Below are positions 1-64,000 of a DNA stretch of 64,000 nucleotides, piece after piece. How positions within the stretch are numbered: position 1 is the stretch's first letter; each line of letters opens with the position of its first letter. The translations under genes were made by a program, and so were the position numbers. The notes beneath the pieces are model-generated. The model ran no database searches. It saw nothing but the letters and a program-made list of their open reading frames with translations, and had not been told where the DNA came from. This DNA is from Deltaproteobacteria bacterium CSP1-8. GTDB taxonomy: Bacteria > Desulfobacterota > Deferrimicrobia > Deferrimicrobiales > Deferrimicrobiaceae. The stretch lies in contig LDXO01000005.1 in NCBI GenBank assembly GCA_001443455.1, positions 67,660 to 131,659 on the forward strand, in the 5' to 3' direction.

Positions 1-2
1 AC

Positions 3-338
3 ACGGCCCTGGAGAAGTGGGCCGCCGACAAGACCCGGACGCAGGTCGTAAAGACCCTCACGGATGCGGGCATCCTGGCCGCCCCCGTGATGAACGACCG
101 GGAGGTCTACGAATGCAAGCATTACCGGGAGAGGGGGACCCTCCGGTGGCTGGACGATCCCCTCTACGGAGACGTCCTGGTCGCAAGCGGCCACAGCGTG
201 GGGATGATGACGAAGACCCCGAGGAGAACCAACTGGATCTGGAGGCCGGTGGGCGCCGATAACGTCGGTATCTACCGTGACTTGCTCGGCATCCCGTTGA
301 GCAAGATCGAAGAGTGGTACAACAAGGCCTGGATCTAA
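3..338 (+). CDS. Family III (CaiB/BaiF) CoA-transferase, C-terminal part (5'-truncated by window edge)
   Basis: Open frame from the window start: [37 protein letters not shown]. It aligns with the C-terminus of 12532..13899 (ELEKWSADKTKEQV..RGTLAWIDDPTFGDV..FKPVGADN). Confidence 0.85.
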
Positions 339-358
339 TAAAAAAAGGAGGGATCCCC

Positions 359-844
359 GTGGCGGATGTCATTTGGTGTAAAAAAGTGGTGGGTGGAAAA
401 CCGTGTAACACGGTCAACTACCTGGATCCCTATTGCTTCTGGAACTGGGAGGGGAAGACCAACTGCGCGGAGTGCGGGACGGTCTATTACATCTACATGA
501 TCCAGGGGCATATGTACAGGGGACCGGATGAAAAACCGGGCGAGAAGCCGGACATGAGTCCCCTCTATGCGGACAAGCCGCTGGAAGGCTACACGTATTA
601 TTTGCCGGGCGTCAAAGGCAGAACGAGGCCCTATGAGTGCCTGCCCAGGCATATCTATCTGGGCAGGGCGGACATGGTCAAGTTCAGCATCCGGGGGAAG
701 CCCGTTCGCGGATGGCGTCCTCAGCCGCCGAGCGGCGGGCTGGCCGGTCAGTTCCCGTACAAGTGGGATATCAAGAAGTTGTCTCCCGAGGTGTGGGCGG
801 AGTATCAGGAGAAACGGAAAAAGGGCGAAGTCAAAGAGTGGTGA
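359..844 (+). CDS. Unknown Cys4 (zinc-ribbon-like) protein, NYLDPxxFWN type
   Basis: GTG start after AAGGAGG. C..C.T.NYLDPYCFWNWEGKTNCAEC and SIRGKPV.G are shared with 13921..14316. Confidence 0.8.
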   Translation: MADVIWCKKVVGGKPCNTVNYLDPYCFWNWEGKTNCAECGTVYYIYMIQGHMYRGPDEKPGEKPDMSPLYADKPLEGYTYYLPGVKGRTRPYECLPRHIYLGRADMVKFSIRGKPVRGWRPQPPSGGLAGQFPYKWDIKKLSPEVWAEYQEKRKKGEVKEW

Positions 845-862
845 GAGAAAGGAGAGGCGGAA

Positions 863-1123
863 ATGGTGGATAAGGCGAAACTGACGCCCGAAGAATACCT
901 GGCCACGATTCTTGTTCCGGAGAAGGGGCGGGAGACCGGGCATGTCTGCTGGGATTGCAAACACTTGAAGCCGGTTCTGAAGGGCTCCAAGTTCCCGCCC
1001 GCAGACCTCATCGGCTGGTGCACGATGATCCACTGGCCCTTCTACTGGTGCATCACGGATTTCAACGTAGTCAAGAAGTGCTACGCCATGGAAAAGGGGA
1101 TCTATACCCCGAAGAAGTTTTAG
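863..1123 (+). CDS. Unknown small Cys-rich protein (CxxC..GxC..WP..C)
   Basis: AGGAG RBS. CWDC..GWC..HWPF..KC pattern is shared with 14351..14539. Confidence 0.75.
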   Translation: MVDKAKLTPEEYLATILVPEKGRETGHVCWDCKHLKPVLKGSKFPPADLIGWCTMIHWPFYWCITDFNVVKKCYAMEKGIYTPKKF

Positions 1124-1126
1124 CCT

Positions 1127-1420
1127 ATGGAAGAGAACGTTCGCAAGGAACTGGAAACGCTCAAGGGGATGGTGCTCAACTGGAAAAAGGATTATCTCGG
1201 TTGGGCACCCCCCGACGGGGGATGGGAGTATCTGCCTCGAGAGCTCCTGGAGGAGATCGAGACCCACATATCCCCGTACATAAGAAGAATGTACGAGTGT
1301 GACTACCTCAGCCCATCCGAGGTTCGGGAATTCATGGAGAGCTGCTACCTGCAGGTGGAGGACCTTCGGAACACGTTGGGGGAAATAGAGGCAGAGCAGC
1401 TTTCCGCAAAAGGAGGATAA
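1127..1420 (+). CDS. Hypothetical protein
   Basis: Tight spacing in the operon, normal amino-acid composition, no recognised motif. Confidence 0.65.
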   Translation: MEENVRKELETLKGMVLNWKKDYLGWAPPDGGWEYLPRELLEEIETHISPYIRRMYECDYLSPSEVREFMESCYLQVEDLRNTLGEIEAEQLSAKGG

Positions 1421-1422
1421 AT

Positions 1423-1842
1423 ATGCCCGAGAAATGCCGTGTGGGGGTCTGTGGGTTCGACCCTATGCTCGTGAGAGGATACCTGAAGACGGGGGAGCGA
1501 GGCCTGTGGTGGCACCTGTCGGATGAACTGTACGAAGAACTCGGTGTCAAGCCAGGGACCCCGGTCTCGGGGAAGATCCTCGCGGTTTACGATGGGGAAG
1601 GGAAAAAGGTCTCCTCCCCGAATGACGCCTTCAACTGGAAGACGGCCAAGGAGTCGGGCCTTGCCGTCCTTCTGCCGCCGGATGTGATCAGCAAGTACAA
1701 ATTGACGGCATTCCATTTCCTGGAACTCCTCGTGGAAAAGATCGGCGACAAAGAGGTCTATCCGGGGAAGGAGCAGATGAGTATGAAATGGTGGCCCGAG
1801 GCGAAAATGAAGCTCGAATACAAGGTGGGCTATATCGAATGA
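1423..1842 (+). CDS. Hypothetical protein
   Basis: AGGAGG RBS, 2 bp after the upstream stop, protein-like composition. Confidence 0.7.
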   Translation: MPEKCRVGVCGFDPMLVRGYLKTGERGLWWHLSDELYEELGVKPGTPVSGKILAVYDGEGKKVSSPNDAFNWKTAKESGLAVLLPPDVISKYKLTAFHFLELLVEKIGDKEVYPGKEQMSMKWWPEAKMKLEYKVGYIE

Positions 1843-1995
1843 GGCCCGGGGAAATTTCGGCGGCGGGCTTCACCCGATCGCCGGGATTTTTCCTCCCCCT
1901 CCTCATCCCCCTCTCCTGGTCGGGCCGTCCGGGGGAGGGGGTCACTTATACGGGGGGGTGTATCGGCACCGATCATGGAAAGGGGCCGGGTGGAT

Positions 1996-3201
1996 ATGAC
2001 AGAGAACGGGAAAACCTCGCACGAGTGGGAGACGAAGCATCCCGGTTGGCTGCCTCTGTCGGGTCTTCTTGACGGGGCGGATCCGTTTTTCGAAAACGTT
2101 CTCTTCCTGCCCGGATACGAATTTTCCTCGAACGTTTACATCGTGGAGGGAACGTATCTCTCGATCGTGGATCCCGGAAACGATTACACGTCTTTTATCG
2201 ATCTCTTCCGGCGAGGGTACAAGCCGGCGGACGTTAAAAAAGTGGTCGTTACCCACGGCCACCGCGACCACGCGATGGGAGTGTTCGATCTCCTGAGATC
2301 GTATCCGACCATCCTGGAAAACGGTGGTTTCGAGCTCATCCTCCACGAAGCGAGCCCCCGCGAGCTCAAAGACATGGTCAGGAAATCCGGCTGCCGCGTC
2401 AAGGAGGTCCGGGGCGGAGAAACCCTGGAGATCAGCGGTCTTGACTGGGAAGTGATCCACACGCCGGGGCATACCATCGACGGGATCTGCCTCTATCATC
2501 CCCCGAGCAAAACCGTCTTTACCGGGGATACGGTGTTGCCCCACGCCATGTCCGAGCCGGACGAAAATGCCGGAGGAAGGCTGGACCACTACCTGTTAGG
2601 AGTAAGGACGCTGCTCGGAAAGGAGATCGAGCACGTTCTTCCAGGACATGGGCTGCCCGTCCTCTCGTCGGGCAGGAAGGTCATCGAGGAGACGTACGAA
2701 GGCCTGATGATGAAAGTCATCGGCGTTGAAGCGAAGACGAAAACCCCGTGGATCGACGGAGCGACGGCGCTTGCCCAAAGGGGGTGCCTGGAAGAGGCCG
2801 CCTATTGCTGCGACAGGGAGCTCTTCCTCGATCCGCAGAACCGAAGGGCACATCAATTGAAGGCCGTTTGCCTCAACGATCTCGGGCGGTTCCACGAGGC
2901 GCTCGAATCCCTGGGAAAACTGACAGGGCTTGGTCCGCAGGACGATGCGGATCCGTTCCCGCTCGTCGGAAGGGGATACGCGCTGATGGGACTTGGCAGG
3001 TACGAGGAAAGCGTCAAATATTTCGACGAGGCGCTGAAGGTGACCCCCGGCATGAAAGACGCGTTGATCTACAAGGGGATGGCTCTCTATCTCGCTGGAA
3101 ACTACGATGCGGCGATGGAGATCGAGCTTTTCCAAAAAGAATTCGTCGGAAGATTCCAGGAGGAGCTACGCAGGAAGGACAAAGGCGCCGGGCCCGCGTG
3201 A
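1996..3201 (+). CDS. Metallo-beta-lactamase-fold hydrolase fused to C-terminal TPR repeats
   Basis: THGHRDH, HTPGHT, FTGDT and LPGHG motifs. TPR-like repeats follow (GYALMGLGRYEESVKYFDEAL). Start could be 1975 or 1996. Confidence 0.85.
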   Translation: MTENGKTSHEWETKHPGWLPLSGLLDGADPFFENVLFLPGYEFSSNVYIVEGTYLSIVDPGNDYTSFIDLFRRGYKPADVKKVVVTHGHRDHAMGVFDLLRSYPTILENGGFELILHEASPRELKDMVRKSGCRVKEVRGGETLEISGLDWEVIHTPGHTIDGICLYHPPSKTVFTGDTVLPHAMSEPDENAGGRLDHYLLGVRTLLGKEIEHVLPGHGLPVLSSGRKVIEETYEGLMMKVIGVEAKTKTPWIDGATALAQRGCLEEAAYCCDRELFLDPQNRRAHQLKAVCLNDLGRFHEALESLGKLTGLGPQDDADPFPLVGRGYALMGLGRYEESVKYFDEALKVTPGMKDALIYKGMALYLAGNYDAAMEIELFQKEFVGRFQEELRRKDKGAGPA

Positions 3202-3216
3202 CAGGCGGCGTACCCG

Positions 3217-3405
3217 ATGGGGAAGACGGAAAAAAAACCGCCGGAACGGAAACCGTGGGACCCGAACTGCCCAAAATGTCGCGAAGAGCTGCAACGGCAT
3301 TCCGATCTTTGGCAGGCGCAATACGATGATGTGGACCACGGTGCGGGGATTTACCGATTGCTGTTCGAGCATTACTGCACGCATAAAAACCGGCAAGAGG
3401 GATGA
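3217..3405 (+). CDS. Small hypothetical protein with CxxC
   Basis: 62-aa ORF with CPKC and H/C residues, co-oriented with neighbours. Confidence 0.45.
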   Translation: MGKTEKKPPERKPWDPNCPKCREELQRHSDLWQAQYDDVDHGAGIYRLLFEHYCTHKNRQEG

Positions 3406-3478
3406 GGGGGAAATGCTTTCGTATCCGGCGTTTGTCGGCCATGGGAGGGATTAGGAAGGGGGCAGGAAGGAATAAGGG

Positions 3479-3727
3479 ATGAGCGACGAGAATGGACCGA
3501 AAGATGTTGCGCACTATGGCATTAAGCCATTTGTCGCCCCCGAGATCGGCGAAGAGCCGCCGGTGGGAGCCTGGATCGCGAAGGATGCCGTCTGTCGGGA
3601 CTGCATGACGGCCGCGGAAGAGATTTCGATGCGGAGGGGTTTCATCGATCCGGTATCCGCCAGGGAGGCCCGGGAAAACGGAATCCTCTGCACCCGTTGC
3701 GGGAACGCCGTTCCCGTCGGCCCATAA
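3479..3727 (+). CDS. Small hypothetical protein with two CxxC motifs
   Basis: CRDC and CTRC motifs, purine-rich RBS. Confidence 0.55.
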   Translation: MSDENGPKDVAHYGIKPFVAPEIGEEPPVGAWIAKDAVCRDCMTAAEEISMRRGFIDPVSAREARENGILCTRCGNAVPVGP

Positions 3728-3745
3728 ACCGTCGGGCCCTTTCTC

Positions 3746-4246
3746 ATGTCAGGGCAGGTCAGCAGGGATGGATGGACAGGCGAGGTTCCCGTGTCCGTCC
3801 GGTCCGCCGCGGAAGGCGACTTGAACGGGATCCTGGAGGTCGAAAGACTCTCCTTCCCGATCCGGAATCAGTGGGATGTCGGCGATTTCCGGGAGGCATT
3901 GAAGGATCTGTTTCTCGTCTTCGCGGACGGGGGAATATCCGGGTTCCTGATCGCCAGCTGCTGGGAAGACACAAAGAGAGCCGTCATCCTGCGGATCGCG
4001 GTGCATCCCGGTCACCGCAATCGCGGGATCGCGACCAGGCTGATCGAAGCCGCGATCGGGACGTTCAGGGAGATGGGCTTGCGGGAAGTCGAGATCGACG
4101 TGGAAGTCGTGAAACGGGGAGCCATCCGTCTGTATGAAAACGTCGGGTTTCGAACCATCCGGGGCATTCCCATGGATGAAAACAACACGATGAGCAATGA
4201 AAACGGAAGTTTCTACATGATGAAGATGGAAATCAACAAACCATGA
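3746..4246 (+). CDS. GNAT-family acetyltransferase (RimI-like)
   Basis: IAVHPGHRNRGIATRL acetyl-CoA motif and AIRLYENVGF. Confidence 0.85.
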   Translation: MSGQVSRDGWTGEVPVSVRSAAEGDLNGILEVERLSFPIRNQWDVGDFREALKDLFLVFADGGISGFLIASCWEDTKRAVILRIAVHPGHRNRGIATRLIEAAIGTFREMGLREVEIDVEVVKRGAIRLYENVGFRTIRGIPMDENNTMSNENGSFYMMKMEINKP

Positions 4247-4326
4247 GCATCCGTATGGTTTCACAAGGCCACGGTTTGACATCGACGCGCCTGACATGAT
4301 CCATACAGGGAAGAGGCGTATGCGCC

Positions 4327-4599
4327 ATGGATCCCATGTGGTTCTACGACGAGATGGGGGACCAGGAAGAGTGGCAGGCCTTCCAGAAGGATATTCTGCC
4401 TCTGGAAAAAGAATATCTGGAGATCCGCGTGGCGCTGCGCGACGCCGAGGCGGCCCTTCGGGACGATCCCGGGAACGATATCCTCCGGATCCGGGTGGAA
4501 AAGCTGAAGGAGAGACAGGGGGAGATGGAACGGAGCGCACCGTGGATCGCCTCGGACTACCCGTGGGAGTTCTTCCTATGGGGAGTCCCCCACGGATGA
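4327..4599 (+). CDS. Hypothetical protein (coiled-coil centre)
   Basis: 90-aa ORF with protein-like composition, no motif. Confidence 0.6.
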   Translation: MDPMWFYDEMGDQEEWQAFQKDILPLEKEYLEIRVALRDAEAALRDDPGNDILRIRVEKLKERQGEMERSAPWIASDYPWEFFLWGVPHG

Positions 4600-4620
4600 C
4601 GTGCGATCAAGGGATGCGGT

Positions 4621-5088
4621 ATGGAAAGACCGTATCGATGTCCGGTGTGCAACGCCCCGCTGGAAGAGGATAAGGATGCGGGGTTCAAGATCCCGCCGCA
4701 ATGTCCCTACTTGAACACGGCGTACCCGGAATTGTGCTCGCTTCACGACAAGCTTTATTTCGGGAAATGGAGAAAAATGGAAGCCGACCCCAACGATATC
4801 AAGAGGGCATTCGCGAAGCTCGGCCGATTGTTGTCCAAGATGAAAGAAGTCGTAGAGAAGGAGAACCTCGAGCCTGCCCGGCAGAACCTCAAGAAGGCCG
4901 GCGAGGCATTCGCTATGGCGGACGTGGACGAAGACCCGTATTCCTCCATTAAACACATGGACCAGACGCTTTCGTACATCCATCACGCGATCAACGACCT
5001 GCTGCAGGGGAAAAAGGCGAAGCTTCATTCCCCCGCGGACTACGAGAGGCATTACGATGTCATTCTCCCGTTCAAGGAGGACTGGTAG
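4621..5088 (+). CDS. Hypothetical protein with N-terminal CPVC..C..C motif
   Basis: 155-aa ORF, Cys-rich N-terminus and helical C-terminus. Confidence 0.65.
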   Translation: MERPYRCPVCNAPLEEDKDAGFKIPPQCPYLNTAYPELCSLHDKLYFGKWRKMEADPNDIKRAFAKLGRLLSKMKEVVEKENLEPARQNLKKAGEAFAMADVDEDPYSSIKHMDQTLSYIHHAINDLLQGKKAKLHSPADYERHYDVILPFKEDW

Positions 5089-5113
5089 GGTTTTCGATCC
5101 CGCCAGGGAAACG

Positions 5114-5140
5114 AAAAGGGCTCCTTTCCGGAGCCCTTTT
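5114..5140. terminator. Bidirectional rho-independent terminator
   Basis: AAAAGGGCTCC-tttcc-GGAGCCCTTTT between convergent genes. Confidence 0.8.
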
Positions 5141-5173
5141 CCGTTGACGCGCGCCTTGAATGCGTCGCCGGAT

Positions 5174-5503
5174 CTACATCTTCCCCACGAGGATGAACGC
5201 GATGACCAGGGAGTAGATGACGAGGGACTCGATCAGCGCGAGCCCGACGATCATCGGGATGAAGATCTTGGGCTGGGCGGAAGGATTGCGGGCAATCCCC
5301 TCCAGCCCGGCGGCGATGGCCCGGCCCTGGCCGAGCGCTCCGCCGAAGGATGCGATGGCGATGCCAAACCCGGCGGCCAGGGCGATGAAGGTTTTGACGC
5401 TGTCGCTCGTCCCGGCGGCAGTCCCTTCCGCCGCGAAGGCCGCGGTGGCCACTGCTACGAAGAGCAGTGCGAGCAGGAAAGTGAAGGAAACTTTGCGGAA
5501 CAT
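5174..5503 (-). CDS. atpE: F0F1 ATP synthase subunit c
   Basis: GxGxGxG-like stretch, ARNP loop, LIESLVIY carboxylate site, N-terminal extension. Confidence 0.95.
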   Translation of the reverse strand: MFRKVSFTFLLALLFVAVATAAFAAEGTAAGTSDSVKTFIALAAGFGIAIASFGGALGQGRAIAAGLEGIARNPSAQPKIFIPMIVGLALIESLVIYSLVIAFILVGKM

Positions 5504-5587
5504 CGGGTACCCCCCTTTGCAGATGGTATTGTGGACCCCGCCGGTTGGCTCCGCCCTCCCGGCAGGGAGTGATGCCGGACTTGCCCC

Positions 5588-6343
5588 TTAATGCTCCTCC
5601 TCGTGCGCGACCGCCCCGGAGATATAGATCATCGACAGCACGGTGAAAATGAAGGCCTGCATGAACGAGACGAACACGCCCAGCCCGTAGAAGATCGACG
5701 GGACGACGAAGGGAACCAGCCCCAGGAAGATCGCCACCACGAGGTGGTCGCCGGTGATGTTCCCGAAGAGACGCAGGGAAAGGGACAGCGGCCGGGCGAG
5801 GTGGGAGACGATCTCGATCGGCAGCATGATCGGGGCCATCCACCAGACCGGCCCGAGGAAGTGCTTGAAGTAGGCGATCCCGTGTTCCTTGACGCCGTAG
5901 TAGTGGGTGGACAGGAAGATGACGACCGCCAGGCCGACGGTGATGTTCATCTTGTCGGTCGGCGGGACGAAGCCCGGGATGAGACCCAAAAGGTTCATGA
6001 AGAGGATGAAAATGAAGCAGGTGGCGAGCAGGGGGACGTACTGTTTCGCCTTGTGCCCGATGATGTCCTCGGCGAGGTTCACGAGGAACGACAGGATGAG
6101 TTCGAACAGGTTGCGCAGCGTGAATCCCGGCTCGGGGATGACGAGATCGGCCGGCTTCTTTCCCGCGAAGGTGAAAACGGAGACGGCGACGAGCAGGACC
6201 GCGATCATGATCGCGGACAGGACGTATTGCGGGACGTGGAGGGGGAGCAGCTGGAACCAGGAAAAGGCCTCGTGGCCGCCGGCCGCGAGGGCCGTGGCCG
6301 GCAGCAGCAGAACCCCCAGAATTCCGCCCGCCCATCCGCTCAT
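5588..6343 (-). CDS. atpB: F0F1 ATP synthase subunit a
   Basis: ARPLSLSLRLFGNITGDH and MQAFIFTVLSMIYI. Start placed at MSGWAGG after GAAGGGG. Confidence 0.95.
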   Translation of the reverse strand: MSGWAGGILGVLLLPATALAAGGHEAFSWFQLLPLHVPQYVLSAIMIAVLLVAVSVFTFAGKKPADLVIPEPGFTLRNLFELILSFLVNLAEDIIGHKAKQYVPLLATCFIFILFMNLLGLIPGFVPPTDKMNITVGLAVVIFLSTHYYGVKEHGIAYFKHFLGPVWWMAPIMLPIEIVSHLARPLSLSLRLFGNITGDHLVVAIFLGLVPFVVPSIFYGLGVFVSFMQAFIFTVLSMIYISGAVAHEEEH

Positions 6344-6363
6344 CGTGCTCCCCTTCCGTGACG

Positions 6364-6789
6364 TCACTTGGTTTCCACCGCACTTGAGAGCCCTTCGAGC
6401 AGGACGCCGAAAAAGAGCGACGACAGGCCGAGCAAAAACCCCAGGACGTCGAAACGCCCCGAGCGGACCACGAGGTAGACCGCGGCCACCAGGGCAAGGA
6501 ACTTGAGGACGTACTGGACGACGAACCCCTTCCTGATGCCGCCCTCGACCGAGAAGGCTTTCCCCAGGATCTTCCGGATCAGGAAGAAGTTCCCGTAGGC
6601 GATCGCCGCGCCGCACGCGGCCCCCGGGAGCATCCGGTACTCCCCGACGATCGCGATCCCGGCAAGGACCACGCCGGCGGAGACGAGGATCTTCCTCTCC
6701 AGGGACCGGGACGTGAGAACGCTCGCCCCGTCGCTTCCGCGCGGGGCGCCGGTGTCTGCCACCGTGGCTCCTCCCCTTCCGCCGGGCAT
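6364..6789 (-). CDS. atpI: ATP synthase protein I
   Basis: Small 4-TM protein between atpZ and atpB. Confidence 0.75.
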   Translation of the reverse strand: MPGGRGGATVADTGAPRGSDGASVLTSRSLERKILVSAGVVLAGIAIVGEYRMLPGAACGAAIAYGNFFLIRKILGKAFSVEGGIRKGFVVQYVLKFLALVAAVYLVVRSGRFDVLGFLLGLSSLFFGVLLEGLSSAVETK

Positions 6790-6790
6790 A

Positions 6791-7057
6791 TCACCTTCCA
6801 CCAGGCTTCCTCTTGTCCTCTTCGTCTTTTTCCATGTCTTTCCCGGATTGGAGGGCGGCGCGGTACAGGCTTCGTATGCCCGCCGCGAATCCGATCCCGA
6901 TCCAGACCACCGTCATCCAGGGACCGGTTCCGAGCCACTTGTCCAGGTAATACCCGACGGCCAGACCGATAATGACCGCAATGGCCAGCTCGAGCCCCAG
7001 GGCGCTGTATCGGCCCAGTTCCCGGAAGAGCGCCCTTCGGTCCTGTTTGTCGGTCAC
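6791..7057 (-). CDS. atpZ: AtpZ/AtpI-family small membrane protein
   Basis: GLELAIAVIIGLAVGYYLDKWLGTGPW family motif. Confidence 0.8.
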   Translation of the reverse strand: MTDKQDRRALFRELGRYSALGLELAIAVIIGLAVGYYLDKWLGTGPWMTVVWIGIGFAAGIRSLYRAALQSGKDMEKDEEDKRKPGGR

Positions 7058-7099
7058 GTCGATAAACCCCAGTTACCTATCACAATCTCCGGAAGGCCG

Positions 7100-8401
7100 T
7101 CAACCGGAAAACCGCGACCCCCATCCCCGGAGGGCCTCCCGGGCGGCCCGGATCGTCCTGTCGAGGTCCCGGCGGGTGTGCGCCAGGGAGACGAACCCCG
7201 CCTCGAACTGCGAGGGGGCGAGATAGACGCCCCGGTCGAGCATCCCGTGGAAATATCTGGCGTAGGCTGACGTATCGCTCTTTTTCGCCGTCGCGTAGTC
7301 GACGACAGGGCCTTCCTGGAAGAAGGTGGTCCACATCGACCCGACCCGATTGGTCCAGGTGGGGACGCCCGTTTTCCGGAACACCCCCTGGAGCCCCTCG
7401 CCGAGGTAGTCGGATTTCTCTGCGAGCTTCCGGTAGGTGCCTTTCTTCGACAGTTCGGTCAGTGCGGCGATTCCCGCGGCAACGGCCAGTGGGTTCCCCG
7501 AGAGGGTCCCCGCCTGGTAGACGGGCCCCTCGGGGGAGAGGATGGCCATCACGTCGCGCTTACCGCCGAACGCCCCCACGGGCAGCCCCCCCCCGATGAT
7601 CTTCCCGAGGACGGTCAGGTCGGGCGAGATCCCGAACGTTTCCTGCGCGCCTCCAAAGGCGACCCGGAAGCCGGTGATCACCTCGTCGAAAATAAGGAGG
7701 GCCCCCGCCGTGCGGGTGATCTCCCGCAGTTCGTCCAAAAAACCAGGGGCCGGGAGGACCACCCCCATGTTTCCCGGGATCGGTTCGACGATCACGGCGG
7801 CGATCTGCCCCGGATTCTTTTCGAAGAGGCGACGAACGGAGGCCGCATCGTTGTAAGCGGCGGTCAGGGTGTGCTTCGCCGTGTCTTTCGGGATGCCCGG
7901 GGAGTCCGGTTGCCCGAAGGTGAGCGCCCCCGAACCCGCCTTGACGAGCATCGGGTCGGCGTGGCCGTGGTAGCACCCCTCGAATTTCACGATCTTGTCC
8001 CGCCCCGTTGCGCCCCGCGCCAGACGGACGGCGCTCATCGCCGCCTCGGTCCCCGAGGAGACCAGCCGTACCTTCTCGATCGAGGGGAATGCCCTGCGGA
8101 TGAGGCGGGCAAGCGCGACCTCTCCGGCCGTGGGCGCCCCGTAGCTCGTCCCCCGGCCCGCGGCTTTCCGGATCGCGGAAACGATTTTCGGGTGGGCGTG
8201 GCCGAGGATCATCGGCCCCCAGGAGGAGACGTAATCGAGGAACGTGTTCCCGTCCGCGTCGGTCACGGTGGCCCCTTTCGCTTTCGCGACGAACAGCGGC
8301 GTTCCCCCGACCGACCGGAACGCCCGGACGGGCGAGTTGACCCCCCCGGGGATCAGTTGTTTCGCCTGCCGGAACAGTTTCCTCGATGTCGCCGTTTTCA
8401 T
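7100..8401 (-). CDS. hemL: Glutamate-1-semialdehyde 2,1-aminomutase
   Basis: PGGVNSPVRAF, SSGTEA, FEGCYHGH, FDEVITGFR and GKIIGGGLP motifs. Confidence 0.97.
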   Translation of the reverse strand: MKTATSRKLFRQAKQLIPGGVNSPVRAFRSVGGTPLFVAKAKGATVTDADGNTFLDYVSSWGPMILGHAHPKIVSAIRKAAGRGTSYGAPTAGEVALARLIRRAFPSIEKVRLVSSGTEAAMSAVRLARGATGRDKIVKFEGCYHGHADPMLVKAGSGALTFGQPDSPGIPKDTAKHTLTAAYNDAASVRRLFEKNPGQIAAVIVEPIPGNMGVVLPAPGFLDELREITRTAGALLIFDEVITGFRVAFGGAQETFGISPDLTVLGKIIGGGLPVGAFGGKRDVMAILSPEGPVYQAGTLSGNPLAVAAGIAALTELSKKGTYRKLAEKSDYLGEGLQGVFRKTGVPTWTNRVGSMWTTFFQEGPVVDYATAKKSDTSAYARYFHGMLDRGVYLAPSQFEAGFVSLAHTRRDLDRTIRAAREALRGWGSRFSG

Positions 8402-8450
8402 CCGGATCCCCTCCTCCAGGCCGCCGCCGAACTGTTTTAAAGGATGGCGA

Positions 8451-8480
8451 ATTGTATCCGCTGACCGAGCGGGGTGTCAA
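8451..8480 (-). promoter_or_regulatory. Sigma70-like promoter of hemL-atp operon
   Basis: On the - strand, TTGACA-N18-TACAAT about 50 bp upstream of hemL. Confidence 0.6.
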
Positions 8481-8545
8481 GGGGAGTATCCACCGGAATT
8501 GCAAACGGTTTTCCATCCGTCGCAAAACAATATTTTTGGTTTGGC

Positions 8546-8575
8546 TTGACAGGCGCGGAAGCCGGAGTGTACATA
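8546..8575 (+). promoter_or_regulatory. Possible divergent sigma70-like promoter
   Basis: TTGACA-N18-TACATA upstream of the 8627 ORF. Confidence 0.4.
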
Positions 8576-8626
8576 TTACTCTTTGGCGAACGACCGTGGG
8601 AGGCGGCGGTGCCGCCGGGGGAAGGG

Positions 8627-9007
8627 ATGACGAAGGCAATCAGCGAAAAAGTGCAGATCGAGACGGAGTTTGGGCCCCTCTGGTCGGGGGGGGATTCCGT
8701 CTCGATCGGGGACCGGATCTATACCATGATCGAGATGAAGCGGGCGCTCGATCTGGAGGCGGCGGACGTGGTGGGAATCGACCTCCACGCCCTTCCCGAA
8801 GGCCTTTTCGCATTCCGGTTCTACGACGGGGACGACCGGCGTATCGTTGTCTTCATGCTCGATTCGGAACTGAACATCGTGAGGGAACTCCGTGCCCACA
8901 TCGCCGAATGGCTCGAGGAGGAATATTACAAGAGCGGAATCGAGGCGTTCCTGGCCGACCGGATCGTGGGTATGCTCCACCGGAAGGTGAAGGGGGAGGG
9001 CGGGTAA
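8627..9007 (+). CDS. Hypothetical protein
   Basis: ATG after GGAAGGG, 126 aa, globular composition. Confidence 0.7.
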   Translation: MTKAISEKVQIETEFGPLWSGGDSVSIGDRIYTMIEMKRALDLEAADVVGIDLHALPEGLFAFRFYDGDDRRIVVFMLDSELNIVRELRAHIAEWLEEEYYKSGIEAFLADRIVGMLHRKVKGEGG

Positions 9008-9253
9008 CCGGACGCCGGCCTGACGCCCGTCCCGCGGTTGCCGGAAGGAGCCGAAGCGGCATCCTCCGAACCCGTCCCCCTATTTATAAGGAAATTCCTT
9101 TTCCCCCATCCTCGAAGGAGGGGGGAATCCGCCCGATCCTTAAAAGGAGGCCTCGTTGATCCTGGAATGCTTGTGGGTATTTCCGAAGGAGGACAGGCAG
9201 GCGTTCATCGGGAAGGTGACTCGGCTTCCGGGTCCCTGCGAGGGGCTTACCGG

Positions 9254-10615
9254 ATGATCGACTCCTACGTCGAACTGGTACGGCACCGCCTGGAGAATCG
9301 CAGCGCCAACATCATGGCGAACCTCGAAAAGCTCGGGGAGGGGCACCTCCGGTTCACGATGCGGATCTTCGGGGACTGCCTCGACGAGGAAGCGCGCGGG
9401 AAGCTCCTTACGGGATACACGGAGTACTGGACCGAGATGGAGATCCGTTCTTTCGCAAAAGAGTTCGTCCCGGCGTACACCGAGTACGCGGTCACGGAGC
9501 TGCTGGAGAAGAAAAAAGACGGGGAGCGGTTCCACCCCCCTTACCTCACGCAGGAAGAGTACCAGGAGATGGCGGTCCGGGAGAAGTGGCCCAGGATCGC
9601 GGAACACCTGGAGGAAGTCTCTCCCTTGCAGCTGCGTCGCGAGGTCGCCCGCATGGGGATGCTCTTCCGGCCGTACATGCTCTCGGACCCCGGCTTCAAC
9701 GAGGGGGTTCTCGAATTCGCGTTGTATTTCGACCTGCTGGACCGGCTCACGGTCGTTCCTACGGCGGACCTTCGCACCGCGGCCCGCGAGATCGCTCCCC
9801 TGGTGGGAAGCGCCGTCGCGGCGAAGTCGATCGGGGAGTGCGAAATCATTCTCCCCCGGATTCGGGCCATTGCCGCGAAAGCCGCGCGGCTTCCCGCCGA
9901 TCCGGAGACGCTGCTGGGACCCGGGATGGAGAGGTATCCCCGGGAGGCCCCCCCGGGGTGGAAGCTCCGGGAGCTGCGCATGACCCTGGAGACGATGTCG
10001 CTCAAGGACCTGCGCCTGTCCGCCCTCGTCCACGTGGACATCCTGACCACCGAGGAGGTCCGGGAGATCGTCTCCCCCTTCATGGCCCGGTTCCCTTCCT
10101 TTTATGAAATCCCGGGCAACGCTCTTCGGGAGTTGATCGTGGCCATCGCCGGATCCGTCACCGACCGGCTGATCACCTACTTTTTCGACCGGTACTCCAC
10201 AGGGCGGATGGTGATGACGAAGCCGGTCTCCTTCCTCGTGTGGAAGCTCTCGCCCGAGGAGGAGAAGCTTCGCCTCCTGCGGGAGGACAACGAACGGATG
10301 GACTCCGCGATGATGGCGCGCCATCTCGCCCGGTTCCTCCGCTCCTCCTCCCCCGCCGAACTGGGGGACGCCGGCCGGCAGATCTCCCTTCTTACGAACG
10401 AAAACTTTACCTCCAACCATGGTTCGATATTGAAAAACCTCGGGGGAGGGCAGGAAGGAGAAGGAGTGAAGAGGCTCTACGACCAGGTGACGGTTCTCGC
10501 CCTGCGGATGATGTACCGCAGGGAGGCGGAAAAACAGGAGATGTTCGATGCCATCCGCGCGATGATCGCGGAAACAGCGGGGATCCCGCCCGAAACCAAC
10601 GAGGAGGAGACGTAA
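9254..10615 (+). CDS. Hypothetical protein (453 aa, helical)
   Basis: Long ORF with coding-like codon usage from MIDSY onward, no recognised domain. Confidence 0.75.
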   Translation: MIDSYVELVRHRLENRSANIMANLEKLGEGHLRFTMRIFGDCLDEEARGKLLTGYTEYWTEMEIRSFAKEFVPAYTEYAVTELLEKKKDGERFHPPYLTQEEYQEMAVREKWPRIAEHLEEVSPLQLRREVARMGMLFRPYMLSDPGFNEGVLEFALYFDLLDRLTVVPTADLRTAAREIAPLVGSAVAAKSIGECEIILPRIRAIAAKAARLPADPETLLGPGMERYPREAPPGWKLRELRMTLETMSLKDLRLSALVHVDILTTEEVREIVSPFMARFPSFYEIPGNALRELIVAIAGSVTDRLITYFFDRYSTGRMVMTKPVSFLVWKLSPEEEKLRLLREDNERMDSAMMARHLARFLRSSSPAELGDAGRQISLLTNENFTSNHGSILKNLGGGQEGEGVKRLYDQVTVLALRMMYRREAEKQEMFDAIRAMIAETAGIPPETNEEET

Positions 10616-10618
10616 CCT

Positions 10619-10825
10619 ATGGCCTTGGAATATATGGAAAAAATCGTTATGTTCAAGGAAACGCCCGAAGGATTGACAACGGATATGGAGTGGCTGCACG
10701 AGGCGGGGCAGGAAGGGTGGGAGCTCGTCTCGGCCATACCGCTTATCGCGCCGAACCGCGACGGCATCGCGTACGGCACTGTGGGAAGCCACATGATCCT
10801 CAAACGCCAAAAAAAGGTTTTATAA
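10619..10825 (+). CDS. DUF4177-like small protein
   Basis: GQEGWELVS..ILKR motif. Confidence 0.65.
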   Translation: MALEYMEKIVMFKETPEGLTTDMEWLHEAGQEGWELVSAIPLIAPNRDGIAYGTVGSHMILKRQKKVL

Positions 10826-10849
10826 ATAGGGTCATCAAGAAAAATTTGC

Positions 10850-10879
10850 TTGACACGCCCGCGATTAAAGGGATATAAA
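10850..10879 (+). promoter_or_regulatory. Sigma70-like promoter upstream of CoA-transferase operon
   Basis: TTGACA-N18-TATAAA in an AT-rich 280-bp intergenic region. Confidence 0.6.
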
Positions 10880-11104
10880 TAAAACATATTTATAAAAGTG
10901 CAACGTCAGATCCGGTAAAAAATCCTGATTTGATTAGAGTTTTCCCGGTTTTGCAAAACGGGGTAGAGACATCATTTTCGCCTGTCCCGGGGGAAAACGG
11001 AAAGGGGGGATTAGAGGGGGACAAGGGAGATAGAAGGCGCGATGCCTACCGTGTTTTCGTAGTGAAGTGTGCTGTGGTCCGGAAAATTTTTAAGGAGGGG
11101 TAGA

Positions 11105-12532
11105 ATGGCTGAAAAGTGGCGTACAGAGAAAAAACGGCCGAAAATCAAGGTTCTTCAGTGGCCAGCCATACCGACGCCGACAACCGACGAAGTATACGCC
11201 GGCGTGGATGAAAAGAAGAAGGCATATTCCCTGTGGATTGAATCCGCGGTTCGGCAACAGTTCAACGCGGACAAGCCGGAATCGCTGGACGGACTTCGCG
11301 TCCTGGACTGCACGGCGAACCAGATCATCGGCCACTGGTGCTCGTCCCACTTCTCGGAACTGGGGGCCGAGGTCATCATGGTCGAACCGCCGGGCGGCGA
11401 CCCGTTGCGGACAAGGGTTCCGTTCGGCCGTGAAGAGTATGCATTCACCGCCGCCAACGGCGAGAAGTGCAGCCCGCGGTTCCTCGCCGAGGCAAGGAAC
11501 AAGCTTTCCGTCACCCTCAACGTGGAGACGAAAGAGGGGCAGGATCTGCTCAAAAAAATAATCCCGCAGGTCGACGTCCTGATCGAAAATGCGGCCCCGG
11601 GGCACTTCGACAAGCTGGGGATCGGCTACCGCCAGCTTTCCGAGATCAACCCGCGTCTCGTCTACCTCTGGGTGGGGGAGCGCGGCCAGTGGGGCCCGCT
11701 CAAAGACCAGCCGGGAGCGATGGACCCGGTCGGGCAGAACGCGATGGGCTTTACCCACGGGACCGGCGCCCCGGTGGCGTTCGGCGGAACGCCGACCCGC
11801 TCCGGGTGGTGGCTCGCCGACCAGGTCGGCGGCACCTTCGCCGCGATGGGCGTGATGTCGGCCCTCTTCGCCCGGGAGAGGTTCCTGGGGAAGGGCCAGT
11901 TCGTGGAGTGCACGGCGGCCGAAGGCGTCATGCGGATCATCGACTACAACTGGGGATGGCACGGCATGGACGGCTCCGTCAGGCCCCGCTACGGGAACTG
12001 GGACCTGGCGATCAACATCTACGCGGTGAACCCCTGCGCCGACGGGCAGATCATGGTCGGCGGCGGGCACGACCGGCTCTGGTTCCGGATCTGGCGGACC
12101 GTAGGGAAAGACAGGCCCGAGCTCGAGCAGCACATCTGCGAGGACCCGAAGCTGCGCGTGGTGACCGACCGGCTCCCGCACTACATGCAGGTCGAGACCT
12201 ACACCACCATGTGCGACTGGACCAAGGACAAGACCCGGGCCCAGTGCGAGAAGGCGCTCCAGGAAGAGGAAGTGGCTTCCGGAGGAGTCTCCTTCCTCGA
12301 CGAGGTTTGCGAGTTCCCGCACTACAAGTACCGCGGCCACATCGAGATCTGCGACGACATCAACTATGGAAAAGTCCTCCTCGGAGCATCCAGTTTCATC
12401 GGGATGAACACCCCGGGGCGGATCAAGTGGATCGGCCGCACGGTCGGCCAGGATAACGAGGACGTATACCGCCGCCTCGCCGGGCTGGACCGCGAGAAAC
12501 TGAAAGCTCTCAGGAAGGGAGGGGTAATCTAA
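11105..12532 (+). CDS. Family III CoA-transferase with N-terminal extension
   Basis: LDGLRVLD..LGAEVIMVEPPGGDPLR, RNKLSVTLN, DVLIEN and ADQVGG (catalytic Asp position). AAGGAGG RBS. Confidence 0.92.
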   Translation: MAEKWRTEKKRPKIKVLQWPAIPTPTTDEVYAGVDEKKKAYSLWIESAVRQQFNADKPESLDGLRVLDCTANQIIGHWCSSHFSELGAEVIMVEPPGGDPLRTRVPFGREEYAFTAANGEKCSPRFLAEARNKLSVTLNVETKEGQDLLKKIIPQVDVLIENAAPGHFDKLGIGYRQLSEINPRLVYLWVGERGQWGPLKDQPGAMDPVGQNAMGFTHGTGAPVAFGGTPTRSGWWLADQVGGTFAAMGVMSALFARERFLGKGQFVECTAAEGVMRIIDYNWGWHGMDGSVRPRYGNWDLAINIYAVNPCADGQIMVGGGHDRLWFRIWRTVGKDRPELEQHICEDPKLRVVTDRLPHYMQVETYTTMCDWTKDKTRAQCEKALQEEEVASGGVSFLDEVCEFPHYKYRGHIEICDDINYGKVLLGASSFIGMNTPGRIKWIGRTVGQDNEDVYRRLAGLDREKLKALRKGGVI

Positions 12533-13899
12533 TGACTGCTGCGATCAGCAAAGACGTAAAAGATATGACGTTCGAGGATTTCTGCCGGTCCGTGTTCGAC
12601 ACCACGAAGCGGTACGACAAGCCCGAGACCCTGAAAGGGATCCGGGCGATCTCCACCACGCAGTACATCCTCGGCCCCTCCTGCGCGAACTACCTCGCGG
12701 AGCTGGGCGCCGAGACGATCAAGGTCGAGCTGCCCAAGCGGGGCGAGCCGATGCGGCACACCACGCCGTTCAACGAGCCGTTCCTCTATCCGCTGTCCCG
12801 CTGGATGCCGGACAAGGGGACGGGACTGGGCTTCTTCGGCGCGAACGCGAACGAGTACTTCATGTCGCTCGACTTCCACAAGCCCGAAGCGATCCAGATC
12901 ATGAAGCGTCTGGCCGCCAAGTCCGACGTCTTCGCCGAGAACTACCGGGCGGGCACGTTCGACCGGTGGGGGATCGGCGCGCGGCAGCATATGCAGATCA
13001 ACCCCCGAGTCGTCTACCAGTGGATGGGCGGCTTCGGCGGCTGGGGCCCGGGGCGCAACCGCGCCTCCTACGACATCCTCGGCCAGGCCCAGGGCGGCTG
13101 CTTCTCGATCACCGGGTGGCACAAGGAGTACGGCGGGATGCCCTCCAAGCAGACCATCTGGATCATGGACTACTGGGGCGGGGCGATTTCGGCGTTCAAC
13201 ATCATCGCGTGCCTCTACTGGCGCGACAACGTCTCGGGCAGGGGGAACTTCCTCGAATACTCCCAGGTGCACGGCGCCCAGAGACACCTGACCGACCTCA
13301 TCGCTCTCTACGGAAGGACCGGAATCGTCGCCCAGCGGTTCGGGAACTGGGAGCCGCTGCTCTGCGTCCACGGGATCCTCAAGTGCGGGAAGTCGTCGTA
13401 CCCGAACTCGAAGAACCCGCAGGAGCAGGAAGTGGGTTTCTGCCTCGTCTCGGCGTACAAGGACGAGGACTTCGCGAAGCTGTGCACGATGATCAACCGT
13501 TCCGATCTTGCCAAGAAGTACCCGACCCACGCCGACCGGGTGGGGGCCGATGCGCAGAGCGCCATCTACCCCGAGCTCGAGAAGTGGTCGGCGGACAAGA
13601 CGAAAGAGCAGGTCTGGGAGGAGTGCAAGAAGAACGGGCTCGTCTCCCAGCCGGTGTGGAACTCCAAGGAGGTCTCCGCACAGGAGCATTACCACCTCCG
13701 GGGGACGCTCGCCTGGATCGACGACCCGACGTTCGGCGACGTGCAGACGCAGGTGCTGCCGTGCCTCCTTTCGGATACTCCGCCCCGGACCCGCTGGGTC
13801 TTCAAGCCGGTCGGCGCGGACAACGAGTACGTCCTGGCCAAGCTGTGCGGCTACAGCGGCTCGCACATCGCCGAACTGGAGCAGAAAGAGATCATTTAA
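12532..13899 (+). CDS. Family III CoA-transferase
   Basis: LAELGAETIKVE, SDVFAENYRAG, ASYDILGQA and MDYWGG. TAATG overlap with the upstream gene. Confidence 0.92.
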   Translation: MTAAISKDVKDMTFEDFCRSVFDTTKRYDKPETLKGIRAISTTQYILGPSCANYLAELGAETIKVELPKRGEPMRHTTPFNEPFLYPLSRWMPDKGTGLGFFGANANEYFMSLDFHKPEAIQIMKRLAAKSDVFAENYRAGTFDRWGIGARQHMQINPRVVYQWMGGFGGWGPGRNRASYDILGQAQGGCFSITGWHKEYGGMPSKQTIWIMDYWGGAISAFNIIACLYWRDNVSGRGNFLEYSQVHGAQRHLTDLIALYGRTGIVAQRFGNWEPLLCVHGILKCGKSSYPNSKNPQEQEVGFCLVSAYKDEDFAKLCTMINRSDLAKKYPTHADRVGADAQSAIYPELEKWSADKTKEQVWEECKKNGLVSQPVWNSKEVSAQEHYHLRGTLAWIDDPTFGDVQTQVLPCLLSDTPPRTRWVFKPVGADNEYVLAKLCGYSGSHIAELEQKEII

Positions 13900-13920
13900 C
13901 GAACCGAAAAGGGGGATACG

Positions 13921-14316
13921 ATGATATTTAAGGATTCTTCACTTCTTCTTCAATGCCCGAAGTGCACGACGATCAACTATCTGGATCCGTTCACGTTCTG
14001 GAACTTCAAGGGAAAGATCAAATGCGCCGGCTGCGACGCGATCTGGGAGTACGCGCTCGAGAACGGCCACCGCAAGGGTCCCCCGGTGGAGGGGAAACCG
14101 CCCCACGACAAGCTGCCGGGCTTCGCGCAGACGACGGACTGGAAGCCGATCACCACTCCGGGAAAGGTGGCGCCCGCGCCGCAGGCCCGGGAAGACTTTC
14201 AGGGGAAGCCGATCCCGATTACCAAGAGCATCCGCGGGAAAGCCGTCTCCGGCAAGCCGCTTTCGACCGAGGAGCTGGTCGGGAGCATTCCGAAGATGTT
14301 CTACACAGGCATCTGA
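13921..14316 (+). CDS. Unknown Cys4 (zinc-ribbon-like) protein, NYLDPxxFWN type
   Basis: CPKC.TINYLDPFTFWNFKGKIKCAGC..SIRGKAVSG. Paralog of 359..844. Confidence 0.8.
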   Translation: MIFKDSSLLLQCPKCTTINYLDPFTFWNFKGKIKCAGCDAIWEYALENGHRKGPPVEGKPPHDKLPGFAQTTDWKPITTPGKVAPAPQAREDFQGKPIPITKSIRGKAVSGKPLSTEELVGSIPKMFYTGI

Positions 14317-14350
14317 TCGCTTGACCATTTTTTAGACAGGAGGGGATACC

Positions 14351-14539
14351 GTGGCAAAAATCGTTCCGAATTGTCAAGGTTGCAAGAACTTCCTCGCGGC
14401 CCTCGACCCCGAGATCAGCAAGGCGTACATGGGAGCGTGCTTGAAGCTCGAGTGGCCCTACAACATCAACATCCCGAAAGACGATGGGATCGAAGGGGAG
14501 TGCGGCTTCTACGAAGGACCCGGCCCCGCGACAAAGTAA
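14351..14539 (+). CDS. Unknown small Cys-rich protein
   Basis: GTG start after AGGAGGGG. CQGC..GAC..EWPY..EC pattern. Paralog of 863..1123. Confidence 0.7.
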   Translation: MAKIVPNCQGCKNFLAALDPEISKAYMGACLKLEWPYNINIPKDDGIEGECGFYEGPGPATK

Positions 14540-14585
14540 AAAGATTCTTGAACCGACCGTCGCCGGTCTGGTAGATTAGCGACGC

Positions 14586-14644
14586 GGCAAATCCACGGCC
14601 GCCTTTGGGAAAAATCGGGTGCGGCCGTGGATTTTGCCTTTTTA
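14586..14644 (+). terminator. Long stem-loop followed by T-run (terminator-like)
   Basis: GGCAAATCCACGGCCGC pairs with GCGGCCGTGGATTTTGCC, followed by TTTTT. Confidence 0.55.
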
Positions 14645-14691
14645 TGCGGCAATTTTCCCAAACACCATTCTGGGAAGGAGGGCATGCAACG

Positions 14692-15066
14692 ATGAAGGTG
14701 GAATTCTATTACGACAGCACGGTGCAACCCGGCGCCACATTCGCCACCAACAACGCGAAGGCCGTCGAGCTCGTCAACCAGCTGGCGGCCAAGGGCGTCA
14801 ACGCCAAGGCCGTTGACTTACAGGGCGCGCAGGTTGCCTTCATGACGTACAACGCGGCGCTGACGGGCCCGAAGGCGCAGGTGCGCGCGGTGTTCGGCGC
14901 GAAAGGCGCGCTCCAGGAAGACTTCGGGAAGACCGTGCCGGCCCTCCTGGTCTTCGAGAAGGACGCGGACCGCTACCCGACGGAGGCCTTCCCCCGGTCC
15001 GACAGGGACCTGCAGCGGACCCTGGGCTGCGAGGAGGCCCTCCAGGGGCTTCTGGAAAAGGCGTAA
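14692..15066 (+). CDS. Hypothetical protein, possibly thioredoxin-like fold without CxxC
   Basis: GAAGGAGG RBS. TVPALLVF cis-Pro-like segment. The fold assignment is weak. Confidence 0.6.
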   Translation: MKVEFYYDSTVQPGATFATNNAKAVELVNQLAAKGVNAKAVDLQGAQVAFMTYNAALTGPKAQVRAVFGAKGALQEDFGKTVPALLVFEKDADRYPTEAFPRSDRDLQRTLGCEEALQGLLEKA

Positions 15067-15145
15067 GGATCGAAAACCAAGAGCGGCGGAGCGGGGCCGC
15101 GGGGGGTCGCGGTCCGTAACCGCCTTACGAAGGAGGGGAGGACGG

Positions 15146-16783
15146 ATGGGGAAAATACCGGAAAGCTATCTTCCGCCGCCGGAGTTGCGGCCCAAGCGGA
15201 TCTATTCGCTTGACGAGTTCAAGAAAATCCCGCAGAAATTCAATTCCACCGAAGTCCTGCTCGATCAGACCGCCGCGAAGTACGGCGACAAGGTCGCCGT
15301 CTATTTCGATGACCAGCGGATCACCTACAAGCAGCTCCAGGCGAGCGTCAACCGGGTCGCCAACGGGCTCAAAAAACTCGGCGTCGAGGAGGGCGACCGG
15401 GTGTTCCTGCGGATGCCCAACATCCCGCCCGCGATCGTCTGCAACTTCGCCATCATCAAGATCGGGGGGGTTTCGCTTCCCACTTCGGTCCTCTTCGCGC
15501 GCACCGAGATCTCCCACGTGGCGAATCTGGCCGAGGCGAAGGTCATGATCGTCGCCGCGGCGATGCTCGGGGAAGTCGAGGCGGCGAAGCCGGATCTCAA
15601 GACGGTCAAGACGATCGTCGTGGTGGGCGGAGACGAGAACGAGGTCCGGGCGAAGGGATATATCCCCTACGCCGACCTGATGAAGAACCCGGACCAGTGC
15701 GAAGCGGTGAAGAGGGACCGGATGGACGTCTCGGTGCTCCTGTTCACCTCCGGGACGACCGGGCTGCCCAAGGGGACGGCCCACTTCATGGAGGAGTCGC
15801 TGATTGTCGCCGACGGGTTCGGGAAGTACTGCTGGGAGGTTACCGACAAGGACGTGATCGGGGGTCCGGCGCCGATCGCCATGGCGGCCGGCTACTCCAC
15901 CGTGGCGGTCATCCCGTTCCGGTACGGCGCGGCCGTCTCGCTCATTCCCCGGTTCGATCCGGTGGGAATGGCCAAGAACATCCAGAACCACAAGATCACG
16001 ATCATGTCGGCCCTGCCCACCGCCTACCGGAAGATGCTGGTCGACATCAACCCGAAGGATTACGACTTCTCTTCCCTGCGGTTCTGCACCGGCGGAGGGG
16101 AGGCGCTCACGGCGAAGACCTACCTCGACTGGAAGGAGAAGTTCGGCCTCGAGACCTACGAGGGGCTGGGGACCACCGAGATGATGTTCGTCTTCATCTC
16201 CGCCGCGGTCACCAAGAAGGTCAAGCCGGGGTGGATCGGCTCCGCTTGTCCGGGATACGTGGTGCGCGTGGTGAACGAGAACTTCGAGCCGGTCAAGCCC
16301 GGCGAGGTCGGAAAGATGATCGCCCAGGGGCCGACGGGGACGATCTACTGGCGGGACAACGACAAGCAGAAGTCGGCGGTGAAAGACGGCTGGTGCCTGG
16401 CCGGCGACGTGGTGACGATGGACGAGCTGGGGAACGTCCAGTTCCTTTCCCGCGAGGACGACCTCATCAAATCCTCCGGCTATCGGATCGGCCCCGAGGA
16501 GATCGAGGAGGCGCTGGTCATGCACGCTTCGGTGGCGGACGCGGGCGTCGTCGGCGTCCCCGACCCCGTCATGGGGCAGAAGACCAAGGCGTTCGTGGTC
16601 CTCAAGGCCGGCGTCACTCCCACCGAGGAGCTGAAAAAGGAGCTGGTCGAGTTCTGCAAGGGGAAGATCGCCGTCTACAAGCTCCCGCGGGAGATCGAGT
16701 TCATCGACGCGATGCCCCGCACCGCGGTGGGGAAACTGCTGCGCCGGATGCTGCGCCAGCAGGAGATCGACAAGGCAAAGTAA
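15146..16783 (+). CDS. Acyl-CoA synthetase, benzoate/2-aminobenzoate-CoA ligase-like
   Basis: FTSGTTGLPKG, EGLGTTE, REDDLIKSSGYRIGPEEIE, KLPREIEF and RTAVGKLLR. Confidence 0.92.
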   Translation: MGKIPESYLPPPELRPKRIYSLDEFKKIPQKFNSTEVLLDQTAAKYGDKVAVYFDDQRITYKQLQASVNRVANGLKKLGVEEGDRVFLRMPNIPPAIVCNFAIIKIGGVSLPTSVLFARTEISHVANLAEAKVMIVAAAMLGEVEAAKPDLKTVKTIVVVGGDENEVRAKGYIPYADLMKNPDQCEAVKRDRMDVSVLLFTSGTTGLPKGTAHFMEESLIVADGFGKYCWEVTDKDVIGGPAPIAMAAGYSTVAVIPFRYGAAVSLIPRFDPVGMAKNIQNHKITIMSALPTAYRKMLVDINPKDYDFSSLRFCTGGGEALTAKTYLDWKEKFGLETYEGLGTTEMMFVFISAAVTKKVKPGWIGSACPGYVVRVVNENFEPVKPGEVGKMIAQGPTGTIYWRDNDKQKSAVKDGWCLAGDVVTMDELGNVQFLSREDDLIKSSGYRIGPEEIEEALVMHASVADAGVVGVPDPVMGQKTKAFVVLKAGVTPTEELKKELVEFCKGKIAVYKLPREIEFIDAMPRTAVGKLLRRMLRQQEIDKAK

Positions 16784-16823
16784 CGGGACGCAAAGGAAAG
16801 GGACGTTCTTAACACTTTTTTTT

Positions 16824-16855
16824 GGCCCGGCGGTTTCCGGCCGCCGGGCCTTTTT
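16824..16855 (+). terminator. Rho-independent terminator
   Basis: GGCCCGGCGG-loop-CCGCCGGGCC-TTTTT. Confidence 0.8.
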
Positions 16856-16959
16856 GCGCCGGAGCCGAAGCCGGTTCAGGGCGTCCCGAATCCTCGTGCG
16901 TCGGCGCAGCCGCCCTCGAATGCAGGGATCTTCCGGGAATGGCCCCCTGGAGGCCGGTC

Positions 16960-17300
16960 TCACTGCGCTCCCGCTCCTTCGGTTTGCTGCGCCGTCGACC
17001 GGGGACCCTGGCTCGCGGAGGGGTCCCCTCGGCTACGCTCGCGACCTTGCGCCCGCTTGCTGCCGGTTCCGCTCGACGCGATTTCTTCCTCGCTCCACAG
17101 GCCGCCTCGTCGACCCCCCCGCATCGCCTAGGGTCCCCGGTAGCAGGCACCCTCGCAATGGGGCGCGCCATGGGCGGAGCAGCCGAGGAAGGGGGATCCG
17201 AGCGGAGCTTTCCGGGAGGGAGGTCAAGCGCAGACTTGCGGGTGCATCGCAAGTCGAGCGACGAAGCGAGGAGCCCCCTCCGAGGATGCGGAAGCCGGCC
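16960..17300 (+). repeat. Mosaic intergenic repeat, copy 1 (core 17007..17132)
   Basis: Core is 124/126 identical to the reverse complement of 19135..19260. A second module at 17221..17300 is shared with copies 2 and 4. Confidence 0.9.
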
Positions 17301-17391
17301 ATGATGCTCCGCAACGGGGGGCGCATGTGTCGCGGCCGCCGCAGGGGAGGACGAGTTCTTAGGAACTTCCCTGTTCTTGGGTCGCGGCGGC

Positions 17392-18474
17392 CTACTCTCC
17401 GAGCCACTGGCCGAGGTGGTGCGTGGAGGGGACGTTCTCGAGGATGCATTTCGTGACGGCGACGATCGGAATTCCCAGGATAAGCCCCATCCCCCCCCAC
17501 ATCCACCCGAAGAACATGATCGACACCGTTGCCGCGACTGCGTTCAGCCGGACCCCCTTGCCGACGAGCTTCGGGATCAGGAAGTTGGCGGCCACGAGGT
17601 GGAGCAGGGAGACGCTTGCGACGATGACGACGATGGGCACTCCGGAGTCGAAGGTGACCAGCCCCACGACCAGGGCGGGCAGGAGGGCCAGCGGGAGTCC
17701 GAGGTACGGGATCGTGGAAAGCGTCCCGCTCAGGATCCCCAGGACGACCCAGTAGGGAAGACCCACGAGCAGGAAGACGAGGGTGGTGGAAAGGCTCAAG
17801 ACCCCCGCCACGATCGCGTTGCCGACGAGGAACCGCTGCATCATCCGCTCGATATCGTGGATGATCGCCCCCGCGATCTCCTGGTATTCCCCCGGGAAGA
17901 GCTCGCGGGTTTTCCGGGAGAGCACCTCTTTTTCCGCGAGGATGAAGTAGACCAGGAAAGGGATGAAGGAGAGCGAGAAGATGATCGTCGTGACCGACCC
18001 GAGGCCGTGGAAGACGGCATCGTACCAGGAGTTCCCCCCGCGGAGGACGACTTCGGTCCCCTTCTCGGCGGCCGACCCGGGCGGCGGGGCGATGCGCCTT
18101 CCCGCCTCGCTCAAGGTCTCCGTGATCTGATAGATCCGGTCGATGATGCCCTGCACCAGCGGGGCGTTCCGGATCTGCTCGACGAGGATCGGCAGGTCGG
18201 TGAAAAACTGCATCGCGCTCCGGTAGAGGAGGTAGAAAAGCCCGTAGAGGAAGGCGATCGCAAAAAACCCGACGACCATGCTGGACACCCTCCTGCCGAT
18301 CTTCGCCTTCCGGCAGAAGAACTGGACGAACGGCTCCAGCGCGAGGGCGATCAGGGCCGAGGAGAGAATCGTGATGAACACGGATGCGGCGAAGTAGAGG
18401 AAGGCGATCACCCCGAGGGTCGCCAGGAGCGCGAGACTCGCGACGGTCGTTCTGGGAAGCGTTGTGCGTTGCAT
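17392..18474 (-). CDS. AI-2E family transporter
   Basis: Hydrophobic profile, IPYLG and NFLIPKLVGKGVRLN..FFGWMWGGMGLILGIP. Confidence 0.9.
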   Translation of the reverse strand: MQRTTLPRTTVASLALLATLGVIAFLYFAASVFITILSSALIALALEPFVQFFCRKAKIGRRVSSMVVGFFAIAFLYGLFYLLYRSAMQFFTDLPILVEQIRNAPLVQGIIDRIYQITETLSEAGRRIAPPPGSAAEKGTEVVLRGGNSWYDAVFHGLGSVTTIIFSLSFIPFLVYFILAEKEVLSRKTRELFPGEYQEIAGAIIHDIERMMQRFLVGNAIVAGVLSLSTTLVFLLVGLPYWVVLGILSGTLSTIPYLGLPLALLPALVVGLVTFDSGVPIVVIVASVSLLHLVAANFLIPKLVGKGVRLNAVAATVSIMFFGWMWGGMGLILGIPIVAVTKCILENVPSTHHLGQWLGE

Positions 18475-18570
18475 TCGAATACTCTACCCTTATTCACCTC
18501 CCGCGCCATCCGCATTTTGTGGTATGAATGCCGGAAACGGCGCGCGGGTAGAGTTGAGGCCGGGGGGACG

Positions 18571-18990
18571 ATGGCCACCGCTTCCCACACCATCGAAATC
18601 CGGGTCCGGTTCGGGGAAACCGACCCGTACGGCGTGGCGTACTTCGCCGCCATCCTCGACTACTTCAAGCGGGGGATGGACGAGTTCCTCCGGTCGCGGG
18701 GACTTTCCCCCGACGGCGTCTACCGGAACGTCCGGAGGAGTTTCGGGTTCCCCGTGATTGCGACCCAGTGCCGGTACCGGTCCCCCGTCCGGTTCGACGA
18801 CCTGCTCACCCTGCGCACCCGGGTCGTCCGGGTCGAGGAGAAGGGGGCGACCTTCGGGTTCTCCCTCTTCCGGCCGGTGGAGGGAAAGGACGTCCTCGCC
18901 GCCGAGGGGAAGATCTCCTGCCGCTCGATAGACGCCTCCTGGAAGCCGATCCCCATCCCGAAGGACCTGCGCAAAGCGCTGACCGGATAG
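18571..18990 (+). CDS. Hot-dog-fold acyl-CoA thioesterase (YbgC/4HBT-like)
   Basis: RVRFGETDPYGVAY and YRSPVRFDDLL motifs. Confidence 0.88.
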   Translation: MATASHTIEIRVRFGETDPYGVAYFAAILDYFKRGMDEFLRSRGLSPDGVYRNVRRSFGFPVIATQCRYRSPVRFDDLLTLRTRVVRVEEKGATFGFSLFRPVEGKDVLAAEGKISCRSIDASWKPIPIPKDLRKALTG

Positions 18991-19020
18991 GATCGCGGTT
19001 GCGACCGCCGGGACGTGCTC

Positions 19021-19350
19021 CGCAGCCTCGGAGGGGGGCTCCGTTCGTGGCTCGCCGTGCGGTGAACCTGCACGGCTGCGCTTAACCTCACTGCGCCCCC
19101 ACTCCTTCGGCTTGCTGCGCCGGCAACCGGGGGCCCTAGGCGATGCGGGGGGGTCGACGAGGCGGCCTGTGGAGCGAGGAAGAAATCGCGTCGAGCGGAA
19201 CCGGCAGCGAGCGGGCGCAAGGTCGCGAGCGTAGCCGAGGGGACCCCTCCGCGAGTCAGGAACCCCGGACGCGTTGCCGCGGTCTGCGGCGGAGCCGGCC
19301 CCGTTCGCCCTCGCGACGGGCGGAACGGCAGCGAGCGGACGGTTACGCTC
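19021..19350 (-). repeat. Mosaic intergenic repeat, copy 2 (inverted)
   Basis: Core at 19135..19260. 19021..19121 matches the reverse complement of 58037..58148. Confidence 0.9.
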
Positions 19351-19379
19351 GACGCAAATCACCGGGGACATCTCCTGAT

Positions 19380-20243
19380 TCATCTCCGGGATGCGGGAGA
19401 GGAGTGTCCCCGCCCAGCAACGGCGATCGCCGCGTCGAGCTTGCCGCGGACCCGCGAGACCAGATCGAACAGGCGTGCTGCGGGAAGTTCCCTGCCCTGA
19501 ACCTTGAACGCGTCCACGCCGGCTGCGACCCAGGGCGCAAGCATATCCTCGATGGAGTGGAGATCCCGGGAGAGGGGAATCGCCCGGCAGACGAGATGGC
19601 ACCGGCCGGACCGCTTGGCGGAGGAAGGTGTCCCCGTTCCCGCCATCTGCGGGCGTTCCGGGGGAGACGCCCCCTCCCTGGCGTACCCGGGGAGCGCGCA
19701 CTTCCCCTGGAGAAGGATTTCCGGCCGGCAGTGCACGAAAACCTCCACCAGCAGGCCGCTTTCCTCCTTGATCGCGGGGATCTCCGCCGGGGTCAGGGCG
19801 GTCGGCAGGACGACCGCGTGGGCTCCGATATCCCGGTAGAACCGGGCATCGGAGGGATTGAGCGTGGATACCCCCACGGAGGCCGTGATCCGCAGAGGAG
19901 GTGCTTCCCGCCGCACGAGGGAGATCACCCCGGGGTCGGACAGGATCACCGCGAAGACACCGTCCTCCGTAAGCCGCCTCACGGTGGCCAGGAAGGAAGG
20001 GATCTCCGAGGCGCCCGGTATGGTGTTGAGCGCCGCGTGCAGCCGCGCCCCCTTCTCCTCGCATATCGCGGCGGCCTCCCGGACCTGTCCGGGCGGAAGC
20101 GAAGATCTCTCCCCGTCGCGGCTCCATCCCCGGCAGCCGACGTAGACGGCGTCTGCCCCTGCGGACAGGACCGCGCCTACCGCAGCGAGACTGCCCGCGG
20201 GCGCGAGAAGTTCCGGCTTGGCTATCCCTCTGTTGTCTTCCAT
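19380..20243 (-). CDS. Peptidase U32-family (Fe-S hydroxylation-type) protein, short form
   Basis: PELLAPAGSL, GADAVYVG and EVFVH with four Cys (HC..GKC..GRCHLVCR). Confidence 0.85.
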   Translation of the reverse strand: MEDNRGIAKPELLAPAGSLAAVGAVLSAGADAVYVGCRGWSRDGERSSLPPGQVREAAAICEEKGARLHAALNTIPGASEIPSFLATVRRLTEDGVFAVILSDPGVISLVRREAPPLRITASVGVSTLNPSDARFYRDIGAHAVVLPTALTPAEIPAIKEESGLLVEVFVHCRPEILLQGKCALPGYAREGASPPERPQMAGTGTPSSAKRSGRCHLVCRAIPLSRDLHSIEDMLAPWVAAGVDAFKVQGRELPAARLFDLVSRVRGKLDAAIAVAGRGHSSPASRR

Positions 20244-20330
20244 CTGTGCTATTATATCCGGAACCGGGAATCGATCGGCCTGCCGGGTACCGCCAAGTCC
20301 GAAAGCCGGGCGGGGGGTTGATTTTTTCGG

Positions 20331-20358
20331 TTGACTTGGGCCGATCGCCGAGTAATGT
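20331..20358 (+). promoter_or_regulatory. Possible sigma70 promoter of nuo operon 1
   Basis: TTGACT-N16-TAATGT about 100 bp upstream of nuoA. Confidence 0.4.
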
Positions 20359-20460
20359 ATAGTGTCGATTGTATACATGCGGTCCCCCGAAATGAGGCGA
20401 TCTTCCCGCCCCTCTATCCCAGGTAGAGGGGTTCTGCTTTGATTAAAACATTCAGGCGGT

Positions 20461-20865
20461 ATGCTTCGGATGCTCGCTGATTTCGCAACGGTTCTTGTGT
20501 TTATCGTGCTTGGCGCGGTGACCGTGGCCCTCATGCTGGGGATCTCCCGCCTGCTCCGGCCGCGCAACCCCACGCCGGTCAAGCTGTCCACGTACGAGTG
20601 CGGCGAGGTCCCGTTCGGCTCCTCGTGGGTGCAGTTCAACATCCGCTTCTACGTGGTCGCCCTGATCTTCCTCATCTTCGACGTGGAGGTGGCGCTCCTC
20701 TACCCGTGGGCCGTCATCTTCCGGCGCCTGGGCCTCCTGGCGTTCGTGGAGGCGTTCATCTTCATCGTCATCCTGCTCGCGGGTCTGGCCTACCTGTGGA
20801 AGGAGGGGGACCTCGAATGGGTGCGCACCGTCCAGGAAACGCCCCCCCCGAAGGAAGGCAAATGA
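20461..20865 (+). CDS. nuoA: Complex I subunit A (operon 1)
   Basis: [19 protein letters not shown] and LYPWAV. Confidence 0.95.
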
Positions 20866-21389
20866 GCCACGATCCCGCGCACAGCGGCCCGGCTCCCGCC
20901 GTCGGCCCGGTTTCCCTCGGCCCCGAGGCGCACGTGATGGTGGGCAACGCCGACAAGTTCATCAACTGGTGCCGGAAGTCCTCTCTCTGGTACCTCCTGT
21001 TCGCGACGGCCTGCTGCGGCATCGAGCTGATGCAGACCGGCGCCTCGCGGTACGACCTCGACCGGTTCGGCGCCGTCTTCCGGGCGACCCCGCGGCAGTC
21101 GGACCTGATGATCGTCGCCGGGACCATCACGCACAAGATGGCCGAGCGGCTGATACGGCTCTACGAGCAGATGCCCGAGCCCAAGTACGTGATCTCGATG
21201 GGCTCCTGCGCCAACACGGGCGGCCCCTTCTACAAGGACTCCTACTGCGTGGTCAAGGGGGTGGACCTGCTCATCCCGGTCGACGTCTACGTCCCCGGCT
21301 GCCCCCCCCGGCCCGAGGCGCTCATCGACGGCATCCTCAAGCTCCAGAAGATCATCGAGCAGAAGAGAAATTTCGCGGCGAAGGCGTAA
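20862..21389 (+). CDS. nuoB: Complex I subunit B (operon 1)
   Basis: ACCGIE, PRQSD, MGSCA and VPGCPPRPE. Confidence 0.95.
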
Positions 21390-21399
21390 GGGAACCCGA

Positions 21400-21870
21400 T
21401 TGGAACCGAAAGCGATCTTCGAAGCGGTGAAGGGGAAATTCGGCGAGGCGGTGGTGGAGCTCCAGGAGGAAGGGTTCCGCCCGGCGTTCGTGGTCGTTTC
21501 CCCGGAGTCGGTCCGGGAGATCTCCCTGTTCCTGCGCGACGACCCCGCGATGAAATTCGACTCCCTCATGTGCCTGTCCGGCGTCGATTACAAGGACCGC
21601 TTCGCCGTCGCCTACCACCTTCATTCCCTGGAGATTGGCCACCGGATCGGGGTCAAGGCGTACCTCCCCCGGGAGGCGCCGTCCCTGCCGAGCGTCGACG
21701 GGGTATGGCCGGCGGCAAACTTCCAGGAGAGGGAGGCCTTCGACCTGTACGGGATCGTCTTTCCGGGGTCCAAGGACCTGCGACGCATCCTGCTCCCGGA
21801 GGACTGGGTGGGGTACCCGCTGCGCAAGGACTACAAGTACCCCGAGTTCTACCACGGGATCAAGGTATGA
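21400..21870 (+). CDS. nuoC: Complex I subunit C (operon 1)
   Basis: EREAFDLYGI.F..RRILLPEDWVGYPLRKD. TTG start. Confidence 0.93.
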   Translation: MEPKAIFEAVKGKFGEAVVELQEEGFRPAFVVVSPESVREISLFLRDDPAMKFDSLMCLSGVDYKDRFAVAYHLHSLEIGHRIGVKAYLPREAPSLPSVDGVWPAANFQEREAFDLYGIVFPGSKDLRRILLPEDWVGYPLRKDYKYPEFYHGIKV

Positions 21871-22997
21871 AGGCCCGCGCGGAAGCGCTCCCCACCCAGG
21901 AGATGCTCATCAACATGGGGCCGCAGCACCCGAGCACCCACGGGGTGCTCCGGGTGATCCTGCGCACCGACGGCGAGGTGGTGGTCAACGCCAGGCCGGA
22001 TGTCGGGTACCTGCACCGGGCGCTGGAGAAGATCGGCGAGCGGGTGACCTACGCGCAGTTTATGCCCTTCACCGACCGGCTCGACTACCTCGCCTCGATG
22101 AACTGCAACGCGGCGTGGGCCTGGACCGTGGAGAAGCTGGCCGGCATCGAGGTCCCCGAGCGGGCGGAGTACATCCGGGTGATCGTGTGCGAGCTCAACC
22201 GGATCTCCTCGCACCTGATCGCCTTCGGGTCGTTCACCGCCGACATGGGGGCTTTCACCCCCTTCCTGTACGCCATCCGCGAGCGGGAGAGGATCAACGA
22301 CCTGTTCGAGGACATCTGCGGGAACCGGCTGACGTACAATTACGTCCGCATCGGCGGCGTCTCGGCCGACCTGCCGGACCGGTTCCTCGAGAAAACGAAG
22401 GAATTCCTCGACTACTTCGAGCCGAAGATCCCCGAGTACAACAAGTTGATCTCCTACAACAAGATCTTCGTCCACCGGCTCGCCAACGTGGCGGCCATTT
22501 CCGGCGGAGAGGCCGTCGCCTACGGGCTCACGGGGCCGAACCTTCGGGGCTCCGGGGTTTCCTTCGACCTGCGGAGAAGCGAGCCGTATTCGGTCTACCC
22601 GAAGCTCGACTTCGACGTCTGCGTCGGGACGGGGGAGCGGGGGACGGTGGGGGACTGCTTCGACCGGTACATGGTGCGGATCAACGAGATGAGGGAAAGC
22701 GTGAAAATCCTGCGCCAGGCGATCGCGCAGATCCCCGGCGGCCCGGTCATGGCCAAGGTTCCCCGGGCGTTCAAGCCGCCCGTCGGGGAGGTGTACTTCC
22801 GCGCCGAGAACCCGCGCGGGGAGACGGGGATCTACCTCATCAGCGACGGGACCGTGAATCCCTACCGGCTGAAGCTCCGCGCCCCCTCCTTCGTGACGAT
22901 GAACATCTTCGAGAAGGTCACCAAGGGGCTGATGATCGCCGACATCGTGGCGGTCATCGGCAGCTTCGACATCATCCTCCCGGAGATCGACCGGTGA
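21867..22997 (+). CDS. nuoD: Complex I subunit D (operon 1)
   Basis: NMGPQHPSTHGVLR, GYLHR, DRLDY, ENPRGE and EIDR. No NiFe CxxC motifs. Confidence 0.95.
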   Translation: MKARAEALPTQEMLINMGPQHPSTHGVLRVILRTDGEVVVNARPDVGYLHRALEKIGERVTYAQFMPFTDRLDYLASMNCNAAWAWTVEKLAGIEVPERAEYIRVIVCELNRISSHLIAFGSFTADMGAFTPFLYAIRERERINDLFEDICGNRLTYNYVRIGGVSADLPDRFLEKTKEFLDYFEPKIPEYNKLISYNKIFVHRLANVAAISGGEAVAYGLTGPNLRGSGVSFDLRRSEPYSVYPKLDFDVCVGTGERGTVGDCFDRYMVRINEMRESVKILRQAIAQIPGGPVMAKVPRAFKPPVGEVYFRAENPRGETGIYLISDGTVNPYRLKLRAPSFVTMNIFEKVTKGLMIADIVAVIGSFDIILPEIDR

Positions 22998-23001
22998 CGT
23001 C

Positions 23002-24120
23002 ATGATGGAATCGCTCGCGGTATCCCTGGTCAATGCCGTGCCGGCGCTCTCGGGCGTCCCGCTGTGGACGATGACCCTCCTGGTCATGGTGGTGGTCGCG
23101 GCGGTCGTCCTCACCTTCGCCCTGCTGTACGCGGGGCTGGCGACCTACGTCGAGCGGAAGGTGGCCGGCGACATCCAGGCGCGCATCGGCCCGAACCGGG
23201 TCGGCCCCTTGGGGCTCCTCCAGTTCCTGGCCGACGGGATCAAGCTCCTCCTCAAGGAGGACATCATCCCGGCCAAGGCCGACCGGTTCCTGTTCGCCCT
23301 GGCACCGTACCTCGTGTTCATCGGCTCCTTCGCCGCCTTCGTGGTCGTCCCCTTCGGCGTGGGGCTGATCGCCTCCGACCTGAACATCGGAGTCTATTAT
23401 GTGATGGCCATCAGCTCCCTCGTGGTGGTGGGCGTGATGCTCGCGGGGTGGTCCTCCAACAACAAGTGGGCCCTCCTGGGGGGAATGCGCGCGGCGGCGC
23501 AGATCGTCTCGTACGAGGTCCCGGTGGGGATGGCGCTCCTTCCCGCGGTCCTCATCGCCGGCTCTCTCTCCCTCCAGGACATCGTCCGGTCCCAGGGAGG
23601 GCTGCTCGGGATCTTCGGGTGGAACCTCTTCCACAACCCGTTCACTTTCGTTTCCTTTTTCCTGTATTACACCGCGGCGCTGGCGGAGACGAACCGGACG
23701 CCCTTCGACATCCCGGAGGCCGAATCGGAACTCGTGTCCGGGTACCACGTGGAATACTCGGGAATCCGGTTCGCCTTCTTCTTCCTCGCCGAGTACGGCG
23801 ACATGTTCGTCGTGTCCGCGCTGGCGACCGCCTGCTTCCTTGGCGGGTGGCACGTGCCGTTTCTTGACGCCGAGGCGCTTCCCGTCGCCTGGGGCAACCT
23901 GTTCTCGCTGGGCGTGTTCCTCGCCAAGGCGCTGGGGCTCGTCCTGCTCATGATGTGGATCCGGTGGACCCTGCCCCGGCTGCGCGTGGACCAGCTCATG
24001 CGCATGTCGTGGAAGTACCTGGTCCCGATCACGTTTTTCAACCTGCTGGGCGTCTCCCTCTGGCTCCTGGTTTTCCACGGCAAGGGGATTCCCCGGATGA
24101 TCGCGTCGCTCTTCGGATAA
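23002..24120 (+). CDS. nuoH: Complex I subunit H (operon 1)
   Basis: ERKVAGDIQARIGPNRVG and ETNRTPFDIPEAESELV. Confidence 0.95.
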   Translation: MMESLAVSLVNAVPALSGVPLWTMTLLVMVVVAAVVLTFALLYAGLATYVERKVAGDIQARIGPNRVGPLGLLQFLADGIKLLLKEDIIPAKADRFLFALAPYLVFIGSFAAFVVVPFGVGLIASDLNIGVYYVMAISSLVVVGVMLAGWSSNNKWALLGGMRAAAQIVSYEVPVGMALLPAVLIAGSLSLQDIVRSQGGLLGIFGWNLFHNPFTFVSFFLYYTAALAETNRTPFDIPEAESELVSGYHVEYSGIRFAFFFLAEYGDMFVVSALATACFLGGWHVPFLDAEALPVAWGNLFSLGVFLAKALGLVLLMMWIRWTLPRLRVDQLMRMSWKYLVPITFFNLLGVSLWLLVFHGKGIPRMIASLFG

Positions 24121-24124
24121 CGGG

Positions 24125-24775
24125 ATGGGCTTGAAGGGTTATTTGCACGACATCTGGGAAGCCGTGGCGACCACCGCCAAGGGGATGCGGATCACCGCGC
24201 GGTACGGGGTGGACCCGAGGGAGACGATCACCCTCCAGTACCCCGAGGAGCGCTGGGAGCCGTCCGAGCGGTTCCGGGGGTTCCTGCACAACGACATCAA
24301 GAGATGCACGAGCTGCACGATGTGCGTGAAGGTCTGTCCCGTGGATTGCATCTCCCTGGAATCGGTCCGGGGGGCCGACAAGAAATTGGTGCTGGCCTCC
24401 TACGACATCAACATCGGGCGCTGCATGTACTGCGGACTCTGCGTCGAGGTGTGCCCCCCGAAATCGCTTACGCATACGAGCGGATACGAGAAGGCGACGG
24501 TCACCCGCGGGGAGCTGATCCTGCACTTTGTCCCCGAAGATGCGGAAGAGATCAAGGCCCGCGTGGCGAAGCAGGTGGCGGAAGCGGCGGCGAAGGCGGA
24601 AGCGGAAAAGTCGGCGAAGGCGGAAGCCCCCCCGATGGGCTGGCCCGCGCCGGTGTTTGCGGCGGGAAATCCCGGGGCCGGCGCCGACGCCGAGAAAAAG
24701 CCCGCGCAGGAGCCGAAGGGGGAGCCTGCGAATCGGGAGGAGCCCCCGAAAGAGGGTGGGGAGAAGGCGGAATGA
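24125..24775 (+). CDS. nuoI: Complex I subunit I with long A/E/K/P-rich tail (operon 1)
   Basis: Two CxxCxxCxxxCP motifs and RFRG. Confidence 0.93.
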   Translation: MGLKGYLHDIWEAVATTAKGMRITARYGVDPRETITLQYPEERWEPSERFRGFLHNDIKRCTSCTMCVKVCPVDCISLESVRGADKKLVLASYDINIGRCMYCGLCVEVCPPKSLTHTSGYEKATVTRGELILHFVPEDAEEIKARVAKQVAEAAAKAEAEKSAKAEAPPMGWPAPVFAAGNPGAGADAEKKPAQEPKGEPANREEPPKEGGEKAE

Positions 24776-25302
24776 AGGGCCCGGTGGATCTGGTCTTCTA
24801 CGTGCTGGCTGCCGTCACGGTGGGGTCGGCGATCCTCGTGGCGACCCTTCCGAACATCATCTACGCCGCGGTGGCGCTTTTGTTTGCCTTCTTCGGCGTG
24901 GCGGGGCTGTATATCCTTGTTTCCGCGGACTTTTTGGCGGCCACGCAGGTGCTGGTCTATGTCGGGGGGATTCTCGTGCTGATCATGTTCGCGGTCTTCC
25001 TGTCGAGCCGGATCTCCTCCGTCGAGCTGTCCAACCCGGTCCATTTCCGGCTGCCCGCGGCGGCGATCTGCCTCGCCCTGTTCGGCGTGCTGGCGCACAC
25101 GGCGGTATCCCCGGCGTTCATCCCGAAGCCGCAGGTCACGTACCAGCCGACCACCGCCGAGATCGGCGAGCTTCTGATGACCCGGTACCTGCTCCCGTTC
25201 GAGGTCGCCTCCGTGCTGCTGCTCGCCGCCCTCATCGGCGCGGCGCTCCTGTCGCGCCCGGACCGGCCCGATATCCCGAGACCCGACATGGAGGAGCCGT
25301 AG
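24772..25302 (+). CDS. nuoJ: Complex I subunit J (operon 1)
   Basis: QVLVYVGGILVL and YLLPFEVASVLLL. Confidence 0.93.
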   Translation: MKGPVDLVFYVLAAVTVGSAILVATLPNIIYAAVALLFAFFGVAGLYILVSADFLAATQVLVYVGGILVLIMFAVFLSSRISSVELSNPVHFRLPAAAICLALFGVLAHTAVSPAFIPKPQVTYQPTTAEIGELLMTRYLLPFEVASVLLLAALIGAALLSRPDRPDIPRPDMEEP

Positions 25303-25305
25303 TAG

Positions 25306-25608
25306 ATGGCCCTGGACAAGATGCTGGTCGTCGGCGCGGCGCTTTTCTGCTGCGGCCTGTACACGATCCTGACGCGGCGCAACGCGGTGGCCGTCCTCAT
25401 GGGGGTGGAGCTGGTCCTGAACGCCGCCAACATCAATTTCGTGGCGTTCTCGCACTACGTATCCCGGATGATCGGGGGGCAGATCTTCGCCGTATTCGTC
25501 ATCGTGCTCGCGGCCGCCGAGGCGGCCGTCGCGCTGGCCATCTTCCTGCGGCTGTTCGCCACGACGGGAACCGTGGAAGTGGACACGGCCGACCATCTCA
25601 GGGGTTGA
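25306..25608 (+). CDS. nuoK: Complex I subunit K (operon 1)
   Basis: RRNAV..MGVEL..AAAEAAVALA. Confidence 0.93.
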   Translation: MALDKMLVVGAALFCCGLYTILTRRNAVAVLMGVELVLNAANINFVAFSHYVSRMIGGQIFAVFVIVLAAAEAAVALAIFLRLFATTGTVEVDTADHLRG

Positions 25609-25637
25609 TGCAGTAAACGAAACGAAAGGGTGAACCG

Positions 25638-27857
25638 TTGATCCGATACGCCTACATCATCCCGTTCCTGCCGCTCGCCGCCTTCTTCGTCAACATCGCG
25701 GTCGGGAAGCGGCTGCCGCGGAAGGGGGACTGGCTCTCCATCGGCACGATCGGCGCGGGCCTCGTGATGTCGATCGTGATCTTCTTCGAGGTCTTCCGGA
25801 TCTACGACCCGAACTTCCGGTACCACGTCGTGGTCCCGTGGCTTTCCCTGGGCGGCAGGTTCGTCATCCATGCGGGGGTCCTCATCGACAACCTGACGGC
25901 CGTGATGCTCGTCGTCGTGACGGGCGTCTCGACGCTGGTCCACATCTTCTCCGTCGGCTACATGCACGGCGACCCGCGGTACTCCCGGTATTTCGCCTAT
26001 CTCTCCGTCTTCTCGTTTTCCATGCTGGGGCTCGTCCTCGCCGAGAGCTTCTTCTTCATCTACATCTTCTGGGAGCTGGTCGGGTTTTCCTCCTACGCAC
26101 TCATCGGGTTCTGGTTCGAGAAGAAGTCGGCCGCCGACGCCGGCAAGAAGGCGTTCATCGTGAACCGGGTGGGCGACTTCGGCTTCCTGATCGGGTTCCT
26201 GCTCCTGTTCGCCACGACCGGGGTGCTGGGGTACGACGAGGTCTTCCGGGCGATCGGGGAAGGGAAGATCGGCGGGACCCTCCTGACCCTGGCGGGGATC
26301 GGGATCTTCTGCGGCGCCATCGGGAAGTCGGCCCAGTTCCCGCTCCACGTCTGGCTTCCCGACGCGATGGAAGGCCCCACACCGGTCTCGGCACTGATCC
26401 ACGCGGCGACGATGGTGGCCGCGGGCGTCTACCTCGTCGGGCGCGTCTACCCGATCTTCACGCCGGACGCCTTTCTCTTCATCGCCTACGTCGGGCTCCT
26501 CACCCTCTTCATCACGGGCACGATCGCGATCACGGCCACCGACATCAAGAAGGTCCTCGCCTACTCCACGTGTTCCCAGCTGGGGTACATGATCCTGGGT
26601 CTCGGGGTGGGCGGGTACACGGCGGGCCTGGCCCACCTGACCACCCACGCCGCCTTCAAGGCGTGCCTGTTCCTGGGCTCCGGGTCGGTGATCCACGCCG
26701 TCCACAGCCAGGAGATCACGGAGATGGGGGGCCTGCGGAAGAAGATGCCGATCACCTTCGTCACCTTCCTCATCGCCACGCTTGCGATCGCGGGGGTCCC
26801 GCTCTTCTCGGGCTTCTACAGCAAGGATATGATCCTGGGAGCCGCCCTCGAGTTCGGCCTGAAGAATCCGCATCACATGATCCTGTTCGCAGGCGCGCTC
26901 CTGACCGCGGGGATGACGGCCTTCTACATGTTCCGGCTGGTGATCCGCACGTTCCTCGGGGAACCGGTGGACCGCCACAAGTTCGAGCACGCGCACGAGT
27001 CGCCCCCCAACATGTGGGTTCCCCTCGTGATTCTCGCGGGGTTGTCGTTCTCCTTCTGGTACAGCGGGTGGTTCGGCGACCTGGTCCGGAAGCCCGCTTC
27101 CGCGATCCCGGCCGTCCACGCCCTGAAGGCAACGCCTGCCGGGGCTCACGCGGTGAGTTCCGCGCCTTCGCCGGAAGGGCGATTCGGATTGGCGAGCGGC
27201 CTGGCGCACGCCGGGACCCCGAAGGCGCCGCAGGGGGCCTCCGGACACGGTTCCGCCGTTCCTCCGGCGCATTCGAAAGGCGGGCACGGGACGCCGGTTC
27301 CTCCCGCGGGGCACGGGCCGGCCGGCGGGCACGACGCGGAAGGGGTGGGGCCCCACGCGGCCGCCTCCCCCGATGCCGCCCACGACGAGCACCTGGCGCA
27401 CACGGCCCATACCTGGGCGATGCGGCTGTCGATCCTGTTCGCGGGGTTGGGGATCGGCCTGGCGTTCGTCGTCTACCTGTTCGGCTGGATCAACCCCGTG
27501 AAGGTGGCGTCAACGCTCAAGCCCGTCCACACGTTCCTGGTGAACAAGTGGTATTTCGACGAACTCTACGAGGCGACGGCCGTCAACGGGACGAAGGCCC
27601 TCTCCCGCGCGCTGGGCTGGTTCGACCTTACCGTCGTGGACGGACTCGTCAACCTCTGCGCGCACCTGGGCGTCTGGTTCTCCTACCTGACGGGGAAGTT
27701 CGACAATTACGTGGTCGACGGCGCGGTGAACGGCGTCGCGGACGTCACGATCGGCAGCGGCTCCTTCTTCCGCCGGTTCCAGACCGGCAAGCTCTACCAC
27801 TATGTCTTCATCCTGGCGGGCGGCGTGCTGATCATTTTCCTGGTAAAAGCGTTCTGA
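25638..27857 (+). CDS. nuoL: Complex I subunit L with ~105-aa His/Ala/Pro/Gly insertion (operon 1)
   Basis: GKSAQFPLHVWLPDAMEGPTPVSALIHAATMV and KKVLAYST. Confidence 0.95.
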   Translation: MIRYAYIIPFLPLAAFFVNIAVGKRLPRKGDWLSIGTIGAGLVMSIVIFFEVFRIYDPNFRYHVVVPWLSLGGRFVIHAGVLIDNLTAVMLVVVTGVSTLVHIFSVGYMHGDPRYSRYFAYLSVFSFSMLGLVLAESFFFIYIFWELVGFSSYALIGFWFEKKSAADAGKKAFIVNRVGDFGFLIGFLLLFATTGVLGYDEVFRAIGEGKIGGTLLTLAGIGIFCGAIGKSAQFPLHVWLPDAMEGPTPVSALIHAATMVAAGVYLVGRVYPIFTPDAFLFIAYVGLLTLFITGTIAITATDIKKVLAYSTCSQLGYMILGLGVGGYTAGLAHLTTHAAFKACLFLGSGSVIHAVHSQEITEMGGLRKKMPITFVTFLIATLAIAGVPLFSGFYSKDMILGAALEFGLKNPHHMILFAGALLTAGMTAFYMFRLVIRTFLGEPVDRHKFEHAHESPPNMWVPLVILAGLSFSFWYSGWFGDLVRKPASAIPAVHALKATPAGAHAVSSAPSPEGRFGLASGLAHAGTPKAPQGASGHGSAVPPAHSKGGHGTPVPPAGHGPAGGHDAEGVGPHAAASPDAAHDEHLAHTAHTWAMRLSILFAGLGIGLAFVVYLFGWINPVKVASTLKPVHTFLVNKWYFDELYEATAVNGTKALSRALGWFDLTVVDGLVNLCAHLGVWFSYLTGKFDNYVVDGAVNGVADVTIGSGSFFRRFQTGKLYHYVFILAGGVLIIFLVKAF

Positions 27858-27873
27858 CCGGAGGAGGTCTTCC

Positions 27874-29403
27874 TTGGACTTTATCAACAGCCACATCCTG
27901 ACCCTGATGACGTTCCTTCCCGTGGCCGGAGCGGCGATCATCCTCATGATGCCCTCGGGCAGGGACAACCTCGTCAAGACGATCGCCGCGGTGGCGTCTT
28001 TCCTGCCGGTCCTGCTCGCGGTCCAGCTCTGGTTCCTCTACGACCGCACGGTGGCCGGCGTGAACGTGGCGAGCCAGTTCCAGTTCGTCGAGCACTATCG
28101 CTGGATCCCGTCGATCAACGTCGAGTACTTCCTGGGGGCAGACGGGATCTCGATGCCGATGATCATGCTCACGACGATCGTCTCCTTCCTGGCGGTGGTC
28201 GGCTCCTGGGGGATCGAGAAGCAGATCAAGGGGTACATGGCCCTGATCCTCCTCCTCGAAACCGGCATGATGGGCGTCTTCTGCGCCCTGGACTTCTTCC
28301 TCTTCTACGTCTTCTGGGAAGTGATGCTGCTGCCGATGTACTTCCTCATCGGGATCTGGGGAGGTCCCCGGCGCGAGTACGCGGCGATCAAGTTCTTCCT
28401 GTATACGCTCCTGGGCTCGGTCCTGATGCTTCTCGTGATGCTGGCGCTCTATTTCAACACGACGAATCCCGAGACGGGCGGGCACACCTTCAACATGCTC
28501 CACTACATGCAGCAGTCGACCCACAACGGATGGCTCAAGGGGTTCGACATCCGGATCCTCCTCTTCCTCGGGCTCTTCATCGGGTTCGCGATCAAGGTCC
28601 CCCTCTTCCCGTTCCACACGTGGCTCCCCGACGCCCACGTCGAGGCGCCGACCGCCATCTCGGTCATCCTGGCGGGGATCCTCCTGAAGATGGGGACGTA
28701 CGGCCTGATGCGGATCTCCTTCCCGATGTTTCCCGACGTGACGAAGTGGTTCGTCATCCCCATGGCCGTCCTGGGGGCGATCAACATCGTCTACGGCGCC
28801 CTGTGCGCGATGGCGCAGTCCGACCTGAAGAAACTGGTCGCCTACTCCTCGGTGAGCCACATGGGATTCTGCCTCCTCGGGATGGCGGCGCTCACTCCGG
28901 CCGGGATGGTCGGCGCGTCGTTCCAGATGTTCTCCCACGGCATGATCACCTCCATGCTGTTCTTCCTGGTCGGGGTCATCTACGACCGGGCGCACCACCG
29001 CGACATCGACGGGTTCGGGGGACTGGGCGCCGTCGTTCCGGTCTATACCTTCTTCATCACCGTTGCGTTCTTCGCCTCGCTGGGCCTGCCGGGCTTCTCC
29101 GGGTTCGTCGCCGAGGCGATGGTCTTCATCGGGTCGTTCTCCGTCTTCCGGACGATCGTGATGATCTCCGCCTCGGGGATCATCATCGTGGCCGCGTTCC
29201 ACCTCTGGGCGCTCCAGCGCGTCTTCCTCGGGCCGCTCAACCCCAAGTACGCCCAGCTCGAGGAGATCAACTCCCGGGAAATCTTCTGCCTCGCTCCGCT
29301 GGCGCTGATGACGCTGATCCTGGGGGTCTACCCGATGCCGGTGCTCAACCTGATGAGCGCGTCCTTGAATCATCTCGTCGACGTCGTGAACATGGTGATC
29401 TAG
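27874..29403 (+). CDS. nuoM: Complex I subunit M (operon 1)
   Basis: FWEVML, KVPLFPFHTWLPDAHVEAPT and LKMGTYG. Confidence 0.95.
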   Translation: MDFINSHILTLMTFLPVAGAAIILMMPSGRDNLVKTIAAVASFLPVLLAVQLWFLYDRTVAGVNVASQFQFVEHYRWIPSINVEYFLGADGISMPMIMLTTIVSFLAVVGSWGIEKQIKGYMALILLLETGMMGVFCALDFFLFYVFWEVMLLPMYFLIGIWGGPRREYAAIKFFLYTLLGSVLMLLVMLALYFNTTNPETGGHTFNMLHYMQQSTHNGWLKGFDIRILLFLGLFIGFAIKVPLFPFHTWLPDAHVEAPTAISVILAGILLKMGTYGLMRISFPMFPDVTKWFVIPMAVLGAINIVYGALCAMAQSDLKKLVAYSSVSHMGFCLLGMAALTPAGMVGASFQMFSHGMITSMLFFLVGVIYDRAHHRDIDGFGGLGAVVPVYTFFITVAFFASLGLPGFSGFVAEAMVFIGSFSVFRTIVMISASGIIIVAAFHLWALQRVFLGPLNPKYAQLEEINSREIFCLAPLALMTLILGVYPMPVLNLMSASLNHLVDVVNMVI

Positions 29404-30882
29404 ATGCCTCTGGGGAACCTCGCCAGCCTCCGGTATTTCCTGCCGGAACTCGCGATCACCGCGACGATCCTTTTGCTCGTCGTCCTCCACGTCGTGGGGA
29501 GGAACCGACGCTCGCCCGAAGCGGCAATCCTGGCGCTGGTCGGAACGGGCATGGCGCTCTGGGTCGCGTGGATGACCCCCGCGGGGGAGGGGATCGGGCT
29601 CTTCGAGGGGATGGTCGTCCTGGACGGTTTCGCGGTCTTCTTTAAAGTGCTGACCGCCCTGGCGACCGCCATCGTCATCTTCATGTCGATCGACTGCTAC
29701 GAGCTCACGGACAGGACGCAGGCCGAGTACTATCTCTTCCTCCTCTCGGTGCTGCTCGGGATGTTCCTCCTTTCCTCGGCCAGCGACATCGTGATGCTCT
29801 ACCTCGCGCTCGAGCTGGTCTCGATTCCCTCGTACCTGCTCGCCGGCTACCTGAAGGGGAAGGCGTCCTCCACCGAGGCGTCGATGAAGTACGTCGTTTA
29901 CGGGGCGACCGCTTCGGGGGTGATGATCTACGGATTCTCGCTCCTGTACGGCATGACGGGGTCGACGCAGATTTCCGAGATCGGGCGCGTCCTTACCCTG
30001 GGGACGGCGCCCCTGCCGGCGATGCTGGCGGCAGTGATGGTGACCGTGGGATTCGGGTACAAGATCGCCGCCGTTCCGTTCCACATGTGGAGCCCCGACG
30101 TGTACGAGGGGGCGCCCACTCCCGTGACGGCTTTCCTTTCCGTCGGGCCGAAGGCCGCGGGGTTCGCGGTCCTGGTCCGGTTCTTCTACACCGTCTTCGC
30201 CTCCCCCGACGGGGCCGACGGGATGTGGAAACTCTCCTCCTCCGTGGACTGGCCTTTTCTGTTCGCCGTCCTGTCCGCGGTGACGATGACGGTGGGGAAC
30301 CTGGTCGCCATCAACCAGAGGAACGTGAAGCGCCTGCTCGCCTACTCCTCGATCGCGCACGCCGGGTACATGCTGATGGGATTCGTCCTGCTCACCACGG
30401 TGGGGCTCAAGGCGATCCTCTTCTACCTCGTCGTGTACCTCTTCATGAACCTGGGCGCCTTCTACGTGGTCGTCCTGGTCGCCAACGGCAGCCGGAGCGA
30501 GGACATCTCCTATTTCTCGGGGCTGGGCAGCAGGGCGCCTTTCGCCGCGGTCTCGCTGGCCATCTTCCTGTTCGCGCTCACGGGGATCCCGCCGTTTTCG
30601 GGGTTCATCGGCAAGGTCTACCTGTTCGCCGAGGTGATCAACCGGGGGGTCTACTGGCTCGCCCTCGTGGCGGCGCTCAACAGCGTGATCTCCCTGTACT
30701 ACTACGCGAGGATCGTGAAGGTGATGTTTTTGGAGGACCCCACGCAGGCGGGAGATCTCCCGTTGGCCCTCGTGCCGAGAGTCATGCTGGCCATCCTGGT
30801 GGTTCCCACGCTTTTGCTGGGGATATACTGGGAGCCTGTCATCCGCGTCACCGAAGCGTCGGTGCGAATCCTGACACACTGA
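29404..30882 (+). CDS. nuoN: Complex I subunit N (operon 1)
   Basis: EASMKY, KIAAVPFHMWSPDVYEGAPT and KRLLAYSSIAHAGY. Confidence 0.95.
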   Translation: MPLGNLASLRYFLPELAITATILLLVVLHVVGRNRRSPEAAILALVGTGMALWVAWMTPAGEGIGLFEGMVVLDGFAVFFKVLTALATAIVIFMSIDCYELTDRTQAEYYLFLLSVLLGMFLLSSASDIVMLYLALELVSIPSYLLAGYLKGKASSTEASMKYVVYGATASGVMIYGFSLLYGMTGSTQISEIGRVLTLGTAPLPAMLAAVMVTVGFGYKIAAVPFHMWSPDVYEGAPTPVTAFLSVGPKAAGFAVLVRFFYTVFASPDGADGMWKLSSSVDWPFLFAVLSAVTMTVGNLVAINQRNVKRLLAYSSIAHAGYMLMGFVLLTTVGLKAILFYLVVYLFMNLGAFYVVVLVANGSRSEDISYFSGLGSRAPFAAVSLAIFLFALTGIPPFSGFIGKVYLFAEVINRGVYWLALVAALNSVISLYYYARIVKVMFLEDPTQAGDLPLALVPRVMLAILVVPTLLLGIYWEPVIRVTEASVRILTH

Positions 30883-30895
30883 GAGGAAAGGGCCG

Positions 30896-31279
30896 GTGGC
30901 GAACTTCGTTTCCTCCATCCAGTTTTCCGACCCGTATTTCTCGGTCCTCCTGCTCCTGATCATCGCCGTCGGGATGGCGGTGGGGTTCGTCTTCCTCTCC
31001 CAGGCCCTGGGGCCCAGCAAGTACGACCGGATCAAGTACAGCGTCTACGAATGCGGCGTGGACCCCATCACGTCCGCCTCGGTCCGGGTGTCGGTCAAGT
31101 TCTACCTGGTCGCCCTGCTGTTCATCCTGTTCGACCTGGAGTCGGCGTTTCTCTACCCGTGGGCGGTTCTCTACCGGGACCTCGGCTGGTTCGGATTCGT
31201 CGAGATGGCCGTGTTCGTGGGGATCCTCCTCGCGGGGCTTCTCTACGCATGGAAGAAGGGGGCGCTCGAATGGCAGTGA
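30896..31279 (+). CDS. nuoA: Complex I subunit A (operon 2)
   Basis: YECGVD and [14 protein letters not shown]. Starts 13 bp after nuoN of operon 1. Confidence 0.95.
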
Positions 31280-31773
31280 ACCGCGCCAAGGACGGCGCCC
31301 CGGGATTTCTCACCACCCGGTTCGAGGCGCTGCTCGCCTGGGGCAGGAAATACTCGATCTATCCGTTCACGTTCGCGACGGCGTGCTGCGGGATCGAGGT
31401 GATGGGGGCCTTCGGGACCCACTACGATCTGTCCCGCTTCGGGGCGGAGGTCGTCCGGTTCTCCCCGCGACAGGCGGACATGCTCCTCGTCGCGGGAACC
31501 GTCAACTACAAGATGGCGCCGGTGCTGAAGCGCATCCACGACCAGATGCTCGAGCCGAAGTGGGTGGTGGCGATGGGGGCGTGCGCCGCCTCGGGCGGGT
31601 TCTACAACAACTACAGCGTGCTCCAGGGGATCGACAAGATCCTCCCCGTGGACGTGTACATCCCCGGCTGCCCCCCGAACCCCGAGGGGATCATCGACGC
31701 CGTGGTGGCGATCCAGAAGTTGCTCGAGACCGGCGCACCGCGGGCCGCGGAGCGCTGGCCGATCAAGATCTGA
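31270..31773 (+). CDS. nuoB: Complex I subunit B (operon 2)
   Basis: ACCGIE, SPRQAD and IPGCPP. Confidence 0.95.
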
Positions 31774-31785
31774 AGCGGAAGGGAA

Positions 31786-32277
31786 ATGGCGGAAGAGAAA
31801 AAGAGCGCGGTGCTGGAGACGTTGGTCGGGAAGTTCGGGGACGACATCGTCTCGACCCACTCCGACTTCGGGGACGACACGGCCCTCGTCAGGAGGGAGA
31901 GGATCGTCGAGATCTGCACCTTCCTGCGGGACGACCCGGCCCTGCGTTTCGACTTTGCGATGGACCTGACCGGCGTGGACTACCTTGGGGAGGAGCCCCG
32001 GTTCGAAGTGGTTTACCACCTCTATTCCCTGGAGAAGAAGCACCGGGTGCGGATCAAGACCCGCGTCCCGGAGGAGGACCCGGTGATCGACTCGGTCATC
32101 CCGGTCTGGGCCGGGATGGACTGGTACGAGCGGGAGGCGTACGACATGTACGGGATCGTCTTCCGCAACCACCCGAACCTCAAGCGGATCCTCATGTACG
32201 AATCGTTCGTCGGGCATCCCTTGCGCAAGGATTACCCCAAGGCGAGGCGCCAGCCCACCATCGGGCCGGACGAGTAG
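31786..32277 (+). CDS. nuoC: Complex I subunit C (operon 2)
   Basis: WYEREAYDMYGI.F..HPNLKRIL..GHPLRKDYP. Confidence 0.95.
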   Translation: MAEEKKSAVLETLVGKFGDDIVSTHSDFGDDTALVRRERIVEICTFLRDDPALRFDFAMDLTGVDYLGEEPRFEVVYHLYSLEKKHRVRIKTRVPEEDPVIDSVIPVWAGMDWYEREAYDMYGIVFRNHPNLKRILMYESFVGHPLRKDYPKARRQPTIGPDE

Positions 32278-32283
32278 ACAGAG

Positions 32284-33504
32284 ATGACCGAGGTCGTCAC
32301 GTACAAGAGGGAAGCCGGGAAGCTCGACATGCAGGCCGAGCCGATGCTCCTGAACATCGGCCCGTCCCACCCCGCCACGCACGCAACGCTTCGGCTCATC
32401 GCGGAGCTGGACGGCGAGACGATCCTGAAACTCACCCCCGAGTTCGGCTACCTGCACCGCTGCTTCGAGAAGGAGTCGGAGAGCCACACCTGGACCCAGG
32501 TGGTGACGTACACCGACCGGCTGAACTACGTCTCCCCCCTGATGAACAACGTCGGATACGCGATGGCCGTCGAGAAGCTCTGCGGGATCGACGTCACCGA
32601 GCGGTGCAAGTACATCCGGGTGCTCATCTCGGAGTTCTCGCGGATCATCGACCACATGGTATGCATCGGCACCAACATGGTCGATCTGGGGGCGCTGACC
32701 AACTTCTGGTACTTCTGGAAGCCCCGCGAGGAGGTGTACATGCACCTCATCGAACCGCTCACGGGGACGAGGCTGACGACGGGATACACCCGGATCGGCG
32801 GGATGGCCTGGGATCTCCCCGACGGATGGGAGGAGAAGGCGCGCGGGGTCATCGAGCACGTCATCCTGCCTGCGATCGCCGACGTGAACGCCCTGCTGAC
32901 CAAGAACCGGATCTTCATCGAACGGACGATGGGGGTGGGGCCCATCACCCCGAAGGACGCGATCGCCCTCGGTTTCACGGGGCCGTGTCTGAGGGCGGCG
33001 GGTGTCCCTCTCGACCTCCGGAAGGACGAGACGTACCTCGTGTACGACCGCTTCGACTTCGACGTGCCCGTAGGGGAAGAGGGCGACACCTGCGACCGGT
33101 ACATGGTCCGGATGGAGGAGATGCGCCAGTCGGTCCGCATCATCTTGCAGGCCCTCGACCAGCTCCCGGGCGGGCCCGTCAACGTGGACGACCCGCGGTT
33201 CAACCTGCCGCCGAAGCAGGAGGTGTACGGAAGCATCGAGGGCCTGATGAACCACTTCAAGCACATTATGGACGGAGTCCAGGTCCCCGCCGGCGAGGTC
33301 TATTCGGCCACCGAGGCGGCCAACGGGGAACTCGGCTACTACATCGTCAGCAAGGGGGGCGGGGGCCCCTACAAGATCAAGGTCCGGCCGCCGTGCTTCC
33401 CTCTCTTCCAGGGGATGCCGCGCCTGTGCGAGGGGGGAATGATCGCCGACCTCATCGCGGTGTTGGGCAGCGTCAACATCATCGCGGGGGAGCTGGACCG
33501 GTGA
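32284..33504 (+). CDS. nuoD: Complex I subunit D (operon 2)
   Basis: GPSHPATH, GYLHRCFEK, DRLNY and ELDR. Confidence 0.95.
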   Translation: MTEVVTYKREAGKLDMQAEPMLLNIGPSHPATHATLRLIAELDGETILKLTPEFGYLHRCFEKESESHTWTQVVTYTDRLNYVSPLMNNVGYAMAVEKLCGIDVTERCKYIRVLISEFSRIIDHMVCIGTNMVDLGALTNFWYFWKPREEVYMHLIEPLTGTRLTTGYTRIGGMAWDLPDGWEEKARGVIEHVILPAIADVNALLTKNRIFIERTMGVGPITPKDAIALGFTGPCLRAAGVPLDLRKDETYLVYDRFDFDVPVGEEGDTCDRYMVRMEEMRQSVRIILQALDQLPGGPVNVDDPRFNLPPKQEVYGSIEGLMNHFKHIMDGVQVPAGEVYSATEAANGELGYYIVSKGGGGPYKIKVRPPCFPLFQGMPRLCEGGMIADLIAVLGSVNIIAGELDR

Positions 33505-33986
33505 GCCCGTCCTTTTCCGAGGCGACCCGGGCGAGGTTCGAGAGGATGCTCGCCCGCTACCCCGACAAGGAGGCGGCCATCCTTCCGACGCTCCACCTTG
33601 CCCAGCGCGAATTCGGGCACCTCTCCGGCGAGGCGATCGACTACGTCGCCACGCTGCTCGGGTTCACGCCGGCGCGCATCGAGGGGGTGGCGACCTTCTA
33701 CACCATGTACAACCGGAAGCCGGTGGGGAAATACCACCTGCAGGTCTGCCGGAACCTCTCCTGCTCTCTCATGGGTGCGGAACACCTGATCGAGCACATG
33801 TCGAGGAAACTGGGGATCAAACCCGGCGGGACGACCGCGGACGGGACGTTCACCCTTTCCACGGTGGAGTGCCTCGGCAGCTGCGGCACCGCGCCGGTCA
33901 TGCAGGTCAACGACGATTACCACGAGGACCTGACCGAGGAATCGATCGACGCGATCCTCGACGGGCTGCGGCAGGAACACGGATAG
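33501..33986 (+). CDS. nuoE: Complex I subunit E
   Basis: GTG overlapping the nuoD stop. TFYTMY and CRNLSC..ECLGSC (2Fe-2S). Confidence 0.93.
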   Translation: MSPSFSEATRARFERMLARYPDKEAAILPTLHLAQREFGHLSGEAIDYVATLLGFTPARIEGVATFYTMYNRKPVGKYHLQVCRNLSCSLMGAEHLIEHMSRKLGIKPGGTTADGTFTLSTVECLGSCGTAPVMQVNDDYHEDLTEESIDAILDGLRQEHG

Positions 33987-33992
33987 AAGACG

Positions 33993-35261
33993 ATGGAACT
34001 CGTCCTGACCACCCACTTCGGCAACGACCGGTACCGCCACGCGGACACGTACGAGCAGCTCGGCGGGTACGCGGCCATGCGCAAGGCGTTCTCGATGCCG
34101 AAGGAGGAGATCGTGGCGGAGGTCAGGAAGGCGAACCTGCGAGGCCGCGGCGGCGCTGGGTTCCCGGCGGGAGTCAAGTGGGGGTTCCTCCCCAAGGACC
34201 TCTCCCGGCCGCGGGTCCTCGTGATCAACGCCGACGAGGGGGAGCCGGGGACCTTCAAGGACCGGCTCATCATGAGCCGGGGGCCCCACCTCATGATCGA
34301 GGGGATCGTCATCACCTCCTATGCCCTGACGATCCACAACGGCTATGTGTACATCCGCGGGGAGTTCGTCCGCGAGGCGGAGATCGTGCAGGAAGCGATC
34401 GACGAGGCGTACGCGAAGGGATACCTCGGGAAGAACATCCTGGGCTCCGGGTACGACCTGGAGGTGACCGTCCACCGCGGTGCAGGCGCCTACATCTGCG
34501 GCGAGGAGACTTCCCTGCTCAACTCCCTCGAGGGGAAGCGCGGGTGGCCCCGGGTCAAGCCCCCCTTCCCCGCCTCGGTGGGGGCGTTCGGTCTCCCCAC
34601 GATCGTGAACAACGTGGAGACGATCGCCGACATCCCCTGGATCGTCACCCACGGCGGGGAGAAGTTCGCCTCCCTGGGGGTGGAAAAGGACGGCGGGACC
34701 CGCCTGGTCTGCGTCAGCGGCCCGGTGAAGAAACCGGGCGTCTACGAACTTCCGGTGGGGATCTCGCTCCGGTCGATCCTCTACGAGCACGCCGGGGGAA
34801 TGCAGGACGGCAAGGCGCTCAAGGCGGTGATCCCCGGCGGTTCGTCCACGCCGGTGATTCGGGCCGACGAGATCGACGTGGGTTACGACATCGATTCGAT
34901 GCAGAAGATCGGAACGATGGCGGGATCGGGCGGCGTCATCGTCATCCCGGAGGGAACGTGCATGGTGCGCGCCCTCTCCGTGCTCATGAACTTCTACGCC
35001 CACGAGTCGTGCGGCCAGTGCACGCCGTGCCGGGAAGGGTGCGGCTGGCTGGCGAGGGTCCTGCGCCGCATCGAGAACGGCGAGGGGCGCGAGGGGGACG
35101 TCGAGCTCATCCTGAACGTGTGCGACAACATGATGGGACGGACGATCTGCCCGCTGGCCGACGCCGCGGTGATGCCCGCCCAGTCGTTCATCTGGAAGTT
35201 CCGCGAGGAGTTCGACCGGCACGTCCGGGACAAGAAATGCCCGTACGGGAATACATTCTAA
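33993..35261 (+). CDS. nuoF: Complex I subunit F
   Basis: RGRGGAGFP, ADEGEPGTFKDR, YICGEET and CGQCTPCREG. Confidence 0.96.
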   Translation: MELVLTTHFGNDRYRHADTYEQLGGYAAMRKAFSMPKEEIVAEVRKANLRGRGGAGFPAGVKWGFLPKDLSRPRVLVINADEGEPGTFKDRLIMSRGPHLMIEGIVITSYALTIHNGYVYIRGEFVREAEIVQEAIDEAYAKGYLGKNILGSGYDLEVTVHRGAGAYICGEETSLLNSLEGKRGWPRVKPPFPASVGAFGLPTIVNNVETIADIPWIVTHGGEKFASLGVEKDGGTRLVCVSGPVKKPGVYELPVGISLRSILYEHAGGMQDGKALKAVIPGGSSTPVIRADEIDVGYDIDSMQKIGTMAGSGGVIVIPEGTCMVRALSVLMNFYAHESCGQCTPCREGCGWLARVLRRIENGEGREGDVELILNVCDNMMGRTICPLADAAVMPAQSFIWKFREEFDRHVRDKKCPYGNTF

Positions 35262-35403
35262 TGCGCCGTCCTGCAAGTGAGTTGACATGCGGGCACGTCT
35301 CCGCGCACAGGGCGCCCCCGGCAAGCCCGTGCGCGGAATGTCCGCCTGTCCCGGGCTATCCCGGCGGCGGACCGTGGCACCAAGATCATTCCGGGACGGG
35401 ACA
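35262..35403. mobile_element. MITE-like element with 25-bp imperfect TIRs in the nuoF-nuoG spacer
   Basis: TIRs at 35262..35286 and 35379..35403 (15/25 match). Flanks are CTAA and CTAG. It contains an internal hairpin and shares a module with the 41484 element. Confidence 0.55.
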
Positions 35404-35413
35404 CTAGGGAACC

Positions 35414-36994
35414 ATGCCGAACTTCACGATCAACGGAATCTCCGTGGACGTCCCCCAGGGGACGACGATCCTCGAGGCCGCGAAGACGGCGGGGATCGAG
35501 ATCCCCCACTACTGCTACCACCCGAAGCTCTCGGTCGCGGGGAACTGCCGCATGTGCCTCGTGGAGGTCGAAAAGTTCCCCAAGCTCCAGATCGCGTGCA
35601 ACACCATCGTGACCGACGGGATGGCGGTCAAGACCGACTCCGAGAAGGTGAAGCAGGCGGTCACGGGGGTCCTCGAGTTCCTGCTCATCCATCACCCGAT
35701 CGACTGCCCGATCTGCGACCAGGCCGGCGAGTGCGGGCTGCAGATCTACTACATGAAGTACGGCCTGCACAAGAGCCGGTACGCCGTCGAAGACAAGGTG
35801 CACAAGAAGAAGGTGCAGGACATCGGCGGGCAGATCATCCTGGACGCCGAGCGGTGCATCCTCTGCTCCCGCTGCATCCGGTTCCTCCAGGAGGTCACCG
35901 GCACCGGCGAGCTCGAGTTCTTCCAGCGGGGGGACCACTCGGAGATATCGATCTTCCCGGGGAGGCCGCTCGACAACCGGTACACGGGGAACCTGGCGGA
36001 CATCTGCCCCGTGGGGGCCCTGACCAGCAAGGATTTCCGGTTCAAGTGCCGCGTCTGGCTCCTGCGCGGCGCCCGGTCGATCTGCCCCGGCTGCGCCAAC
36101 GGCTGCAACGTCGAGGCGCACTTCAAGGAGGAGATCCTCTACCGGCTCAAGCCCAGGCAAAACGACGAGGTCAACAAGACGTGGATGTGCGATCCCGGAA
36201 GGCTCGAGTACAAGAAGGCGAACGAGGCGCGGCTCCTTACCCCCGTAAACCGGGAGAACGGGATCCCGAAGGCGGCGCCGTGGGAGGCGGCTCTTTCCTC
36301 CGTCGCCTTTCGCCTGTGGGAGATGGTCGAGAAGCACGGGCCCGGATCGGTCGCCGTCATCGCCTCGCCGCAGTTCTCCAACGAGGAACTGTTCCTCGCG
36401 CGAAAGCTGGCGGACGAGGTCCTGCGCACGCCGCACCTCGGGTTCTCCTTAAGGACCGTGGGCGACGGGTTCGCGGACGACTTCCTCATCAAGGCGGACA
36501 AGAATCCCAACACCCGGGGGGCGAAACTGCTGGGGATCTCCGAGGAGAAGTTCGACGACATCGTGCAAAACGTCGCGGACGGGAAGATCAGGGCCCTGCT
36601 CGTGTTCGGAAACGGGATCGCCGACCTCTCCGACGCGGAGACCGGGCGGCTTCTGGCCAACGTTCCCTTCGTCGTCCAGATCGCCACGAACGAGGGGGCC
36701 GTCTCCCGCGCGGCGCACGCCATCCTGCCGTCCGCGTCGTTCGTCGAGCGCGGGGGGACATTCACCAACCACGCGGGACGCGTCCAGCGGTTCTGGATGG
36801 GATTCCCGCCCCGGGGGAAGGCGAGAAGTGCCATCGAGATCATCACCGGGCTGGCGAACCGGCTCGGCGCGGGGTGGAAGTCCGGCGGGGAGGCGCAGGT
36901 GTTCCGGGCGATCGCGCAGTCCGAGGCCCCCTTCGCCGGGATGAGCTACGAGTCCCTCGGGGAGCTGGGCCAGACGGCGGGAGGAAAGGGATGA
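35414..36994 (+). CDS. nuoG: Complex I subunit G, short form (526 aa)
   Basis: CYHP..GNCRMC, HPIDCPICDQAGEC, CILCSRC..CPVG and CPGCANGC..C. Confidence 0.93.
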   Translation: MPNFTINGISVDVPQGTTILEAAKTAGIEIPHYCYHPKLSVAGNCRMCLVEVEKFPKLQIACNTIVTDGMAVKTDSEKVKQAVTGVLEFLLIHHPIDCPICDQAGECGLQIYYMKYGLHKSRYAVEDKVHKKKVQDIGGQIILDAERCILCSRCIRFLQEVTGTGELEFFQRGDHSEISIFPGRPLDNRYTGNLADICPVGALTSKDFRFKCRVWLLRGARSICPGCANGCNVEAHFKEEILYRLKPRQNDEVNKTWMCDPGRLEYKKANEARLLTPVNRENGIPKAAPWEAALSSVAFRLWEMVEKHGPGSVAVIASPQFSNEELFLARKLADEVLRTPHLGFSLRTVGDGFADDFLIKADKNPNTRGAKLLGISEEKFDDIVQNVADGKIRALLVFGNGIADLSDAETGRLLANVPFVVQIATNEGAVSRAAHAILPSASFVERGGTFTNHAGRVQRFWMGFPPRGKARSAIEIITGLANRLGAGWKSGGEAQVFRAIAQSEAPFAGMSYESLGELGQTAGGKG

Positions 36995-38082
36995 GCGGCC
37001 TGTTCGACCTCGCGGTGGCCGTGGCGCGGATCGCGATCATGCTGATCTTCTGCCTGACGTTCGTCGTGGTGCTCACCTGGGCGGAGCGCAAGGGCGCCGC
37101 CTACATGCAGGACCGCCGGGGGCCCAACCGGGCGAAGATCCTGGGGCTGACGCTCGGCGGCATCTTCCATCCCCTGGCCGACGCGATCAAGTTTCTCTTC
37201 AAGGAGGATTTCATCCCCGACCACGTCCACCGCCTCTTCTACCAGATGGCGCCGATGTTCGCCCTGGCCCCGGCGCTCATGACGATCGCCGTCATCCCGT
37301 TCGGGCCGCCGGTGACGATCGCCGGGAAGACGATTCCCTTGCAGATCGCGGACCTGAACGTGGGGATCCTCTACGTCTTCGCCATGTCGGGATTGACGGT
37401 CTACGGCGTGATCCTGGCCGGGTGGGCCTCCAACAGCAAGTACCCCCTCCTGGGGGGATTGCGCTCCTCGGCGCAGATGATCTCCTACGAGGTCTCCCTG
37501 GGGCTTTCGATCATCGGGGTGGTGATGGTGTTCCGGTCGGTCAAGCTTTCGCAGATCGTCGCCTCCCAGGGGGAGCTCCTGTGGGGGATCGTGCCGCAAT
37601 GGGGCGTCGTCGTCCAGCCCCTCGGGTTCATCCTGTTCCTCGTGGCTCTCTACGCGGAGGCGAACCGGACCCCCTTCGACCTCCCGGAGGGGGAGTCGGA
37701 GATCGTCGCGGGATTCCACACCGAGTACGGCTCCTTCAAGTTCTCGATGTTCATGATGGCGGAATATTTTCACCTGGTGGTCGGCTCCCTCCTCGTGGCG
37801 ACCCTTTTCTTCGGCGGGTGGCAGTTCCCCTACCTCGCCTCTTCCGGGTTCGTGCTCCCCGGGGGGTTCTCCATCGGTCTTCCGGGAGCCGTGGTGCTCC
37901 TCCTCCGGATCGGCGCCCTGTTCGCCAAGGTGGTCTTCTTCGCATGGCTCTTCATCTGGGTCCGGTGGACGATCCCCCGGTTCCGGTACGACCAGGTGAT
38001 GCGCCTGGGGTGGAAGGTGATGCTGCCGCTGTCGCTGCTCAACATCTTTGCGACCGGGATCGCCCTGCTCCTGGTTGCGTGA
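36991..38082 (+). CDS. nuoH: Complex I subunit H (operon 2)
   Basis: ERKGAAYMQDRRGPNR and EANRTPFDLPEGESE. Confidence 0.95.
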   Translation: MSGLFDLAVAVARIAIMLIFCLTFVVVLTWAERKGAAYMQDRRGPNRAKILGLTLGGIFHPLADAIKFLFKEDFIPDHVHRLFYQMAPMFALAPALMTIAVIPFGPPVTIAGKTIPLQIADLNVGILYVFAMSGLTVYGVILAGWASNSKYPLLGGLRSSAQMISYEVSLGLSIIGVVMVFRSVKLSQIVASQGELLWGIVPQWGVVVQPLGFILFLVALYAEANRTPFDLPEGESEIVAGFHTEYGSFKFSMFMMAEYFHLVVGSLLVATLFFGGWQFPYLASSGFVLPGGFSIGLPGAVVLLLRIGALFAKVVFFAWLFIWVRWTIPRFRYDQVMRLGWKVMLPLSLLNIFATGIALLLVA

Positions 38083-38098
38083 GGCGGAAACGGAAACG

Positions 38099-38584
38099 AT
38101 GGCCATCGGCATAAAAAAGGTCGCCCGGCCCCGTCGGATGTCCATGGGGGAGACCCTCTACCTCCTGGAGATCGTGAAGGGACTCGGGGTGACGATGGGG
38201 CACCTCCTGCGCAACATCGTGCGGCAGGAGAACATCCCCACGATCGAATATCCCGAGGTGCGGCGCGTGATGCCCCCCCGGTTCCGGGGTCTGCACCGGC
38301 TGATGAAGCGGCCCGACGGGTCCCCCCGGTGCGTGGCGTGCTTCTGCTGCTCCACGGCGTGCCCCGCGGTGTGCATCACGATCGTCGCGGGGGAGTCCCC
38401 CGACCCGAAGGTCGAGAAGTACCCGGTGCGGTTCGACATCGACATGCTCCGGTGCATCTTCTGCGGCCTGTGCGTGGAGGCGTGCCCGTGCGACGCGATC
38501 CGGATGGACACCGGATGGTTCACTCCCCCTGAGAACACGCGGGAGAAGCTCATCTATACCATCGACATGTTGTTGGAGAAATAA
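38099..38584 (+). CDS. nuoI: Complex I subunit I (operon 2)
   Basis: RFRG, CVACFCCSTACP and CIFCGLCVEACP. Confidence 0.95.
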   Translation: MAIGIKKVARPRRMSMGETLYLLEIVKGLGVTMGHLLRNIVRQENIPTIEYPEVRRVMPPRFRGLHRLMKRPDGSPRCVACFCCSTACPAVCITIVAGESPDPKVEKYPVRFDIDMLRCIFCGLCVEACPCDAIRMDTGWFTPPENTREKLIYTIDMLLEK

Positions 38585-38591
38585 GAGCCCC

Positions 38592-39080
38592 ATGGAACCG
38601 GCCCTCTTCATCGTCTTCGGCGCCATCGCGGTGGGCGGCGCGATCATGGTGGTCACGCGGCGGCACCCGATGGCCTCCGCCCTCTACCTGATCCTCACGC
38701 TCTTCGCCGTCGCGGGGCTCTTCGTCCTGCGCCAGGCGCACTTCCTCGCGGCGATCCAGGTCATCGTCTACGCGGGGGCGGTGGTCGTCCTGTTCGTCTT
38801 CGTGATCATGCTGATCAACGTCCCCGAGGACAAGCTTCCGGTGGAGAGGGTGACGGGGATGCGCTTCCTGGGGGTCGTCGTCGCGGGGCTCCTCATCCTC
38901 GAGTCCGCGCTGATCGTCCGCCGCTCCGGGATGGCGGGGACTCCCGCCGCGGACTCCGGCTCCGTCGAGGCCGTAGGAAGGGCGCTGTTCACCGATTACC
39001 TGCTCGCCTTCGAGCTCACGTCGGTCCTGCTCCTGGCCGCGGTGATCGGGGCGATCGCGCTGGCGAAGAAGAAGATCTGA
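38592..39080 (+). CDS. nuoJ: Complex I subunit J (operon 2)
   Basis: QVIVYAGAVVVL and YLLAFELTSVLLL. Confidence 0.93.
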   Translation: MEPALFIVFGAIAVGGAIMVVTRRHPMASALYLILTLFAVAGLFVLRQAHFLAAIQVIVYAGAVVVLFVFVIMLINVPEDKLPVERVTGMRFLGVVVAGLLILESALIVRRSGMAGTPAADSGSVEAVGRALFTDYLLAFELTSVLLLAAVIGAIALAKKKI

Positions 39081-39124
39081 CGGTGCGCGAAGCGATCGCG
39101 CACCACAAGCGGAGACCTTCGTAA

Positions 39125-39427
39125 ATGATGGAACCGTCGGCATACCTGCTCCTCTCCGGGATCCTGTTCGGGATCGGCGTGGCGGGGGTGGTGGCGCGCA
39201 AGAACGTCCTTATCATCCTCATGAGCGTGGAGATCATGTTGAACGCCGTCAACGTCGCCTTCATCGCGGTCGGGTCCTCCCTGGGCGACGTCACGGGGTC
39301 GATCTTCGCTTTCATGGTCATGACGGTCGCGGCGGCGGAGGCCGCGGTGGGGCTGGCGATCCTGATCGCGATCTACCGGCTCAAGGAGACGATCGACATC
39401 ACCGAGCTGAGCATACTCAAATGGTAG
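39125..39427 (+). CDS. nuoK: Complex I subunit K (operon 2)
   Basis: MSVEIMLNA and AAAEAAVGLA. Confidence 0.93.
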   Translation: MMEPSAYLLLSGILFGIGVAGVVARKNVLIILMSVEIMLNAVNVAFIAVGSSLGDVTGSIFAFMVMTVAAAEAAVGLAILIAIYRLKETIDITELSILKW

Positions 39428-41460
39428 GCGGGATCCTCAATTACCTCTGGCTGGTGCCCGCGCTTCCGCTTTTGGGGGTGATCGTGAACAGCGCGATCGC
39501 GCTCTTCGCCGAGCGCCCGCTCCTCTTGGCGGAGGCGGGGAGCGAAGAGCACGGGCATGGGACTTCGCTCCACGGGGCCGGCCACCACGCGGCTCCCCCG
39601 TACCGGAGACTGGTCGCGTTCCTCGGACCCGCGGTGGTGGGGGCTTCCTTCCTCGTGTCGCTCCTGTCGGTCCTCGCACTGGCCGCGCGCCCGGCCCACG
39701 ACCGGCTCTTCGTCCAGGTCCTCTTCCCGTGGGTTACGGCGGGGAGCTTCGACGCCGCCGTGGCCTTCCAGCTCGACCCGCTCTCGTCCGTGATGATCCT
39801 GGTGGTCACCGGGGTCGGTTTTCTCATCCACGTCTACTCCGTGGGATACATGTCCCACGAGAAGGCCTTCGCGCGCTACTTCGTCTACCTGAACCTCTTC
39901 ACCTTCACGATGCTTTTGCTCGTGCTCGGCAGCAACTTCCTCCTCATGTTCGTAGGGTGGGAAGGGGTGGGGCTTTGCTCCTACCTGCTGATCGGGTACT
40001 GGTACGAGAAGAAAAGCGCCGCGGACGCCGGGAAGAAGGCCTTCATCGTGAACCGGGTGGGGGACTTCGGGTTCCTCGTCGCCATCTTCCTCATCTTCTG
40101 GACGTTCGGGACGGTCGACTACCCCGAGGTCTTCGCCAGGATCCCGGGCCTTGCGGATAGCGGCGTCCTGACGACGGGCGTCGCCACGGCGATCACCCTG
40201 CTCCTGTTCGTCGGCGCCGTAGGGAAGTCGGCGCAGATCCCCCTTTACGTGTGGCTGCCGGACGCGATGGAGGGCCCCACCCCCGTCTCCGCCCTCATTC
40301 ACGCCGCCACAATGGTCACCGCGGGGGTGTACATGGTTGCCCGCACGAGCCCGCTCTTCCTTCTGGCCCCCGCCTCGATGGCGGTCGTGGCCGTGGTGGG
40401 CGCGGCGACCGCCATCTTCTCCGCCACCATCGGGATCTGCCAGAACGACATCAAGCGGGTGCTGGCGTACTCCACCGTCTCCCAGCTGGGATACATGTTC
40501 CTCGCCTGCGGGGTCGGGGCGTTCACCGCCGGAATCTTCCATCTCATGACCCACGCCTTCTTCAAGGCGCTCCTCTTCCTGGGCTCCGGCTCGGTGATCC
40601 ACGCCCTCTCCGGGGAGCAGGACATGCAGAAGATGGGGTCGCTGAAAAAACGCCTCCCCGTCACCTTCACCACGATGTTCATCGCCACGCTGGCGATCTC
40701 GGGGATTCCCGGCCTTTCCGGATTCTTCTCCAAGGACGAGATCCTGTGGAAGTCATTCTCCTCCGGGCACGGCCACGTGGGATTGTGGCTGGTCGGCACG
40801 GCAGCGGCGGGGATCACGGCCTTCTACATGTTCCGCCTGGTGTTTTTGACCTTCTTCGGACCGTCGCGGATGGACCCCGAGGTGGAGAAGCACGTCCACG
40901 AATCCCCGTACTCGATGACCGTCCCGCTGATGCTCCTGGCCGTCCTGTCGGTGGGGGGCGGCTGGATCGGCATCCCCGAGGCGCTGGGGGGGCACAACTA
41001 TTTCGAGGCGTGGCTTGCGCCCGTGTTCGGGCACGGGGCCGAAGGGGCCGCCCACGGCGGTGCACACCACTCCGCGGCGCTCGAGTATCTGCTCATGGCC
41101 GGGTCGGTGGGCGTGGCGCTGTGCGGGATCGGGCTCGCGTACTATCTGTACCGGGGCCGCCCGGAGAAGCCGAAGGAGATCGCCGGGAGGGTGCCGGGCC
41201 TCTACGACGTGGTGTTCCACAAGTATTACGTCGACGAGATCTACGATGCCGTCATCGTGCAAAGGATCGTGAACGGCTCGATCTGGCTGTGGGAGGCGTT
41301 CGACGCGACGTTCATCGACGGGATCGTGAACGGCGTCGCGACGATTGTGAGCGGGGCGGGCGACAGGATGAGACGCGTGCAGACCGGCGTGGTGGGGAAC
41401 TACGCCCTTTCCCTGCTCGTGGGCGCGGTGATCCTCGTCGGATTCCTGATCTGGCCGTGA
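39421..41460 (+). CDS. nuoL: Complex I subunit L (operon 2)
   Basis: GKSAQIPLYVWLPDAMEGPTPVSALIHAATMV, with His-rich loops. Confidence 0.95.
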   Translation: MVGGILNYLWLVPALPLLGVIVNSAIALFAERPLLLAEAGSEEHGHGTSLHGAGHHAAPPYRRLVAFLGPAVVGASFLVSLLSVLALAARPAHDRLFVQVLFPWVTAGSFDAAVAFQLDPLSSVMILVVTGVGFLIHVYSVGYMSHEKAFARYFVYLNLFTFTMLLLVLGSNFLLMFVGWEGVGLCSYLLIGYWYEKKSAADAGKKAFIVNRVGDFGFLVAIFLIFWTFGTVDYPEVFARIPGLADSGVLTTGVATAITLLLFVGAVGKSAQIPLYVWLPDAMEGPTPVSALIHAATMVTAGVYMVARTSPLFLLAPASMAVVAVVGAATAIFSATIGICQNDIKRVLAYSTVSQLGYMFLACGVGAFTAGIFHLMTHAFFKALLFLGSGSVIHALSGEQDMQKMGSLKKRLPVTFTTMFIATLAISGIPGLSGFFSKDEILWKSFSSGHGHVGLWLVGTAAAGITAFYMFRLVFLTFFGPSRMDPEVEKHVHESPYSMTVPLMLLAVLSVGGGWIGIPEALGGHNYFEAWLAPVFGHGAEGAAHGGAHHSAALEYLLMAGSVGVALCGIGLAYYLYRGRPEKPKEIAGRVPGLYDVVFHKYYVDEIYDAVIVQRIVNGSIWLWEAFDATFIDGIVNGVATIVSGAGDRMRRVQTGVVGNYALSLLVGAVILVGFLIWP

Positions 41461-41483
41461 GAACGGAGAAGGGAGATTCCTGG

Positions 41484-41723
41484 TGTTGCGTCTCGTAAAC
41501 ACATTGACCAACGGGTCCGTCGCAAGGGCTCGCGGGGAGCTTCCTCGCCGCTACGCTCGCGACCTTGCGCCCGCTCACTGCCGGTTCCGCTCGACGCAAA
41601 TTCTGCCTCGCTCCACAGGCCGCGTCGAGGAACCCCCCGCAGCGCCCTGTGCGCGGAATGGCCGCCTGTCCCGGCCTATCCCGGTGGCGGATCGGTGTGT
41701 CAAGCCATTTACGATACGCTGCA
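41484..41723. mobile_element. MITE-like element with 25-bp imperfect TIRs carrying the repeat core (copy 3), in the nuoL-nuoM spacer
   Basis: TGTTGCGTCTCGTAAACACATTGAC versus reverse-complement TGCAGCGTATCGTAAATGGCTTGAC (18/25 match). Core at about 41528..41645. Confidence 0.65.
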
Positions 41724-41733
41724 GTAGGAGCGT

Positions 41734-43314
<1,581 letters not shown>

Positions 43315-43321
43315 GGAAGCG

Positions 43322-44797
43322 ATGGGACCGTTTACCCTGGATGCAGCGACGCTGTTGACGAGCGTCTATAGCATCGTCCCCGAGATCCTCGTGGTGGGCA
43401 CGGCGCTCTTCGTCCTCTTCCTGGACGTGGTGATCCCCGAGGAGAACAAGCATGTCCTCTGCGGCACGAGCCTCGTCGGCATCCTCATCGCCCTGTTCTC
43501 CGTGTACCTCCTCGGGCAGGAAAAGATCGAGGGGTTCTCGGGGATGATCGTCCACGACGGGGTGGGCGCGTTCGTAGACGTCGTCATCCTCTCCGCCTGC
43601 GCGCTCACCCTCCTGATGGCGACCGGGTACTCCGAATGGGAGGGGACGCACAAGGGGGAGTTCTACTCGCTGATCCTGCTCTCCACCTCGGGGATGATGG
43701 TCATGGCCAAGGGGACCGACCTGATGACGGTCTTTCTCGGGCTGGAGACGCTGTCGATCCCGATCTACGTCCTCGTCGGATTCCACCGGAACCGGATGTC
43801 CTCCATCGAGGGGGCCCTGAAATACTTCCTCCTCGGCGCCTTCGCCTCGGGGTTCCTCCTGTACGGCATCGCCCTGATGTACGCGGCGACCGGTACGACG
43901 AAGATCCCCGCCCTGGCCACGATGCTCTACGACCCGCGGATCGTGGAGAGCCCGCTCTTCCTCGTCGGGACGGGCCTCCTTCTGGTGGGGCTCGCCTTCA
44001 AGGTATCGCTGGTCCCCTTCCACATGTGGACCCCGGACGCGTACGAGGGGGCCCCGACGGTGGTCACCGCCTTCATGTCCGCCGCGGTCAAGGCAGCCGC
44101 CTTCGCCGCGCTCATCCGGGTGCTCCTGGTGGCGCTGCCCGGCGTGCAGCCCGTCCTGTGGAAGGTCCTCTGGGGCCTGGCCGTGCTGACGATGACCGTC
44201 GGGAACCTGTCGGCGCTCGTGCAGGACAACCTCAAGCGGCTATTGGCCTACTCCTCGATCGCCCACGCCGGGTACATTCTCGTCGGGCTTGTCTCCGGCG
44301 ACGTCCTCGGCGGGCAGGCGTCCCTGTTCTACCTCCTGGTCTACGCCTTCATGAACATGGGCGCCTTCGGCGTGGTGATCCTCATCGCGCAGAAGGAGGA
44401 CGAGGGGTACGACATCCGGAACCTGAAAGGGATCGGCTTCAAGTACCCGGCGCTGGGGGCCCTGCTCACCCTCTTCCTCGTGTCGCTCGGGGGGATCCCG
44501 CCGACGGCCGGGTTCGTCGGGAAGTTCTACCTCTTCAGCGCCGCGGTGAAGAACGGCTACATCTGGCTGGCGGTCATCGGGGTCTTGAACAGCGCCGCCT
44601 CCATCTACTACTACCTGCGCCTGGTCGTCACGATGTACATGGTGCCCGTGGACGGCGAGGTGCCCGTCCCGCGCCCGCCGCGCTTCTCCTTCTCGATGGC
44701 CCTGTGCGCCTCCGCCGCCGTCGTGCTCGTCCTGGGGGTGGTCCCCCGCTCCGTGCTCGAGATCGCCGAGCGCTCCGTCCTCTCCATGCTGATGTAA
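43322..44797 (+). CDS. nuoN: Complex I subunit N (operon 2)
   Basis: EGALKYF and KVSLVPFHMWTPDAYEGAP. Confidence 0.95.
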   Translation: MGPFTLDAATLLTSVYSIVPEILVVGTALFVLFLDVVIPEENKHVLCGTSLVGILIALFSVYLLGQEKIEGFSGMIVHDGVGAFVDVVILSACALTLLMATGYSEWEGTHKGEFYSLILLSTSGMMVMAKGTDLMTVFLGLETLSIPIYVLVGFHRNRMSSIEGALKYFLLGAFASGFLLYGIALMYAATGTTKIPALATMLYDPRIVESPLFLVGTGLLLVGLAFKVSLVPFHMWTPDAYEGAPTVVTAFMSAAVKAAAFAALIRVLLVALPGVQPVLWKVLWGLAVLTMTVGNLSALVQDNLKRLLAYSSIAHAGYILVGLVSGDVLGGQASLFYLLVYAFMNMGAFGVVILIAQKEDEGYDIRNLKGIGFKYPALGALLTLFLVSLGGIPPTAGFVGKFYLFSAAVKNGYIWLAVIGVLNSAASIYYYLRLVVTMYMVPVDGEVPVPRPPRFSFSMALCASAAVVLVLGVVPRSVLEIAERSVLSMLM

Positions 44798-44814
44798 AGC
44801 AAAGGGACAAAAGC

Positions 44815-44830
44815 AAAGGGACGTTCTTAA
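44815..44830 (+). repeat. 16-bp motif AAAGGGACGTTCTTAA, identical copy at 16797..16812
   Basis: Exact match. Both copies lie 13-17 bp after an operon-terminal stop codon. Confidence 0.75.
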
Positions 44831-45001
44831 AACTTTTCATCTCCCGCGGCGGAGGGACCCCGGGTACCGGCAACTGCCGGCTGCTCCCCGTCGCGAAGGC
44901 GCGGGTTGCGGCTTCGCTTCCGGGGTTTCCAGGCAGGTCTCTTGAGAAACGCAGGTCCACCTTCAGACCGGCAGACGGAGGGTTTCGGATGCGGGCCTGC
45001 A

Positions 45002-45616
45002 TCAACCGGAAGGTGGCCATCGCAATGGAAGAAAGCGGGTGACGCGCTCCTGGTATTTCCGGTACTCCTCCCCGAATTTGCGGACCATCCGGCGTTCCTC
45101 GAAGAACGTGCCCACGTAGAGGTACAGGACGACCATTGCGGTGGAGAGGAGGGAGTTCCGGGTCTGGACCGGTTGGAAGGCCAGGACCACGGAGATGCCG
45201 AGATAAAGAGGGTGGCGGACGATGCCGTACGCTTTCTGCGTGAAGAGGCGCTCGTTCCGGACCGGTTCCTGCGGTTCTCCCTTCCGGCTCCGCTCCCACT
45301 GGCGGAACCCGACGAATTCAAGGAGGTCCCAGGGAGTCCAGAAAAGAAAGGCGACGCCGCACAGCTGAACGGCGTGAAAGAGAAGCCGGCCGAAGCCTTC
45401 CAGCCGGTACAGGGACCGGTCCGGCACGGTCCGCAGATACAGGACGAGCAGGAGAAAGACGGCGATGGAATACGCAGTGAAGAGAAGACGGTGGTACCCG
45501 TCAAACGCGCGGTCTCCCATCCATCGGCGCGCCAGGTTCTCATACCCTTCCGAGACAGTCAGGCTGTGGAATACCGCAAACGCTGTCCACGCCAGGATGA
45601 CCCGCAAGGCGCCCAT
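45002..45616 (-). CDS. ICMT/NnrU-like membrane methyltransferase (MddA-like)
   Basis: YGIVRHPLYLG and EERRMV..FGEEYRKY..RFLP. Confidence 0.8.
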   Translation of the reverse strand: MGALRVILAWTAFAVFHSLTVSEGYENLARRWMGDRAFDGYHRLLFTAYSIAVFLLLVLYLRTVPDRSLYRLEGFGRLLFHAVQLCGVAFLFWTPWDLLEFVGFRQWERSRKGEPQEPVRNERLFTQKAYGIVRHPLYLGISVVLAFQPVQTRNSLLSTAMVVLYLYVGTFFEERRMVRKFGEEYRKYQERVTRFLPLRWPPSG

Positions 45617-45714
45617 CGCCCCCCCTCTCCGGACTATACCACTTGGGCGTTTTTCCTGCGGATCCTTAGGATTCCCTGTCCTGATCGCCACAGGGTACGG
45701 TTATACTGGTGCGG

Positions 45715-46866
45715 ATGGAGTGCCCCTTCTGCAAGATTTCCCCGATGCGCCGGGTGATGGCGGGGGACAGGGAGATCGACCGCTGCCTCGCCTGCGGTGC
45801 CCTGTGGTTCGACTACGGGGAGATACGCGAACTTACGGAAGGTCGGCTGGCGGCGGACGCCGGGGAGGAAACGCCCCACGACCCGCCCGAAGGGGAGCTG
45901 GGGCGGATGCACCGGCAGGCGACGTCGCTTACCTGCCCGCGGTGTGGGGGGCGGGGCGGGGCGATCGACTTCCAGATGACGGGGATTCCCGTCTTCCATT
46001 GCCGGGACTGCAACGGGTATCTCGCTCCGCGGAAATCCGCGGCCGCGATTTCCGAAAGGTTCCGATTCCTCAGGGAGCATGGGGAGGAGTACGCCCGGCT
46101 GGGGGAGTCGCTGGCCAAGACGATGAAGCGCCGGATGGAGCTTGCACACGGCCCCGCGATTCGCGCTTCCGGGATCCCGATCCCTCTTCCCGTCGTGGTA
46201 CCGCTGGCGGACGCCGGCACCGAAGTCCGGTCGTTCCCCGTCGTGACGTACCTGCTGATCGGGCTTTCGATCGGGGTCTACCTTTTCGCCCAAATCGGGG
46301 GAGGGCCCCCCGCGCTGCCGGGAGGCCTTCCCGGCCTGCCTTCGGGGGCGGGGCTTTCCGGGGTATCCATTCCCGCGTCGCTCGTCTCGCTGTTCCTGCA
46401 CGCGGGGATCGTGCCGCTTGGCGCCGGCTCCCTCTTCCTTTTCGTCCTGGGCGACAACGTCGAGGACCGGATGGGATGGCTGCCGTTTCTCCTCTTCTAT
46501 CTCCTGTGCGGCGTCCTCGCGGGCGCGGCCCACGTTCTCTGGGGGAAGCCGGGGGGATATGCGGCCCTCGGGTCGGCGGGCGCGGTGGCGGGGGTGCTGG
46601 GCGCCTACCTCGTCTTCTTCCCCGACGTTCCCATCGAGATGTACGGGATGGGAAAAGTTGCGACCGTTCCGACATATCTGTTCGCCTGCGCCTGGGTGGC
46701 GGCCGCGTTTCTCATCGGCCCCGGCCCCTTCATGGATCTCTTCAACCCCGCTCCCCTTTCGCTGTCAGGCAGCCTGGCGGGGTTCGGGACGGGGGTTTCC
46801 GGAGCGGCCCTCTGGAGGTTTTGGGAGGGCGCGTCCACCGTTCCTCCCCTCCGGGCCGACGGGTGA
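45715..46866 (+). CDS. Zinc-ribbon (2x) plus rhomboid-like membrane protein, probably inactive
   Basis: CPFC..CLAC and CPRC..CRDC ribbons, GDNVEDRMG, GAVAGVLGAY. The catalytic Ser and His positions are substituted. Confidence 0.8.
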   Translation: MECPFCKISPMRRVMAGDREIDRCLACGALWFDYGEIRELTEGRLAADAGEETPHDPPEGELGRMHRQATSLTCPRCGGRGGAIDFQMTGIPVFHCRDCNGYLAPRKSAAAISERFRFLREHGEEYARLGESLAKTMKRRMELAHGPAIRASGIPIPLPVVVPLADAGTEVRSFPVVTYLLIGLSIGVYLFAQIGGGPPALPGGLPGLPSGAGLSGVSIPASLVSLFLHAGIVPLGAGSLFLFVLGDNVEDRMGWLPFLLFYLLCGVLAGAAHVLWGKPGGYAALGSAGAVAGVLGAYLVFFPDVPIEMYGMGKVATVPTYLFACAWVAAAFLIGPGPFMDLFNPAPLSLSGSLAGFGTGVSGAALWRFWEGASTVPPLRADG

Positions 46867-47236
46867 CGGTCTTTCCGCAACTGCTTCACCCCTCCCCGGT
46901 CTTTTCTTCTCAAGGGTCACGGGATCTCAGGACATGATTTTTTCTTATGTTTTTCATAAGTTTATGTGACTTCCAAAAAAAATCCTATAAGGAACAGGAA
47001 TTGCTTGCATTTCGGAAGGGATTAGAATAGTAGATTCTTATAAACCAATATGCTTTTCTCCTTGCCGAAAGGCCCCTCCCGGATTTTCGGGGTCCCCGAA
47101 GGAACCGATGGGTGGCAAGGATAACCGGCCATCAAAGAGATGGAAAGGCGGTGCGTCGAAACATTTCCCTGGGGGGCAAGGGTTCCGTACTCTCGCCGCA
47201 GAACCAGATGATCGAAATCCAAAAGGAGGGGAATCG

Positions 47237-49336
47237 ATGCGAAAAACGGGTTTTTACGCAATCGTTTTCCTGTGTATTTCAGCACTCGGCGTCTCGATCC
47301 TTGCGGTACCGGAGGCACTCGCGAACGGTTGCAATCCGATCCCGGGCGGAACCTTAGATCCTTGCAGCGTCCTGAAATATCAGACGCCGATGCTGATCCC
47401 GCCGGTGATGCCGAAAGCGGGGACGATCGTGCAGATGGGCGGCATGAACATCGACTATTTCGAGATTTCCGTGAAGCAATTCCCCCAGCAGATCCTGCCG
47501 GCAGGATTGCCTGCCACGACGGTCTGGGGCTACGGAGCCGTTGCGAGCGATATCAAGAGAGGCCTCCTGCTGCACAACGCCCCGTCCCTCACCATCGAGG
47601 CTCAATGGAAGAGGCCCGTGCGGGTGAAGTGGATCAACGACCTGGTCGATGGCAACGGCGACTATCTTCCCCATCTGTTGGCGGTGGACCCGACCCTGCA
47701 CTGGGCCAACCCACCAGGCGGGATGACGGATCGTGACACGCGCCCGGATACCACAGGTCAACCGACTCCCGGCGCATACACGGGCCCTGTTCCCATGGTC
47801 GTCCACGTCCACGGTGCGGTGGGCGTCGGCGACGAGAGCGACGGGTACGCCGAGGCCTGGTACCTGCCGGCGGCCAATAACATCCCCGGCGGATACGCCA
47901 CCGAGGGGACCTGGTACAACTTCTTCGCAGGCAAAGCCGCGGCGAACTTCGGCGTCACTTGGGGGGCCGGCTTCGCCACGTTCCAGTACCCGAACGCGAA
48001 CCGCGCCTCGACAATCTGGTACCACGACCACACGTTGGGCATGACCCGGCTCAACGTCTACGCCGGTCCGGCCGGGTTCTACATCATCCGGGGCGGCCCG
48101 GATGGCGATAAGGCCGTGCTGGACTCCCGGACTGACTTGACAGCCGTGCTGCCGGGCCCGGCGCCCAAGGCGAACGACATGTTCCCTCCCAACAAGACCT
48201 ATTACGAGATCCCGATCGCCATCCAGGACCGCTCCTTCAATGCCGACGGCTCGCTCTTCTATCCGGACTCACGCGGGTTCTTCGACGGCATCGTCGGCGA
48301 CTTCATTCCCACCGGCGAGTTCTCCCCGATCTGGAACCCGGAGTTCTTCGGCAACATGATGATGGTCAACGGCAACACCTGGCCGTTCCAGACCGTGGAG
48401 CAGGTGCGCTACCGCATCCGGTTCCTCAACGGCTGCAACTCCCGCTTCCTGATCCTGGACTTCAACGATATTCCCGGCGTGGAGGTGTGGCAGATCGGAA
48501 ATGAAGGAGGTTTCTTGGCCGCGCCGGTGAACATCACGGCCACGAACGGCAACCAGTTGCTCATGGGTCTGGCCGAGCGCGCCGACGTGATCGTGGACTT
48601 CACCAACGTGCCGGTGGGCCATCATGTGCTCGGCAACGTCGGTCCCGACGAGCCGTTCGGAGGGGGCGTACCGGGAGTGGACTTCGACCCTGCCGACCCC
48701 GCTACGACCGGGCAGATCATGGAATTCCAGGTCGTCCCGGCCGTGGCCCCCGACCCCACCACGCCGCCACGGTTCCTGACGCTGCCGGCCATCATGCCGC
48801 TCCCGCCTGCAACCGTCACCCGCCCCCTGGCGCTGATCGAGAAGATGGGGAAGGGCGTCGATGCGAACGGCGACCCGATGGATGGCCCGGTGGAGGCTCT
48901 CCTCGGCACCCTAGAAGCCGGTGTTGCGGTGGAAAGAAAGTGGATGGAACCGGTGACGGAGAACCCGGCCCTCGGTGCCACCGAGGTCTGGGAGTTCTAC
49001 AATACGACCGGCGACGCCCACCCGATGCACATCCACGAGATCATCTTCGAGGTGGTAAACCGGGAGGGGCTGGTTCTGGATGCAAACGATGAAGTCGTCG
49101 AACCGATTCAGCTTGACGGCGTCATCGCTCCGCCCGAGCCCTGGGAGACCGGGTTCAAGGACACGGTCATCGCCTACCCGGGCCAGGTTACCCGCGTGAG
49201 GGTACAGTTCAACACCCCCGGCCAGTACGTCTGGCACTGCCACATCGTCGAGCACGAGGACAACGAGATGATGCGGCCGTTCCGTATCGGCCCGGAACAG
49301 CCCGGGCAGCCCATGCCGCCCGAGCCCGGCATGTAA
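47237..49336 (+). CDS. Secreted multicopper oxidase (CotA/bilirubin oxidase-like)
   Basis: Signal peptide, VHVHG, WYHDH, HPMHIH and WHCHIVEHEDNEMM. Confidence 0.93.
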   Translation: MRKTGFYAIVFLCISALGVSILAVPEALANGCNPIPGGTLDPCSVLKYQTPMLIPPVMPKAGTIVQMGGMNIDYFEISVKQFPQQILPAGLPATTVWGYGAVASDIKRGLLLHNAPSLTIEAQWKRPVRVKWINDLVDGNGDYLPHLLAVDPTLHWANPPGGMTDRDTRPDTTGQPTPGAYTGPVPMVVHVHGAVGVGDESDGYAEAWYLPAANNIPGGYATEGTWYNFFAGKAAANFGVTWGAGFATFQYPNANRASTIWYHDHTLGMTRLNVYAGPAGFYIIRGGPDGDKAVLDSRTDLTAVLPGPAPKANDMFPPNKTYYEIPIAIQDRSFNADGSLFYPDSRGFFDGIVGDFIPTGEFSPIWNPEFFGNMMMVNGNTWPFQTVEQVRYRIRFLNGCNSRFLILDFNDIPGVEVWQIGNEGGFLAAPVNITATNGNQLLMGLAERADVIVDFTNVPVGHHVLGNVGPDEPFGGGVPGVDFDPADPATTGQIMEFQVVPAVAPDPTTPPRFLTLPAIMPLPPATVTRPLALIEKMGKGVDANGDPMDGPVEALLGTLEAGVAVERKWMEPVTENPALGATEVWEFYNTTGDAHPMHIHEIIFEVVNREGLVLDANDEVVEPIQLDGVIAPPEPWETGFKDTVIAYPGQVTRVRVQFNTPGQYVWHCHIVEHEDNEMMRPFRIGPEQPGQPMPPEPGM

Positions 49337-49380
49337 TTTCCTTGGGACGAGGGGGCCCCCCGCAGGGGCGTCCCTCCCTG

Positions 49381-50349
49381 TTACCGTGGGCCGGGTCCGG
49401 AATGGGCCCGGCTCTTTTCCTCTCTTCCTTCTTCCTCGGGCGGGGCGCCCGCGTTTCGCAGGATCTCTCCCGTTTTCTTCCGGTTTTCCTTCCATTGGAC
49501 CTTCCTCGTCCACCAAAGCGCCGTGCGGCCCTTGTCGTCCCTGGCGTCGACCTTCGCGCCGCGTGCAAGCAGCAGCTCCACGGTCTCCGCGCGGCCGTAC
49601 CACGCTGCCCAGATGAGCGGGGTCTTCCCGGCCTTGTCTTTCTTCTCGATCTGCGCGCCCCGGTCCAGGAGGAGCTGCGCCACCGCCGTGTGCCCCATCA
49701 TCGCCGCCGCCATCAGCGCGGACTGGCCGTATTCGTCCTCGACGGCCTCCATCCTCGCGCCCCGGTCAAGCAGCAGCGTAACCGTTTCCGGGTCGTCCCC
49801 CCGCGCCGCCCAGATCAAGGGCGTTCTGCCGTGCTCGTCCCTGATCTCGACATCCACCCCTTCGTCGAGCAGGACCGGGACGGTTCCGGAATGGCCCTTG
49901 AAAGTTGCTGCGTGCAGGGCCGTCACGCCGCTGTGGTTCTCCCGCGCCTTCAGGTCCGCCCCCTTGGAGAGCAGCAGCCTGACCGTCTCGACGTGGCCGT
50001 GGAGCGCCGCCCAGATCAGGGGAGTCCCGCCGGACTTTCCGTCCCTGCCCTCGATGTCCGCGCCGTGCGCGAGGAGGAGTTCGACGGTCTCCTGCCGGCC
50101 CGACTTGGACGCGGCGACCAGGGCGGTCTCCCGGTATTTGTCCGTCGCGTTCGGGTCCATCCCCGCGTCGAGGAAGAGGATCACCGCCTCCGCGTCCCCC
50201 TCTCCTGATTTTCGGACGAAAGTGTCCGAGTCGTACGCCACGTTCCTCCTTTCCAGGTCCGTGCGGGCCTTGTCCGGGGTCGTACTGCACGAGGAAATCA
50301 TGAACAGCAGGAAGATCGGGGGAAAGAGCATCAAGCACGACGATGTCAT
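49381..50349 (-). CDS. Ankyrin-repeat protein, probable lipoprotein
   Basis: Repeated G.TPL..AA..G..E.V.LLL..GA units. Hydrophobic N-terminus ending MISSC. Confidence 0.85.
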   Translation of the reverse strand: MTSSCLMLFPPIFLLFMISSCSTTPDKARTDLERRNVAYDSDTFVRKSGEGDAEAVILFLDAGMDPNATDKYRETALVAASKSGRQETVELLLAHGADIEGRDGKSGGTPLIWAALHGHVETVRLLLSKGADLKARENHSGVTALHAATFKGHSGTVPVLLDEGVDVEIRDEHGRTPLIWAARGDDPETVTLLLDRGARMEAVEDEYGQSALMAAAMMGHTAVAQLLLDRGAQIEKKDKAGKTPLIWAAWYGRAETVELLLARGAKVDARDDKGRTALWWTRKVQWKENRKKTGEILRNAGAPPEEEGREEKSRAHSGPGPR

Positions 50350-50472
50350 CGGTTCCGTTCGCCTTTCCTTTTCCTGGTTCGGCCGGATCGCCGACGGGGA
50401 GCGTCTTGTGCGGACAAGCCTTGCTTGATTATAGTACTCGAATCGGATCCGCAAAGGAGGATGGCAGAGGCA

Positions 50473-51174
50473 ATGAGAACATGCGCATGGACGTTGGTTA
50501 TTTCGACGATCTTTTTCCTCGGCGTCGGTTTCGCTGCCGATCAACCGGAGGTGAAAGAGGAGAAGGACAGGATCAGCTACAGCGTGGGGCACCAGGTCGG
50601 CGGCGACTTCAAACGGCAGGGGGTGGAGCTCAACCCGGACCTGTTCGTGAAGGGCGTCCGGGACGCCATGTCGGGGGCCAAGCCCCTTATGACCCAGCAG
50701 GAGATGAACAAGACCCTTGTCGACCTGAAAAAGAAGATCGTGGCCGAGGAGCAGAGACAGAAAAAGGAAGCTGCCGGGAAGAACCTGCAGGAAGGGAAGG
50801 CGTTCCTCGCGGAGAACGCGAGGAAGAAGGACGTCAGGACCCTTCCGAGCGGACTGCAGTACCAGGTGATCGAAAAGGGGACCGGGGCTTCTCCCAAGAA
50901 GACCGACAGCGTGACGGTCGACTACAAGGGGACGCTGATCGACGGTACCGAGTTCGACAGTTCGTACAAACGGGGGAAACCGGCGACCTTCCGGGTCGAC
51001 GGGGTCATCGCAGGCTGGACGGAGGCCTTGCAGCTGATGAAGCCGGGCGCGAAGTGGCGGCTTTTCATCCCGCCGGACCTGGCCTACGGTGAGCGGGGCG
51101 CCGGCTCCCGCATCGGCCCCAACAGCGCGCTGATCTTCGAGGTCGAGCTGATCTCCGTCGCGCCTTCCAAATAA
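50473..51174 (+). CDS. FKBP-type peptidyl-prolyl isomerase (Mip/FklB-like)
   Basis: SYSVG N-domain, SGLQY, DYKGTLIDGTEFDSS and IPPDLAYG. Confidence 0.93.
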   Translation: MRTCAWTLVISTIFFLGVGFAADQPEVKEEKDRISYSVGHQVGGDFKRQGVELNPDLFVKGVRDAMSGAKPLMTQQEMNKTLVDLKKKIVAEEQRQKKEAAGKNLQEGKAFLAENARKKDVRTLPSGLQYQVIEKGTGASPKKTDSVTVDYKGTLIDGTEFDSSYKRGKPATFRVDGVIAGWTEALQLMKPGAKWRLFIPPDLAYGERGAGSRIGPNSALIFEVELISVAPSK

Positions 51175-51216
51175 CGGCCGTCGTAGCTTTCGTGGAGGGG
51201 GTGTCAGAGACAGGAA

Positions 51217-51244
51217 TCGGGGCCCGCGCGTTCGCGGGCCCCGA
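51217..51244. terminator. Perfect 12-bp hairpin between convergent genes
   Basis: TCGGGGCCCGCG-cgtt-CGCGGGCCCCGA. No clear T-run. Confidence 0.45.
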
Positions 51245-51286
51245 CCCTGCGGGCGCCGATTCCGTCCGGGCACGTGGTGCGCGCCC

Positions 51287-52852
51287 TTACATCCCTCCCA
51301 TTCCGCCCATGATGTCCCATACCCCCATCATCCCGATGTCCTCGTGCTCCGGGATGTGGCAGTGGAACATCGCCATCCCGCCGTAGTCCTTCACGGGGAT
51401 GAGGATCCGGATGCTCCCCCACTTCGGGACGATCACGGTGTCTTTCCAGGCGGGGGCCGAGGTGTAAATCGATGCGTACCCGCTGTCTCCGCCCGAGATC
51501 GCCAGCACCTGGCAGGGGTTCGTGTGCTGGTGGAAAGGGTGGTCCATCCCGCTGTCGTTGGCTATCTCCCATTCCTCCCACGTCCCCGTGTGGGAGGCAA
51601 TGCGGTACGCCTGGTCCATCCCTTCGAAGGTGATCCCGTTGATGTACCCTCTCCCCTGTCCCATGCCCAGGGCGAGGGATCGGATCGCCATGGGCATGGC
51701 GTTCACCCGCCTCGCCTCCGGATCGATCATGGAGGGGATCCCCTGATTGGACCGGCTCCCCTTGTACGAGAGGGTGAGCAGGGTCACCTGCTGACCCGAA
51801 TTCGCGCCCATCCTGCTGTAGGGGAGGGAAAGGAGCCGGTACTTCGCCGAGGCCTGGTCCGCCTTGACGAGCAGGTCCACCCGCTCCCCGGGCGACAGGA
51901 GAATCCGGGAGATCGGGTAGGGCCGGTCGAGCAGTCCGCCGTCGCTCCCGACCAGGTACATCATGGGGTGCCCCTCCAGGCTCAGGTGGTAGAACCGGGC
52001 GTTGCTGGCGTTGAGGACCCGCCAGCGCTGCACCTGTCCCGGACGGATCCGCAGCTCGGGGTTCACCTGGCCGTTGACCATGACGATGTTCCCTTCCTTG
52101 CCGTGCATGTAGTCCATCATCATGGCGTATGGAGCGGGCTCCGACCCGGAAAGGTCAATGTCCTTGAGGGTCATGACATGGGTCTCATAACCTCCGAGCG
52201 CGGAAACCTCGTCCTCAACGACGATCGCCCCCGCGAGTCCCTTCCAGTACTGCTCCGCTACCGTCCCGTGGATGTGGGGATGGTAGAAGTTGAGGGATCC
52301 CCCGTCCTGCAGGGAGAGGTCGTACTCGTAGGTGAACGAATCTCCCGGCCACCACGCGAGCATCACGTTGTCCGCCTTTCCCGAGGGGGAGACGTGGAGC
52401 CCGTGGGTATGGAGGTTGGTCACATCCATCGCATGTCCGAGCAGGTTGGTCCCCCCGGGGGGAATGGAGTTGGTGAAGTGTACCCGCAGCAGGTCCCCTT
52501 TCCGGACCCGGATCGTGGGGGCGGGGTACAGGCTGTTATAGGTCAGCAGGTTCGCCGGGGTCCCGTTGATGTCCACCACCGCGGCCCTGGCCTCCATGTT
52601 CACCTCCACGAGGCCCGGAACTCCCGGCACGATGTTCGGCATTTCCGCGGGGTCCTGGAAGAGCGGGCCGAGCGGAGGGTCGATGACGCCCCCTCCACCG
52701 CCCATTCCTCCGCCCCCCCCTCCACCCATTCCGCCGCCTCCCCCCATCCTCCCCCCGGAAGCGGCGGCGGTCTTAAGACCCAAGTACCCTCCCGCCAGGG
52801 CGACCGACGAGACCTTGAAGAATTCCCTCCGGTTGATCGATTTCCTGCCCAT
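51287..52852 (-). CDS. Tat-exported multicopper oxidase (CueO/SufI-like)
   Basis: NRREFFK twin-Arg signal, NLHTHG, YHPHIH, HPFHQH and FHCHIPEHEDIGMM. Confidence 0.93.
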   Translation of the reverse strand: MGRKSINRREFFKVSSVALAGGYLGLKTAAASGGRMGGGGGMGGGGGGGMGGGGGVIDPPLGPLFQDPAEMPNIVPGVPGLVEVNMEARAAVVDINGTPANLLTYNSLYPAPTIRVRKGDLLRVHFTNSIPPGGTNLLGHAMDVTNLHTHGLHVSPSGKADNVMLAWWPGDSFTYEYDLSLQDGGSLNFYHPHIHGTVAEQYWKGLAGAIVVEDEVSALGGYETHVMTLKDIDLSGSEPAPYAMMMDYMHGKEGNIVMVNGQVNPELRIRPGQVQRWRVLNASNARFYHLSLEGHPMMYLVGSDGGLLDRPYPISRILLSPGERVDLLVKADQASAKYRLLSLPYSRMGANSGQQVTLLTLSYKGSRSNQGIPSMIDPEARRVNAMPMAIRSLALGMGQGRGYINGITFEGMDQAYRIASHTGTWEEWEIANDSGMDHPFHQHTNPCQVLAISGGDSGYASIYTSAPAWKDTVIVPKWGSIRILIPVKDYGGMAMFHCHIPEHEDIGMMGVWDIMGGMGGM

Positions 52853-53065
52853 GGGATCCTCCTTTCCGGATTCGGCCTGTCCCGATGAAACGATATATTT
52901 AAATATCCATGATTATAGATGCATCGAACGTGCCGTGGGCGCTGCGCGAACGATGCCGATTGAAGTCGAGGGGTTGCCCCCCGATCATCGTGACCCCGTT
53001 GTCGAGGGCACCCGGACATGTCGCAAAATCTCGAAAGAAGTTTGAGGATCTTCGAAGTGGTGGCG

Positions 53066-54985
53066 TTACTTTCCCTTCCGGAGAACACGCTTGTCGCCGA
53101 TCCGCAGGGTGACCTTGGACAGGTCGAAGTGCTCGAGGAGCGGGATGACGTATTTGCGGGAGATCCCCCCGGCGAGGTCCTTGAACTCCGGAACGGTGAT
53201 CTCGCCCTTCTTCCCGAGGAAGGTGACGAGTTTCTCCTTCAGCGCACCGATCGTGCCGGGGTCGAAGTGCAGGTCCTTCACCCGCAGGACCTGGCCCCCC
53301 TTGGCGAGCGCCTCCAGCGTCTTCTCGAACTCCCGCCGGTCCCCGGGGCGCAGGGCATCGGCGAGCTCCGCCTTCGAGAGTGCGGACAAACCCGATTCGC
53401 GGATCTTCGCCGCGATCGCATGGGCGAGCGGAGAGGACAATTCCACCGTCCGGGGTTTTTTCGCAGGCAGGAAGATGAGGTCCCCCGCCTTCCCCGCCTC
53501 CGGGCGGGCGGCAAGCGACAAGGCGATGAGCTCGGGGTCGGTCCCGTCGGTGAACTGGGCGGCGATCTCCTCGCGAAGGAACCCCTCCCGGTCCGGGAAG
53601 CGTTCGTGGAGCGCAGACAAGGAACGGATCCCCTCCTCCCCCGTCTCCTCCAACGCAATGCCGTGCCAGTACCGGCCTCCCCCCGTATCCCCCCGAACCT
53701 TCCCCGATGAGACGAGGCGCCCGATTTCCGCGCCTGCCGCGGCAACACCGATCCCCCCGATGACGGCGGCCTCTTTCGTCCCGAGCCCGTTCCGCCCGGC
53801 CTCTTCCAGGGCTGCCAGGACCCGGACCGCCGCCTCGGGAGACTGTAACGGGGGCAACGCCTGCGGGATCGCCTTTCCCGTCCCCTTGCGGCGGGGGGGA
53901 TAGGGGGAAAGGATCCGTCCTCCCCCGATGGTGTAGCCGAAGTTCTCGAGGGGGGAGAAGCCGCGCAGGATGAACCGATCCCCCCCCATGAGGACGATCT
54001 CCTCGTCGAGTTCGATCCGCGCGTACCCCGATCCGCCGGGAGAAATCTCCGCGACGCCGTAGAGAAGGATCTTCGCGAGGGAAGCGGACGTCCCCGCGTG
54101 GAACGAGGCACGCGCCCGGTTCTTCAGCGGCCTCGCAGCCAAAGGCAGGTATTCGAGATGCACATCGGCCGCCTTCGTGGGGGCATACGTCCCCGGGTGG
54201 CACAGGACCGACCCGCGCGGCACGCTCTCCTTTTCCACCCCTTGAAGGTTCCCCGCGGTGCGCGTTCCCGCCGAAGAAATTTCCGCCGGTCCCCCGTGGA
54301 CCTGCAGCCCCCGGACGCGGGCGACCGGGCCACCGGGGAGCACCTGGACTTCCTCCCCCGTCCGGACGGTACCCCCCGTGATCGTGCCGGTTACCACCGT
54401 TCCGAACCCCTTCATGGAGAACGACCGGTCGACGGGAAGCCTGAAGAACAGTTCCGGGTCCTTTCCCCTGACGCGCGACGCGATGGTATCGAGCGCGCCG
54501 ACAAGCGCCGGCAGCCCCTTCCCCGTCACCGCGGAGACCCGCACGACGGGGGCGTCGCTCAAAAAAGTGCCGCGGACGAATTTTCGCACCTCCTCCTCCT
54601 GGAGGGCGGCCCAGTCGGCATCCACCTTGTCGCACTTGGTCAAGGCCACAAGCCCGTCCCCGACGGAGAGGAGCCGGCAGATGTCGAGGTGTTCCCGCGT
54701 CTGGGGCATCACCCCTTCGTCCGCGGCGATGACCAGCATCACGATGTCGATGCCGGCGGCGCCGGCGACCATCGTCCGGACGAACTTCTCGTGGCCGGGG
54801 ACGTCGATGATCCCCGCGAGCGTCCCGGAAGGGAGCAGGAGGTGGGCGAACCCCAGCTCGATCGTGATCCCCCGCTCTTTCTCCTCCTTGAGCCGGTCCG
54901 GGTCGATCCCGGTGAGCGCCCTCACGAGGGCGCTTTTGCCGTGGTCGATGTGGCCGGCCGTCCCGACGATCACCCTGTTTGGCAT
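53066..54985 (-). CDS. selB: Selenocysteine-specific elongation factor
   Basis: [41 protein letters not shown] and a C-terminal winged helix ([13 protein letters not shown]). Confidence 0.96.
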
Positions 54986-55056
54986 ATCCCTATCTTACCG
55001 GATCCGGGGGTAGGTGATAATGTGAGGAGGAAGAGGAAGGGAGAAAGGAGGAGGCG

Positions 55057-55329
55057 CTGGATTCCCCGCGCAGGATCCCGATCGAGGACCGGATCGATCT
55101 GCACGCCTTCTCCCCGAAGGAGGTCGTGTCCGTGGTCGAGGAGTATCTCGAGGAGGCGGCAAGGAAGGGCTTGCGGCAGGTCCGGCTCATCCACGGACGC
55201 GGGACCGGAACGCAAAGAAGCATGGTCCGCAAGGTTCTCTCCCGCCACCCGCGCGTGGAGGCGTTCGGCGACGCTCCTCCCGACGCCGGCGGCTGGGGAG
55301 CCACCCTCGTCCTGCTGCGCCTTTCGTAA
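55057..55329 (+). CDS. Smr/MutS2-domain protein
   Basis: IPIEDRIDLHAF, IHGRGTG and GGWGAT. The start is probably CTG after GGAGGAGG. Confidence 0.85.
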   Translation: MDSPRRIPIEDRIDLHAFSPKEVVSVVEEYLEEAARKGLRQVRLIHGRGTGTQRSMVRKVLSRHPRVEAFGDAPPDAGGWGATLVLLRLS

Positions 55330-55334
55330 CGGCC

Positions 55335-55682
55335 CTATTTCCGAAGGGTGATCTCGATCCGGTTCACGCTCTTGACGAGGGTACGGTCCTTCTTGATGAC
55401 CTGTTCGCCGTCGAGCGATTTCTTCACGAGAGAAAGCGCAGCCGCGTGGAGCGGAGTCGCCGGCTTGTCGGAAAGCCGGTAGTCGATCCAGAGCCCGTCC
55501 TTCTTCGATTCGACCAAGCCCGCCTCGGAAAGGGTCTTCAGGTGATGCGACACGTTGGGCTGCGACCCTTTCAGGACGTGCTGGATCTCGCAGACGCACA
55601 AAGGCCTGGCCTCCAGCATCTTGAGGATGCGCAGACGCGTCTCATCCGACAGGGCCTTGAACAGTTTCGTAGTGGTTTTCAA
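55335..55682 (-). CDS. ArsR/SmtB-family repressor
   Basis: FKALSDETRLRIL, LCVCEI and SHHLKTL. Probable TTG start. Confidence 0.9.
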   Translation of the reverse strand: MKTTTKLFKALSDETRLRILKMLEARPLCVCEIQHVLKGSQPNVSHHLKTLSEAGLVESKKDGLWIDYRLSDKPATPLHAAALSLVKKSLDGEQVIKKDRTLVKSVNRIEITLRK

Positions 55683-55779
55683 AAGAATCACCCCCCCGGG
55701 TATTATTATACGGTAATCTTTGCCGTTCAGTCCGGTCAAGCGGAGCGATCGGGGGGGGGCGGCGGCGAGGGAGGGCACC

Positions 55780-56265
55780 GTGGAGGGGAAAGGAAAGATT
55801 TCGACGGGGAGGCGGAAAACGGTTCTCTTCCTGTGCACCGGGAACGCCTGCCGCAGCCAGATGGCGGAGGGGTGGGCGAAGGCGCTGAAAGCGGGAGAGA
55901 TCGAGGTCTTTTCCGCCGGGGTGGCGCCGTGCTACGTCCACCCGAAGGCGATCCGGGTCATGGCGGAGGCGGGAGTCGATATCTCGGAGCAGTACTCGAA
56001 GCATGTGGAGGAGATGGACGGGATCCGGTTCGACTGCATCGTGACGTTGTGCGACTACGCCGGCGAGGTGTGCCCCTACCACCCCGGCCTTGGAAAACGC
56101 ATCCATCAGCCGTTCGAGGACCCCGTCCACGCGCGCGGGACGGAAGAAGAGGTGCTTGCCCGGTTCCGGGACGTCCGGGACCAGATCAGGCGTTTCGTCG
56201 AGGGGATGCCGGGGAACCTCGACGACCCGGAGGAAGCCGGCGATTCGGGGATGGACAAGAGCTGA
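55780..56265 (+). CDS. arsC: Thioredoxin-coupled arsenate reductase (LMW-PTP fold)
   Basis: FLCTGNACRSQMAEG and VTLCD..CP, all three Cys present. Confidence 0.85.
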   Translation: MEGKGKISTGRRKTVLFLCTGNACRSQMAEGWAKALKAGEIEVFSAGVAPCYVHPKAIRVMAEAGVDISEQYSKHVEEMDGIRFDCIVTLCDYAGEVCPYHPGLGKRIHQPFEDPVHARGTEEEVLARFRDVRDQIRRFVEGMPGNLDDPEEAGDSGMDKS

Positions 56266-56339
56266 AGCGGGGGATCCCTCTCCGGGCGGCAGCCCGTATG
56301 TTATGATTTTCCCACTGCGTTTCGCACCTGGGGGGAAGG

Positions 56340-57782
56340 ATGGCGTTCCGGGACCTGCGGGAGTTCCTCACCGCGCTCGAGGCGCGCAGGGAGCTGAAAA
56401 GGATCACGGCCCCCGTGTCCACGGACCTCGAGGCGGCGGAGATCGCCGACCGCGCAGTGAAAGCCGGCGGGCCGGCGCTCCTGTTCGAAAACGTGAAGGG
56501 GCACACCGTCCCGCTCGCCATGAACCTCTTCGGCACGATGGGACGGATGTGCCTGGCCCTGGGCGTCTCCTCCCTGGACGAGATCGGCCTGCGGATGATG
56601 GAGGTGATTGAGCCGGAGATCCCGTCCAACCTCATCGAGAAGCTCAAGATGCTCCCCAAGCTTGCCCGCCTGGCCGACTTCATCCCGAAGACCATCTCCA
56701 CCGGGCCGTGCCAGGAGGTGGTGGAAAAAGAAAGGCCGTCTCTCTCCTTCCTCCCTGTCGTCAAGACGTGGCCGGGGGACGGGGGACCGTTCATCACCCT
56801 TCCCCTCGTCTTCACGAAGGACCCGAATACGGGGCGCCGCAACGTGGGGATGTACCGGATGCATGTCTACGACGAGACGACCACGGGGATGCACTGGCAC
56901 ATCCACAAGGGGGGGGCGCAGCATTACCGGGGGTTCCGGAAGAAACGGGAGCGGATGCCGGTGGCGGTGGCGCTCGGTGGCGACCCGGCGACGATCTACG
57001 CGGCTTCCGCCCCTCTGCCCGAGGACGTGGACGAGATGGTCTTCGCCGGCTTTTTGCGGAAGCAGCCGGTCGAGCTCGTCCGCTGCCGGACGGTCGACAT
57101 CGAAGTCCCGGCCCACGCCGAGGTGATCCTCGAGGGGTACGTCGACCCGGACGACCTGCGCACGGAGGGACCGTTCGGAGACCACACGGGGTACTACTCC
57201 CTCGCCGACGATTATCCCGTCTTCCACGTCACCTGCGTGACGAGGCGAAAGAGCCCGATCTACCCCGCGACGATCGTGGGGAAGCCCCCGATGGAGGATG
57301 TCTACCTCGGGAAGGCGACGGAACGGATCTTCCTTCCGCTGCTGCGGAAGATCGTCCCGGAAGTGGTCGACATGAACCTGCCCGTCGAGGGGATCTTCCA
57401 CAACTTCGCCCTCTTCTCCATCGACAAGCGCTATCCGGGCCACGCCCGGAAGGTGATGAGCGCCGTGTGGGGCCTGGGGCTGCTCATGTTCTCGAAGTTC
57501 GTCGTCATCTTCGACTCCGACGTGAACATCCAGGACCTCTCCGAGGCCCTCTGGCGGATCGGGAACAACGTGGACCCCCGGCGCGACACGATGATCGTCG
57601 AGGGGCCCGTCGACGCCCTGGAGCACGCCTCCCCCATCCCCCACTACGGGTCGAAGATGGGGATCGACGCGACGCGGAAGTGGAAGACGGAGGGCTTCGC
57701 CCGCGAGTGGCCCGAGGACATCCGGATGGACGACGACATCGTGGCCCTCGTGACGCGCCGGTGGAAGGAGTACGGATTCTGA
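56340..57782 (+). CDS. ubiD: UbiD-family decarboxylase (menaquinone, futalosine pathway type)
   Basis: RNVGMYRM, EGPFGDHTGYY, GKPPMED and SKMGIDATRK. Confidence 0.9.
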   Translation: MAFRDLREFLTALEARRELKRITAPVSTDLEAAEIADRAVKAGGPALLFENVKGHTVPLAMNLFGTMGRMCLALGVSSLDEIGLRMMEVIEPEIPSNLIEKLKMLPKLARLADFIPKTISTGPCQEVVEKERPSLSFLPVVKTWPGDGGPFITLPLVFTKDPNTGRRNVGMYRMHVYDETTTGMHWHIHKGGAQHYRGFRKKRERMPVAVALGGDPATIYAASAPLPEDVDEMVFAGFLRKQPVELVRCRTVDIEVPAHAEVILEGYVDPDDLRTEGPFGDHTGYYSLADDYPVFHVTCVTRRKSPIYPATIVGKPPMEDVYLGKATERIFLPLLRKIVPEVVDMNLPVEGIFHNFALFSIDKRYPGHARKVMSAVWGLGLLMFSKFVVIFDSDVNIQDLSEALWRIGNNVDPRRDTMIVEGPVDALEHASPIPHYGSKMGIDATRKWKTEGFAREWPEDIRMDDDIVALVTRRWKEYGF

Positions 57783-58206
57783 TGGTCCGCCGACCTGCAG
57801 ATCCCGGCATCTGCGCTCCGCCGAGGTCGCCCAATGCGGCACAGGGCGCGGAAACCGACTCCGCCCCCTCGGAGGGGGGCCGCTCACCGCAGCAGAGGGA
57901 CCCTGCCTCGCGGGGGCTTCCCCTCCGCTACGCTCGCGACCTGCGCCCGCTCGCTGCCGTTCCGCTCGCCGCAATCCGCACCTCGCTCCACAGGCCGCTT
58001 CGTGGAACCCCCCGCATCGCCCCGGGTCCTCTGTCGGCGGCGCAGCAGCCGCAGGAGGGGGTCGGAGCTGAGGTAAAGCGCAGCCTTGCAGGTTCACCGC
58101 ACGGCGAGCCACGAAGCGAAGGCCCCCTCCGAGGCTGCGAAGCCGGCCCCGGGTGTTTCCGCGACGGGGCACGCGCCGCACCATTCCCCCGGCGCGGGGG
58201 AGGCCA
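57783..58206 (+). repeat. Mosaic intergenic repeat, copy 4, in the ubiD-ubiA spacer
   Basis: Core at about 57901..58021 plus module 58037..58148. TG...CA ends, flanked by CTGA on both sides. Confidence 0.85.
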
Positions 58207-58211
58207 CTGAC

Positions 58212-59063
58212 ATGCTGGGCCGGGCAGGCGTCTACCTCGAGATGATCAAGGTGGCGCACACCGTATTCGCGCTGCCGTTCGCTCTGATGGGGGCGTTCCT
58301 TGCCGCGGGGGGCTTCCCCTCCGCCCGGACGGTCTTCTACATCTTCCTGGCGATGGTGGGGGGAAGAAGCGCCGCGATGGGGTTCAACCGGCTGGTCGAC
58401 GCCGACATCGACGCGAAGAACCCCCGGACCCGGGAGAGGGCCATCCCGAAGGGCGAGGTGAGCAGGCCGATGGCGGGCGTCTTCATCTTCCTGTCCGTGG
58501 TCCTGTTCGAGCTGTCGGCGGCGAAGTTAAACCCCCTGTGTCTCAAGCTCTCCCCGGTGCTCCTGCTCATTCTGTTCTCCTACTCCTACACGAAGCGCTT
58601 CACATGGGCGTCCCACATTGTCCTGGGGATGTGCCTCGGTGCGGCGCCGCTGGCCGCCTGGATCGCCGTCACGGGGGGGGTCGACCCGAGGATCCTGGTC
58701 CTCTCCTTCGCGGTCCTGTTCTGGGTGGCCGGGTTCGACGTACTCTACGCCCTCCAGGACGTCGAGTTCGACCGGAAGGAGCGGCTCCACTCCATCCCGC
58801 GGTATCTCGGCGTGGGGAAATCCCTCTGGGTGGCGCGGGGGTTTCACTTCCTGATGGCGGCCCTCCTGCTGGTGGGCTATTATAGTTTTGGGCTGGGGGG
58901 GTGGTTCCTCGCGGGATGGGGCATCTGCTCCGCGATGTTGTTGTACGAGCACAGCATCCTGCGGGAGGACGACCTTTCCCGGCTGAACGTGGCGTTTTTC
59001 AACCTGAACGGAATCGTAAGCATCGCGCTTTGCCTGTTCACCTATCTTGACCTCGCGCTCTGA
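58212..59063 (+). CDS. ubiA: UbiA-family prenyltransferase (MqnP-like)
   Basis: HTVFALPF, NRLVDADIDAKNPRT, YSYTKR and YALQDVEFD. Confidence 0.9.
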   Translation: MLGRAGVYLEMIKVAHTVFALPFALMGAFLAAGGFPSARTVFYIFLAMVGGRSAAMGFNRLVDADIDAKNPRTRERAIPKGEVSRPMAGVFIFLSVVLFELSAAKLNPLCLKLSPVLLLILFSYSYTKRFTWASHIVLGMCLGAAPLAAWIAVTGGVDPRILVLSFAVLFWVAGFDVLYALQDVEFDRKERLHSIPRYLGVGKSLWVARGFHFLMAALLLVGYYSFGLGGWFLAGWGICSAMLLYEHSILREDDLSRLNVAFFNLNGIVSIALCLFTYLDLAL

Positions 59064-59099
59064 AACGGTCGGACGGGACGGCGGGGACGAGGAACCTCC

Positions 59100-59789
59100 A
59101 TGAAGGTGCTGCTCGGCATATCCGGCGCAAGCGGCGCCGTCTACGGCGTCCGTACCGGCGAGGCGCTTTGCTCCCGGGGGGTGGACCTGCACCTGATCGT
59201 CACCGCGACGGCGTGGGAAATCCTGGACCAGGAGATCGGGACGGGGAAGATCCCCCCGCCGGGCACGACGCGCAGGAGCCGGCTGCCCGGCATGGGGCTG
59301 CCGGGGAGGAAACGTTGGCTTGCGGAGAGGATGTCCGCGCCTCCGGGGGCGTTCCACCTGCACGCGGAGGGCGATTTCACCATCCCCTTCACCTCCGGGT
59401 CCAACCCTCCGGACGCCATGATCATCGCTCCCTGTTCGATGGGGATGCTCGGGCGGATCGCCCACGGTGTGTCGTCTTCGGTCCTCTCCCGGTGCGCCGA
59501 TGTCGTCCTGAAGGAAAGGAGGACGCTGGTGGTCGTTCCGCGGGAGACCCCGCTGTCCATCATTCACCTGGAGAACATGCTCGCCCTGGCACGAGCGGGG
59601 GCGGATATCCTTCCGGCGTCCCCGGGGTTCTACCATCGCCCGGCCACCGTCGGGGAGATGGTCGACTTCGTCGTCTCCCGGATCCTCCAGCGGATCGGGA
59701 TCGACGCGGGGCTCACCGGCAAGTGGGGCGAGGCGTCCGAACCGTCGAAGAAGGGGAACCGGGCCGGTCGGCGGGGCACGGGCTCCTAA
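59100..59789 (+). CDS. ubiX: Flavin prenyltransferase
   Basis: GISGASGA, SGS, APCSMG and KERRTLVVVPRETP. Confidence 0.92.
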   Translation: MKVLLGISGASGAVYGVRTGEALCSRGVDLHLIVTATAWEILDQEIGTGKIPPPGTTRRSRLPGMGLPGRKRWLAERMSAPPGAFHLHAEGDFTIPFTSGSNPPDAMIIAPCSMGMLGRIAHGVSSSVLSRCADVVLKERRTLVVVPRETPLSIIHLENMLALARAGADILPASPGFYHRPATVGEMVDFVVSRILQRIGIDAGLTGKWGEASEPSKKGNRAGRRGTGS

Positions 59790-59850
59790 CGCAAGCGAAT
59801 CCCCTTCGCAGCCCGGGAGGGCGGCGCGGGGAACAAAGGAGGTTCCCTCC

Positions 59851-60207
59851 ATGAAACGGATCCTGGTGGTCGACGACGAGGAGAACATACGTGAACTGTA
59901 CCGGGACGAGCTTGTCGAGGAGGGATACGAGGTGGAGCTGGCCGAGGACGGGCTCGAAGCGCTGAACAAGTTCGACTCGTTCCGCCCGGATCTCGTGACG
60001 CTCGACGTGAAGATGCCCGGGCTCGACGGCCTCGAGGTGCTCCAGCGGATCCGGGAGAAAAGCGCGTCGGTGCCGGTTCTCCTGCTGACCGCGTTCGGGG
60101 AGTTCAAGCAGGATTTCACCACCTGGGCATCGGACGCCTACATCGTGAAGTCCCACGACACGAAGGAGTTGAAGACCACCGTACGGAGGCTGCTGGGGGG
60201 GAAATGA
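59851..60207 (+). CDS. Single-domain response regulator
   Basis: ILVVDDE, LDVKMP (phospho-Asp) and YIVK. Confidence 0.92.
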   Translation: MKRILVVDDEENIRELYRDELVEEGYEVELAEDGLEALNKFDSFRPDLVTLDVKMPGLDGLEVLQRIREKSASVPVLLLTAFGEFKQDFTTWASDAYIVKSHDTKELKTTVRRLLGGK

Positions 60208-61304
60208 CGGTCCTCTCCCTTCTCTCCGAGGCGATCTTCGGGAAGAAACTCCCGGACTCCACCCGGGAGGTTTCGCTCGCGGGGGCGCTGACCTCCGGCT
60301 TCTACGAAGTGTCCCAGGCGATGAACACGACGGCAGGCGACGTGCAGAACAACCTCGACCTGATCGCCTCCGCCGCCACCTCCATTCTGCGCATGGAGAG
60401 GGTCGTCATCCTCCTCAAGGAGCGCGGGGAAGAGGAGCTCGCCGTCCGGGCGGTGGCGGGAATCCCGCGGGGAAGGCAGTTCGAGAAGTACCGCCAGGAG
60501 GTCCACGACAACGTCTTCGGCCAGATCATGGCGAGCGGCGAGGGGATGATCGTTTCCGAGGCGCGGCTGGGGCCCGAGAGGAGGCTTTTGCGCCTCATGC
60601 GGCGCCTCGATGTCAAGGGGTTCCTCGCCGCCCCCATCCGGGGGCCTTCCGGGATCGTCGGGGTGCTGGCCGCCGCCTCTCCCCTCGACCGGAGGGAGCT
60701 CTACGAGACCGACCTGAAGCTTCTTTCCGTGATGGCGAACTTCGCGGGAGTGGCGATCGAGAACGCCAACCTCGTGGGACGGCTCCACAGGAAGGCGAAG
60801 AAGCTCACGGCGATCTTCCAGATCAGCAGAGCGCTGAACGAGGAGAGCGACCCGGCGGTCCTGTTCCAGCTCATCATCGACCACGCCACGGACCTGATGG
60901 GAGCCCCCAGCGGCACCATGATCCTCATCGACAGGCGGTCCGGCGTTCTGCGGATCGAGGCCGAGCGGGGCCTCGGGCCGGAAGTCAAGGAGGAGATCCT
61001 CCTCCGGATCGGGGAAGGGATCACCGGGTGGGTGGCCAAGGAGGGCAAGCCCGCGCTCGTCCGCGATGTGCGGGAGGATTCCCGGTACGTGGAGGCGAAT
61101 CCGAAGGTGCGGTCGGAGCTGGCGGTCCCGGTCAAGTGGGGGGCCGAAGTCGTCGGCGTCCTGAACCTCGATCACTACAGCCCGGACGCTTTTGCCGAGG
61201 AGGACCTGGACCTGCTCACCGCCTTCGCGAACGTCGCCGCCGTGGCGCTCAAGAACGCGAAAGTGCTCGACGGGGGCGGCAAGGGCGGGAAAGAACAACC
61301 GTGA
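60204..61304 (+). CDS. Tandem GAF-domain protein without output domain
   Basis: Two GAF-like units (FLAAPI..VGVL and GITGWVAKEGKP..SELAVP..GVLNLD). Confidence 0.85.
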   Translation: MTVLSLLSEAIFGKKLPDSTREVSLAGALTSGFYEVSQAMNTTAGDVQNNLDLIASAATSILRMERVVILLKERGEEELAVRAVAGIPRGRQFEKYRQEVHDNVFGQIMASGEGMIVSEARLGPERRLLRLMRRLDVKGFLAAPIRGPSGIVGVLAAASPLDRRELYETDLKLLSVMANFAGVAIENANLVGRLHRKAKKLTAIFQISRALNEESDPAVLFQLIIDHATDLMGAPSGTMILIDRRSGVLRIEAERGLGPEVKEEILLRIGEGITGWVAKEGKPALVRDVREDSRYVEANPKVRSELAVPVKWGAEVVGVLNLDHYSPDAFAEEDLDLLTAFANVAAVALKNAKVLDGGGKGGKEQP

Positions 61305-61401
61305 CGGCCTCCCCGGCCGGCGCCAAAAGAATTCCCTCCGGTCGAAATATTCCTCATAATAGGCGAAAACCGGCGATTTCGGGGAATGTGCGGGTGAGAA
61401 T

Positions 61402-62361
61402 GTGGGAAACGCCGTAATCATCGCGAGGCCTTTGTGGACGGTCCTCCGCGGCGCCGCCCGGTTCCTGGAGCAGGACGGGTACCGGGTGGAGGAGACGTCC
61501 TCCTGGTCCCGGCTCCTGGACTCCGGGCTTTCCGTAAGCCTTTTGTCCGGCATCCTGCTGGGGGATCACGGGGAAACGGCGGAGCAACTCGAGGTCATAC
61601 GCCGGTTCCGGGAGCGGAAAGGGGCCCTGGGCGTGCCCATCATCCTGGTGGGGGGGATGAACGCCATCCTCCGGGCCGAGAAGTTCCGCTCGTCCGGCGT
61701 GGACATCGTGCTTCCCGCCGACATCTCCCCCGAGGACCTCGTCGAGCGGGCGAAGCCCCTCCTGCACTACGGCTCTCTGTACCAGTCGCTGTCGGAAACC
61801 AACCGGGAACTCCGCGAGCTCTCCATGCAGGACGACCTGACGGGGCTTCCCAACCGGAGGCATTTCTCCCTCGACCTCACCCGGAACGTCGAAATGGCCC
61901 GCCGAATCGGCCGTTCCCTGTCCTGCATCCTAGTGGACATCGACGACTTCAAGAGGATCAACGACGATTTCGGACACCCCGAGGGGGACAGCGTGATCCG
62001 GCAGTTCGGAAATGTGCTCATTGCGGTGAAACGGACCTATGACACGGTGGCGCGCCTGGGGGGAGACGAGTTCGCCTGGCTTCTCATGGATGCCGACCCG
62101 GAGAAGGCGCTCCACGCCGCGGAGCGGGCGCACCGGCTGGTGAACGAGAGCGTGTTCGAGGTCGCCGGAACCCCGACGAAGCTCACCGCCACGTTCGGCG
62201 TCTCCTCGCTCCTGCCGGGCGTGGAGATCAGCGCCGACGACCTTGTGGGAAACGCGGACCGGGCATTATACTGGGGAAAGGAAAGCGGGAAGAACACCGT
62301 CCGGTTCTACCCGAAGAAAAAGACGGAAAGCGATGCTGAGGCAGATACTCACCTATCCTGA
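61402..62361 (+). CDS. Diguanylate cyclase with degenerate receiver domain
   Basis: DDLTGLPNRR, DIDDFKRIND, RTYD I-site and RLGGDEF. Confidence 0.92.
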   Translation: MGNAVIIARPLWTVLRGAARFLEQDGYRVEETSSWSRLLDSGLSVSLLSGILLGDHGETAEQLEVIRRFRERKGALGVPIILVGGMNAILRAEKFRSSGVDIVLPADISPEDLVERAKPLLHYGSLYQSLSETNRELRELSMQDDLTGLPNRRHFSLDLTRNVEMARRIGRSLSCILVDIDDFKRINDDFGHPEGDSVIRQFGNVLIAVKRTYDTVARLGGDEFAWLLMDADPEKALHAAERAHRLVNESVFEVAGTPTKLTATFGVSSLLPGVEISADDLVGNADRALYWGKESGKNTVRFYPKKKTESDAEADTHLS

Positions 62362-62806
62362 CCCGTTCCTGTCGACCCGGGCGCTTCCCGTGAAGCGCGT
62401 GGACGGGAAAATCCGCGACCTGATCCGGGACATGTTCGAGACGATGTACGCCTCGAACGGGATCGGGCTGGCGGCGACGCAGGTCGGCGTGGGGAAGCGC
62501 GTGATCGTGGTGGACGTCTCCCCCGCGGTGGAGGAGGAGGTCAAGCCGCTTGCCCTCGTCAACCCGGAGATCGTCGAGAAATGGGGTTGGGTCGAGGGGA
62601 CCGAGGGGTGCCTGAGCGTCCCCGGAGTCGAAGGGATGGTCTGTCGGGCCGAGTCGGTCGTCGTCCGGGGGAGGAACGAGGACGGCGACCCCGTCACCGT
62701 CGAGGCGGACGGTCTCCTGTCCCGCGCCATCCAGCATGAGATCGATCATCTGGAAGGGATCCTGTTCATCGACAGGCTCGCCGCCGCCCCCGCCTCCGCG
62801 AAATAA
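62333..62806 (+). CDS. def: Peptide deformylase
   Basis: GIGLAATQVG, EGCLSVP and QHEIDHL. Confidence 0.96.
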   Translation: MLRQILTYPDPFLSTRALPVKRVDGKIRDLIRDMFETMYASNGIGLAATQVGVGKRVIVVDVSPAVEEEVKPLALVNPEIVEKWGWVEGTEGCLSVPGVEGMVCRAESVVVRGRNEDGDPVTVEADGLLSRAIQHEIDHLEGILFIDRLAAAPASAK

Positions 62807-63738
62807 TGCCCCGATACCGCGTGGTCTTCCTGGGAACCCCGGCGTTCGCGGTTCCCTCGCTGGCCGCGCTTGCCCGCACCGAGGAGGTCACCCTGGTCGT
62901 CACGAACCCCGACCGCCCCGCCGGCCGGGGGCGGGCTCTCACGATCCCCCCGGTGAAGGCGGAGGCGGAACGGCTCGGAATCCCGGTCTTTCAGCCGGAG
63001 AAGGCGAGGCACCCCGACTCGGTGGCGCGGATCGCCGCCGAACGGCCCGACCTGATCGTCGTGGTGGCGTACGGGCAGATTCTCCCCCAGGAGGTCCTCG
63101 ACATCCCGAAACGGATGTGCATCAACGTCCACGCGTCGCTTCTGCCCCGGTACCGCGGGGCCGCGCCGATCAACTGGGCGATCGCCCGGGGGGAGACGAT
63201 GACGGGCGTGACGATCATGAAGATGGACGCGGGGATGGACACGGGGCCGATGCTTAACGTGCGCACGATGCCGATCGGGGAGGACGACACGGCGGAGACG
63301 ATGTTCCCCAAGCTTTCCGCCCTCGGCGCGGAGGCCCTGACCGAGGCTCTCGGGATGCTTCGCCGGGGGACCCTCGCCGGGACCCCCCAGGACGGGGCGA
63401 TGGCGACCTACGCCCCGATGCTGAAAAAAGAGCACGGGCGCATCGACTGGGAAAAGCCCGCCCGGGAGGTGCGGGACCTGGTCCGGGGGATGACCCCGTG
63501 GCCCTCCGCCTGCGCGGACCACGCCGGGAAGATGGTGAAGATCCTGGCCGCCTCGGTCCAGGAAGGGAAGGGGGCGCCCGGCGAGATCCTCTCGGTCGAC
63601 CGGGAAGGGATCGTGGTCGCCTGCGGGGAGGGGGCCGTCCGGCTGGGGAAGGTACAGCCCGAGGGGGGCAGGGCGATGTCCTCCTGGGAATACGCGCAGG
63701 GCCGGCGCGTCCGGAAGGGGGACCGGCTATCTCCGTAA
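62806..63738 (+). CDS. fmt: Methionyl-tRNA formyltransferase
   Basis: FLGTPAFA, INVHASLLPRYRGAAPI and GMDTGP. Confidence 0.96.
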   Translation: MPRYRVVFLGTPAFAVPSLAALARTEEVTLVVTNPDRPAGRGRALTIPPVKAEAERLGIPVFQPEKARHPDSVARIAAERPDLIVVVAYGQILPQEVLDIPKRMCINVHASLLPRYRGAAPINWAIARGETMTGVTIMKMDAGMDTGPMLNVRTMPIGEDDTAETMFPKLSALGAEALTEALGMLRRGTLAGTPQDGAMATYAPMLKKEHGRIDWEKPAREVRDLVRGMTPWPSACADHAGKMVKILAASVQEGKGAPGEILSVDREGIVVACGEGAVRLGKVQPEGGRAMSSWEYAQGRRVRKGDRLSP

Positions 63739-64000
63739 GGGAAGCGGCGCTTCGGATCCTTTCCCGGGTGGACCGGGGAGGAGCGTACGCGGATATTCTC
63801 CTCGACCGGTCGCAGCGGTCGTTTTCCGACCCGCGGGACCGGGCGCTCCTCACCGAACTCGTCATGGGAACGCTTCGGCGCCGCGGCACCCTCGATTTTA
63901 CCCTTTCTTCCCTTCTCGCCCGCCCGATCGAACGGGCCGACCCCGTCGCGCGCAACGCACTGCGTCTGGGCGCCTACCAGCTTCTCTACACCCGCGCGCC
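63729..64000 (+). CDS. rsmB: 16S rRNA m5C967 methyltransferase, NusB-like N-terminal part (3'-truncated)
   Basis: VREAALRIL..AYADILLD..RDRALLTELVMGTLR..LRLGAYQL. Follows def-fmt. Start codon uncertain. Confidence 0.85.
   Translation, partial: MSVREAALRILSRVDRGGAYADILLDRSQRSFSDPRDRALLTELVMGTLRRRGTLDFTLSSLLARPIERADPVARNALRLGAYQLLYTRA

Follow-up and report, generated by a model that had tools for sequence, protein, structure and literature searches.

Each of two cassettes in the window, which is the whole 64,000-nucleotide stretch of DNA analysed here, appears to encode a heteromeric family III CoA-transferase composed of alpha, beta and two small, metal-stabilised, non-catalytic subunits, a reading to which we give slightly better than even chances. 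Each site has a gene for a family III CoA-transferase and, downstream of it, those for a Cys4 zinc-ribbon protein, referred to here as ZR, and a small Cys protein, referred to as SC. This gene order had been noticed twice in an earlier note, at 3..1123 and 12532..14539, and it is borne out by homology and by the open reading frames, all six of which were found where the note had placed them. However, the single transferase assumed per cassette gives way to a pair, as a second gene had been missed: each module contains two CoA-transferase genes, alpha and beta, 5' of ZR and SC, and is thus a four-gene module. The three genes originally assigned to the module were right, but further conserved genes go with it, namely U4, the ligase and U1-U3 in one type, X1, X2 and MBL-TPR in the other, and U32 genes in the vicinity of many loci; beyond SC, both cassettes run on downstream into further conserved genes. 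The cassette at 0-3.2 kb of the window is named type 1 and that at 8.6-16.8 kb type 2, and all features described below lie on the plus strand unless indicated otherwise. Hundreds of genomes of Bacteria and Archaea contain this module, which suggests a multi-subunit CoA-transferase system that has not been described before.

In the type-2 cassette, the alpha CoA-transferase CTA2 (11105..12532; PF02515, 1.9e-77) and the beta CoA-transferase CTB2 (12532..13899; PF02515, 1.4e-74) both cover positions 1-366 of the PF02515 (CaiB/BaiF) profile, with 261 bits for CTA and 252 bits for CTB. The CTA2 reading frame opens at GTG 11069, but judging by relatives of 471-475 aa, the true start would be ATG 11105. 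The alpha gene ends at 12532, on the first base of the ATG of the beta gene. The type-1 cassette is cut by the window start, leaving the C-terminal 111 aa of its beta CoA-transferase CTB1 (3..335), which match the C-terminal part of PF02515 and are 43% identical to CTB2 over 109 aa and 39% identical to CTA2. Full-length relatives of CTB1 have 471 aa and a 495-aa alpha gene upstream, so that cassette 1 also possesses two CoA-transferase genes, as seen in relatives whose contigs extend further upstream. The catalytic Asp is kept in both proteins, with 'WLADQVGG' in CTA and 'WIMDYWGG' in CTB aligning with the Asp of 'VAMTDIVAG' in a solved formyl-CoA transferase, and that of CTB also with the residue of BbsF; judged by sequence, alpha and beta would both be catalytically competent. 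The best matches of CTA and CTB in the PDB are formyl-CoA, succinate-hydroxymethylglutarate and benzylsuccinate CoA-transferases, the solved relatives being 40-90 aa shorter, and the NCBIfam equivalog scores of the alpha-beta proteins are all far below the cut-offs.

Between the two copies, CTA2 is 44% identical to CTA1 and CTB2 45% identical to CTB1, whereas alpha and beta share only 27-31%, which indicates that the four-gene module is ancient and did not arise by local duplication. Each of the two copies has separate orthologues in different phyla, in agreement with the earlier claim of an old, selected module instead of a recent duplication, and an age and selection of this kind are supported by the comparison of the sequences.

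ZR and SC adjoin the CoA-transferase pair in all 174 related loci where the contig allows, and under the same provision the order alpha-beta-ZR-SC is found in all 86 type-2 and 88 type-1 loci. The earlier note had named missing linkage to CoA-transferases in other genomes as a possible refutation of its reading, and the linkage was found in both types: a CoA-transferase lies directly upstream of ZR in 69/69 type-2 loci whose upstream sequence covers 1.5 kb or more, and SC lies beside ZR in 88/88 type-1 loci. By a conservative count, the alpha-beta pair is present in 52 of the 58 loci with enough upstream DNA. The 174 loci originate from Deferrimicrobia, NC10, Rokubacteria, Acidobacteria, Chloroflexota, Syntrophobacteria and Archaea; the gene order extends over at least 8 bacterial phyla and 4 archaeal lineages, and the system is present in at least 273 species-level genomes. 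Carriers in culture are Desulfacinum infernum DSM 9756, D. hydrothermale DSM 13146 and Desulfosoma caldarium. Little space separates the genes of the module, which have strong Shine-Dalgarno sites; in two archaeal loci, ZR and SC even overlap. A fusion of CoA-transferase and ZR was found neither in the 174 loci nor among the ZR representatives.

ZR1 of type 1 (359..844) is a 161-aa protein with a long tail and has the same length in relatives; it most likely starts at GTG 359, behind an AGGAGG site, and a start at 314 was disfavoured compared with this GTG. ZR2 of type 2 (13921..14316), with a Shine-Dalgarno sequence upstream, has 131 aa and a conserved, mostly extended tail. Both carry the motif NYLDPxxFWN between two Cys pairs and are 33% identical (BLAST, E 7e-14; hmmsearch, 5.6e-21; hhalign, 99.3%). 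The first Cys pair of ZR1 in the window reads Cx8C because of an insertion, while relatives lacking the insertion, about a third of 21 aligned sequences, have CxxC. The family, with 116 homologues for ZR1 and 148 for ZR2, and with ZR2 found in 273 GTDB species, is compact and self-contained, with 82 representatives among 1.84 billion proteins. ZR would be an MJ0042-like Cys4 zinc ribbon to which a conserved and mostly extended stretch of about 90 residues is attached. The CxxC...CxxC hairpin pattern of MJ0042 ribbons (PF13717/PF13719; ZitP, 2nb9) is common to the N-terminal ~35 residues of ZR, but these ribbons have no counterpart to the NYLDPxxFWN insert or the 90-residue tail. The match of ZR2 to the MJ0042-type Pfam profile is restricted to the N-terminus and with 16.4 bits is under the cut-off of 29.3 bits; a precomputed PF13719 match exists in three ZR homologues. 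The confident AlphaFold2 (AF2) model of ZR2 (pLDDT 88) has a small ribbon and a long tail with little secondary structure, a predicted shape as expected of a wrap-around subunit. A Foldseek search with the model gave no convincing relative among solved structures, the top match being the ZitP zinc finger (PDB 2nb9) at E 1.3.

The small Cys proteins SC1 (863..1123, 86 aa; the exact protein on at least 23 contigs) and SC2 (14351..14539, 62 aa; AGGAGG site and GTG start; in 86/86 loci) are barely alike in pairwise comparison (BLAST, E 0.016). They occupy an identical operon slot, a profile of 86 SC2 relatives detects SC1 at E 7.5e-6, and hhalign relates them with 84% and E 7e-6 over 52 columns that cover the whole Cys motif. 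SC amounts to a Cys knuckle some 50 residues long, and in 24 of the 86 type-2 loci it is fused to U4, the product of the next gene; it is really a detachable N-terminal domain of a larger protein whose other part is thioredoxin-fold-like. According to the alignment, members from NC10 lack the fourth Cys and have Pro at the second Cys column, and a few others lack the first or third Cys, from which it follows that metal binding by SC is not universal. ZR keeps its four Cys in almost all members.

U4 (14689..15066), a 125-aa thioredoxin-fold-like protein, is present in 86/86 loci. Its AF2 model has a pLDDT of 74, with residues 52-80 below 50, and almost all of its top 50 Foldseek matches are thioredoxins, glutaredoxins, ArsD or peroxiredoxins; the best of them (E 0.034, prob 0.93, TM 0.43-0.50, from the pLDDT 74 model) is not a convincing relative among solved structures. 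Neither U4 in the window nor the family consensus contains a CxxC redox site; a single Cys at column 20 is common in the family and is replaced by Thr in the window protein. Between SC2 and U4 lies a conserved intercistronic two-hairpin RNA with a U-run (14562..14645; dG -37.7 kcal/mol, z -3.9), resembling a terminator or attenuator and showing compensatory changes at the stem base.

The type-2 cassette is accompanied by the genes of U1 (8627..9007, about 126 aa, no Pfam match), U2 (9254..10615, 453 aa, without Pfam match or PDB sequence match) and U3 (10619..10825, 68 aa, highly conserved). U1 and U2 belong to no known family, U2 is possibly helical by reading of the sequence only, and U3 is weakly DUF4177-like (PF13783, E 2.5e-4, under the cut-off). 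U2 is conserved beside U1 and U3, and all three occur together in about 45 of the 86 type-2 loci, upstream of the core in some and downstream in others. LIG (15146..16783), an AMP-forming acyl/aryl-CoA ligase with a Pfam AMP-binding match, is found in 78/86 loci; among solved structures, it comes closest to anthranilate-CoA ligase, ACSM2A and benzoate-CoA ligase, which supports an assignment to the aryl/medium-chain type. The type-2 operon ends at a terminator-like hairpin (16824..16850; 12-bp stem with 10 GC pairs, then a T-run). Further downstream, a YbgC-like 4HBT acyl-CoA thioesterase (18595..18990; Pfam 4HBT_2), whose position is the same in Deferrimicrobia relatives, is possibly associated with the system, and the aromatic-type CoA ligase and thioesterase reported nearby in the earlier note are thus both present. 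A U32-family protein resembling UbiU/TrhP (19380..20642, minus strand; PF01136) is another possible associate. UbiU, UbiV and TrhP are prephenate-dependent U32 hydroxylases (PMC6747719, PMC10990095, PMC6599085); the U32 genes near the cluster resemble them, with all scores far below the equivalog cut-offs, and a literature search found no link between U32 enzymes and CoA-transferases.

In the type-1 cassette, SC1 is followed by X1 (1127..1420), a 97-aa helical protein found in 81/88 type-1 loci, and X2 (1423..1842), a 139-aa protein found in 72/88, archaeal loci included; both are without Pfam match and belong to no known family. In the Hydrothermarchaeota locus L094, X1 and a U4-like domain form one polypeptide. 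MBL-TPR (1975..3201; Pfam Lactamase_B and TPR), present in 61/88 type-1 loci, combines a glyoxalase-II-like metallo-beta-lactamase-fold domain with TPR repeats, and its closest matches are LACTB2 and GloB. At least seven families, namely ZR, SC, U4, U1, U2, X1 and X2, are without Pfam or NCBIfam model, and none of the small proteins reaches a Pfam or NCBIfam cut-off. The PADLOC defence models gave no significant match for ZR, SC, X1, X2, MBL-TPR, U1, U2 or U4. A match to a characterised family, the second possible refutation examined of those named in the earlier note, was thus not obtained for ZR and SC in Pfam, NCBIfam or PADLOC, nor for ZR among solved structures.

Among known systems, BbsEF (PDB 9fn0) and SmtAB likewise consist of two adjacent, diverged family III genes, with a heteromer being likely and the catalytic Asp kept in both. 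The alpha and beta genes described here are also adjacent, apparently co-transcribed and diverged paralogues, each with its own orthologues; CTA scores better to BbsE and CTB to BbsF, with a similarity of only 88-100 bits, and they are 45-80 aa longer than BbsEF-type proteins. Whereas entry 9fn0 contains two subunits and no small Cys proteins, two to three conserved small proteins always follow here. DUF35 (PF01796/PF12172; SSO2064, BbsA, thiolase/HMG-CoA synthase complex) is a zinc-ribbon/OB-fold partner of thiolases that serves as a non-catalytic scaffold (PMC2954200, PMC12960953). It resembles ZR in that the gene of a small zinc-ribbon protein adjoins that of an enzyme acting on CoA thioesters, and in the scaffold role proposed for ZR. 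However, ZR is not homologous to it and is encoded with a CoA-transferase instead of a thiolase; with E up to 0.1, neither ZR nor SC matches the DUF35 Pfam profiles (PF12172 and PF01796), no beta-barrel follows the ribbon in the ZR model, and no OB-fold protein is among its Foldseek matches, so that the earlier comparison with DUF35 holds as an analogy only. FldA of the FldABC phenyllactate dehydratase is a family III CoA-transferase that is a stable part of a larger multi-protein enzyme, its partners being 2-hydroxyacyl-CoA dehydratase subunits with Fe-S clusters. Such subunits are not conserved in the present loci, an HGD-D gene being near only one archaeal locus.

Other explanations of the small proteins have to be weighed. 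That their reading frames arose by chance, or that the repeated gene order is a coincidence, deserves hardly any credence: nothing speaks for it except the weak pairwise score of SC1 and SC2, and it is refuted by hundreds of orthologues with 50-97% identity, the Shine-Dalgarno sites, the fixed positions and the profile-level homology. ZR and/or SC could be regulators or assembly factors instead of stoichiometric enzyme subunits, for example nucleic-acid-binding zinc fingers acting on the conserved SC-U4 hairpin, which we regard as unlikely. Zinc ribbons often bind nucleic acid, and in 33 loci the hairpin, with invariant sequence, occupies precisely the gap from SC2 to U4, being absent from the rest of the fetched DNA; in Rokubacteria, MoxR-VWA chaperone genes adjoin U1 and U2. 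However, the hairpin is limited to Deferrimicrobia-type loci while ZR and SC are universal, SC is fused to a thioredoxin-fold-like domain in 24 loci, dedicated regulators (a sigma-54 activator and an IclR protein) are encoded alongside, and the position so close behind the genes of the enzyme suits subunits that are translated together with it.

Quite unlikely, in our view, are iron-binding, rubredoxin-like electron carriers that serve a redox enzyme of the pathway, such as the neighbouring U32-type Fe-S hydroxylases, and do not belong to the transferase as structural subunits. Fe can be bound by Cys4 knuckles with a CxxC...CxxC pattern, and 49 of 94 loci, from various phyla, have a U32 gene (UbiU/UbiV/TrhP-like) no more than 10 kb away, with 2-3 copies directly 3' of LIG in NC10. 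Against this, there is no rubredoxin or ferredoxin Pfam match, ZR comes closest in structure to a zinc finger, and whole lineages have lost Cys ligands of SC; moreover, most type-1 loci have no U32 gene nearby, and the U32 genes vary in position and strand while ZR and SC stay with the transferase genes. Improbable to a similar degree is that alpha-beta is a racemase, an intramolecular transferase or a new acyl-transfer activity whose new chemistry is defined by the small proteins. Racemases and intramolecular transferases do share the family III fold, as PDB matches also indicate (PMC9196870; PMC11659651), and the low equivalog scores and the additional length of alpha and beta are compatible with this, but the catalytic Asp of true transferases in both proteins and best matches that are CoA-transferases speak against it, and the ligase and thioesterase nearby fit normal CoA-thioester turnover.

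Accessory subunits of the CoA-transferase thus stay the best reading of ZR and SC; a physical complex, metal binding, the roles of the partners and the class of the substrate are what we infer beyond this. ZR and SC, or SC-U4, would clamp onto the interlocked alpha-beta dimer, where their role would be to shape the acyl-acceptor site or, alternatively, to dock partner enzymes. In type 2, the AMP-forming CoA ligase would supply the first acyl-CoA, with U1-U3 as further partners, whereas type 1 would use the glyoxalase-II-like MBL-TPR hydrolase together with X1 and X2. The substrate would be an organic acid, possibly aromatic or dicarboxylic, a class suggested by weak ligase similarity only. It is also conceivable, if somewhat unlikely, that alpha, beta, ZR, SC and U4 are more than an ordinary CoA-transferase and form the centre of a multi-enzyme machine of a new kind. 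In one version, this would be an ATP-primed, CoA-dependent pathway of anaerobes that transforms an aromatic or quinone-like acid with oxygen-independent (prephenate-dependent) U32-type hydroxylases; ZR, SC and U4 would then represent adaptor subunits of new families, with U1-U3 and X1-X2 as additional components.

Family III CoA-transferases are currently treated as self-sufficient homo- or heterodimers, and to our knowledge the characterised ones need no extra subunits. With two or three dedicated small proteins that always accompany it, from Archaeoglobi through to Acidobacteria, the present version would bring a new architecture into this well-studied class of enzymes and give context to the seven unmodelled families. 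The cultured Desulfacinum and Desulfosoma carriers make the system testable. The carriers include abundant lineages of soil, groundwater and sediment, such as NC10, Rokubacteria, Deferrimicrobia and peat Acidobacteria. Behind the system may stand a part of anaerobic organic-acid metabolism that has so far escaped notice.

The gene order of CoA-transferase, ZR (a Cys4 zinc-ribbon protein) and SC (a small Cys protein), which the earlier note had claimed in two copies, was confirmed for all six named genes by ORF listing and translation. Cassette 1 (type 1) opens with the C-terminus of a CoA-transferase (3..335), followed by ZR1 (ORF open from 314), whose likely start is a GTG at 359, with an AGGAGG site upstream and a length of 161 aa that equals the gene-caller length in relatives, and by SC1 (863..1123). 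In cassette 2 (type 2), the transferase CTB2 (12532..13899), ZR2 (13921..14316) and SC2 (14351..14539) each have a strong Shine-Dalgarno site. The transferase pieces of both cassettes match PF02515, in agreement with the identity claimed for them. The order of the genes stands, but not the make-up of one transferase per cassette, as a second family III CoA-transferase gene directly upstream had been overlooked. This gene, CTA2 (ORF 11069..12532, probable start 11105), ends on the first base of the CTB2 ATG, and the two proteins share 28% identity. In longer contigs carrying the exact SC1 protein, cassette 1 consists of a 495-aa transferase, a 471-aa transferase and then ZR1, SC1, the type-1 partners X1, X2 and MBL-TPR, and more genes, while a sigma-54/PAS activator and then two small ORFs lie upstream of the transferases. 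Between the cassettes, the first (alpha, CTA) transferases share 44% identity and the second (beta, CTB) 45%, whereas alpha and beta share merely 27-31%, which indicates that the alpha/beta split predates the split of the two cassettes. Judged from these sequences, the copied unit is alpha-beta-ZR-SC. A recent local duplication of the cassette was ruled out, since other phyla carry separate orthologues of either copy. The G+C content of both cassettes is somewhat lower than that of the surrounding DNA (0.58-0.59 at window 1-6000 and 10001-12000, where AT skew is positive, against about 0.65 across most of the window), which could reflect a foreign origin or a property of these genes.

The claimed kinship of ZR1 and ZR2, in which NYLDPxxFWN lies between two Cys pairs, was borne out by BLAST (E 7e-14), hmmsearch (5.6e-21) and hhalign (99.3%). 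Nearly all members keep the four Cys, N19, D22, P23, W27 and an RG pair in the tail, and the N-terminus of ZR2 gives a weak zinc-ribbon match (PF13719, 16.4 bits against a cut-off of 29.3). The AF2 model built from 115 sequences is confident (pLDDT 88, pTM 0.67) and consists of a small ribbon and, after it, some 90 residues almost without regular secondary structure; its best Foldseek match in the PDB is a 39-residue overlap with the ZitP zinc finger (E 1.3). A HMMER pass over 1.84 billion representative proteins returned just 82 at E <=1e-3, and by this measure the ZR family is small and self-contained. No fusion of ZR to a transferase was found in the type-1 and type-2 loci or in the 82 representatives; the longer ZR "fusions" among the latter seem to be frameshift artefacts or else rare variants.

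Pairwise comparison barely reveals a relationship between SC1 and SC2 (E 0.016); their proposed kinship is upheld by a profile of 86 SC2 orthologues, which finds SC1 with E 7.5e-6, and by hhalign, which aligns the whole Cys motif (84% probability, E 7e-6). In the type-2 alignment (n=47), the first to fourth Cys are retained in 43, 35, 44 and 34 sequences, respectively, with most losses at the second and fourth positions belonging to NC10 members. SC therefore likely has a structural metal site, though not in every member. SC is joined in a single ORF with U4, the protein encoded after SC2, in 24 of the 86 type-2 loci and in several lineages. A homologue search with U4 for such SC-U4 fusion proteins returned just close, unfused relatives. 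Modelled alone, without SC, U4 adopts a thioredoxin-like fold (pLDDT 74) whose top Foldseek matches are thioredoxins, glutaredoxins and ArsD (best E 0.034, prob 0.93). A CxxC site is absent from U4, and the profiles of U4 and of the type-2 partner U2 matched no PDB sequence. A second fusion occurs in a type-1 locus of a Hydrothermarchaeota MAG (L094, 10850-11530), in which an X1-like N-terminal half is joined to a U4-like thioredoxin-fold half, thereby linking the accessory proteins of both cluster types. A few kb downstream of this fusion lie corrinoid methyltransferase genes (URO-D, RACo, B12-binding) and an HGD-D gene.

Whether the small Cys proteins belong to a characterised family was checked as the earlier note had proposed, and Pfam, NCBIfam and PADLOC gave nothing above cut-off for ZR, SC, U4, U1, U2, X1 or X2. 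In a profile-profile comparison of all 15 accessory families, only ZR1-ZR2 and SC1-SC2 were related, which rules out X1, X2, X3 and X5 as diverged copies of U1-U4. A defence-system reading, prompted by Apyc1-like MBL matches in relatives, was rejected on the PADLOC scan. Literature searches on family III transferases with small zinc subunits, on U32 with CoA-transferases and on the host lineages turned up no account of the cluster.

The linkage of ZR and SC to CoA-transferases, another point put up for checking, held in other genomes. For type 2, the protein collection contains 148 ZR2 homologues, every one labelled hypothetical, and relatives turned up in 273 genomes when one genome per GTDB species was scanned. 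The best 80 loci come from Deferrimicrobiaceae, the window's own lineage, at 85-90% identity, and from Methylomirabilota/NC10, Rokubacteria, Acidobacteriaceae, Chloroflexota, Anaeromyxobacteraceae and Gemmataceae. Gene content was determined by searching six-frame ORFs of the loci with the window proteins and iterated profiles: ZR, SC and U4 are each present in 86 of 86 loci, the ligase in 78, and both transferases in each of the 69 loci whose upstream DNA measures 1.5 kb or more, once six coordinate artefacts were resolved. Four contigs with Deferrimicrobia-type synteny, 71-90% identical to the window ZR2, are filed as Actinomycetota, Limnocylindria and Gemmatimonadota MAGs (L007, L012, L017, L025) and are probably mis-binned. 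For type 1, the 116 ZR1 homologues include those of the cultured Desulfacinum infernum DSM 9756, D. hydrothermale DSM 13146 and Desulfosoma caldarium, together with MAGs of Syntrophobacteraceae, Archaeoglobus, Thermoplasmata, Methanocellales and Hydrothermarchaeota. SC1 adjoins ZR1 in 88 of 88 loci, accompanied by X1 (81), X2 (72), MBL-TPR (61), the beta transferase (79) and the alpha transferase (54), the missing transferases being cases of contigs that end early; a sigma-54 activator lies upstream in 34. Further downstream of cassette 1 are two small Cys-rich proteins without an assigned family, X3 (82 aa, window 3479-3727; 11/88 loci) and X5 (155 aa, window 4621-5088, with CPVC near the N-terminus; 18/88 loci). 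Between them, as in the related locus L095, lie a GNAT acetyltransferase and the 90-aa ORF X4 (window 3746-4599), which the close relatives L087-L090 lack at that place, indicating an indel within the cassette 1 tail.

Among the type-2 partners, U1 (126 aa), U2 (453 aa) and the very highly conserved, weakly DUF4177-like U3 (68 aa) form a trio (window 8627-10825) that travels with the cluster and lies close by in about 45 loci, either upstream in the same orientation or downstream in the opposite one. In Rokubacteria (L003) the trio stands beside TPR, VWA and MoxR-type AAA genes. TPR proteins recur as well: NC10 and Rokubacteria have free-standing ones beside U2/U3, and in type 1 the TPR part is joined to the MBL domain, whose nearest matches are LACTB2 and the thioester hydrolase glyoxalase II. 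The ligase, which the earlier note had called aromatic-type, has anthranilate-CoA ligase, ACSM2A and benzoate-CoA ligases as its nearest relatives and scores below the cut-off of the benzoate-CoA ligase family, so that the description is plausible rather than established. The claimed thioesterase is present downstream of cassette 2 as a YbgC-like 4HBT protein (18595-18990). Together with an AI-2E-family permease (17392-18474, minus strand), it is bracketed by a 153-nt inverted repeat (16996-17148 and 19119-19271; 95% complementary, just two copies in the window), near which a 51-nt direct repeat lies; the inverted repeat may represent a mobile element or one involved in recombination.

The spacer between SC2 and U4 (window 14562-14645) contains a small and a large hairpin followed by a U-run. 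The large hairpin has an invariant core, ATCCACGGCC...GGCCGTGGAT (dG -37.7 kcal/mol, z -3.9), and compensatory changes at four base pairs at the stem base. In 33 Deferrimicrobia-type loci where SC and U4 are separate genes, the element occurs once, always at this very position; the rest of the window and of the 174 loci lacks it. Rfam recognised no RNA family in the window's first 21 kb, hairpin included. It may be an attenuator or processing site setting the ratio of the transferase genes to U4 and the ligase.

On balance, the best-supported reading, which we hold to be somewhat better than even, is a heteromeric family III CoA-transferase in which two small metal-stabilised subunits always accompany the alpha-beta core. 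The SC subunit would be one half of an SC-thioredoxin-fold protein, and the remaining genes of each cassette would encode partners that make or break thioesters. That ZR and SC are physical subunits is indirectly suggested by their invariant adjacency across domains of life, their tight spacing behind the enzyme genes and the existence of the SC-U4 and X1-U4 fusions, and for ZR also by the extended conserved tail, which resembles wrap-around subunits. A role of ZR and SC as regulators or assembly factors seems unlikely. In 49 of 94 loci, which belong to unrelated phyla, U32-type genes resembling UbiU, UbiV and TrhP (all below cut-off) lie no further than 10 kb away (window 19380-20642, minus strand; L050 13778-17438; L003 5783-6895; L091 15885-16904). 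They are found as two to three copies directly 3' of the ligase in NC10, as one directly upstream of alpha in Rokubacteria, and as one in an Archaeoglobus type-1 locus. Their recurrence is a hint that the same pathway may include an oxygen-independent hydroxylation; that ZR and SC are redox carriers serving these enzymes is, in our estimate, quite improbable.

Much the same doubt attaches to an alpha-beta pair with a non-canonical activity. Alpha and beta passed the family III membership tests run on them, and the catalytic Asp of a solved formyl-CoA transferase aligns with an Asp in both CTA and CTB, as does that of BbsF with the CTB Asp. CTA scores better to BbsE and CTB to BbsF, and the heteromeric transferase would work like the BbsEF-type two-gene transferases. 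The DUF35 partner of thiolases (PMC2954200, PMC12960953), offered earlier as a loose analogy for the two Cys4 proteins, is a fair one in function, but ZR falls outside DUF35, having neither the OB fold nor a profile match. The whole assembly may, with modest probability, be something more unusual; what the loci present is a familiar class of enzyme that carries a new and conserved set of accessory proteins.

Follow-up and report, generated by a model that had tools for sequence, protein, structure and literature searches.

Among the described families of small intergenic repeats, the Correia elements of Neisseria (CREE/NEMIS) are MITEs with a TA or CTAG target, and RUP of Streptococcus pneumoniae is an IS630-derived MITE. 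Enterobacterial BIMEs are mosaics of palindromic units, 20–40 nt each, with fixed linker motifs, and are bound by IHF, gyrase or Pol I; mosaic clusters of intergenic repeats are also known in Neisseria, and IS1397 is an insertion sequence that targets REP hairpins. ISPpu9 is another insertion sequence with this target (PMC8450116). GTAG-tagged REPs and REPINs associated with RAYT are treated by Bertels and Rainey (2011; PMC3116915) and by Di Nocera (2013; PMC3733652), and the latter also reports mosaics in which repeats of several families are interleaved.

The repeat family described here is a fresh example of this known kind of genomic parasite, a MITE / REP–BIME-like mosaic; it is probably best understood as a set of small repeat units, non-coding, able to form hairpins and restricted to one lineage, that behave as non-autonomous mobile DNA, the mosaic being the outcome of nesting and fusing. 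The window (the whole stretch of 64,000 nt that was analysed) belongs to a 2.18-Mb Deferrimicrobiaceae (MBNT15) MAG, referred to as G000, and a relative with a closed genome, G005, was used for comparison. Gene calls and Pfam assignments were made anew for the window spacers, and modules were counted genome-wide in G000 with nhmmer. The original prediction had placed a core, A, at about 17007, 19135 (reverse), 41528 and 57901, and it is confirmed at all four places; module B was recovered as predicted in copies 1, 2 and 4 (reversed in copy 2), module C in copy 3 and at ~35.3 kb, and by our own gene calls every window copy is indeed intergenic (Table 1). The E-values between copies (1e-33 to 1e-64 by BLAST) exclude chance. 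Over 153 nt, 95% of the 17-kb copy is complementary to the copy at 19 kb, the remaining pairs of window A copies are 62–89% alike, and a fifth, partial core lies between the A unit of copy 2 and the G module of that locus. The genome-wide search extends the family beyond the four window copies to ~70 copies of A in G000, where nhmmer matches number 70 for A1, 58 for A2, 34 for B, 33 for G, 26 for F, 25 for D, 20 for E and 12 for C, with 41 for an outer repeat, H2. Repeats with at least 20 copies total 15.4 kb of this genome, and 97% of those bases are intergenic. The scale of the family had been missed earlier, together with modules D, E, F, G and H2 and the terminal inverted repeats that bound copy 3 and the 35.3-kb copy.

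Table 1. Repeat loci of the window and their parts (window positions)
Feature	Position	Strand	Description
Conserved terminator hairpin	16824–16855		upstream of the copy 1 mosaic, which fills the convergent spacer
Copy 1 locus	16906–17385	+	mosaic, 480 nt long, with modules in the order E - D - A - D (inverted, degenerate) - B - F; sharp coverage-profile borders, nhmmer; between convergent AMP-binding enzyme and AI-2E transporter genes
Copy 1, module E	16906–16957	+	52 nt; 15 BLAST alignments begin at 16906, 12 finish at 16957
Copy 1, module D	16959–17010	+	final 12 nt overlap left inverted end of A
Copy 1, A unit	16999–17140	+	142 nt
Copy 1, module B	17217–17292	+	12 alignments begin at 17217, 15 finish at 17292
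Copy 1, module F	17296–17385	+	ends 6 nt short of the convergent AI-2E transporter stop
Copy 2 locus	19021–19414	-	nhmmer; inverted matches to copy 1; between convergent 4HBT thioesterase and peptidase U32 genes
Copy 2, B	19021–19089	-	
Copy 2, D	19088–19134	+	
Copy 2, A unit	19127–19268	-	
Copy 2, A1 fragment	~19318–19346	-	fifth, partial core
Copy 2, G hairpin module	19359–19414	-	
35.3-kb copy	35258–35407	+	complete 150-nt MITE, nuoF/nuoG spacer
35.3-kb copy, start of left inverted repeat	35258–35261		CTAA; includes nuoF stop TAA
35.3-kb copy, module C	35327–35375		
35.3-kb copy, end of right inverted repeat	35404–35407		CTAG; 6 nt before nuoG ATG
Copy 3	41480–41727	+	248-nt MITE, nuoL/nuoM spacer
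Copy 3, left inverted repeat	41480–41515		starts CTGG
Copy 3, A core	~41528–41646	+	
Copy 3, module C	41645–41692		
Copy 3, right inverted repeat (H2)	41693–41727		ends GTAG
Copy 4 locus	57783–58211	+	429-nt spacer between ubiD-like and ubiA-like genes
Copy 4, A unit	57895–58031		
Copy 4, inverted D	~58032–58070		
Copy 4, B	~58066–58139		

The unit A is an imperfect palindrome of ~142 nt with a variable tip in its consensus hairpin; its borders were set by comparing copies that stand alone with those in A-D-B. The inverted ends, ~30 nt and imperfect, read CCGGGGACCCTGGCTCGCGGAGGGGTCC and GACCCCCCCGCATCGCCTAGGGTCCCCGG in copy 1; the conserved blocks are GCTACGCTCGCGACC, CGCCCGCT(C/T)GCTGCCGGTTCCGCTCG and CCTCGCTCCACAGGCCGC, the centre is variable, and exact words of A occur 40–48 times per genome. 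Three settings can be distinguished, namely A alone, A fused to a palindromic D-B unit, and A inside the hairpin loop of an H2 MITE, and the recurrent architectures are A, A-D(-)-B, H2-A-C-H2, A1-G-A2 and R17-A. In 13 copies the A-D-B block begins and ends at the same borders, and the block is located between inverted B ends; in most copies other than copy 1 an inverted D separates A from B, and B comes in two subtypes, of which copy 1 carries the longer, running on to ~17330. At 6 loci the hairpin unit G sits in the variable centre of A, and within the MITE hairpin loop A is found in both orientations, the loop-proximal bases being inverted along with it. Identity of each A copy to its nearest neighbour reaches 99% at most, with a median of 92%, which points to copies of differing age. 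These combining and nesting palindromic modules bear out the proposal of a BIME-like mosaic. The likeness to BIMEs is one of architecture: several kinds of palindromic unit occur in limited orders and orientations, are intergenic, and mostly follow genes. However, the units are much longer here (142 nt for A and ~105 nt for D-B vs 20–40 nt), and part of the mosaic clearly comes from nesting in MITEs bounded by terminal inverted repeats. The position of elements in the centre or loop of another palindrome (A in the MITE loop, G in A, A-D-B between inverted B ends) likewise resembles that of insertion sequences targeting REP hairpins, although the inserted pieces are non-coding here and their arrangement is what suggests that loops are targeted.

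The outer element H2 is a classical MITE, to which the nuoF/nuoG and nuoL/nuoM copies belong, both having ends that are inverted matches to the H2 consensus. Like Correia elements and RUP, these MITEs are small (150–250 nt, some ~500 nt) and without coding capacity, have terminal inverted repeats of ~34 nt (GTGCACCGTCTCGTAAATAGCTTGAC), duplicate TA within (C/T)TA(G/A), a target found once at empty and twice at filled sites, and are present in dozens of copies at gene ends and in operons, varying in presence between close relatives; H2 is often inserted on a TAG or TAA stop codon. Unlike Correia elements and RUP, to which they are unrelated in sequence, these MITEs carry a varying cargo of other palindromic units (A, C, E, G, R17, D-B) in their interior, which can be inverted. 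In the 35.3-kb MITE the interior is a hairpin, CCGCGCAC...GTGCGCGG, with a 9-nt loop where A would be. The nuoF/nuoG site is empty in G005 (TTC TAG GACGAGG ATG) and reads TTC TAA[...]CAC TAG GGAACC ATG in G000. The nuoL/nuoM site is filled in G000, G005 and G006 (85–89% identity) and empty in G001, G002, G003, G008, G009 (two contigs), G010, G011 and G012; the spacer of the empty sites is 36 nt long and reads ...GAGATTC-CCG or TTAG-GAGCG.... The target is CTGG[...]GTAG when filled vs TTAG or CCG when empty. Two further sites, C4:88839 and C15:30324, have CTAG[...]CTAG in G000 vs one CTAG in G005. The suggestion of a non-autonomous element family is therefore upheld, since orthologous sites are filled in some sister genomes and empty in others and two window copies have terminal inverted repeats with a CTAG/TA duplication.

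The A-D-B loci vary between relatives as well. The spacer of copy 1 is 56 nt in G012, 90 nt in G002, 103 nt in G010, 109 nt in G005, 181 nt in G009, 273 nt in G008 and 608 nt in G000. At the copy 2 site A-D-B is present in 7 genus genomes but differs in orientation: G000, G008 and G005 have it reversed, whereas it runs forward in G009, G012, G002 and G010. At the site of copy 4 the ubiD-like and ubiA-like genes of G003 overlap (TTCTGATGCTC, TGATG), and 6 other genus genomes have differing fills of 156–416 nt between the same junctions, TGATGG ... CTGA(CA)TG. Of 52 loci compared between G000 and G005, most hold repeats in the former and are short in the latter. Between sister species, spacers of 1–60 nt in one correspond to 200–600 nt of repeats in another, and copy number differs about five-fold; the counts in G005 are 12 for A1, 15 for A2, 2 for B, and 0 for both G and E. 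Core A occurs in all 12 other genus genomes, in 5 of the 12 other family genera sampled, and in 0 of 16 genomes outside the family, and its exact two-block pattern, sought in 185,579 species, was found only in Deferrimicrobiaceae-type MAGs and in one bin labelled Limnocylindria. The H2 end is present in 55 of 70 family genomes, and the reversed control gave 0 matches. For A alone and for A-D-B, neither a target duplication nor a conserved flank could be read from the copies compared, and the intergenic sequences of G000 and G005 have diverged so far that they yield no exact empty sites for them; spread by recombination or gene conversion, instead of transposition, is therefore possible for these units.

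The search for an autonomous element bounded by H2 was negative: among the matches listed no H2 pair is spaced at 1–2 kb, and H2-like ends are absent at the IS630-type DDE_3 genes of G000 (three genes, each on contig C8), of G009 and of ten other loci, a search confined to the IS630 type. The H2 elements may be moved in trans by a DDE transposase that targets TA or CTAG, either IS630/Tc1-like or IS5-like. For A and A-D-B, candidate routes of spread are their own inverted ends, an enzyme that recognises single-strand hairpins, or recombination between copies, and the orientation flips could stem either from events between flanking inverted repeats, namely recombination or template switching, or from insertion more than once. 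One Y1 transposase gene, RAYT-like, was found in G000, on contig C26. As in REP/RAYT systems, this gene is single-copy and flanked on both sides by inverted repeats (AAGGGACGTTCTTAAAACTTTT); unlike in those systems, the flanking repeat belongs to another family and the distribution of the gene does not track A. Its flanks carry this other repeat and lack A, B and C, and among the genes examined no enzyme moving the family was identified.

That A is a REP or REPIN moved by the RAYT of this genome is very unlikely. Several features speak for it: a near-invariant CTAC (GTAG on the other strand), present in 53 of the 60 A1 matches where the flanking block was located, lies beside a local 8-bp hairpin, GCGGGGGG-CTTC-CCCTCCGC, within a larger palindrome, a layout matching the GTAG-tagged REPs in passages of PMC3733652, where REPs within palindromes such as CCGSSCC..GGSSCGG, similar to the outer ends of A, are also reported, and G000 does own a Y1 transposase gene. 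However, that gene scores 67 bits against the NF047646 cut-off of 80, no Y1_Tnp match exists in G006, G010 or G011, all of which have A, and genera g2, g9, g10 and g13 have the gene without A. Moreover, A is 142 nt long and asymmetric, unlike a 20–40-nt REP, and does not consist of one REP in doublet form, and no pool of 'empty' target palindromes is seen (33 loose matches in G000 and 36 in G005). Less improbable, but still unlikely, is that A, or the mosaic as a whole, works chiefly through RNA, as a structured 3' UTR or operon-spacer element for mRNA stability, processing or termination, a role that some REPs have been shown to play, its spread being secondary. Copies do lie downstream of genes and within operons, each unit is predicted to be able to form a long hairpin, and REPs of other bacteria reportedly function as RNA elements (PMC3733652). 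Against this, Rfam, applied to the window at gathering scores and to the repeats at E <= 1, gave no match on the repeats, and the folding energies (MFE z-scores of +0.10, -0.95 and -0.58 vs dinucleotide shuffles) do not agree with the earlier description of the family as highly structured. The RNAalifold covariation term is +0.14, with a single compensatory change in 1 of 25 pairs, though the pairs are so nearly invariant that this test is uninformative and does not refute an RNA role. A lies 20 times along and 13 times opposite to the transcription of its flanking genes, and the same sites in sister species do without the elements. The predicted structured RNA affecting mRNA processing thus finds no support in Rfam, folding energy, covariation or orientation.

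The remaining two explanations are less probable still. Coupling by bridging frames has been proposed for mycobacterial MIRUs, and repeat-filled spacers might similarly be kept as open frames for translational coupling of neighbouring genes. Such a frame exists between the ubiD-like and ubiA-like genes in 5 of the 7 filled genomes (G000, G011, G006, G005 and G010), beginning at an ATG that overlaps the upstream TGA, staying open through 156–429 nt of differing mosaics, and ending at a TGA that either overlaps the downstream ATG or precedes it by 1 nt, but it is missing from G002 and G012. Genome-wide, repeat-rich co-directional spacers are open in sense (10/16) about as often as in antisense (11/16), indicating that open frames follow from G+C richness. 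The reading frame of A also differs between sites, and one third of A copies (32%) are in convergent spacers, which make up 13% of all spacers, a bias of context typical of REP and MITE elements. We regard the coupling explanation as highly improbable. We give just as little weight to A as a protein-binding array, for a nucleoid or regulatory protein or an invertase, in which the change of orientation would be a regulated DNA inversion. The unit does contain four CGCTCG-like motifs at a spacing of 17–18 nt, its most conserved words are blocks containing CGCTCG, and both orientations occur in the MITE and at one orthologous site. However, no candidate binding protein or invertase linked to the copies was found, sister species dispense with the elements, and the dispersal of both isomers in multiple copies suggests that an old inversion was followed by spread. 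If the units are non-autonomous mobile DNA, as we favour, copies would be retained where an insertion does the least damage, at the 3' ends of genes and at operon junctions.

Two minor features of the repeats may be added. Module F holds a short palindrome, AAGAACAGGGAAGTTCCTAAGAAC, to which a motif present in 50 copies, GGGACGTTC(C/T)T, is related, and several contig ends of G000 fall within a repeat.

Inspection of the window confirms four copies of the ~142-nt core unit (A), three of module B and two of module C where the original prediction had placed them, and repeat finding in the window links all four core copies, those at 17 and 19 kb being 95% complementary across 153 nt. The genome-wide BLAST that had been proposed finds further copies in the whole assembly (G000; 2.18 Mb, 46 contigs, with the window at C5:67660-131659), at E values down to 1e-147. 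A per-base coverage profile shows that the entire copy 1 block consists of repeats that meet at sharp boundaries, which led to modules E, D and F being added to the A and B recognized originally. Iterative nhmmer searches of G000 return 70 and 58 matches to the two A profiles (A1 and A2), 34 to B, 25 to D, 20 to E, 26 to F, 12 to C and 33 to G, and 41 to H2, the outer terminal inverted repeat of MITE-type elements. Repeats with at least 20 copies total 15.4 kb in G000, 97% of it outside gene calls (a fraction that rests on our own, home-made calls), and several contigs terminate within a repeat copy. Since contigs end in them, these repeats break MAG assemblies of Deferrimicrobiaceae/MBNT15; they also enlarge intergenic spacers and yield long spurious ORFs in G+C-rich DNA. 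The neighbors of all copies could be named with Pfam, and the description of the copies as intergenic, several of them within operons, is therefore correct. Spurious ORFs arise readily in the G+C-rich repeats and spacers of G000; the gene caller overlooked the 139-aa 4HBT thioesterase gene beside copy 2 and reported an 84-aa antisense frame in its place.

Locations of repeat copies and associated features (window coordinates, or contig of G000; neighboring genes named with Pfam)
Feature	Location	Neighboring genes
Copy 1, repeated block	window 16906-17385	AMP-binding enzyme gene facing AI-2E transporter gene
Copy 2	window, ~19 kb	4HBT thioesterase gene facing peptidase U32 gene
35.3-kb copy	window, ~35.3 kb	NuoF, then NuoG
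Copy 3, insert	window 41480-41727	NuoL, then NuoM
Copy 4, ubiD|ubiA spacer	window 57780-58215; also loci L083-L102	UbiD-like, then UbiA-like
4HBT thioesterase gene	window 18571-18990 (+)	
First complex I operon	window 20461-30882	
Second complex I operon (14 subunits)	window 30896-44797	
H2-bounded elements, ~505 nt	C1:26922-27425, C3:14138-14645, C4:117542-118044, C30:15751-16254	
RAYT-flanking repeat	L001 (G000:C26) 300-330, 385-410, 1405-1430, 2470-2570; window 16803-16823	
Other dispersed repeats	C8:15408-15476 (28 matches), C1:157933-158016 (17 matches)	

When the genus was searched with window 40900-42300, the element between nuoL and nuoM was found in G000 and its relatives G005 and G006, and nine other contigs (8 genomes) have a 36-nt spacer with no element. 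Aligned junctions show that the copy 3 insert starts with CTGGTGTTGCGTCTCGTAAACACATTGACC and ends with GTCAAGCCATTTACGATACGCTGCAGTAG, its ends being two ~34-nt inverted repeats; every H2 copy terminates in ...ACGAGACG(G/C)T(G/A)CACTAG, beyond which the DNA is unrelated. One filled/empty pair reads TCTGGAA-CTAG-[element]-CTAG-AACCAG in G000 versus TCTGGGA-CTAG-AACCAC in G005, and at C15:30324 CTAG is likewise doubled in G000 and single in G005; other H2 sites carry the target variants CTAA, TTAG and ATAG. The H2 target is (C/T)TA(G/A), with either TA or all four bases duplicated. Two of the window's copies, copy 3 and the one at 35.3 kb, are MITEs of this type. Between nuoF and nuoG, G005 has TTC TAG GACGAGG ATG versus TTC TAA[TGCGCC...GGGACAC]TAG GGAACC ATG in G000, a comparison that places the element on the stop codon, so that the left target copy now terminates nuoF while the element supplies the sequence directly before the nuoG start. 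Filled and empty nuo operons in sister species thereby form natural pairs in which the polar effects of such insertions on respiratory genes could be compared. Of the complex I operons, two of which lie head to tail in the window, only the second has MITEs; the first has no intergenic gaps. Four H2-bounded elements elsewhere in G000 (~505 nt) are three times the length of the usual 167-nt form (32 copies).

The A unit has borders of its own. Solo copies and 13 A-D-B copies have in common the ends CCGGGGNCCCTGGCTCGCGG... and ...CCCCCCGCATCGCC(T/C)(A/C)GGGNCCCCGG, which form ~30-nt imperfect inverted repeats and outside which the DNA of different copies is unrelated. The consensus of 30 units folds as a single long hairpin in which an outer stem encloses an inner one (GCTGCCGGTTCCGC with GCTCCACAGGCCGC); the tip is variable, and in 6 loci a G unit lies there. 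D-B is a second unit of ~105 nt with inverted ends GCGCAGCA(A)GCCGAAGGAG.GGGGG and CCCCCCTCCGAGGCTGCGGAGC. Two H2 ends enclose 10 of the 70 loci with A, 11 others have one recognizable end of a related type (that of CTAAG...CTAAG elements carrying another module, R17) and 49 have neither; some MITEs therefore carry A as cargo, but mostly it stands alone or with D-B. Against the closed genome of G005 the exact empty sites of A and A-D-B are unreadable, the spacers being too diverged for borders, and 'empty' target palindromes (CCGGGGNCCC..GGGNCCCCGG) occur at background level only. The most conserved words of the A unit are four CGCTCG-like motifs (ACGCTCGCGA, CCGCTCGCTG, CCGCTCGACG and CCTCGCTCCA, at 17040-17100 in the core), spaced 17-18 nt apart.

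Alignment of the H2-C elements on their C module shows how the units nest. The 35.3-kb copy has the hairpin CCGCGCACAGGGCGC-CCCCGGCAA-GCCCGTGCGCGG, and in the loop of that hairpin A is found forward in copy 3 and C14:787 and reversed in C1:11425, C4:40743 and C17:975. The asymmetric bases adjacent to the stem (AGGGCGCT / GAGCCC) are flipped along with A, indicating that the entire loop was inverted between CGCAC and GTGCG. An A-D-B block is found in the thioesterase|U32 spacer of seven genus genomes; G000, G008 and G005 share one orientation of it, and G009, G012, G002 and G010 the other. G009 is the nearest to G000 at this locus (92%) and yet has the opposite orientation, and G008 and G012 have a common left flank with opposite orientations. 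Two causes could explain these flips: the block was inserted more than once, or it inverted repeatedly between B-type ends of opposite orientation. It is conceivable, at low probability, that A and A-D-B go beyond passive cargo and represent a class of elements that seek hairpin loops or invert themselves: they always have inverted repeats on both sides, be it their own ends, the CCGCGCAC/GTGCGCGG stem of the MITE, or inverted B ends; both orientations occur within one MITE family, and their orientation at one orthologous spacer in seven species is discordant with overall relatedness. On this view the pattern would point to recurrent DNA inversion, or orientation-free insertion into cruciform tips, by an enzyme that might read either the CGCTCG motifs with their regular phasing or the GTAG-tagged hairpin. 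As a compact model, the family lends itself to studies of nesting, fusion and inversion among palindromic units.

The original prediction had also suggested a structured RNA that affects mRNA processing. No repeat matches Rfam at gathering scores, and at E <= 1 window 16700-19500 gives two weak chance matches, both off the repeats; minimum free energies of three copies equal those of shuffled sequences. RNAalifold on 79 and on 30 A units returns the hairpin without covariation (for the 30 units, term +0.14; one pair with a single compensatory change). Because the pairs of the stem hardly vary, this result is a lack of evidence for such an RNA, not a disproof. A lies with transcription in 20 cases and against it in 13, and is enriched in convergent spacers (18/57 copies versus 183/1394 spacers overall), a distribution that fits tolerated insertions and symmetric hairpins rather than a strand-specific RNA. 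The spacers might alternatively hold bridging reading frames: at ubiD|ubiA, 5 of the 7 filled genomes (G000 included) have a frame across the spacer that begins at an ATG overlapping the upstream stop and ends at a TGA by the downstream start. In repeat-rich spacers genome-wide, however, antisense frames are open as often as sense frames; bridging frames are therefore put down to base composition, leaving a small chance that they are real.

Two kinds of candidate enzyme were considered. The sole Y1 transposase gene, on contig C26, is RAYT-like (PF01797, 34 bits; NF047646, 67 bits, under the cut-off of 80), and is flanked by inverted copies of a different repeat, AAGGGACGTTCTTAAAACTTTT. Its motif GGGACGTTC(C/T)T occurs 50 times each in G000 and G005 (reversed control, 2), and repeat and gene together look like a stable REP-RAYT pair separate from the A/B/C family. 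With these other flanking repeats and a gene distribution unlike that of A, the RAYT was dismissed as the mobilizer of A. A has a conserved GTAG beside a local hairpin, the layout of GTAG-tagged REPs, which are described as occurring inside palindromes (PMC3733652); given this layout, A may still move by a single-strand route. DDE_3 (IS630-type) genes occur within the genus only in G000 and G009, which are also the richest in H2. Their ends are unlike H2, the copy at C8:13038 having only the octamer CGTAAATA in common with it, which speaks against these genes as partners of the H2 MITEs.

Comparison of sister species, one with a closed genome, shows a five-fold difference in copy number. G005 has 12-15 copies of A, 2 of B and none of G or E, and the short G motif GGGGACA(C/T)TCC occurs 101 times in G000 versus 9 in G005; of 52 repeat loci whose flanks were found in G005, most are spacers of 1-60 nt there. 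The copy 1 spacer retains a conserved terminator hairpin in all species, yet its fill differs and its length varies between 56 nt (G012) and 608 nt (G000). At ubiD|ubiA, G003 is empty, with a stop/start overlap TGATG; in six other genus genomes the genes are 156-429 nt apart, and six different mosaics are found, always between TGATGG and CTGA(CA)TG. G010 has CTGATG at each border, resembling a 5-6-bp duplication. Within G000 an A copy and its nearest neighbor are at the median 92% and at most 99% identical, so the spread has been staggered over time and is partly recent.

The family is confined largely to one lineage. An exact two-block core pattern, scanned over 185,579 species (one genome per species), matches nearly exclusively MAGs named 'Candidatus Deferrimicrobiaceae' or 'Deltaproteobacteria bacterium', and among the matches is the closed chromosome of G005 (CP070783.1). 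One outlier, the 'Candidatus Limnocylindria bacterium' bin SMAG_U16032 (DATHRT01; Chloroflexota), has exact A-core blocks on four contigs (L012, L013, L037, L039) and probably carries a wrong label or is a mixture. The core is present in 12/12 other genus genomes and 5/12 other family genera sampled, and absent from 16/16 genomes sampled outside the family; the H2 end occurs in at least 55 of 70 family genomes and at least 13 of 14 genera (reversed control, 0). A genome paper on the lineage reports just five mobile-element genes and leaves these repeats unmentioned (PMC9386147).

Contigs of lower G+C (<62%; C8, C9, C10, C16, C23, C25, C26, C28, C33, C34 and C40-C42; 445 kb) make up 20% of the assembly, yet hold 1/70 A1 matches and no D, E or C; all three IS630-like genes and the RAYT-like gene are on them. 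The flanks on C26 and C9 are 74-88% identical to G005, so contamination is not an obvious explanation for these contigs, which may represent islands or a separate replicon. Two other dispersed repeats are unrelated to A/B/C; one is centered on the lower-G+C contigs, and the other, which ends in TTGACAGG, could be a promoter-bearing unit.
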